Shown here one piece after another: positions 1-26,446 of a stretch of DNA of 26,446 nt. Each line of letters opens with the position of its first letter. Positions within the stretch are counted from its first letter, which is position 1. Origin of the DNA: a virus (Duplodnaviria > Heunggongvirae > Uroviricota > Caudoviricetes); the IMG/VR virus record IMGVR_UViG_3300003097_000006; one strand, given 5' to 3'. Made by a program: the position numbers and the translations under genes. Below the pieces are notes generated by a model. It was given only the letters and a program-made list of their open reading frames with translations. It did not search any database and was not told the origin of the DNA.

Positions 1-37
1 GTAACCATTACACATCAATCCTTTAAGGTACTAAATC

Positions 38-169
38 ATGAACGATTACAGACTTCCTTCCGGTAAAAGCAAAGATTTTTGGGAACGAAAATCTGAGTCT
101 CGTAAAGAGAGTAAGATTAACAAGAAGAAGGAAGATAAGAACCAATGGACTCCATACCGGAGTTGGTAA
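38..169 (+). CDS. small basic hypothetical protein (43 aa), not in ORF track
   Basis: Hand translation MNDYRLPSGKSKDFWERKSESRKESKINKKKEDKNQWTPYRSW. Upstream TAAGGTA matches the RBS before ORF 218. Followed by a terminator. Confidence 0.55.
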   Translation: MNDYRLPSGKSKDFWERKSESRKESKINKKKEDKNQWTPYRSW

Positions 170-176
170 TTAAATT

Positions 177-203
177 AGGCTCCCTCGTGGAGCCTTTCTT
201 TTT
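177..203 (+). terminator. Rho-independent terminator
   Basis: AGGCTCC-ctcgt-GGAGCCT 7-bp stem followed by TTCTTTTT. Confidence 0.75.
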
Positions 204-217
204 ATTAAGGTATACGA

Positions 218-646
218 ATGTCTAAGAAACGATTTTTCAAGAAGAGAGAACCATCACTCAAAGGTACTGGATATGATTCCTACCTGGAGAAGCATGTACA
301 TCAAAATCTTCTGCCAAATTCAAGATTCCACAACAAGGAAGACAAGGTGTCATACACCGTGACTCATACTTACGAGCCTGACTTCGTTGTTGAGAAAGAT
401 GGTAAGACTTTCTATGTTGAAACTAAAGGAAGGTTTAGAGACTCCACAGAAGCAAGGAAATACTTGTTCATAAGAGAGTTTTTACCAGAGAATGCAGAGT
501 TAGTATTCGTCTGGGAGAAATCCAATGTAGCTTTTCCTTTTGCTAAAAAGAGGAAAGATGGCACAAAGGCCACCCACGAAGAGTGGGCTAATAAAAACGG
601 ATTCAGGAACTGGGTTCAAACAAACTTTAGAGAGGAAGTTCTATGA
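218..646 (+). CDS. T7 endonuclease I-like PD-(D/E)XK nuclease / Holliday junction resolvase
   Basis: YEPDF...VETKGRF catalytic signature typical of the T7 gp3 family; 142 aa; RBS TAAGGT. Confidence 0.8.
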   Translation: MSKKRFFKKREPSLKGTGYDSYLEKHVHQNLLPNSRFHNKEDKVSYTVTHTYEPDFVVEKDGKTFYVETKGRFRDSTEARKYLFIREFLPENAELVFVWEKSNVAFPFAKKRKDGTKATHEEWANKNGFRNWVQTNFREEVL

Positions 647-1056
647 TGATTGCTATCAAGGATTGGGTAAAACAGGTAGGACTTGGGGCAGGTATAGTAG
701 CTGTTCTCAGTCTTTTTCCAATAGGCTATTTTTATGGTGTTAGTTCTGAGAAAGCTGAGGCAGGTAAGAGGTATACTGAAGGTTTGGAACAATTAGTGAA
801 GAACTATGGTAGCACTCAGACTCTGCTTAACTCAATAGCTCAAAGTCAGCAACTAACATTGTCACTGATAAACGCCAAACAAAGCGGGGTTAGGGAAGGT
901 GTTAATGAATACAATAAGACTCCTCAGTCTTCCACTGTTGGTCTTGATGATAAGTGGGTGCAACTCTACAACGAATCTATCAACACAACTGAGTCTAGAA
1001 CCGGAATCAAGGTTGATGGTAAGAGCGGAACCAAGAAAGAAACTTCAAACCGGTAA
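643..1056 (+). CDS. Rz: i-spanin (Rz-like)
   Basis: Single N-terminal TM segment (VGLGAGIVAVLSLFPIGYFYGV) then a helical periplasmic domain; overlaps a lipoprotein ORF at its 3' end. Confidence 0.75.
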   Translation: MMIAIKDWVKQVGLGAGIVAVLSLFPIGYFYGVSSEKAEAGKRYTEGLEQLVKNYGSTQTLLNSIAQSQQLTLSLINAKQSGVREGVNEYNKTPQSSTVGLDDKWVQLYNESINTTESRTGIKVDGKSGTKKETSNR

Positions 1057-1177
1057 AGGTAATGGAGTTCAACTTTCTGTTATCACTGAAAACAACATGA
1101 TTTGTGAAAGAGAGATTAATAAACTCACTGATTTACAAGATTGGGTTTCAGTGTTGAAACATGTTCCAAAGGATTAA
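899..1177 (+). CDS. Rz1: o-spanin (Rz1-like lipoprotein)
   Basis: Signal peptide with lipobox ISG-C; overlaps Rz in another frame. Start is GTG 899 or ATG 905 (GGAAGG upstream). Confidence 0.75.
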   Translation: MLMNTIRLLSLPLLVLMISGCNSTTNLSTQLSLEPESRLMVRAEPRKKLQTGKGNGVQLSVITENNMICEREINKLTDLQDWVSVLKHVPKD

Positions 1178-1210
1178 GAGAAAGGGGATTAATTTCCCCT
1201 TTTCTTTTAT
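1178..1210. terminator. probable bidirectional terminator at the convergent + / - junction
   Basis: AAAGGGGA-ttaatt-TCCCCTTT inverted repeat with A/G-rich left and T-rich right flanks, between convergent stops at 1177 and 1272. Confidence 0.7.
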
Positions 1211-1271
1211 ACAGTGTAAGATAATAAGAAAACCAATATTTAGTTCCCTTTATTATATGTGGATTTACTGT

Positions 1272-1562
1272 TTACTTTTTAGCCACGTAAATAGTCTTTT
1301 TAATCTCTTTTGGAACTACTTCGAAGTACTGAGGGTCAGCATATTCCCAATCAGTGAAGTAACTACCAGAACGACCAATGACTACTGAACAGAATACAGT
1401 CTTTTCTTTATCAGCGAAGATTGATTCTTGATACTCATACTTCCCTTCATTAATCCAATCACCTTCTTCGATGAGAATAACATCGTCGTCTTTATCTACT
1501 TCAACGCAATCGTATTCATCATAGGTGTTTTTCAGGAATTCTTCAAGCTGTTCGTAATTCAT
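1272..1562 (-). CDS. hypothetical acidic phage protein (RSGSYFTDWEY motif)
   Basis: ORF track 1272..1607; likely start ATG 1562 (MNYEQ). Motif recalled from conserved phage hypotheticals. Confidence 0.65.
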   Translation of the reverse strand: MNYEQLEEFLKNTYDEYDCVEVDKDDDVILIEEGDWINEGKYEYQESIFADKEKTVFCSVVIGRSGSYFTDWEYADPQYFEVVPKEIKKTIYVAKK

Positions 1563-2298
1563 AAGATTTAATCCATTCTTCAATTGTTGGAGGAGAAACT
1601 TTCTCAATTGCAGCTCTCATTATAGCTGCTCTGTGTAATTTGTCCTGAATCTCAGGAACTTTGACTCTGGTTTTAGGAACCATAATCGAAACATAAGAAC
1701 TGTCTGCCGAAGCAAACGGATATTGACTCAAGGCACGAACATCCAAAGCCCTCAAACCATGAATCTTAACATCAAACTTGTTCTTAATGTAGATGAAGTC
1801 AAATACCTCATCCATACGCTCACGCCAAGCCTTAGAACGGATTGATTTGTGCTTACCCATACAACCTATGGCAACTCTATCAAAACGCTCACAAAGCCTT
1901 CCTAGGCGCTCTAATGAGCCCTCACTATGCCAAACTGGAACTGCCTTACTGATTATTTCTTCTGGGACTTTTGAGAGGAGTTCGTCGTTTTCCTCATCAG
2001 AGCCACCAATAACATCAGGGACAATAAACCAGCTGATACGACTAAAAAGAGAGCTAACCCAGCTATAATACTTAGACCAGTGCTTGTCCCAATCAACAAT
2101 TTCACCCTTCCTTGTGGATTTCATCCAAACAGAGAAAGCACCATTGTCAAGAACAAGTTCACAATCTAATTGAACAATCCTTTTGATTTGGTCTGGTCGG
2201 TGAAAAGAAACCAAGGCTCCACCTCCACGGTAGAGCGCTTTGATTAACTCATCACCTTCACCGCCCCAAATTGGACCCCCGTGAAAGTGTACTGTCAA
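1543..2298 (-). CDS. TGT/DpdA-like TIM-barrel protein (putative base-exchange enzyme)
   Basis: LDNGAFS, PDVIGG, VPVWH, RVAIG, IHGLR and PFASADSS motifs follow the order seen in tRNA-guanine-transglycosylase-fold proteins. TTG start with GAGGAG RBS. Confidence 0.6.
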   Translation of the reverse strand: MTVHFHGGPIWGGEGDELIKALYRGGGALVSFHRPDQIKRIVQLDCELVLDNGAFSVWMKSTRKGEIVDWDKHWSKYYSWVSSLFSRISWFIVPDVIGGSDEENDELLSKVPEEIISKAVPVWHSEGSLERLGRLCERFDRVAIGCMGKHKSIRSKAWRERMDEVFDFIYIKNKFDVKIHGLRALDVRALSQYPFASADSSYVSIMVPKTRVKVPEIQDKLHRAAIMRAAIEKVSPPTIEEWIKSYELRTA

Positions 2299-2495
2299 AA
2301 CGGTAACTCCTCAAGCTCTTTCTTGACTGCAATGGCTACTGCTTCGTCACAAGCTGGGCATGACCACATCTCACCATGCTTTGTTCCGTACCCACTTTCA
2401 GCAGCTATTACTGGAACCTTAGCACTACAAGTGCAGTTAACATATCCATCATCATCTACCTTAAATGGTAAATCTACAGCCTGTCTCTTAGCCAT
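2295..2495 (-). CDS. Zn-binding microprotein (CxC...CxxC) with acidic EELPF tail, 66 aa
   Basis: Track ORF 2295..2579; likely start ATG 2495 (MAKRQ) overlapping the upstream stop. Stop overlaps the TTG start of the next gene. Confidence 0.6.
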   Translation of the reverse strand: MAKRQAVDLPFKVDDDGYVNCTCSAKVPVIAAESGYGTKHGEMWSCPACDEAVAIAVKKELEELPF

Positions 2496-2757
2496 TGACC
2501 AATTCCTTCGCCTGTCGCTTAAATGTCTCCAGACCTTCCGTGTCGTCACAGTAGTAAAGCTCCGCTTCAATAAGTGCATAATGGATAACTTTCAGTAAAT
2601 CCTGAAGACCATTCTTATTCTTATGACGAAAAGCATACTTAATCATGTTACACTGTTGAAAGTCCAACTGAGGATTAGCATGATAAAACTGAATTGGCTG
2701 AATTGTGTTGGAACCTTGATAATGAGCCCCACCAACCATAGTATTTAAAGCACTCAA
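2488..2757 (-). CDS. DUF3310 family (T7 gp1.7-like nucleotide kinase domain)
   Basis: VGGAHY...IQPI...F...NMIKYAFR..KNG.QDL.K..HY signature. TTG start with GGAGG RBS. Confidence 0.8.
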   Translation of the reverse strand: MSALNTMVGGAHYQGSNTIQPIQFYHANPQLDFQQCNMIKYAFRHKNKNGLQDLLKVIHYALIEAELYYCDDTEGLETFKRQAKELVNG

Positions 2758-2921
2758 GCTTCAACCTCCATTGTTTCAATGTAATAGTTATGTTTATTAA
2801 TACCTAAAGACTCTGCTTTAGCTCTTGCACCCTCTTCTGTGTGGTGCAGACTACGTACCATGAAAGCATACTCGCCCTCAACAGATTCTTCTACCATTAA
2901 TGCGAAAACAACCTGAACCAT
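2754..2921 (-). CDS. microprotein, 55 aa (not in track)
   Basis: MVQVVFALMVEESVEGEYAFMVRSLHHTEEGARAKAESLGINKHNYYIETMEVEA; GAGGT RBS; stop overlaps next start. Confidence 0.7.
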   Translation of the reverse strand: MVQVVFALMVEESVEGEYAFMVRSLHHTEEGARAKAESLGINKHNYYIETMEVEA

Positions 2922-2925
2922 TATA

Positions 2926-3066
2926 TTACCTCAATGCCCAAGAGATGCCAAGTGCAAATTCTGTTTGTCTTAATTTCTTGTTAAGACGCCAAGCGTAAAT
3001 TGTTAATCCGAGGTTACAAACAAATGTAACCCCGAATAAGAACTGATAAACTTGTAACTCATTCAT
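2926..3066 (-). CDS. small membrane protein, 46 aa (not in track)
   Basis: MNELQVYQFLFGVTFVCNLGLTIYAWRLNKKLRQTEFALGISWALR; one hydrophobic helix followed by basic residues; GAAGG RBS. Confidence 0.65.
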   Translation of the reverse strand: MNELQVYQFLFGVTFVCNLGLTIYAWRLNKKLRQTEFALGISWALR

Positions 3067-3379
3067 AAGTAACCTTCAATCTCTTAATTTCAGTAACATT
3101 GGGACTCGGTCTTTCATACATCATGAAAGGCTCAGTCATTTGGAATTCATATATTTCACGACCAAATGGTAATTGGATAGGTTTTTCCAGTTTACGCTGG
3201 ATTATTGCCGTCTCCATTGGTCCGTTAAAGAGTTCTAACCAATCTTTAAGCCTTTCAATAACTTCCTGTTGAGCTTTGATACGGTGTTTCATCATCTCAT
3301 TATCAGCGGATAACTCAATGTTTTTAATCTTTAATTCACGATTCTCTTCGTAAACACCTCTTTCTGGATTAGTAAACAT
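3059..3379 (-). CDS. hypothetical protein with N-terminal coiled coil
   Basis: 106-aa ORF overlapping both neighbours; heptad-like NRELKIKNIELSADNEMMKHRIKAQQEVIERLK. Confidence 0.65.
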   Translation of the reverse strand: MFTNPERGVYEENRELKIKNIELSADNEMMKHRIKAQQEVIERLKDWLELFNGPMETAIIQRKLEKPIQLPFGREIYEFQMTEPFMMYERPSPNVTEIKRLKVTYE

Positions 3380-3713
3380 AGCAAGGTTTTCCTTTCTTCT
3401 TCATGCAATCAATCATGTGTTTCGTACCCTTAGACTCTCCATCCCAAAAGATGATTGCTTGGTCAGCATATAGAGCCATTTGAGCATTTCGAAGCATTCC
3501 AGCCTTCTTGCCATGAATGTGCCACTCAGGTATGAATCGTTTAATTGGAGCTTTGCAGCGACGTGCTACACACTCTCCATGCTGGTCTGGACCACGAGCA
3601 CCACCGGAAACGACCTCGGTAATAGATGCTCGTATCTCTTTGGGAATCTTATTCCACTGAACAACGAACTCTTCCCAACTGATATCTCGTGTTCCGGCGA
3701 TGATTGTTTTCAC
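3369..3713 (-). CDS. stand-alone SLOG-superfamily protein (YspA/DUF2493-like)
   Basis: IIAGTRD, VVSGGARGPD, AGMLRNAQM, FWDGESKGTKHMI motifs; GTG start. Confidence 0.85.
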   Translation of the reverse strand: MKTIIAGTRDISWEEFVVQWNKIPKEIRASITEVVSGGARGPDQHGECVARRCKAPIKRFIPEWHIHGKKAGMLRNAQMALYADQAIIFWDGESKGTKHMIDCMKKKGKPCYVY

Positions 3714-3886
3714 TCTTTAACACTCCAACTGATTACAAAATAATCATCTATCAACCCATCTTCTTTCATTTTATGACCAACAGATTCTGCTTTTTCTTCA
3801 GTTGAGAAAATATCTTCAATTTCAAAATCAGAATCTGGGTTAAGTAGATACGGCTTTTCACGAATCTCAAGTACCCAAACTTTCAT
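3710..3886 (-). CDS. microprotein (MKVWVL family)
   Basis: Track 3710..3895; ATG 3886 forms an ATGA overlap with the upstream stop. Confidence 0.7.
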   Translation of the reverse strand: MKVWVLEIREKPYLLNPDSDFEIEDIFSTEEKAESVGHKMKEDGLIDDYFVISWSVKE

Positions 3887-4053
3887 GATGGACAAATGAC
3901 CTCGTACTCTGTAATCCTAAAGTCAGAACATGCTGACACTTCAGCGTCATGCTCTGCCATTTCGAGCAATAGATATACACCCTGGAATTCCCAAGGCTCA
4001 AACTCATCAGTGAGTTCGTCGTAATCCATCGTCTCCAAGACGTAAACCTTCAT
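3883..4053 (-). CDS. microprotein, 56 aa (MKVYVL family; not in track)
   Basis: MKVYVLETMDYDELTDEFEPWEFQGVYLLLEMAEHDAEVSACSDFRITEYEVICPS; fills the gap exactly. Confidence 0.7.
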   Translation of the reverse strand: MKVYVLETMDYDELTDEFEPWEFQGVYLLLEMAEHDAEVSACSDFRITEYEVICPS

Positions 4054-4234
4054 TTGGGGCTCCTAAGACTGAGATTTCCATTACCTCATAATCTTGGTCT
4101 GGGTTATCTTTAACGTATTCCCGACCAACCCTGTCAGCATCTTCTATGTTCCAGAAGACACCTTTTAGCTGCCATTCAAACTCATTGTAAGCTGAGTAAG
4201 AATCAGCCGTTACTTGCAATACGGCTACCTTCAC
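4007..4234 (-). CDS. microprotein (MKVAVL family)
   Basis: 75-aa ORF, GTG start, similar pattern to the two downstream microproteins. Confidence 0.65.
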   Translation of the reverse strand: MKVAVLQVTADSYSAYNEFEWQLKGVFWNIEDADRVGREYVKDNPDQDYEVMEISVLGAPNEGLRLGDDGLRRTH

Positions 4235-4643
4235 AGGACACTCTCTTATATTTCAAAACCATTTCATATTGAGAAGTTGCTTTTGTATAAGCAATCCACT
4301 CAATTCCTTTGGAAATTGCCAACTCTTTAAGCCACTTGTAGCCACCCACAAGAGCACGTCTGTGCTCGTCTGTGGAGAACGCTACCAGAACACTAAGGCA
4401 ATGTCCTACGTGCATGTCATACTCTTCGTATATCGCCATAGAGGCCACTATATTTCGTTCATCGTCATAGACGACATACTCATATCGGTCTGTACTTTGG
4501 ATAATTCGTAAAGTAGTCTGGTAGAATTCAAAAGGACTGCGATGGTGGAACAAAGGTTGGCCATTGAATACCATTTGAGCAAAGCGAGGGGTGAACCCAT
4601 AGGTAGTTTGACCAGCGCTCAACTCAAGTTTTAATACATTCAT
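4203..4643 (-). CDS. GNAT-fold acetyltransferase-like protein
   Basis: YVVYD...IVASMAIY...DMHVGHCLSV...LAISKGIEWIAYT pattern resembles GNAT-like proteins recalled from phiKMV/KP34-type phages. ATG 4643 with AAGGA RBS. Confidence 0.5.
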   Translation of the reverse strand: MNVLKLELSAGQTTYGFTPRFAQMVFNGQPLFHHRSPFEFYQTTLRIIQSTDRYEYVVYDDERNIVASMAIYEEYDMHVGHCLSVLVAFSTDEHRRALVGGYKWLKELAISKGIEWIAYTKATSQYEMVLKYKRVSCEGSRIASNG

Positions 4644-4657
4644 GGCCAATTCCTTAA

Positions 4658-4867
4658 TTAATCACAAGATGGACTTGAGTAATCACAGCTAGGAGATGAG
4701 TCATAGCTGGGGCTTGAGTCATACTGGGAATAAATCCAAGGGTCATACGCTGGAGTTGATGCTGAACGAGCTTCATCTTCACGACGACGACGATAAGTTT
4801 CGTTACAGACTATCTGAGATTGACGAGTCTGGTGTACTGAACCACAATTAGAGCAACGATTAGTCAT
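4658..4867 (-). CDS. microprotein with N-terminal CxxC and SSPS(Y/C)D repeats
   Basis: Track 4658..4900; likely start ATG 4867 (MTNRCSNCG). Confidence 0.6.
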   Translation of the reverse strand: MTNRCSNCGSVHQTRQSQIVCNETYRRRREDEARSASTPAYDPWIYSQYDSSPSYDSSPSCDYSSPSCD

Positions 4868-5231
4868 TAGTTTTAGCCTCAATACGAGATAATTCACCAA
4901 GAGTAGGAGCTTGTGCCTGACCTACACTTGCATGTTGTGTTTGACCACCAATGGCAGTCGGTTGGTTATACCAATACTCTATTCCACCGGCTCCTGGGTT
5001 TCGCCAAGGGATTCCGCCACCGCCCGGGTAAGCAATACCCGAACCGGAACGACCTGGGCAAAAATGCGCACCTTGGATGTAGGAGCCGCACGTTGGGCAA
5101 GGTTGAGGCCCACGCGACGCACGAATAAACCGCTTAGCAGCGGCAAGAAGAACATCATAACCAACATCGGGCTGTAGGCCTTCAGCTACAGCAACAGCTC
5201 TTTCCAGAGCATCTAAGCTTGTGTTATTCAA
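4860..5231 (-). CDS. hypothetical protein, CxxC..C motif and Gly/Pro-rich tail
   Basis: Track 4860..5264; likely TTG start 5231 overlapping the ligase end, with AAGG RBS. Confidence 0.55.
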   Translation of the reverse strand: MNNTSLDALERAVAVAEGLQPDVGYDVLLAAAKRFIRASRGPQPCPTCGSYIQGAHFCPGRSGSGIAYPGGGGIPWRNPGAGGIEYWYNQPTAIGGQTQHASVGQAQAPTLGELSRIEAKTND

Positions 5232-6312
5232 TTGGGTTACCTTCCTTGTCACATTCACGGACATATAAACCTACTGGGAATTGAGGAAGCCCATCATTAG
5301 TCAGAGCTTGATACTTATAAGTAATCCATTTACCAATAAGTTTACGCTGCTCAGCAGCTAAACGCTCATCATGAGAACCCTTCATTTTGCACTTGAATTT
5401 CTTATTAACATCACCCTTCATGTGCAGTTTGAGGACTCCTTCCCCATTCAAATCTTCTTCAACATCTTCCACATATGCTTCAGCATCATTCATAAGCTTC
5501 CACTTCTGTAGGTGATGTGAGCGGTGATTATATTCATATACACCACGCAGATTACGAAGCATTAAACCTTCATAACCTTCATTCATAAACTTGGTGAGGA
5601 AGATACGAGCAGCTTCTTCACTGTTTACCGTAACGTTACCAACCACTTTCAGCGGAAGACGGCAAGCCTGTTTAACAGACTCAAGTAACGTCTCTTTACG
5701 TTCTTGCCAAGGGACACGCTGAACTGGTACGTCAAAAATATGAAACTCAAGTCGATGAGTATTCATATTTGGCTTCTTAACAGCACTTACAATGTCTTGA
5801 AGTGGAAGACCATGAATATACAATTCACCATCCAACTTGTCAACATGTGCTTTCTTAGAAACCAGAATTAATTCACGACGGATATGTTCAGGGCAGTCAT
5901 AAGTCTTACCACCACGAGAGTGGAGAGTTACTTCACCATCAACAATGCTTGCAATACAGCGTACACCATCGAGTTTAGGAGAAACATCGCAAGGAAAAAC
6001 GATACGATGAGACTGCTGAAGATAATTATGAGCAAGCATAGGAAGAGCTTCACCAACATTCCTTGCTTCTTCAATTGTCGGTCGGTAGCACTTGTCGAGT
6101 TGCTTTGCATACTTTGCTTCAGCTTCTCGGAGCGCTTGTTCATGGGGAGATGTCTCATTAGCTTTACCAATGTTCTTGCCCTTCACAGTAGTTTCTTTTG
6201 ACTGCATCTTGCCGCCAAACTTACCATGCCGAACAACGATAGTGGATTCAAGGACTTCAATAGTCCAATGTTTAACGCCACCATTCTTATCAACTGCAAA
6301 CAACTCTTTCAT
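5224..6312 (-). CDS. lig: ATP-dependent DNA ligase with N-terminal WGR-like domain
   Basis: Motif I KLDGVR, III LDGELY, IIIa FHIFD, IV EGLMLR, V QKWK; C-terminal OB fold. Confidence 0.92.
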   Translation of the reverse strand: MKELFAVDKNGGVKHWTIEVLESTIVVRHGKFGGKMQSKETTVKGKNIGKANETSPHEQALREAEAKYAKQLDKCYRPTIEEARNVGEALPMLAHNYLQQSHRIVFPCDVSPKLDGVRCIASIVDGEVTLHSRGGKTYDCPEHIRRELILVSKKAHVDKLDGELYIHGLPLQDIVSAVKKPNMNTHRLEFHIFDVPVQRVPWQERKETLLESVKQACRLPLKVVGNVTVNSEEAARIFLTKFMNEGYEGLMLRNLRGVYEYNHRSHHLQKWKLMNDAEAYVEDVEEDLNGEGVLKLHMKGDVNKKFKCKMKGSHDERLAAEQRKLIGKWITYKYQALTNDGLPQFPVGLYVRECDKEGNPIE

Positions 6313-6330
6313 CTTCTTTCCTTAGAGACG

Positions 6331-6351
6331 AAAAAGGCTCCCGAAGGAGCC
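6331..6351 (-). terminator. Rho-independent terminator with C(UUCG)G tetraloop
   Basis: Minus strand GGCTCC-TTCG-GGAGCC followed by TTTTT. Confidence 0.85.
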
Positions 6352-6359
6352 CTTTATAA

Positions 6360-6857
6360 TTACTTCAGACCTTTAGTTGCTTTCATTACGAGAGCAATAT
6401 TGGCAATTTGGGTTGGTGTTACATCCTCAAGGCCAAGTTCCTGGATAACCCGCAAAACATCCTTTGGGTCCAGTTCATCACCATCACCATCGTAAACAGC
6501 TTCTGCACCTTCAACCTGTGCATTATCACGAGGCTCAGCCAGAGCCGCTTCCTGAACCAAATTACCATCAGACAGTCCAGTAACATCTTCAATGTCAGAA
6601 CCATCCAGTCGGTCAAACTCGGTAGTATTAGCAACAGGGTCTCGTTCCTGAGCACCCTTGAACTCATAAACCTCAGAACCAGAAGCAGTCATTGCAGATT
6701 GGAATGAACGTTCTGTAACTTCTTCAATATCACCGCTGACCAGGTACAGTCGAACGTAATCTTTAGAAGGGCGTTCCATCTTCGTAATCAGTGACAGGTT
6801 CAGAAACACAGGTTCCGGATGGTTCACAGAGGTCAGTTGATACATCTTCAGGCTCAT
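6360..6857 (-). CDS. hypothetical protein (small beta-rich N-domain, acidic linker, C-terminal helices)
   Basis: 165-aa ORF with AAGGAAG RBS, ending just before the terminator; codon style typical of this genome. Confidence 0.75.
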   Translation of the reverse strand: MSLKMYQLTSVNHPEPVFLNLSLITKMERPSKDYVRLYLVSGDIEEVTERSFQSAMTASGSEVYEFKGAQERDPVANTTEFDRLDGSDIEDVTGLSDGNLVQEAALAEPRDNAQVEGAEAVYDGDGDELDPKDVLRVIQELGLEDVTPTQIANIALVMKATKGLK

Positions 6858-7674
6858 TAGCAGCTTCCTTACTTATAGAGTAATCCAACCAGTCCCAATT
6901 GAACAGGTTGTCGGGCGTCTGCCCTATATAAAGTAATCTTGCATTCTCAAGCATGATGTCTTCATGCTCATCACCGAATACAATTTCATATTGCGCTTTA
7001 ACAATGTCGTAGAGTTCTTGAACAGTTGTAGCATTTTCGAGTAACTTGATGGCTGTCTTCTCACCAACGCCTTTACGACGCATCATGAGTTTACCGCCCC
7101 ACATTGTCTCTTGCTTCTTACCACACCCAATAATATTATCTGTATTATCGCCGTGAAGCATTTGTTCAAAGAAGAATCTCTTAGATTCGAACTCATCCAC
7201 CCAATGTTTTTGTATTTCAGGCTGATTATCACCGCAAGCCCATCTGTAATGCCAACCGAAGCAAGTCCACATGTCTTTATCACGAGTAGCAATCAGTGTA
7301 TTTTCTGGGTCTTTACGCTGTTCAATGGCTAACCAATCATCAGCTTCCATACCGTCCACCACTACATGAGGGTGGTTCTTAATAATGTAATCCCCAACAG
7401 TTGCGTAATGGAAAGGCCGCTGTTCGTTAGGGTCTCGGTTCCCTTTGTAGGGTTCCTGTTTGGCGACTTCGTTTCGGAAGTTACCTTTACCGGAGAGAGC
7501 ACAAATGTACTCATCTCCTTTGTTAATCTTGAACACATGTTGAATGAGTTCTTCAACGAGCTTACAAATCTCACCCTCAGGTGCAGGAACATATTCCTTT
7601 TCGATGAATGGATGGGCTGCTTTAACAGAGCCAATCTGGTATCGAAGAATGTCGGCGTCAATTAAAATTCTCAT
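6763..7674 (-). CDS. 5'-3' exonuclease / RNase H (T7 gp6-like, FEN/PIN fold)
   Basis: IDAD, NFR, YKGNR, EADD, RDKD, GDNTDNIIG motifs. Confidence 0.9.
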   Translation of the reverse strand: MRILIDADILRYQIGSVKAAHPFIEKEYVPAPEGEICKLVEELIQHVFKINKGDEYICALSGKGNFRNEVAKQEPYKGNRDPNEQRPFHYATVGDYIIKNHPHVVVDGMEADDWLAIEQRKDPENTLIATRDKDMWTCFGWHYRWACGDNQPEIQKHWVDEFESKRFFFEQMLHGDNTDNIIGCGKKQETMWGGKLMMRRKGVGEKTAIKLLENATTVQELYDIVKAQYEIVFGDEHEDIMLENARLLYIGQTPDNLFNWDWLDYSISKEAANEPEDVSTDLCEPSGTCVSEPVTDYEDGTPF

Positions 7675-7856
7675 TGCTTCTCCAACTGGTCGAACTTAGC
7701 GGAAGCAGCTTTAAGAGCTTCAGCTTTGAACTTTGCAGTTGGAAGTGCAGATTCTCGTGCCTCAACAACTTGAGTCTCAATGTTAACAATGAGATACTCG
7801 TTGTCATAACGGTTCACGACGATTTTGTACATTCCGTTGTCGTATAAGCTATCCAT
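7671..7856 (-). CDS. hypothetical microprotein, 61 aa
   Basis: GGAG RBS; ATGA overlap with the exonuclease start. Confidence 0.7.
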   Translation of the reverse strand: MDSLYDNGMYKIVVNRYDNEYLIVNIETQVVEARESALPTAKFKAEALKAASAKFDQLEKQ

Positions 7857-7865
7857 GCTAACTCC

Positions 7866-8423
7866 TTAGTCGTCAAGAACTACATTATGTGGTTCGAGGT
7901 TGACGATAAGGCGATTACGAATACGGTGCAAACTAACATAAATGTTATTCGCTGTCATACGATGCTTCTTAGCGACGTCCTTGGTTTCCAAGTTCTTCAA
8001 GTAGATATCAGCGAATAACTCTCGCTCTGAATCTTTAAGACTTTCAAAAGCCTCTTGAACAAAATTGGATGCCTCGTCTGATAATAGCTCTCGAATGGGG
8101 TCAGTTAATCCATCGTCATGGCATTCAAACTCTAACACATTGTCATACAATTCAGTGTCTACTCGGTCGAATTCCTTGCGTACATATCCATAACGGACAT
8201 TGTTAGCTATCGTACCGATTACACCACCTAACTTATCCCACTGAATTCGGTCCCAATACTGCCAAACTCTCAGAAGAGTTTCTTGAGCCAAATCTTCAGC
8301 AAGATGATAATCTTTTTCCATGTAGAAGAATTGCTTCTGCAATGGACCCCAGAATTCAGCATACAATTCTTCGAATGTGTATGAAGTTTTCTTAGGAGTT
8401 GGAGCACTAATGCGCTTTGCCAT
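7866..8423 (-). CDS. phage ECF-type RNA polymerase sigma factor
   Basis: Region 2 (AEDLAQETLLRVWQY, IANNVRYGYVRKE) and region 4 HTH (LKDSERELFADIYLKNLETKDVAKK...YVSLHRIRNRL). ORF is open to 8546, but ATG 8423 with AGGGA RBS fits better. Confidence 0.85.
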   Translation of the reverse strand: MAKRISAPTPKKTSYTFEELYAEFWGPLQKQFFYMEKDYHLAEDLAQETLLRVWQYWDRIQWDKLGGVIGTIANNVRYGYVRKEFDRVDTELYDNVLEFECHDDGLTDPIRELLSDEASNFVQEAFESLKDSERELFADIYLKNLETKDVAKKHRMTANNIYVSLHRIRNRLIVNLEPHNVVLDD

Positions 8424-8522
8424 AATACAATCCCTGTATTGAATGGAAAACAAGTCTTCAAAACACCTTGAAGATTTTAAATCATAAACTCTAGCGAGTT
8501 TTAAGGGCTTCCCGACGAAGCC
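8424..8522 (-). promoter_or_regulatory. structured 5' leader of the sigma gene (four hairpins)
   Basis: Perfect stems at 8506-8522, 8486-8501, 8455-8474 and 8424-8440. Confidence 0.55.
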
Positions 8523-8564
8523 TCGCGTTTTAATACGAAGTTTCATGGGAAACCCTTATCTTAA

Positions 8565-9338
8565 TTAGAACGGAATGTCGTCGTCAAAGGCAACATCGTT
8601 CGGGGTGTTACGAGTGTTGGTATTGCTACCGTACTTCTCTTCTTCACGAGTAGTAGTGTTATCTGGACGGTCACCATCACCACCATCATTTACAGGCTCT
8701 TTACCTGCATATGGGATGTGCTGAGCATCTTTCGCTTCAGTCAGCATGTCACGCTGGAACTTGTAAACCTTAGCATACGCAGCAGTCATTGCTGGAGTGT
8801 CGGAGTACGGGTTGAACGCAACCATTTCTGAACGAGCTTCACCTACTTTAGATTTGTTACGAGAGCTAACAGCGCCAACAGAGGTTACTTTGTTACGAGT
8901 GATGCCCTGTTTTGTGGTATAAGAACCAACACCAACAGAAACAACTTCACCCAGTTTATCCATGAACCATTCCAGATTGCGTGGAACTTCAGTGATAGTT
9001 GGGTCAATTGCTTTGCAGAGGTCGAATACACCACCACGTTTAGCACCTGGGAACAGGAAGTAATCTTTGAACTGGCAAGATGGACGAGGGTCAATCGGCT
9101 TACCGACTTTATCTTCGTCACCTTCGAAAGTACGACCAGTAGCATCGATATCAATCAGTTCGAATGCAATGGAGCACTTAAAGGCTGGAGCTTTGCGTTC
9201 GCCCTGCCATTCAGGTTGTTCCTGAACACCAAGACCGATAAAGCGGACAATACGCGCATCATATACATCGTTTTCGATAACGTCATATACAGTACGGGAT
9301 TTTTTAGAAGAGGAAGTAGATGGGATAGCAGTAGTCAT
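8565..9338 (-). CDS. putative single-stranded DNA-binding / annealing protein
   Basis: YDARIVRFIGLGVQEQ N-terminus, beta-rich core, disordered acidic C-tail ending DDDIPF like bacterial SSB; strongly biased codons. Confidence 0.65.
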   Translation of the reverse strand: MTTAIPSTSSSKKSRTVYDVIENDVYDARIVRFIGLGVQEQPEWQGERKAPAFKCSIAFELIDIDATGRTFEGDEDKVGKPIDPRPSCQFKDYFLFPGAKRGGVFDLCKAIDPTITEVPRNLEWFMDKLGEVVSVGVGSYTTKQGITRNKVTSVGAVSSRNKSKVGEARSEMVAFNPYSDTPAMTAAYAKVYKFQRDMLTEAKDAQHIPYAGKEPVNDGGDGDRPDNTTTREEEKYGSNTNTRNTPNDVAFDDDIPF

Positions 9339-9441
9339 GTGTATATTCCTTAATATAGCTCAATTAATATGAAGAGACTGTTTATGCTCTTCGCTTGGTT
9401 TGTATATTGTTTAGTGTCAATCCGTGACAATACTTACACAT
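9339..9441 (-). promoter_or_regulatory. candidate promoter/operator region upstream of the SSB-like gene
   Basis: TTGTCA-N18-TATACA (9430-9401); inverted repeat TGTCA-N5-TGACA (9415-9429); hairpin GAAGAG-N10-CTCTTC (9371-9392); AAGGA RBS. Confidence 0.4.
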
Positions 9442-9864
9442 TTAAGTAAATATTTGTGACCGTGAAACACCGTCAAAATAACAGAAATCACCGGCAAATG
9501 TGGTATTTCGATGATACAAATCTCGAAGCTTACCACCTGTCTTCTTCTCGTAATGATACTCAATTGCCTTCCTGGCATAAATGAGTCGATTCATGAATGA
9601 GTAGTTGTGACTCCTGCTGAAAGTTCTTCCATCAACCGTCTCAGATTTAATGTTCACAAACCGTGTCACTGATTCTAAGTCAATTGTTTGTAGAGCTCTC
9701 AACGCTTGAAATAAAGCATATGGAGATGAGGGACGCGAATGACCAGAATTCGCAGCCCCATACAGCACATCTTGAATCCATCCACTGAGTTCATGAAACT
9801 CATCAAAATTCGAGAACAAGTTTTGCAGGTCCGAGTTGTCAATTGAAGTGGCTGGTCGTGCCAT
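9442..9864 (-). CDS. hypothetical protein, 140 aa
   Basis: ORF with GAGGA RBS; no motif recognised. Confidence 0.75.
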   Translation of the reverse strand: MARPATSIDNSDLQNLFSNFDEFHELSGWIQDVLYGAANSGHSRPSSPYALFQALRALQTIDLESVTRFVNIKSETVDGRTFSRSHNYSFMNRLIYARKAIEYHYEKKTGGKLRDLYHRNTTFAGDFCYFDGVSRSQIFT

Positions 9865-9875
9865 ATTTCCTCATG

Positions 9876-10268
9876 TTAAATTTCGAAATGAGGACCATCG
9901 AACCGTTTATTCTTTTGCCAACCATCAGTAGTAGGTGCCCAGGTTCCACCCCAAACAACTCTAATACCTAACTTGTCAGCAGCAGCTAACACATGTGCAG
10001 CCATAACAACGAATCGTTCCAAATTGTTCCAATCCACTGGGTATGGTGCAATGTCAACAGCCCGACCGTCCAAATGCTTAGACTTCATTGTCCAAGACAC
10101 ACCTTTTTCAACATTCTTGCGTTGCTCTTCTACAGTGCGAACCGTAGATGGTAATACAGTAATGTCAAAAGGCATGGACTTAAAGGCTTCTTCAAGAACT
10201 TTTCTTAAATCGGGATGTACTTGATTTAATAGCTCTTGCGACTTTTTGCCCAAATGTACGTTGCTCAC
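9876..10268 (-). CDS. endolysin, M15 L-Ala-D-Glu peptidase (T5 lys-like)
   Basis: VHPDL, RTVEEQ, SKHLDGRAVD, WGGTW, DGPHFEI motifs; GTG start with GGAGG. Confidence 0.9.
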   Translation of the reverse strand: MSNVHLGKKSQELLNQVHPDLRKVLEEAFKSMPFDITVLPSTVRTVEEQRKNVEKGVSWTMKSKHLDGRAVDIAPYPVDWNNLERFVVMAAHVLAAADKLGIRVVWGGTWAPTTDGWQKNKRFDGPHFEI

Positions 10269-10737
10269 TGAAATACCTCCGAATATCTTGTAAAGAAATA
10301 GGACGATAATTCAGACGCTCTGCACTTGTACAGAAATAACGTGGGTCATTAATAGCAGAACGGTGCATGTGACCGTGAATGTTACGTTTACCACGAAGTT
10401 CCATAGGATGCACTGGAATGTGCGTCAGCCAGAACTCTTTGTATTTGATTGGACCAGAGACCCACTTGAACACTTTAGTAAAGTCTACATTGTAGTCGTC
10501 GTGGTTTCCGAGAACCAGATGCTTGTTCGGGCACTTAATCTTTGCAATCAAAGCCAAAGCTGAATCATCAAAAACCCAGTCTCCCATAAAGAACATCTTG
10601 TCACGCACTGTTACCACTGCGTTGATGTTATCAATGATTGTCTGGTTATGTTGTTCAATAGTGCTAAATTCCGGACGATATTTCAAAATATTTCGGTGGG
10701 CAAAATGTCCATCGCCCATAAAGTAAACTTCAGCCAT
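10192..10737 (-). CDS. calcineurin-like metallophosphoesterase
   Basis: GDGH, GD, GNHD, TH, HGHMH motifs; likely start ATG 10737 (MAEVYF). Confidence 0.9.
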   Translation of the reverse strand: MAEVYFMGDGHFAHRNILKYRPEFSTIEQHNQTIIDNINAVVTVRDKMFFMGDWVFDDSALALIAKIKCPNKHLVLGNHDDYNVDFTKVFKWVSGPIKYKEFWLTHIPVHPMELRGKRNIHGHMHRSAINDPRYFCTSAERLNYRPISLQDIRRYFSEQRTFGQKVARAIKSSTSRFKKSS

Positions 10738-10819
10738 GCTCTTTATCAATCCATGCAGAGACAAACCACAACCCTACAGCAAAGAGGGTTGCGATAAACA
10801 GTGCTCCCCAGAAACTCAT
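10730..10819 (-). CDS. 29-aa transmembrane peptide (not in track)
   Basis: MSFWGALFIATLFAVGLWFVSAWIDKEHG; ATGA-coupled upstream, overlaps the phosphoesterase start; GAGG RBS. Confidence 0.6.
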   Translation of the reverse strand: MSFWGALFIATLFAVGLWFVSAWIDKEHG

Positions 10820-10962
10820 TCTTGAACCTCTTGAAGCTTAATAATTGTACCACCTAACAGAACTAAGTTCTCTGCTGCAACATCAGCATCGGTGTAAACT
10901 TTCTTAACTTCCTTTTGGTCTTTGCCAGAGGAGATTTTAAAAGTGTGGTAATAGTAGAACAT
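10816..10962 (-). CDS. microprotein, 48 aa (not in track)
   Basis: MFYYYHTFKISSGKDQKEVKKVYTDADVAAENLVLLGGTIIKLQEVQE; GGAGG RBS, TAATG overlap. Confidence 0.7.
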   Translation of the reverse strand: MFYYYHTFKISSGKDQKEVKKVYTDADVAAENLVLLGGTIIKLQEVQE

Positions 10963-11390
10963 TAATCCTCCAAGGATGTAAAAGTTTTTGTTTCTTCAAT
11001 CTCTGTAGCCAAGTCACCAACATCACCTTCATTAATGCAGGACTGTAACATCCAAGTCATTTGATGAACTGATGGGATGAAGTGTGGAGAGTCGTCAATC
11101 CAGATGTGAGGAACCCACCCAATTTCACGGGTATGGTGTCGTTTCTGTTTACCATTAGTGAAAATTACAGGGATACCTGCTTCTTTGGCGAAACTGAGGA
11201 CATCCTCATTATCACTCACTCCATGCTCATGACGGAAGGTGGTGATGCGAACATCCCACCCAATTCCTTTCATCAAGCAAACTACAGCACCCCAACCCTC
11301 GATATCAGCGCTAACTGTATCATCAAAGTCAAGACCAATACGAAGCTCTCGTGTCACAGTAGTTTCCTCAAAATCCATTAGATTGTACAT
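10962..11390 (-). CDS. HAD-superfamily phosphatase / nucleotidase
   Basis: Motif I GLDFDDT, motif II TT, K, motif IV WIDD. Confidence 0.8.
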   Translation of the reverse strand: MYNLMDFEETTVTRELRIGLDFDDTVSADIEGWGAVVCLMKGIGWDVRITTFRHEHGVSDNEDVLSFAKEAGIPVIFTNGKQKRHHTREIGWVPHIWIDDSPHFIPSVHQMTWMLQSCINEGDVGDLATEIEETKTFTSLED

Positions 11391-11590
11391 CCGTCACAAG
11401 TCAGGTCACCCATCAAAGATGCCTGAAGAATACGAGAAGATTCGTCAGAGTGGAGTGCATCAATCTGCTCTTTTAGCTCTGACAATTTTACAAAGTCAAT
11501 CACATCACCAGATGTGAAATTAAAATCAGACGTGAAGATGAAGATACCTTCTTTATCTGACGGAGAATATCGTTCAATCAATGTAGTCAT
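11378..11590 (-). CDS. hypothetical microprotein
   Basis: 70-aa coupled ORF with GGAG RBS. Confidence 0.6.
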   Translation of the reverse strand: MTTLIERYSPSDKEGIFIFTSDFNFTSGDVIDFVKLSELKEQIDALHSDESSRILQASLMGDLTCDGCTI

Positions 11591-11778
11591 TATTCAACTC
11601 CTTCAGGTTTAACAAAGTCATATTCGGCAGTCTCTGAGAAACCCACCTTTGGAACTGAGATTAACTTATAAACTTTACCATCCGGGTCGTTTGTACGAGC
11701 AACAGTGGCATGTCGTTCATTCATAAAGTAATCAACAGAACCATCAAGTTTTTCTAGTGTCCAAATCTTATACACCAA
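11590..11778 (-). CDS. hypothetical microprotein
   Basis: AAGGAGG RBS; TTG 11778 or GTG 11775 start. Confidence 0.65.
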   Translation of the reverse strand: MVYKIWTLEKLDGSVDYFMNERHATVARTNDPDGKVYKLISVPKVGFSETAEYDFVKPEGVE

Positions 11779-11784
11779 ACCTCC

Positions 11785-11985
11785 TTAGATTTTATCTACT
11801 CGTTCGTAGTACATTTCCATCTCTTTATCCATATTAGAGTGGAACATCAGTATGAAATCTTCATCGACTTCATACCCTATCTCACGAAGCTCTTGTATGC
11901 ACTGCTCTGGCTGGAATCCACGACTCCAACCATCAATTAAAGCTTCATGGAACCGAGTACCATCTTTATACCCAGTGGTTCTCAT
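11785..11985 (-). CDS. hypothetical acidic microprotein
   Basis: 66-aa ORF, tightly packed between neighbours. Confidence 0.65.
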   Translation of the reverse strand: MRTTGYKDGTRFHEALIDGWSRGFQPEQCIQELREIGYEVDEDFILMFHSNMDKEMEMYYERVDKI

Positions 11986-11987
11986 AA

Positions 11988-12209
11988 TTAACGAACCTTT
12001 TTATAAGTGTAAACACCGTCCTGGACAAGTTTAGATAGACCAGGCAAAACTGTTACTTTATAAATATCAGCAGTTGTGATAGCTTGTGGGCTACCATTCT
12101 GCAACACGGCCTTCTTATGAGCTCGTGCTGCTGCTCGTGTTTTATGAATAGATTTCATCTCGAAACCATAAGAGTAAACAAAATGAACTTCCCATTGAAC
12201 TTTAGACAT
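11988..12209 (-). CDS. hypothetical microprotein
   Basis: 73 aa, GAAGG RBS; beta-beta-alpha-beta pattern like the 2754-4234 family. Confidence 0.65.
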   Translation of the reverse strand: MSKVQWEVHFVYSYGFEMKSIHKTRAAARAHKKAVLQNGSPQAITTADIYKVTVLPGLSKLVQDGVYTYKKVR

Positions 12210-12387
12210 GTGTGTATCCTTCCGATTCGAGATTGTTGTGAAAAATTAACCAACCAAGAGTTCCGACTTTTAATACTTTAAAGTCCATACTCATAAAGGT
12301 TAGATATTCTTCAATGTCATGGCCATAGCACCAAGTGCCATCAGGCCATACGTAGTAATCATCACCCACGTTCCATGTGTCCTTCAA
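12202..12387 (-). CDS. hypothetical microprotein (VWPDGTWCY motif)
   Basis: DDYYVWPDGTWCY...EEY...MSMDF pattern recalled from conserved phage microproteins; start uncertain (TTG 12387 or GTG 12369). Confidence 0.65.
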   Translation of the reverse strand: MKDTWNVGDDYYVWPDGTWCYGHDIEEYLTFMSMDFKVLKVGTLGWLIFHNNLESEGYTHV

Positions 12388-13114
12388 TTAGTGCTAGAAA
12401 CTCTGGATTGGTAAAAGCGTCTTCCGCTGTTGTAAGGAAGTACTGTATACCATTTGATTCCATTTGATACCGTTCACTCATATCAATCTGCGGGTTAACC
12501 ACAACCAACTTCGCACCACGATTAATTGCTGGGAACAAGTCCCAAATGAAGTTGATTACTTGGTTTGAAGCGCCAACCAGTATGATAATATCATCAGGCA
12601 TTATATCATCAAACACGTTATACATGTCTTGATATTTTGGAGCCAATTCACCAAAGAAGACAACATCAGGTTTACACCAGTGATAATCATCTGGTTCAAT
12701 CTGAGTATAACCAATGTTTACACACTGTTCTTCAGAATCTTCTTCAAGTTTATAGCGAAGATAAGTCAACCTTCCATGAACATGAATGACTTCCTCTTCA
12801 GGAATTCCAGCACGTTCAAGCAAATCATCAACGTTTGTTGTGACGTTTTTAACACGACCTTTATAACGTTCAAACCACTCAGCAATACGGAGGTGAGCCA
12901 CATTGGGCTCAACTGTTCCTAGCTCTTCACGTCGCTTGTTATAAAAGGTGTGAGTTTTGTGGTAGAAGTTTCCACGGAAAGCTTGGATGTTACAAACCTC
13001 TTCAAGGTCATATTCATCCCACATAGCTTTTCCGCTATCAGTATCAGTGCGGAAAGCACGGACTCCACTTGCCACAGAGAGTCCTGCCCCGCTGACTACA
13101 ATCAGATTAGGCAA
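12362..13114 (-). CDS. Sir2/sirtuin family NAD+-dependent enzyme
   Basis: SGAGLSVASGVRAFR, PNVAH, TTNVDDLLERAG, catalytic VHG, KPDVVFFGE, VGAS. Likely TTG start 13114 with GGGAG RBS. Confidence 0.9.
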   Translation of the reverse strand: MPNLIVVSGAGLSVASGVRAFRTDTDSGKAMWDEYDLEEVCNIQAFRGNFYHKTHTFYNKRREELGTVEPNVAHLRIAEWFERYKGRVKNVTTNVDDLLERAGIPEEEVIHVHGRLTYLRYKLEEDSEEQCVNIGYTQIEPDDYHWCKPDVVFFGELAPKYQDMYNVFDDIMPDDIIILVGASNQVINFIWDLFPAINRGAKLVVVNPQIDMSERYQMESNGIQYFLTTAEDAFTNPEFLALIEGHMERG

Positions 13115-13811
13115 AGGAAACACTCCCATTAGTTTGGAATACAGCTTCAGCAAACCCACGAGGAGTTGCAGAGCGAATATTCTTAGTTTTAAGTGACTTG
13201 CCACCTAAGAGTTTGTGCTGACGACTGAATCCATCCTCAGGAATCACAGCTCGTTTATCAGGTTGGAGGAAACCATTACCTGACCAGATGCAAGTCTTCT
13301 TAGGATACGCATCACGAGGGGCAATATATTCAGGATACATTGGATGTACATCGTCAGATGGTAGATAACCACCATACTCATAGGGGTGGAAATTAAAGTC
13401 AGGTTTACGCCACAGTGTTGCCAATACACTCACTGGATTCTCAGCACCCCAAGGTGCATTCCAATGGTCTGCAACAACCTGAACAAACTTGGCTCGCTCA
13501 GTAGCTCGAATCTGACACTCAGGGTCAGCTTCAAGTTTCTTCTTGAAGTGAACAGCACCAGACACAGCTAAGTCTGTACACTCAGGGAACCCGAACACAA
13601 ACTTGACTTCATTATCACCAACAATGTCAATGATTTTATCAAGAGTTGATTCGTCATTTTCAAGCCACATACCAATTTTAACGTGATTGGTATCGACATC
13701 AGTTACACCTTCTGGGTGTTGACCATCAAAGCAGAAACACTTGTACCCATTTCGAATCCAAGGCTGAGCCATGATTCCGGTCAGGTCATACAAGAAAATC
13801 GCAGCTTTCAT
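13107..13811 (-). CDS. atypical phage DNA cytosine methyltransferase-like (Dcm-like) protein
   Basis: FPECTDLAVSG (PC-like motif IV), AENPV (ENV-like motif VI), YPKKTCIW, RSATPRGFA. ATG 13811 with GAGGA RBS. Confidence 0.65.
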   Translation of the reverse strand: MKAAIFLYDLTGIMAQPWIRNGYKCFCFDGQHPEGVTDVDTNHVKIGMWLENDESTLDKIIDIVGDNEVKFVFGFPECTDLAVSGAVHFKKKLEADPECQIRATERAKFVQVVADHWNAPWGAENPVSVLATLWRKPDFNFHPYEYGGYLPSDDVHPMYPEYIAPRDAYPKKTCIWSGNGFLQPDKRAVIPEDGFSRQHKLLGGKSLKTKNIRSATPRGFAEAVFQTNGSVSFA

Positions 13812-13968
13812 CTTCAACATCCTCATCAGCGTAAACAGGGATAATCTTAACTAAGTTCTCATGATATCGACGCCAAACACGATATTCATCTGCTGGCTCT
13901 TTATCGAACTCAAAACGAGGACAAACATCAGTCACATACACATGACCAATAAGTACTTTAGTATTCAC
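13786..13968 (-). CDS. hypothetical microprotein
   Basis: Track 13786..14070; likely GTG start 13968 overlapping the upstream gene end. Confidence 0.5.
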   Translation of the reverse strand: MNTKVLIGHVYVTDVCPRFEFDKEPADEYRVWRRYHENLVKIIPVYADEDVEDESCDFLV

Positions 13969-14176
13969 GCTTTCCAACGAAGACTCCGTTCTCCCACTGA
14001 TGGAGATGTTCGATATCCCAACAATCTGCAACAGCTTCAGCCTGGAACGAATCACAGCGCCAAGTGTCACCTTCCATTAAACCATCAACATGCTGACGAG
14101 CATAACGAAATGCTTCATGAGTATCAAAGAAATTCATAATACCATGTTCGTCGTAAATCCACCAAAATGTTTTCAT
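13958..14176 (-). CDS. hypothetical microprotein
   Basis: 72-aa ATGA-coupled ORF. Confidence 0.65.
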   Translation of the reverse strand: MKTFWWIYDEHGIMNFFDTHEAFRYARQHVDGLMEGDTWRCDSFQAEAVADCWDIEHLHQWENGVFVGKREY

Positions 14177-14376
14177 CGTTGTGCCTTAAGTACGTGAACT
14201 GGAGAAACAGTGAATCTTTCCCTTTGTGATTCATCAATGCGATTTGTTATAAACTCCCACGCTTTATGTTCACTGTCGAACATATAGTAATTGGTATCTG
14301 TATTGGATGGGTCGCATGTCATGACAAATTTTCCATCAATCATCCGACCAATTATCCATAATTTAGAACCTGCCAT
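14173..14376 (-). CDS. hypothetical microprotein
   Basis: 67 aa, GGAG RBS. Confidence 0.65.
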   Translation of the reverse strand: MAGSKLWIIGRMIDGKFVMTCDPSNTDTNYYMFDSEHKAWEFITNRIDESQRERFTVSPVHVLKAQR

Positions 14377-14377
14377 A

Positions 14378-14584
14378 TTAACTCCAAGGCATTTTGGTTA
14401 AGTTTCTCATCGAATTTTTGTACGATGGGTGAAGTTTATAGAGACAGCCTCTTTCTACACACCAGTCAGTTGCTCTATTCCGTAAGCGTATAAGACCGCA
14501 AACAGCACAGACGTGCTTACCAGCGTTGCTATCAAGAAACCATCGGTGTCCTTCCATTCGATACTTTTCATCGGTCGGGGACAT
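14378..14584 (-). CDS. Zn-finger microprotein (H..CxxC...C...C)
   Basis: HVCAVCGLIRLRNRATDWCVERGC. Confidence 0.7.
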   Translation of the reverse strand: MSPTDEKYRMEGHRWFLDSNAGKHVCAVCGLIRLRNRATDWCVERGCLYKLHPSYKNSMRNLTKMPWS

Positions 14585-14885
14585 ATAAAGTCACCTGGAA
14601 TGTTTCATCTTGACCATCTTTACTGATGGACCTAGTGAAGTAGAAGTTACGACCTTCAAGTACTCCTCCAAATGCTCTAACAGCAGCCATGACTAAATCT
14701 TCAAAAGCCTTAGCCCGTGGGTTTACTTTCCAAGACCTGTTAATATAACCAGCTTTTAACGTCTTTTCAGCCGTAACCACTGTATACCCGATTCGATGTT
14801 CTTGAGGTAATTCAATTAAGGCCTTAGCCCAAGCATCAAATGTTAATCGAGGATTATAAACTACATTGGTTTTGATTTCATTCAT
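14568..14885 (-). CDS. hypothetical protein
   Basis: Track 14568..14942; likely start ATG 14885 (MNEIK), downstream of the hairpin. Confidence 0.65.
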   Translation of the reverse strand: MNEIKTNVVYNPRLTFDAWAKALIELPQEHRIGYTVVTAEKTLKAGYINRSWKVNPRAKAFEDLVMAAVRAFGGVLEGRNFYFTRSISKDGQDETFQVTLYVPDR

Positions 14886-14898
14886 TCTTTCACCAGAA

Positions 14899-14914
14899 GG
14901 CTCCCGAAGGAGCC
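14899..14914 (-). promoter_or_regulatory. UUCG hairpin identical to the 6336 terminator stem but lacking a U-tract
   Basis: GGCTCC-TTCG-GGAGCC followed by TTCTGG, 10 nt after the polymerase stop. Confidence 0.6.
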
Positions 14915-14923
14915 ACCTTTTAA

Positions 14924-16759
14924 TTAGTGAGTATGGAGCCATGAACCACCCAACATTGAGTCAGAAGCTAAAGGACATTCCATATTCAAAGATTCACCAG
15001 CCTTCTTAACACAAGCATCAATATAAGAGCGAAGAGTTGGAACATCTTCCCACTTGCAAGTGAACTGGAATTCATCGTGCATCATGATAACTTGGTAAGC
15101 CTCCAGACCAGATTTTTCAATCCAACCTGTCAGATAGCAATCTGCAATCTTCATTACGATTGAACCAGCAGATTGTAACATTGTGTTCAAAGCTTTGTGA
15201 GTCATTACCTCGCCGCTGAATGGGTCACGACGCATGATGAGCTTACGACCATCAATTGCTGGAACCCAACCATTCTTGCCAGCGAAATCCTGAACCCAAT
15301 CCATAAGAACTGGAATACAAGGACACTCTTTCAAGAATGCTTCACGAGCGTTCTGACCCTCTTCAAGACCACCACCCAACTGAGCACCTAAGTTTGCGTT
15401 ACCAGCGCCATACAAAAACGCATAGATAAACGTCTTAGCTTGCTTACGAGTTGGAAGACCTGCGAGTTTCTGGTTGTGTGAGTGGATATCACCATTCAAC
15501 AGAACTTCACGATACTCCAAAGCTGAATCAAGTGCTTTCTGATAATAAGCTTCTTTCTTCTTATCACCACTCTCTTTAGCTTCTTCCAAGAGCATCTTAG
15601 AAACTGCAATCAGATAATGAGTCAACATACGTAACTCAAGACCTGCACCATCCCCACCAACAAAAGCATCTTGACCAGCAGGAATCAGGAATGAACAGTG
15701 ACCTGCATCTTCCCAACGACCTTTGTCAAATTCCTGCATAATGTTGGTAAGTGGTTTACGTCTGAACTTGCCAGATGCTTCCATCTCAGCAGTTAGCTTA
15801 CGAACAAGTTTAGCTGTTGAACCTTTACGTTTGTCACCTTTGAATAAGTGACGACACTCCTCACCGAATGGTGAACCTGCGGCTGGAATGTTAACAATAA
15901 TCTTATGTCGCATACGTGCTGTAGGAGTCGCACATGGGTTAGCTTCACCCGACAACTTCCCATCCACACGTACCTGCTCAATCAGACCTTGAATCAACGA
16001 ACGACGGTGAGCCCAAATCATTCGTTCTTTCAGAAGTTTGAGAGCGAGACCTTCATCCTCACTCACTGATTCGAACGAATCCTCAGTGATTTTCGGAGAG
16101 GTTGGCCAAAACTGTCGCAGTAGTAACTTCTTTTTAATCTGGTCAAAGTTAGGAACCTTGCGGCTTAGGTCGAAGCCAATTGCCGTCAAGATTGCTCTCA
16201 TGTAACCTTTTGATTTTCCACGGAGATGGGAGTCTACGAAACCCTCAACCGCTTCTAAGAAAGCTACTTTATCTTCTTTGTCACACTGATTGTTGATGAA
16301 GTTCGCAAATGTTGATTTCTCAAGACGTTTACGATACTGCCATACTTGGAATGGAGTTTTCTTCTCATTCCATTCAGTAGGTAACCAACCCATATCCAAC
16401 ATGACATCTTTTAGACGAGATGTTTTACCTGGGTCAAATGGAGTGTACCAAACCGCTGAAAACGGTCCAGAGACTTCATCAAGAGTCAGTCCATGAGTGT
16501 CCATGTATTTTTGAACGAACACTTTCGGCTGGCCATTCATCTTGAACGGTGCTTTATATTCAGTACCTTTGTGCTGCATCGGCGGCAACAGAGGAACCAA
16601 CTCAAGGTCAATCTTGAGAATCTTTTCAGTGAGAACATGAACATACCAACGAGCTTGACGCTCATCGAAATTACAACCATGCTTCCATTGTTTTGAGATT
16701 AAATCTGCAACCTTCTGTTCAAGAAGGAAAGGTTTTGTCCAGTCCGGTTTGATATCCAT
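14924..16759 (-). CDS. family A DNA polymerase, polymerase domain only (split enzyme)
   Basis: Motif A GGDGAGLELR, motif B RKQAKTFIYAFLYG, motif C MHDEFQ; no exonuclease motifs. Likely ATG 16759 with GAGGT RBS. Confidence 0.93.
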   Translation of the reverse strand: MDIKPDWTKPFLLEQKVADLISKQWKHGCNFDERQARWYVHVLTEKILKIDLELVPLLPPMQHKGTEYKAPFKMNGQPKVFVQKYMDTHGLTLDEVSGPFSAVWYTPFDPGKTSRLKDVMLDMGWLPTEWNEKKTPFQVWQYRKRLEKSTFANFINNQCDKEDKVAFLEAVEGFVDSHLRGKSKGYMRAILTAIGFDLSRKVPNFDQIKKKLLLRQFWPTSPKITEDSFESVSEDEGLALKLLKERMIWAHRRSLIQGLIEQVRVDGKLSGEANPCATPTARMRHKIIVNIPAAGSPFGEECRHLFKGDKRKGSTAKLVRKLTAEMEASGKFRRKPLTNIMQEFDKGRWEDAGHCSFLIPAGQDAFVGGDGAGLELRMLTHYLIAVSKMLLEEAKESGDKKKEAYYQKALDSALEYREVLLNGDIHSHNQKLAGLPTRKQAKTFIYAFLYGAGNANLGAQLGGGLEEGQNAREAFLKECPCIPVLMDWVQDFAGKNGWVPAIDGRKLIMRRDPFSGEVMTHKALNTMLQSAGSIVMKIADCYLTGWIEKSGLEAYQVIMMHDEFQFTCKWEDVPTLRSYIDACVKKAGESLNMECPLASDSMLGGSWLHTH

Positions 16760-16775
16760 ATCTACCTCAATCAGT

Positions 16776-17060
16776 TCACTTGCCGTACACCTGGACCCAT
16801 TTGGCCAGTTTATTGCTGATAGCAATCATTAAGTCGGCTTCGTATTTTCCTTGAAGACCAGAGTCCAATGCGGCCTGGTATCCTGCGTCAGTTACTGCAA
16901 TAATTACATCAGCTACTTCACTGACAATTTCTTCGTAGCCCATACGCTTAAGAACTGCCTGAGCAAGTTCTCCAGTTTCTTCAGCTACCTTGAGAGTGAC
17001 ACCTATAGTGTCACGCTCTTGTTCAATGCTTCTGGCAGTGCAAATGACCTCATCCAGCAT
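16776..17060 (-). CDS. MazG-like nucleotide pyrophosphohydrolase
   Basis: KVAEETGELAQAV...SEVADVII: the EExGE...ExAD metal motif. Confidence 0.8.
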   Translation of the reverse strand: MLDEVICTARSIEQERDTIGVTLKVAEETGELAQAVLKRMGYEEIVSEVADVIIAVTDAGYQAALDSGLQGKYEADLMIAISNKLAKWVQVYGK

Positions 17061-17329
17061 TAGATTAAATTACCCCATTTAACGAAACGACCAGTCTTCA
17101 TGTCACGTACAGAGACGTTAGTGCGGAACAGCTCTTTCAGCTCTTCGCCCTTTGTCATGAGTTTCTGGAGTTTATAGATTTCACCAACTGCAATGCGAGT
17201 AGGCTTGTCGTTGGATTCGAACAGGCACACCAAATCGTCGGACAGTACAGAAGTATGAGTTTCGTACTCAGCTGCTGATACAAAGCGACCGTCGGTGGTA
17301 TATTCACGATAGGAAATCATAAGTGCCAT
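17060..17329 (-). CDS. hypothetical protein (C-terminal RDMKTGRFVK)
   Basis: Track 17060..17434; likely start ATG 17329. Confidence 0.6.
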   Translation of the reverse strand: MALMISYREYTTDGRFVSAAEYETHTSVLSDDLVCLFESNDKPTRIAVGEIYKLQKLMTKGEELKELFRTNVSVRDMKTGRFVKWGNLI

Positions 17330-17333
17330 AATT

Positions 17334-17615
17334 TTACTGCTCCATAGTATTTGGGAAATAACGTTGGTAGTTCTTTGCGTGTGCCGTTTCCATTTTGGCA
17401 ACACACTGACGACAAAGGGGAAATAACCCATCATCGCTATTGGAGGACTCTTCGAAGTGGAAGACCCCTCTCAAATTCTTGCAGTGAGTGCAACGTTTGC
17501 ATTCACCGTATTGGGACCGAGCCCAGTTATCCATGTCACGACGAACTCTCCCGGCATCCACCTGGGCTAAGAGTAATCGTGCATCCAGATAACGTTTATT
17601 TATAGAAGGAATCAT
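17334..17615 (-). CDS. Zn-finger protein (CxxC...DG...CxxC), like the N-terminal finger of EndoVII/HNH enzymes
   Basis: KRCTHCKNLRGVFHF...DGLFPLCRQC; GAGGG RBS. Confidence 0.65.
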   Translation of the reverse strand: MIPSINKRYLDARLLLAQVDAGRVRRDMDNWARSQYGECKRCTHCKNLRGVFHFEESSNSDDGLFPLCRQCVAKMETAHAKNYQRYFPNTMEQ

Positions 17616-17632
17616 TACTATCCCTCAAAGAC

Positions 17633-17656
17633 AAGAAAGGCCGCCTTTCGGCAGCC
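17633..17656 (-). terminator. Rho-independent terminator, GAAA tetraloop
   Basis: Minus strand GGCTGCC-GAAA-GGCGGCC (one G-U pair) followed by TTTCTT. Confidence 0.75.
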
Positions 17657-17659
17657 CTA

Positions 17660-18001
17660 TTAATCGGGACGTTTCACTGGTAAGCGTTTGGACTTAGCGC
17701 CCTTCTTCCCACCTTTGGACTTCCCTGCCTTACTACCTGATTTGCCACCAGCAGACATGTTCTCACTGGCATCACGAAGACGCAAGTTTGAGCTGTGGTT
17801 ATCGCCACCAGATTTCAGAGTTTTCTTGTGGTCAACATGAGTTGAAGTAGGCAATTTCTTACCCATCTCATTTTGAACCTTTCGACGAGCCTTGTGACGC
17901 ATAGCATCACCAGACTTCGCACCTACGCCTGTTTCACCACGTTTAATGGCTGTCAGACGTTCTTGCTTATAATTACGAACGTATCCTGGACTAGACGGCA
18001 T
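17660..18001 (-). CDS. HNH-motif protein with very basic C-terminal tail
   Basis: HVDHKKTLKSGGDNHSSNLRLRDASENMS beta-beta-alpha motif; GGAGG RBS. Confidence 0.8.
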   Translation of the reverse strand: MPSSPGYVRNYKQERLTAIKRGETGVGAKSGDAMRHKARRKVQNEMGKKLPTSTHVDHKKTLKSGGDNHSSNLRLRDASENMSAGGKSGSKAGKSKGGKKGAKSKRLPVKRPD

Positions 18002-18015
18002 TGTAAACCTCCGTG

Positions 18016-18183
18016 TTATTCACTGCACGAACGGTCAACGCCACGTTCACTCTGTTGCTCTCGTTTCATCCAAACCTGACCTAGCTCTTGATAAGCTCGA
18101 CCGGATTTTTCATCACCAGCAGCATAAGCGTCGTCACGCATTTTAAAACACCATTCAGTAGCAGTCATTTGTACACCTTCCAT
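18016..18183 (-). CDS. microprotein, 55 aa (not in track)
   Basis: MEGVQMTATEWCFKMRDDAYAAGDEKSGRAYQELGQVWMKREQQSERGVDRSCSE; GGGAG RBS. Confidence 0.65.
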   Translation of the reverse strand: MEGVQMTATEWCFKMRDDAYAAGDEKSGRAYQELGQVWMKREQQSERGVDRSCSE

Positions 18184-18187
18184 GTTA

Positions 18188-18358
18188 TTAATTCTCCCAA
18201 TAATCGTCTACATCAGATTCATCGAATCTTTCCCCGGGGACTGTTTCTTTACAGCGGGGGCATTCATAATAGTGGGAATAATCATCTGTACTTACTTGTT
18301 TCATTGGAATAAAGCACCAGTCACATTCCACTGACCGGCGTGTGACTCGACGATACAT
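18188..18358 (-). CDS. Zn-ribbon microprotein, 56 aa (not in track)
   Basis: MYRRVTRRSVECDWCFIPMKQVSTDDYSHYYECPRCKETVPGERFDESDVDDYWEN; TAATG overlap. Confidence 0.7.
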   Translation of the reverse strand: MYRRVTRRSVECDWCFIPMKQVSTDDYSHYYECPRCKETVPGERFDESDVDDYWEN

Positions 18359-18858
18359 TATACCGAATACTCCACATAAGTTACATCAAACATTGGGTAA
18401 CCAACTCTTTCATTGTCGAAGATTTCTTCGATATGTTTTGAGATTCGTTCCCAATTACCACCACCCAAACCACAACCGATTTTTGGAAAACCGATACGAT
18501 AAGTTTGGAAGTCAACAGCATTAGCTTTAAGCTCAGTGGCCATCATGTTGAGTGCATGAACTAAAGCGTTTTCATCAGTACCATAATTACCCTGGGTTTT
18601 ATCCCATCCGTACTGACCGTAGAGGTTGAAAACCAAAAGACCACTTTTCTCTTTGCCTACAGAAAAATGTCCAAGCTTAGCTTTATCACCACGATTGGTG
18701 TCAGCATCTGCACGGAAGGCAGAGTAAAAGTTGTCAGCAATCTGAGGGGCAATGCCACTTCTCATAGTGCAGAAGCAGTTAGCCTGATGTGCAATCACAT
18801 CAAACTGACCTTCTTTAGCCAATTGAATCAGGTTGCCCCGAATTGTCTTCAGGCTCAT
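18358..18858 (-). CDS. macrodomain protein (ADP-ribose hydrolase; Appr-1''-p/DarG/TARG1-like)
   Basis: GNL, IAHQANCFCTMRSGIA, FNLYGQY, FPKIGCGLGGGNW motifs; GGGAGG RBS. Confidence 0.9.
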   Translation of the reverse strand: MSLKTIRGNLIQLAKEGQFDVIAHQANCFCTMRSGIAPQIADNFYSAFRADADTNRGDKAKLGHFSVGKEKSGLLVFNLYGQYGWDKTQGNYGTDENALVHALNMMATELKANAVDFQTYRIGFPKIGCGLGGGNWERISKHIEEIFDNERVGYPMFDVTYVEYSV

Positions 18859-18940
18859 TAACTACCTCCCAAGATTGGGTTTCTTCGTTAAAGTTGATAA
18901 GGACGGGTTTCCCCGTCACTTTACTGATTACTCTAATCAA
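18815..18940 (-). CDS. possible 41-aa microprotein (not in track)
   Basis: TTG directly after the upstream stop gives MIRVISKVTGKPVLINFNEETQSWEVVNEPEDNSGQPDSIG; the region also holds hairpin GACGGG-GAAA-CCCGTC. Confidence 0.3.
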   Translation of the reverse strand: MIRVISKVTGKPVLINFNEETQSWEVVNEPEDNSGQPDSIG

Positions 18941-19315
18941 TCAATTAAACCTTATATAATCTTCTACAGTTTTGACAAGATTGGGTTCTACAATCTGATA
19001 AACAGATGCACCGCCTTCCAAACTTAGGTTGGAAGTGTTATTTACATTTGTATTAGAAATAATACGTTTGAGATTGATTGCTTGTTTTATTGGGAGATTT
19101 GGGTCTATTGTGTTTACAATAAACCCAGCATCTTCTAAATCTTCAAGCAGTTTTTCAATCTGGCCAGGCTCTGTTGAAGTTTTAGGTATTGTGTTTTCAG
19201 AACCATCACAATAATTAAACTTAACAAGAGTGCTTTCGTATGTTACAGATGATATTTTAGAAATATCAATTTTAGTCTTAAAGACACCTGTTCCCGGACT
19301 TTCTATGAATGCCAA
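18941..19315 (-). CDS. AT-rich hypothetical protein, possible internal duplication
   Basis: 124 aa, TTG start with AAGGAAGG RBS; hand count 121 G+C in 360 nt (about 34%). Confidence 0.7.
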   Translation of the reverse strand: MAFIESPGTGVFKTKIDISKISSVTYESTLVKFNYCDGSENTIPKTSTEPGQIEKLLEDLEDAGFIVNTIDPNLPIKQAINLKRIISNTNVNNTSNLSLEGGASVYQIVEPNLVKTVEDYIRFN

Positions 19316-19316
19316 A

Positions 19317-19607
19317 TTAACCTTCCTTAGTTAAATCTTGAATTACCAGTTTTGTTACACGACGAGTGATATAAGCTCTCGCCACCTTTGGGTTAAGTTC
19401 CATCAGCAGGTCTTCAACTTCCTCATCAATTTCATGAGGTGTCACAACCAGTTGGTGCAGATACTTACCCTGGACAATCATTGCAATCTGCAACGCTTGG
19501 TCGAAAGACGACATTTCGACCGCCTCTTGGGCGGCCATGATTGATTGGATAATCTGATTAACATCGAAGTCAATCAAACCACCCTGACGTGCCATAAACT
19601 TTACCAC
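19317..19607 (-). CDS. stand-alone ATP-cone domain protein
   Basis: RQGG...FDVNQIIQSI..A...HEIDEEVEDLLME..PKVARAYI.RR matches the ATP-cone pattern; GTG start with GAGGT. Confidence 0.75.
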   Translation of the reverse strand: MVKFMARQGGLIDFDVNQIIQSIMAAQEAVEMSSFDQALQIAMIVQGKYLHQLVVTPHEIDEEVEDLLMELNPKVARAYITRRVTKLVIQDLTKEG

Positions 19608-19615
19608 AACTTACC

Positions 19616-20056
19616 TCACTGAGAAGAGCGCAGGAAATATGCTTGTTTTTCCAAATCAGCACACAGGTCCTGGAGGATGTTCTGAGTAACCGGATTATCG
19701 GCATCCCGAATCATAGAGTAGAGATGAGTAGCAACAGTTTCAAGAGTAGAAACCATACCACCCACCATGTCGTCTCGGTCAATTTCATGGTCGCCTTCAC
19801 TAAACCACATACTCTCCAGATAGAGAGCTGCACGGGCATCAACGGGCTCTTGTAAAGCTCGCATACGCTCTGCAATGGTGTCAATCCAGTCTTCAACTAA
19901 ATCAGCGAGTCCATCAAAGGTGTGATGGTCGCCATAGAAACTCTCACCTGTTACATTCCAGTGATAGTTTTTAGCCTTAATCTGCAACAGTGTCAGGTTA
20001 CCAACAAGTACCTGAAGTGATTCTGGTGCAGGGCGTTTTGGACGTGCTCCTAACAT
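19616..20056 (-). CDS. dps: Dps-family ferritin-like DNA-binding protein
   Basis: KNYHWNVTGESF...HHTFD...DTIAERMRAL ferroxidase signature; C-terminal EKQAYFLRS. Confidence 0.9.
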   Translation of the reverse strand: MLGARPKRPAPESLQVLVGNLTLLQIKAKNYHWNVTGESFYGDHHTFDGLADLVEDWIDTIAERMRALQEPVDARAALYLESMWFSEGDHEIDRDDMVGGMVSTLETVATHLYSMIRDADNPVTQNILQDLCADLEKQAYFLRSSQ

Positions 20057-20733
20057 TATTCAGTATCCTTAATAGTAGCTTTCAGGGATTCCCAAGCAAT
20101 TGGGAAGAGTTTGGACAATTCTTTGTCAATCTCTTGAGCAAAGAGTCTTACCTCATACTGAGCATGTGTGCTTGAACGCTGACGATAGACTTCAAACCAA
20201 CCGTACAGTGAACCAGTCCATACCCACTCGGTAATCATGCCTTGTGGCAGTACGAATCTCGCTTGTTCAGGTGTGACACCCATTTCAAGCAGTCGTTCAT
20301 AATTAGCTACAGCATCTTCACACATACGCTCAAAAACCACATGAGCCATAGTTCCATCAACAGAAGACTTATCAAAAGCTTCACCGGAACCATCATGAAG
20401 ATTATCTGGTCGCTTGAACAACACATCAGGTTTAAACACTTCAACTCCACCATCTTTATATCGACGGCTGAGTTCGTTCCAGCTAAAACCAACTTGGTGT
20501 TTGCCTAACTGACGGGCAATAGCAATAGGTGCTTTACAGCGGAAGGTAATAGTAGCATGACGGAAAGGTGTAACATGACGCTCACGAGCAAGGAACTTAA
20601 CCAGACGAACATCTCGTTCATTCATCTCACCTTCACGAACTACACCATATGAGACTCGTGCTGCATTAACAACAGAAGTATCATTACCCATTACATCAAC
20701 AAGTTTAGCTTCAATAGTCATCCATGACTCCAT
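20056..20733 (-). CDS. thyX: flavin-dependent thymidylate synthase
   Basis: HVTPFRH, RQLGKHQ..FSWNELSRRY, ARFVLPQG, HAQYEVR motifs. Confidence 0.93.
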   Translation of the reverse strand: MESWMTIEAKLVDVMGNDTSVVNAARVSYGVVREGEMNERDVRLVKFLARERHVTPFRHATITFRCKAPIAIARQLGKHQVGFSWNELSRRYKDGGVEVFKPDVLFKRPDNLHDGSGEAFDKSSVDGTMAHVVFERMCEDAVANYERLLEMGVTPEQARFVLPQGMITEWVWTGSLYGWFEVYRQRSSTHAQYEVRLFAQEIDKELSKLFPIAWESLKATIKDTE

Positions 20734-20739
20734 TATTAA

Positions 20740-20949
20740 TTATTCTTCCAAATCCCACTCATAGTCACTGAATCCACCTGGAGGGTAGAATCCTTCTGGA
20801 ACATCAATGATATCCATACTATCATTAAGGCCAAAAGTTTCGCAGTGATTGTCACAATCTTGTAACTGGCTAGCATAAATTAAATCTTTGAAATAATGAA
20901 TGCTTGCCGAACCGTCACCACCATCAGCTATTAATAAACCAACTTTCAT
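20740..20949 (-). CDS. acidic hypothetical microprotein
   Basis: Track 20740..20979; ATG 20949 (MKVGLL) forms an ATGA overlap. Confidence 0.65.
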   Translation of the reverse strand: MKVGLLIADGGDGSASIHYFKDLIYASQLQDCDNHCETFGLNDSMDIIDVPEGFYPPGGFSDYEWDLEE

Positions 20950-21116
20950 TGTGAATATTCCAAGGAACAGGATTGACAATCACGACACTTCCACTCTTTT
21001 ACAGTGATAGTGACGTACTCTTTATTCTTACCACGTTTGGGAGAGCCCTTCTTGAGCTCTCTCATTGTGTAAGTTCGAGATGCCATATGAGTGCTATCGC
21101 ACTTGAAGCATTTCAC
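20946..21116 (-). CDS. Zn-ribbon microprotein, 56 aa (not in track)
   Basis: MKCFKCDSTHMASRTYTMRELKKGSPKRGKNKEYVTITVKEWKCRDCQSCSLEYSQ; TAGTG and ATGA overlaps at its two ends. Confidence 0.7.
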   Translation of the reverse strand: MKCFKCDSTHMASRTYTMRELKKGSPKRGKNKEYVTITVKEWKCRDCQSCSLEYSQ

Positions 21117-21382
21117 TATCGGCTCTCTTCTAAGTCCATATTAGCACCCACATTACCTTCAAGGTTGGCATTCACTTGCTGAGTGATTACTACAAGGTTT
21201 TTAGGGTAGGAGAGGGTTGTTTTACCGCTGGACAGAACATGGATACGAACCTTTTGTTTGGTTACACCAACAACTCGTGCAACCATAATAGGTTGGTTAT
21301 ATTTCCCGTTCGACCAGATAACAATGTCGTCACCACGGATAACGCGGTTCAACTTGTCACGATGGTTATAATCAAGAAGCAT
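21116..21382 (-). CDS. hypothetical SH3/KOW-like protein
   Basis: DKLNRVIRGDDIVIW...ARVVGVTKQKVRI beta-barrel pattern. Confidence 0.65.
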   Translation of the reverse strand: MLLDYNHRDKLNRVIRGDDIVIWSNGKYNQPIMVARVVGVTKQKVRIHVLSSGKTTLSYPKNLVVITQQVNANLEGNVGANMDLEESR

Positions 21383-21668
21383 TTTCCACCTTCCGTGCCG
21401 CTGAGAGGATGAAATTCCGCAGCATGTCTTCTGATTGCATACCAGTCTTCATGTCAACAGGTACACTATCCTCAAACACAACGATAGTAGGAATGCCACG
21501 GATGCCAAAAGTACGAGCCTCGTTTCGATAGGTATCTTCATCAATACTCCGTGATTCAAATACGAAACCTTCTTCTTCAAGTTCCTTCTGAACTTTGTCA
21601 AAGATTGGAGCGATGGCTTTACACGGTGCGCAGGTGCTACCGAAATACTTAATTACCTTAAATGTCAT
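21372..21668 (-). CDS. trx: thioredoxin-like protein
   Basis: CAPC active site; FGIRGIPTIVVF cis-Pro loop; KTG. Confidence 0.9.
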   Translation of the reverse strand: MTFKVIKYFGSTCAPCKAIAPIFDKVQKELEEEGFVFESRSIDEDTYRNEARTFGIRGIPTIVVFEDSVPVDMKTGMQSEDMLRNFILSAARKVENAS

Positions 21669-22411
21669 TACTTATCCTTTCTCTCATTTTCAACTTCCAT
21701 AGCCTTAACGACTGCCTTACAGAAACCACTTCGAACGATATCGTCTGAAGAGCCTTCCACTACGGCTGCAAATTCGTCCAGATTATGTCGGTCAATGAAA
21801 TCAACTGACCATTCAAGGCCATTCTGTCCACCCATGTCGTGCTGTTCTGAGTCACCCAAGCAGAAGAGCTTAGATGTTTCACCCAGACGAGTCATGATTG
21901 AGTATGCTTCATCCGGTTTGGTGTTTTGGAATTCGTCAACGATGATGATTGCATCATTGAAAGAGCGGCCACGCAGGTATTCCAGCGGAACGAACTCAAT
22001 GTTGCCATTACCGAGCTGACATTCATAGAAGCCATGACCATAACGCTCTTTGATTACATCAATCAAAGGCATCAGGTATGGTTCGAATTTCTCACGCATT
22101 GTACCTGGCAGAAGACCAAGAGAACGACCCATACCAACTGAAGGTCGGCTAAGGATAATCTTCTTGACTTTATTCTTTTTAAGCCAGTCAATAGCGGTTG
22201 ACATGATAATAAAAGTCTTACCACATCCAGCCGGGGCGTCTACGAAAACAACCTGCGACTCATGAATTTCAGCCTGCAATTCAGCTTGGAACTCATTGAG
22301 TGGATGCACTGGTTTCGCAACCCGTACTTCTTCACTTTCACGACGAGCGTGACGAGTGGTTTCTTTCAGGGCTTCACGACGCTGTTCTTTACGACTCTGA
22401 CGACGATTCAT
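21668..22411 (-). CDS. phoH: PhoH-family ATPase
   Basis: PAGCGKT Walker A, GLLPG, EYLRGRSF, VDEFQN, TRLG, GDSEQHD. Confidence 0.95.
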   Translation of the reverse strand: MNRRQSRKEQRREALKETTRHARRESEEVRVAKPVHPLNEFQAELQAEIHESQVVFVDAPAGCGKTFIIMSTAIDWLKKNKVKKIILSRPSVGMGRSLGLLPGTMREKFEPYLMPLIDVIKERYGHGFYECQLGNGNIEFVPLEYLRGRSFNDAIIIVDEFQNTKPDEAYSIMTRLGETSKLFCLGDSEQHDMGGQNGLEWSVDFIDRHNLDEFAAVVEGSSDDIVRSGFCKAVVKAMEVENERKDK

Positions 22412-22419
22412 TCAACACC

Positions 22420-23010
22420 TCACTTATCCGTGTGACCTTCACCAGCGTAAGCCTGTGTTGCACCACGCTGCTTATTGTAGTTGCCCTTCACAGCGTATGA
22501 GTCTTCACCCACAGTTTCATGCTGGAAGAACACCATCTGACCAATACGCATACCTGGTTTGATTAACAGGCGATGGAACTGGTTCATGTTCTTGAATTCA
22601 AGTGTAAGCTGAGCGCCATGCCAACCGGCGTCAGCCCACCCGGCTTGCATGTGTTCGAGGAAACACCGAGCAACTGTAGAACGCTCGATAAACTGCCCGG
22701 AGATGGTGTCAGGCAGATTGAAAGTTTCGACTGTGTGGGCGAGAAAGCACTGACCTGGCTCAATTACGATTCCCTCCTCTGGAATTGTGACCTTTTGGAA
22801 GGCGGGAGATTGCTTAGCTGAAATGTCAATTGGTTCATCGTGGACATCATCATAAAGACCGATACCAACACAATGTCTCTGGAATGGAACCTCCAGAAGA
22901 ACTTCATCACCAATACGAACATCAATAGATGCAGAATTCACATTCTCATGCAGGGCGTCAATCACACCATCGTCAATGAGTTGGTGCAGTTGAGGAGCAG
23001 ATAACAGCAT
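22420..23010 (-). CDS. dcd: dCTP deaminase (trimeric dUTPase superfamily)
   Basis: NSASIDVRIG, IEPGQCFLAHTVE, ERSTVAR, DAGWHGAQLTLE, GMRIGQMVF, Y..KGNY. Likely ATG 23010 with AAGGAAGG RBS. Confidence 0.88.
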   Translation of the reverse strand: MLLSAPQLHQLIDDGVIDALHENVNSASIDVRIGDEVLLEVPFQRHCVGIGLYDDVHDEPIDISAKQSPAFQKVTIPEEGIVIEPGQCFLAHTVETFNLPDTISGQFIERSTVARCFLEHMQAGWADAGWHGAQLTLEFKNMNQFHRLLIKPGMRIGQMVFFQHETVGEDSYAVKGNYNKQRGATQAYAGEGHTDK

Positions 23011-23020
23011 TAGACCTTCC

Positions 23021-23134
23021 TTAGTCTTCTGACTCTTCTGAGTCGTAGAAAGAATACGGGTCAGAGCAGACAATTGTGTCTGATAACTCGTCATAACTAA
23101 ACATAATTCCGTTTACTTCAAATAGTGAATCCAT
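23021..23134 (-). CDS. 37-aa highly acidic microprotein (not in track)
   Basis: MDSLFEVNGIMFSYDELSDTIVCSDPYSFYDSEESED; AAGGA RBS; ends at the dcd RBS. Confidence 0.6.
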   Translation of the reverse strand: MDSLFEVNGIMFSYDELSDTIVCSDPYSFYDSEESED

Positions 23135-23149
23135 GCTAATTCCTTTAGC

Positions 23150-23175
23150 AAGGCCACCCTTATAGTAGTGGCCTT
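23150..23175. promoter_or_regulatory. intergenic hairpin between exonuclease and acidic microprotein genes
   Basis: AAGGCCAC-N10-GTGGCCTT 8-bp inverted repeat; weak U-tract. Confidence 0.5.
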
Positions 23176-23195
23176 TGAGGGGTATCCTTACACCG

Positions 23196-23702
23196 TTATT
23201 TGTAAAATTCGATTAAGCTCGATGGTGGATTGAACGGGTCAAAACCAGCCTTTTCACAAAGGTGCAAATAAAGTGCGACTGTTACGTTAACGTCCTGCTC
23301 ACAGTAGTTAAACATGTCCTCGCTGAAAACGTCCCAAACATCTTCACCTTCACCATAAGTACCTTTTAAGATACCAAGTGCAACACCCCAAGATTTGAGG
23401 CTATGACCACCTTGGCGGTCAGGCTCTAACATACGGCTCAATACCAGCGTATCAAAGACACGCTTAATACGGAACTCATTCGGGAACAGTTTTGCAAGCA
23501 CTGGAAAGTCATAATCAATCACGTTGTGACCAATCACAATATCATATCCGGCTAAATCCTCCAGATATTCTTTCCATTGCTCAGGACGATATCCTTTACG
23601 GATACCAGTGGTCGGCTCAATAATCCAAGCACAATGCCACTTGTCTACATCCAGATACAGGTTATTCGTTTCAATATCGGTACAAGCAATTCTTAATGCC
23701 AT
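23196..23702 (-). CDS. 3'-5' proofreading exonuclease subunit of the split DNA polymerase
   Basis: ExoI TDIET, ExoII GHNVIDYD, DTLVLSR, SLKSWG, ExoIII YCEQDV. Confidence 0.92.
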   Translation of the reverse strand: MALRIACTDIETNNLYLDVDKWHCAWIIEPTTGIRKGYRPEQWKEYLEDLAGYDIVIGHNVIDYDFPVLAKLFPNEFRIKRVFDTLVLSRMLEPDRQGGHSLKSWGVALGILKGTYGEGEDVWDVFSEDMFNYCEQDVNVTVALYLHLCEKAGFDPFNPPSSLIEFYK

Positions 23703-23711
23703 GTCCTATCC

Positions 23712-25514
23712 TTAGAATGGTCTTGAATCATCTCGTGGAATACCACCATCATCCTCAGGTTCTGCACCCGGAATGCTGAATGGATTCTTCGCATCATACT
23801 CATCTTCAGTTCGTTGACGCAGACGACCTGTAACTGGGTTATAAACAGTTGGCACAATACCAGTCTGTCCAAAGTTACGGTCTTTCAGCAGACGAATCTG
23901 AGACAGGTTACGAGCATCACCGTCCGCTTGCTTGTTACGTTCAAAGCCCAGAATTAACTGAGAGAAACGCATCAGAGCACGAGAACCAGTGAACTGTACT
24001 TCCTGGACCTGACCACCCTCTTCGTGCGGAGCACCAGTTTTCGGTGGGTTCAAGTGAGAAAATACGAAGCAAGTGAAGTTCAACTCATTACACAGACCAG
24101 CCAGTTCAACGGCAATCTTTGCAACTTCAGTGTTGATTTCAGTCGCTGAGAGATGAGAAACCAGAGCGGTGATGTTGTCCAAGAAGATGAACTTAACACC
24201 ATGCTCTACCACCCAGAAACGCATACAACGTTTGATATCTTCCCAATCGTTTTGACCGAAGTTACGGTACAAGAACAATTGACCATCATACTTCATGGCC
24301 TCGTTCTTCAACAGGTCGGGGTCGAAATCTACGTCTGGACGGTGGAAAGGAATGTTCGCTGATTTACCAGCGATGTTCTTGATAGTGTTGCCAACAGTCT
24401 CTTCGAGCATGAAAGCTCCGACCTTGTGCTTGTGTACGTTAATGATATGAGACGCAATCTCGTGTGCGAGAAGAGTCTTACCACCACCTACACCACCACC
24501 AATAGAAATTACTTCACCGAATCGAAGACCAAAGGTCAAGTTGGTCAGACCTTCCCAAGGGAAAGACAGACCCCACTCTGGCTTCTTCAGAGCATCTTCC
24601 AAGCATTCAGCTACAGTTGCAGAACCTGCTGGAGATTCTTTAGCTGCATTGAAACGCAGGATGTTGTTCAGCTCTAAATTACGACCTTCCATCAGAAGGT
24701 CATTGGCATCCTTTACAGGAGAACCATCCTTCTTCAAGCCCTTTGGAATACGTGCAATCTTCACGTTCGGATACATAGCACGAATCGTGTTTACAGCATC
24801 ATCACCAGCCTCATCATTGTCCATACAGACAACGATTTCAGCGAATGAATCAACGAACTGCCGGTTACGAGCTAAAGCCGAAGCTGCTGATTTAGAACCA
24901 TCAGGCAACGACACACACGCTGGCTTATAAGTTGATTTGCTGTTCTCAACCAACACCTGGAAACCAGACATTGCACTGAGTTCGTCTTCGAAGATAAATA
25001 GCTTTTGAGAATAAACATCACCCATTCGTGCTTGGCTGATACCAAACAGGTCACAACCACTACCCGAACCTACAGCATAGAAGCTTTTAGGATTCAGGAT
25101 ACGAACTTTGTACGCCATGATTACACCATCTTTCTCCTTCGGGTAGAAGTGAGAGATAGGTTCACGGTTTGTGGATGAAAGTCCAACTCGAACGCCATAA
25201 CGTTCAGCAACATCTCGCTTAATACCACGAGAATCAAGAGCCATCATTGGTAACTCACGCACCTGAGACAGCGCTGCTTCACGTTCCTCTTCTGTCAGTT
25301 CACGATATTCTGTACGAACACCTTCCCATTCAGATTTGTTACCTTCGTCAATCTTTTCGTAGAATCCATCACGGGAGCAATAGACCCACTGTTCTTGCGT
25401 TTCGTCGTTAATCCAGTGCTGGAGATGGTTACCAGTACGGTCACGACCTTCCGCTGTACAAACTGGGCACGGAGAGTCACCCAGAATGCGTTTGTTACCA
25501 TAAGACTTGCTCAT
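23712..25514 (-). CDS. T7 gp4-like primase-helicase
   Basis: N-terminal Zn motif CPVC; TOPRIM (FEDE, MDNDEAG); DnaB motifs GGGVGGGKT, LEE, FLDNI, FSHL, GSRA, KDRNFG. Confidence 0.93.
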   Translation of the reverse strand: MSKSYGNKRILGDSPCPVCTAEGRDRTGNHLQHWINDETQEQWVYCSRDGFYEKIDEGNKSEWEGVRTEYRELTEEEREAALSQVRELPMMALDSRGIKRDVAERYGVRVGLSSTNREPISHFYPKEKDGVIMAYKVRILNPKSFYAVGSGSGCDLFGISQARMGDVYSQKLFIFEDELSAMSGFQVLVENSKSTYKPACVSLPDGSKSAASALARNRQFVDSFAEIVVCMDNDEAGDDAVNTIRAMYPNVKIARIPKGLKKDGSPVKDANDLLMEGRNLELNNILRFNAAKESPAGSATVAECLEDALKKPEWGLSFPWEGLTNLTFGLRFGEVISIGGGVGGGKTLLAHEIASHIINVHKHKVGAFMLEETVGNTIKNIAGKSANIPFHRPDVDFDPDLLKNEAMKYDGQLFLYRNFGQNDWEDIKRCMRFWVVEHGVKFIFLDNITALVSHLSATEINTEVAKIAVELAGLCNELNFTCFVFSHLNPPKTGAPHEEGGQVQEVQFTGSRALMRFSQLILGFERNKQADGDARNLSQIRLLKDRNFGQTGIVPTVYNPVTGRLRQRTEDEYDAKNPFSIPGAEPEDDGGIPRDDSRPF

Positions 25515-25561
25515 GACTTAATTCCCTTTTCCATGTCAAACAGCATTCCATTAATGCAGGA

Positions 25562-26065
25562 TTACTTGATAGTGCGAGTTTGGCCTTCTGCATTACAGAC
25601 CGCAACGCTCTGCAAGATTAGGACTTCATGTCCAAATTCCCGCACAAGCTGACGAGCTCTGGCTTCCGCGTCTTCACGAGTAAAGAAACGACGACCATAA
25701 ATTCCGCGCTGAGCTTCCATGTAACGTGAACCGGTTGCGAAATCGATTCCATCACGAACAGTTTCATTACGCTGAACAAGCATCCACACTTTCCGAGCCT
25801 GGTCAACTTTGATTTTGTCCAGTCGGATGCGCAGTGGTGGAGCACCCTCCAACCAGTTCACATGAGCCAGAGGAGTGCCAATACTGGACAAACTAAATCC
25901 AGAGATTACACCCTTAGTGAAATTGCTCAGAATCAGATTATTCTGAACAACAACCTTTTGGCCTATGTGATATTCAAAGTTTTCCAGTTCGCACTCTTCG
26001 ACGAATCCGTATTCAAACTTACCTTCGTCAGTACTCCAGACTACATTGATTTTACGCTTTGACAT
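25562..26065 (-). CDS. two-domain hypothetical protein (SH3-like plus microprotein-family domain)
   Basis: 167 aa, GAGG RBS; YHIGQKVVV...GVISG beta-barrel then FFTREDAEARARQL helix. Confidence 0.7.
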   Translation of the reverse strand: MSKRKINVVWSTDEGKFEYGFVEECELENFEYHIGQKVVVQNNLILSNFTKGVISGFSLSSIGTPLAHVNWLEGAPPLRIRLDKIKVDQARKVWMLVQRNETVRDGIDFATGSRYMEAQRGIYGRRFFTREDAEARARQLVREFGHEVLILQSVAVCNAEGQTRTIK

Positions 26066-26085
26066 GCCAGCCTCTTTGCCGATAA

Positions 26086-26445
26086 TTACTCTGGAAGTTC
26101 GTTGTAGTAGTTAGGACGGTTGTGCAGACACCAGTCACCAGACTCTACACGATTTGCATCACCCTGGTCTTCATCAATGTGATAAATCCACGCCTTGAGG
26201 AATGAACCATCTTCCATTTCAATTTCAACCTGGGTACGGTTGTAGAAGTTTGCAGTGCTATCTTTTTCGTAATGACCCTCAAGAGAATCATAAGCACCGG
26301 TAAGACCTGCCAGAGGCGCTTCAAATACATCTACAACAACAGGACAGCCTGATTTAGAAGCTGTCAGATTTACCGATGGGAAATATGCGCCTGAACCATA
26401 ACGATACAGGTCGTAGTTCTCAACGGTTTTACCCAGACCTACGAA
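26086..26445 (-). CDS. gamma-glutamyl cyclotransferase (GGCT/AIG2-like), 5' end outside window
   Basis: Frame missed by the track: ...FPSV...VVVDVFE...YDSLEGH...FYNRTQV...KAWIY...VESGDW. Confidence 0.8.
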   Translation of the reverse strand, partial: FVGLGKTVENYDLYRYGSGAYFPSVNLTASKSGCPVVVDVFEAPLAGLTGAYDSLEGHYEKDSTANFYNRTQVEIEMEDGSFLKAWIYHIDEDQGDANRVESGDWCLHNRPNYYNELPE

Positions 26446-26446
26446 C

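What the first reader, a model, noticed from the sequence alone, without database searches (positions are those of the whole stretch)
2295..25514. Shared acidic C-terminal '-PF' tail on four proteins: a possible replisome docking code
The SSB-like protein ends AFDDDIPF, the primase-helicase PRDDSRPF, the 5'-3' exonuclease DYEDGTPF and the Zn microprotein ELEELPF. About 0.1 such endings would be expected by chance among roughly 65 ORFs (rough estimate). E. coli SSB (DDDIPF) and T7 gp2.5/gp4 use acidic Phe-ended tails to dock on partner pockets. Here a common pocket, perhaps on the split polymerase, may be shared. The microprotein could be a competitor, an adaptor recruiting the neighbouring TGT-like enzyme, or a mimic that jams host SSB-interacting proteins.
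Basis: partly seen in the sequence, partly recalled or inferred. Interest (0 to 1): 0.7.

Follow-up and report, generated by a model that had tools for sequence, protein, structure and literature searches.

The report
Shared acidic -PF docking tails in phage
In this relative of Salmonella phage 7-11, the DNA-binding protein, the helicase-primase, an exonuclease and a tiny zinc protein all end in the same acidic "...PF" peptide. This most likely extends the docking-tail principle known from phage T7 and bacterial SSB, but the pocket that reads the tails is still unknown.

Summary
Four of about 61 ORFs end in an acidic -PF tail, against 0.19 expected.

- **SSB-like protein:** an OB-fold protein with no Pfam family. 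93 of 100 homologues end DDDxPF, after a disordered linker.
- **Primase-helicase (T7 gp4-like):** 80 of 120 homologues end in an aromatic residue, 76 with Pro before a terminal F/W/Y/I, and 75 are acidic.
- **Zinc-ribbon microprotein:** the real gene is 66 aa (2295-2495). It has few relatives, and every one keeps EE(L/DI)PF.
- **Exonuclease:** the tip DYEDGTPF is kept only in close relatives (5 of 120 end PF). Acidic C-terminal extensions are common in the family.

In related Pseudomonas phages the SSB tip and the helicase tip change together (PI/PI, W/W). This hints at a shared, phage-side reader, but there are exceptions.

T7's front basic-patch loop is absent from this polymerase. The microprotein travels with a DUF3310 gene, not with the TGT/DpdA gene. 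Phage 7-11 has a fifth tailed protein outside the window.

This is a variant of the known T7 and E. coli tail principle. This scan has noted similar tails on other phage DNA.

The parts
8565..9338 (-). SSB-like protein, 257 aa (phrog_6599; homologue of phiEco32 gp40). OB-fold core of about residues 14-200, disordered linker 227-249, tip FDDDIPF (codons 8568-8588).
   Evidence: It has no Pfam family. The AF2 model has pLDDT 84. The best solved match is the OB-fold DNA-binding protein PrgE, Z 7.5 over 119 residues, followed by LEF-3, RPA and PriB. 93 of 100 homologues end in PF; P256 and F257 are invariant, and D252 and D254 are at least 90% conserved.
23712..25514 (-). T7 gp4-type primase-helicase, 600 aa, with an acidic tail ending PRDDSRPF (codons 23715-23738).
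   Evidence: Matches DnaB_C, Toprim_2 and phrog_239 at E 1e-179. Of 120 homologues, 80 end in F, Y or W (F 57, Y 15, W 8) and 22 in I. 76 have Pro before a terminal F/W/Y/I, and 75 have a net charge of -3 or lower over the last 15 residues.
6763..7674 (-). 5'-3' exonuclease / flap endonuclease (T7 gp6-like), 303 aa, with an acidic C-terminal extension of about 30 residues ending DYEDGTPF (codons 6766-6789).
   Evidence: Matches phrog_107 and PF02739/PF01367. The tip is identical in homologues of 89% and 74% identity, while the linker before it differs. Only 5 of 120 homologues end PF, 3 end PY and 6 end FG. 50 of the 76 long forms have acidic ends. T7 gp6 has no such tail.
2295..2495 (-). Zinc-ribbon microprotein, 66 aa: CxC...CPxC, then a helix at residues 47-62, then the tip EELPF (codons 2298-2312).
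   Evidence: It has no Pfam or PHROG family. Only four small homologues (one of them the window's own 66-aa form) appear among 1.8 billion representative proteins, and all end EE(L/DI)PF. C21, C23, C46, P47, C49, E62, E63, P65 and F66 are invariant. AF2 pLDDT is 77. The best fold match is weak (CsfB, Z 4.2).
2488..2757 (-). DUF3310 protein, 89 aa, resembling the C-terminal part of T7 gp1.7-type 'nucleotide kinases'. It is the conserved upstream partner gene of the microprotein.
   Evidence: Matches PF11753 (E 2e-9), and phrog_26149 and phrog_236. It lies directly upstream of the microprotein in the window, 7-11, pSal-SNUABM-01, PKM.Hi.22.6 and four metagenomic contigs. In Proteus phage Privateer it precedes a 56-aa CxxC...CxxC protein ending ...KDLPF.
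14924..16825 (-). Family-A DNA polymerase, polymerase subunit, 633 aa. Candidate reader of the tails, untested.
   Evidence: Matches PF00476 and phrog_17. In the alignment with T7 gp5, the T7 front basic-patch loop is absent.
23196..23702 (-). 3'-5' exonuclease subunit of the split polymerase, 168 aa.
   Evidence: Matches PF01612. It is the homologue of 7-11 gp082 and phiEco32 gp74.
1543..2298 (-). TGT/DpdA-like transglycosylase. It lies downstream of the microprotein but is not linked to it in all relatives.
   Evidence: Matches phrog_887. It is found only in the Moazamivirus relatives and PKM.Hi.22.6 among the loci examined, and is absent beside the microprotein in L010-L012. 7-11 DNA carries a trace of dADG (PMC6884629).

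Best explanation
The tails are short docking peptides of the SSB-Ct / T7 kind. Each is a flexible acidic run ending in x-Pro-Phe with a free carboxylate, displayed at the end of proteins that must meet at the replication fork.

The SSB-like protein and the gp4-like primase-helicase carry the tail as an ancient feature of their whole families. In this phage genus the same tip has also been placed on three more proteins: the lagging-strand 5'-3' exonuclease, a 66-aa zinc-ribbon protein, and (in phage 7-11, outside this window) an 85-aa protein ending GFDDKIPF.

The most likely working model has one reader pocket, or a few, each a hydrophobic hole for the Phe with a basic rim. The tailed proteins take turns on it or are concentrated around it. 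That would couple unwinding, ssDNA coating and primer removal. The microprotein would act as a small tip-bearing adaptor for its constant neighbour, the DUF3310 protein, or else as a competitor for the pocket.

Shown here: the tails exist, they exceed chance, and three of them are conserved while the linkers before them drift. It could be the phage polymerase, the SSB's own DNA cleft as in T7 gp2.5, or host SSB partners.
For: - **Excess over chance:** 4 PF ends against 0.19 expected.
- **SSB-like family:** 93 of 100 end PF; P256 and F257 are invariant; the linker is unconserved and predicted disordered.
- **Helicase family:** 80 of 120 have an aromatic end, 76 have Pro before a terminal F/W/Y/I, and 75 are acidic.
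- **Microprotein:** the tip is invariant at 40-53% overall identity.
- **Exonuclease:** the tip is unchanged at 74% identity while the linker changes; P[FY] tips recur in scattered lineages.
- **Tips change together in related replisomes with homologous helicases:** 7-11-type phages have PF/PF; LUZ24 has TPI on the helicase and API on its gp2.5-like SSB; SCYZ1 has TPI and LPI; Bjorn has DAW and DRW; T7 has TDF and GDF.
- **More tailed proteins:** a fifth lies after the ATP-grasp gene in 7-11, PKM.Hi.22.6 and BUCT695.
- **Published precedent:** the T7 gp4 and gp2.5 tails dock on gp5, and the gp2.5 tail is needed to stimulate gp6 (PMC12593628; PMC4124056). DDDIPF is the SSB-Ct hub peptide (PMC5872125).
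Against: - No binding was tested here.
- The exonuclease tip is not family-wide (5 of 120 end PF).
- Tip matching between SSB and helicase has exceptions: phiEco32 SPW vs SPF; Lyrsu03 ...VQWGSGSSE vs ARW; metagenomic LUZ24-like contigs SVFN vs IPF, SPF vs DFFS, IFGA vs IPF. Only about two independent switches support co-variation.
- The T7 front basic-patch loop is missing from this polymerase, so the T7 docking site cannot simply be transferred.
- The SSB-like protein's ssDNA binding is inferred from fold and architecture only. The best Z is 7.5, and there is no PF00436 or DUF669 HMM match.
Confidence: 0.6

Rival explanations
1. Host hijack or mimicry. The tips copy the host's own SSB C-terminus, and their readers are host SSB-interacting proteins such as the Pol III chi subunit, PriA, RecQ, ExoI, RNase HI and Ung. 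These would be recruited to phage forks by the SSB-like protein and the helicase, or soaked up by the small tailed proteins. This can coexist with the main explanation.
For: The last seven residues of the SSB-like protein, FDDDIPF, equal the published E. coli tip (DDDIPF per PMC5872125; the full ...MDFDDDIPF from textbook knowledge). 7-11 gp098 ends GFDDKIPF. Prophage DUF669 SSBs are reported to carry DDDIPF, and their authors suggest host integration (PMC13687109). Some LUZ24-like contigs keep FDDDIPF on the SSB while the helicase tip differs.
Against: In LUZ24, SCYZ1 and Bjorn the SSB and helicase tips have moved together away from IPF, to PI or W. Pseudomonas SSB keeps the standard tip (textbook knowledge, not checked here). 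That points to a phage-side reader in those relatives. In the phage SSB family the residue before the Pro is free (I, V, A, M, K, C, S), and the helicase has R or K there.
Confidence: 0.25
2. There is no shared code. Only the SSB-like tail is a true docking peptide. The helicase tail is a generic acidic tail, and the exonuclease and microprotein endings are lineage quirks with unrelated roles. For example, the microprotein could be a zinc-finger regulator.
For: The exonuclease tip is restricted to a narrow clade. The look-elsewhere probability for any dipeptide reaching four ends is 2.3%. The microprotein's best fold match is the anti-sigma factor CsfB, and only weakly (Z 4.2). The tips differ at positions -3 to -6.
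Against: The microprotein tip is invariant at 40% identity. The exonuclease tip is invariant while its linker drifts. Further small proteins in relatives carry the same tip. The helicase end is conserved as Pro-aromatic, not merely acidic.
Confidence: 0.1
3. The acidic C-termini are substrates or handles for the phage's own RimK-like ATP-grasp / amidoligase / glutamine-amidotransferase cassette, which would modify protein C-termini.
For: The fifth tailed gene sits directly after, and overlaps, the ATP-grasp gene in 7-11, PKM.Hi.22.6 and BUCT695. The cassette lies next to the helicase gene in LUZ24-like phages. Another cassette protein, 7-11 gp103, ends ...DEEDDEDTANF.
Against: This rests on gene position only. 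T7 has the tails without the cassette. No enzyme-substrate evidence exists.
Confidence: 0.03

Closest known systems
Phage T7 replisome: acidic, Phe-ended C-terminal tails of gp2.5 (SSB) and gp4 (helicase-primase) that dock on gp5 DNA polymerase
   Same: Both have a gp4-type primase-helicase, a family-A polymerase, a phage SSB and a gp6-like exonuclease. In both, the helicase and the SSB end in an acidic run with a terminal Phe (T7...NDTDF and ...EDGDF). The role of these tails in polymerase binding and in gp6 stimulation is published.
   Different: Here the tip is x-Pro-Phe, as in bacterial SSB, not Asp-Phe. The exonuclease itself and two small proteins also carry the tip, whereas T7 gp6 ends ...YLWRP. 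The SSB belongs to a different, uncharacterised family. The polymerase is split and lacks the T7 front basic-patch loop.
Bacterial SSB C-terminal tip (SSB-Ct, ...DFDDDIPF), the hub peptide for a dozen or more genome-maintenance proteins
   Same: The architecture is the same: OB-fold core, disordered linker, acidic tip ending IPF. The last seven residues of the window protein are identical to the E. coli tip.
   Different: The core is not a PF00436 SSB. The same tip also sits on non-SSB proteins. The readers are unknown and may be phage-encoded.
Phage and prophage DUF669 SSBs (Healer Gp63; PMC13687109)
   Same: Both are phage OB-fold SSBs outside PF00436. The prophage members are reported to end in DDDIPF. 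One depositor annotated the pSal-SNUABM-01 orthologue as DUF669.
   Different: None of the 54 family members matches the DUF669 HMM even at E <= 1. DUF669 proteins appear only as weak structural hits. No Gp64-like AAA partner gene was seen next to it.

Membership tests
SSB-Ct-type docking tip | The motif lies at the extreme C-terminus and ends Pro-Phe, preceded by acidic residues | tested here: met
   All four ORFs meet this. Net charge over the last 12 residues is -4 for the SSB-like protein, -4 for the exonuclease, -1 for the helicase (-3 or lower over a longer stretch) and -1 for the microprotein.
SSB-Ct-type docking tip | The tip is carried on a flexible, poorly conserved linker | tested here: met
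   In the SSB-like protein, residues 227-249 have pLDDT below 50 and show no consensus in 54 sequences. The exonuclease linker varies while the tip is fixed. In the microprotein the tip follows a helix directly.
SSB-Ct-type docking tip | The tip binds a hydrophobic pocket with a basic rim on partner proteins | not testable with these tools
No partner has been identified.
Bacterial SSB family (PF00436) | HMM match to the SSB OB domain | tested here: not met
   The window protein has no Pfam family, and none of the 54 homologues matches at E <= 1. The resemblance is at fold level only.
DUF669 phage SSB (PF05037) | HMM match to DUF669 | tested here: not met
   0 of 54 members match. Foldseek hits to DUF669 proteins in BFVD are weak, E about 1e-4 and TM about 0.27.
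T7-type tail-to-polymerase docking | gp4-like primase-helicase with an acidic, aromatic-ended tail, together with a family-A polymerase | tested here: met
T7-type tail-to-polymerase docking | Front basic patch (T7 gp5 K587, K589, R590, R591) on the polymerase | tested here: not met
   In a MAFFT alignment of six polymerases, the T7 loop carrying these residues is a 14-15 residue insertion absent from the window, phiEco32, Privateer, Bjorn and SCYZ1 enzymes. The flanking DGRK motif aligns well. A different basic surface is not excluded.
T7-type tail-to-polymerase docking | Basic patch on a thioredoxin-binding domain | tested here: inconclusive
   The region aligns poorly and has a 22-residue gap. 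The phage encodes its own thioredoxin (7-11 gp079), but whether it binds the polymerase is unknown.
Treble-clef / zinc-ribbon small proteins (CsfB, ClpX ZBD) | Four zinc ligands in two knuckles plus a C-terminal helix | tested here: inconclusive
   The CxC...CPxC residues are invariant. The fold matches are only Z 4.2 (CsfB) and Z 3.1 (ClpX ZBD).

The most novel reading that the evidence does not exclude
The tip is a portable address tag read by a phage-encoded pocket that co-evolves with it: F in 7-11- and T7-type phages, I in LUZ24-type, W in Bjorn-type. Phages expand the client list by adding the tag to new proteins. In this genus the tag recruits the primer-removing exonuclease. Through a 66-aa zinc-ribbon adaptor it also recruits a DUF3310 (gp1.7-like) protein, and a further small protein comes from the amidoligase cassette. 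If so, metabolic or modification enzymes would be tethered to the fork.
Probability: 0.25. Interest if true: 0.7.

Novelty: new variant of a known kind. Interest (0 to 1): 0.5.

Why it matters
Replisome assembly in phiEco32- and 7-11-like phages has not been studied, and their SSB is still annotated as a hypothetical protein. If a single C-terminal tag organises helicase, SSB, exonuclease and small accessory proteins, several things follow:
- It gives a simple, testable wiring diagram for a T7-like replisome in a culturable Salmonella phage.
- It assigns a function to a widespread family of unknown function (phrog_6599, phiEco32 gp40).
- It offers natural tip variants (PF, PI, W) for testing how docking specificity evolves.
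- Tip-bearing microproteins could be a general way for phages to plug extra factors into the SSB interaction hub, or to block it.

Tried and rejected
No binding test of any kind was run.
- **No whole genome is held for the window**. The fifth tailed protein was therefore seen only in the 7-11 record.
- **The search for related loci** with single proteins recovered only phage 7-11 itself.
- **The microprotein has no database family.** It has no Pfam or PHROG match. The ESM Atlas feature search was uninformative. The larger hits in the representative search are unrelated long proteins, not relatives.
- **SSB-like protein.** A profile search against PDB sequences found nothing. Membership in DUF669 or PF00436 was rejected on HMM evidence.
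- **TGT adaptor idea** was rejected on synteny.
- **Identity with phiEco32 gp79.** The small protein after the ATP-grasp gene shows no sequence resemblance to gp79, and the literature says 7-11 lacks a gp79 homologue (PMC8948821).
- **Transfer of the T7 front basic patch** to this polymerase was rejected by the alignment.
- **Strict co-variation of the terminal residue between SSB and helicase** holds only in part.

Full report
**What the window is.** The 26.4-kb window is the leftward replication and nucleotide-metabolism operon of a close relative of Salmonella phages 7-11, SE131 and SeKF_80 (about 92% DNA identity). These belong to Grimontviridae, genus Moazamivirus, and are phiEco32-like podoviruses. 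Nearly all genes lie on the minus strand.

**The observation.** Four minus-strand ORFs end in -PF:
- 2295-2579: ...KKELEELPF
- 6763-7674: ...DYEDGTPF
- 8565-9338: ...AFDDDIPF
- 23712-25514: ...PRDDSRPF

In a tiling set of 61 ORFs the PF dipeptide frequency predicts 0.19 such ends, and no other terminal dipeptide occurs more than twice. Resampling gave PF at four or more in 0 of 20,000 trials. Any dipeptide at all reached four in 2.3% of trials. The observation therefore stands.

One correction concerns the microprotein. It is 66 aa and starts at 2495. That ATG has a GAAGGA ribosome-binding site and overlaps the stop codon of the preceding gene, whereas the ATG at 2579 has no such site. All homologues are 59-66 aa.

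**The SSB-like protein (8565-9338).**
- It has no Pfam family. It belongs to phrog_6599, of unknown function, and is the homologue of phiEco32 gp40.
- With a 54-sequence alignment, AF2 gives pLDDT 84: a beta-rich core at residues 14-200, a disordered stretch at 227-249, then the tip.
- Structure searches return OB-fold nucleic-acid binders. PrgE is best (Z 7.5, 119 residues, rmsd 4.5), followed by baculovirus LEF-3, RPA and PriB. Foldseek lists bacterial SSBs at weak scores.
- In BFVD it matches many uncharacterised podophage proteins and, weakly, DUF669 proteins and one annotated SSB.
- No member matches the DUF669 or SSB HMMs.
- 'SSB-like' is therefore a reasonable inference from fold, architecture and gene position. 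It is not shown.
- The tail is a family signature. 93 of 100 homologues end in PF, and most of the remaining seven are truncated or carry an extension after the PF. The consensus is FDDDxPF. P256 and F257 are invariant and the linker is unconserved.
- The last seven residues equal the tip of E. coli SSB.

**The primase-helicase (23712-25514).**
- It is a T7 gp4-type enzyme (DnaB_C, Toprim_2, phrog_239).
- Among 120 homologues the last residue is F in 57, I in 22, Y in 15 and W in 8.
- 76 have Pro before a terminal F, W, Y or I, and 75 carry a net charge of -3 or lower over the last 15 residues.
- T7 gp4 ends ...STDWSNDTDF and gp2.5 ends ...EADEDGDF, read from the T7 record.
- Both T7 tails are published to dock on basic patches of gp5. 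The gp2.5 tail is also required to stimulate the gp6 exonuclease (PMC12593628; PMC4124056).
- The helicase tail here is thus the local form of a known device.

**The exonuclease (6763-7674).** This is the weak member.
- Only 5 of 120 homologues end PF. Three end PY and six end FG.
- Short forms stop at the conserved ...NLFDWDWL... motif with no extension.
- T7 gp6 has no tail.
- Even so, 50 of the 76 long forms have acidic ends.
- Within the Moazamivirus-level clade the tip DYEDGTPF is identical at 89% and 74% overall identity, while the linker before it changes.
- I read this as a labile, lineage-specific acquisition of the tip. It is probably functional in this genus, but it is not a family trait.
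- The overlap with the downstream gene is probably only 17 nt, because that gene likely starts at an internal ATG.

**The microprotein (2295-2495).**
- It has no family in Pfam or PHROGs.
- A search of 1.8 billion representative proteins found only four small homologues, one of them the window's own 66-aa form. tblastn found it in eight phage records.
- All end EE(L/DI)PF. The invariant positions are the four cysteines (CxC...CPxC), two glycines, W44, P47, E62, E63, P65 and F66.
- AF2 (pLDDT 77) predicts a small zinc ribbon, a helix at 47-62 and a free tip. Fold matches are weak (CsfB Z 4.2, ClpX zinc-binding domain Z 3.1).
- Its constant neighbour is not the TGT/DpdA-like gene but the upstream DUF3310 gene (PF11753), which resembles the C-terminal part of T7 gp1.7-type 'nucleotide kinases'.
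- DUF3310 followed by the microprotein is found in the window, 7-11, pSal-SNUABM-01, PKM.Hi.22.6 and four metagenomic contigs.
- In contigs L010-L012 no TGT gene lies beside the pair or anywhere in the about 20 kb fetched from the longest of them.
- In Proteus phage Privateer the DUF3310 gene is followed by a 56-aa CxxC...CxxC protein ending ...KEIKDLPF. This is a positional analogue with no significant sequence match.
- Aeromonas phage BUCT695 has DUF3310 but no microprotein.
- This argues against the TGT-adaptor idea. It suggests instead an adaptor for, or regulator of, the DUF3310 protein.

**More tailed proteins.**
- In the 7-11 genome, outside the window, the 85-aa gene that overlaps the end of the RimK-like ATP-grasp gene ends ...IGFDDKIPF. 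Its homologues in PKM.Hi.22.6 (...YDDESPF) and BUCT695 (...YDDHIPF) keep the tip while the rest diverges.
- It does not resemble phiEco32 gp79, in line with the published absence of a gp79 homologue in 7-11 (PMC8948821).
- Another protein of the same cassette, 7-11 gp103, ends ...DEEDDEDTANF.

**Who reads the tails?** I looked for co-variation between the SSB tip and the helicase tip.

| Phage or contig | Helicase tip | SSB tip |
|---|---|---|
| Window, 7-11, pSal-SNUABM-01 | RPF | IPF |
| PKM.Hi.22.6 | RPF | CPF |
| BUCT695 | KPF | VPF |
| Privateer | KPF | VPF |
| LUZ24 | ...DDDTPI | ...DEDAPI |
| SCYZ1 | TPI | LPI |
| Bjorn | ...DVDAW | ...LDDRW |
| phiEco32 (exception) | SPW | SPF |
| Lyrsu03 (exception) | ...VQWGSGSSE | ARW |
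| Contig L018 (exception) | SVFN | IPF |
| Contig L019 (exception) | SPF | DFFS |
| Contig L020 (exception) | IFGA | IPF |

- LUZ24 has a homologous helicase (its near-identical relative phiIBB-PAA2 shares about 59% identity in the helicase half) but an unrelated gp2.5-like SSB.
- The matched switches to I and to W, away from the tip kept by the hosts' own SSB, favour a phage-encoded reader that evolves with its clients.
- However, they amount to about two independent events, so this is suggestive only.
- The one T7 docking site I could check, the front basic-patch loop, is absent from this polymerase and its relatives in alignment. 'The pocket is on the polymerase' therefore remains a guess.
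- Host SSB partners remain a live alternative or additional reader, given the exact host-like tip on the SSB-like protein and on gp098.

**Comparison with what is known, and verdict.**
- Shared acidic Phe-ended tails on a phage SSB and helicase are textbook for T7. The IPF tip as an interaction hub is textbook for bacterial SSB. DDDIPF on prophage DUF669 SSBs was reported in 2026 (PMC13687109).
- I found no paper in the held library on SSB-type tips on phage non-SSB proteins.
- Earlier notes of this same scan describe the same theme on other phage DNA: helicases, clamps and small four-cysteine proteins bearing the tip. Those notes are unchecked leads and not support, but they show that the pattern recurs.
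- What is particular here is the combination: an uncharacterised SSB family, a tail on the exonuclease itself, a tip-bearing zinc-ribbon microprotein coupled to DUF3310, and partial tip co-variation across related replisomes.
- I rate it a new variant of a known kind, of moderate interest, with the mechanism inferred and not shown.

Noticed in passing
Outside the window; L021:2015-2272 (-) = phage 7-11 gp098. Also L005:3344-3604 and L006:2345-2596.: A fifth small protein (85 aa) overlaps the end of the RimK-like ATP-grasp gene and ends ...IGFDDKIPF. Its homologues in PKM.Hi.22.6 and BUCT695 keep an acidic -PF tip. 7-11 gp103, in the same cassette, ends ...DEEDDEDTANF.
   Followed up: partly
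Proteins P0058, P0061, P0073 (homologues of window 8565-9338): Three SSB-like homologues continue for about 14 residues past the DDDxPF tip, with a conserved extension (APIGLQ...LNC[IM]). This looks like a lost or read-through stop codon, which would bury the tip.
   Followed up: no
L001:15598-15922 (7-11 record NC_015938, about 31543-31822): In the 7-11 reference record the microprotein gene is unannotated and matches in two pieces (a frameshift; the ORF is cut to 40 aa). It is intact in the window, SE131, SeKF_80 and pSal-SNUABM-01. This is either a sequencing error or a pseudogene in 7-11.
   Followed up: partly
window 23702-23712, compared with L001:36832-37248: Phage 7-11 carries an endonuclease VII gene between the helicase gene and the polymerase exonuclease-subunit gene. 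The window has only 9 nt there, so a mobile nuclease gene is present in one phage and absent in the other, right at the helicase tail.
   Followed up: no
window 18188-18358 (-): A second zinc-ribbon microprotein (56 aa, phrog_29481) has a very acidic end, ...ERFDESDVDDYWEN. The end is conserved as ...DIDDYWEID in pSal-SNUABM-01 and is acidic with aromatics in PKM.Hi.22.6. It is not a PF tip.
   Followed up: no
L007 (Proteus phage Privateer): 13755-13976 and 24471-25031: Privateer has further -PF-ended proteins: a 73-aa protein ending ...VTVSEPF and a deoxyribosyltransferase-superfamily protein ending ...GTAEPF. The set of tailed proteins may differ from genus to genus.
   Followed up: no
window 14924-16825 (-) and 21372-21668 (-): Compared with T7 gp5, the polymerase lacks the front basic-patch loop and part of the thioredoxin-binding insertion. 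Yet the phage encodes its own thioredoxin. Whether that thioredoxin is a processivity factor is unknown.
   Followed up: partly
window 1543-2298 (-): The TGT/DpdA-like gene has no preQ0 pathway genes nearby. The literature reports only trace dADG (about 0.02% of G) in 7-11 DNA (PMC6884629).
   Followed up: partly
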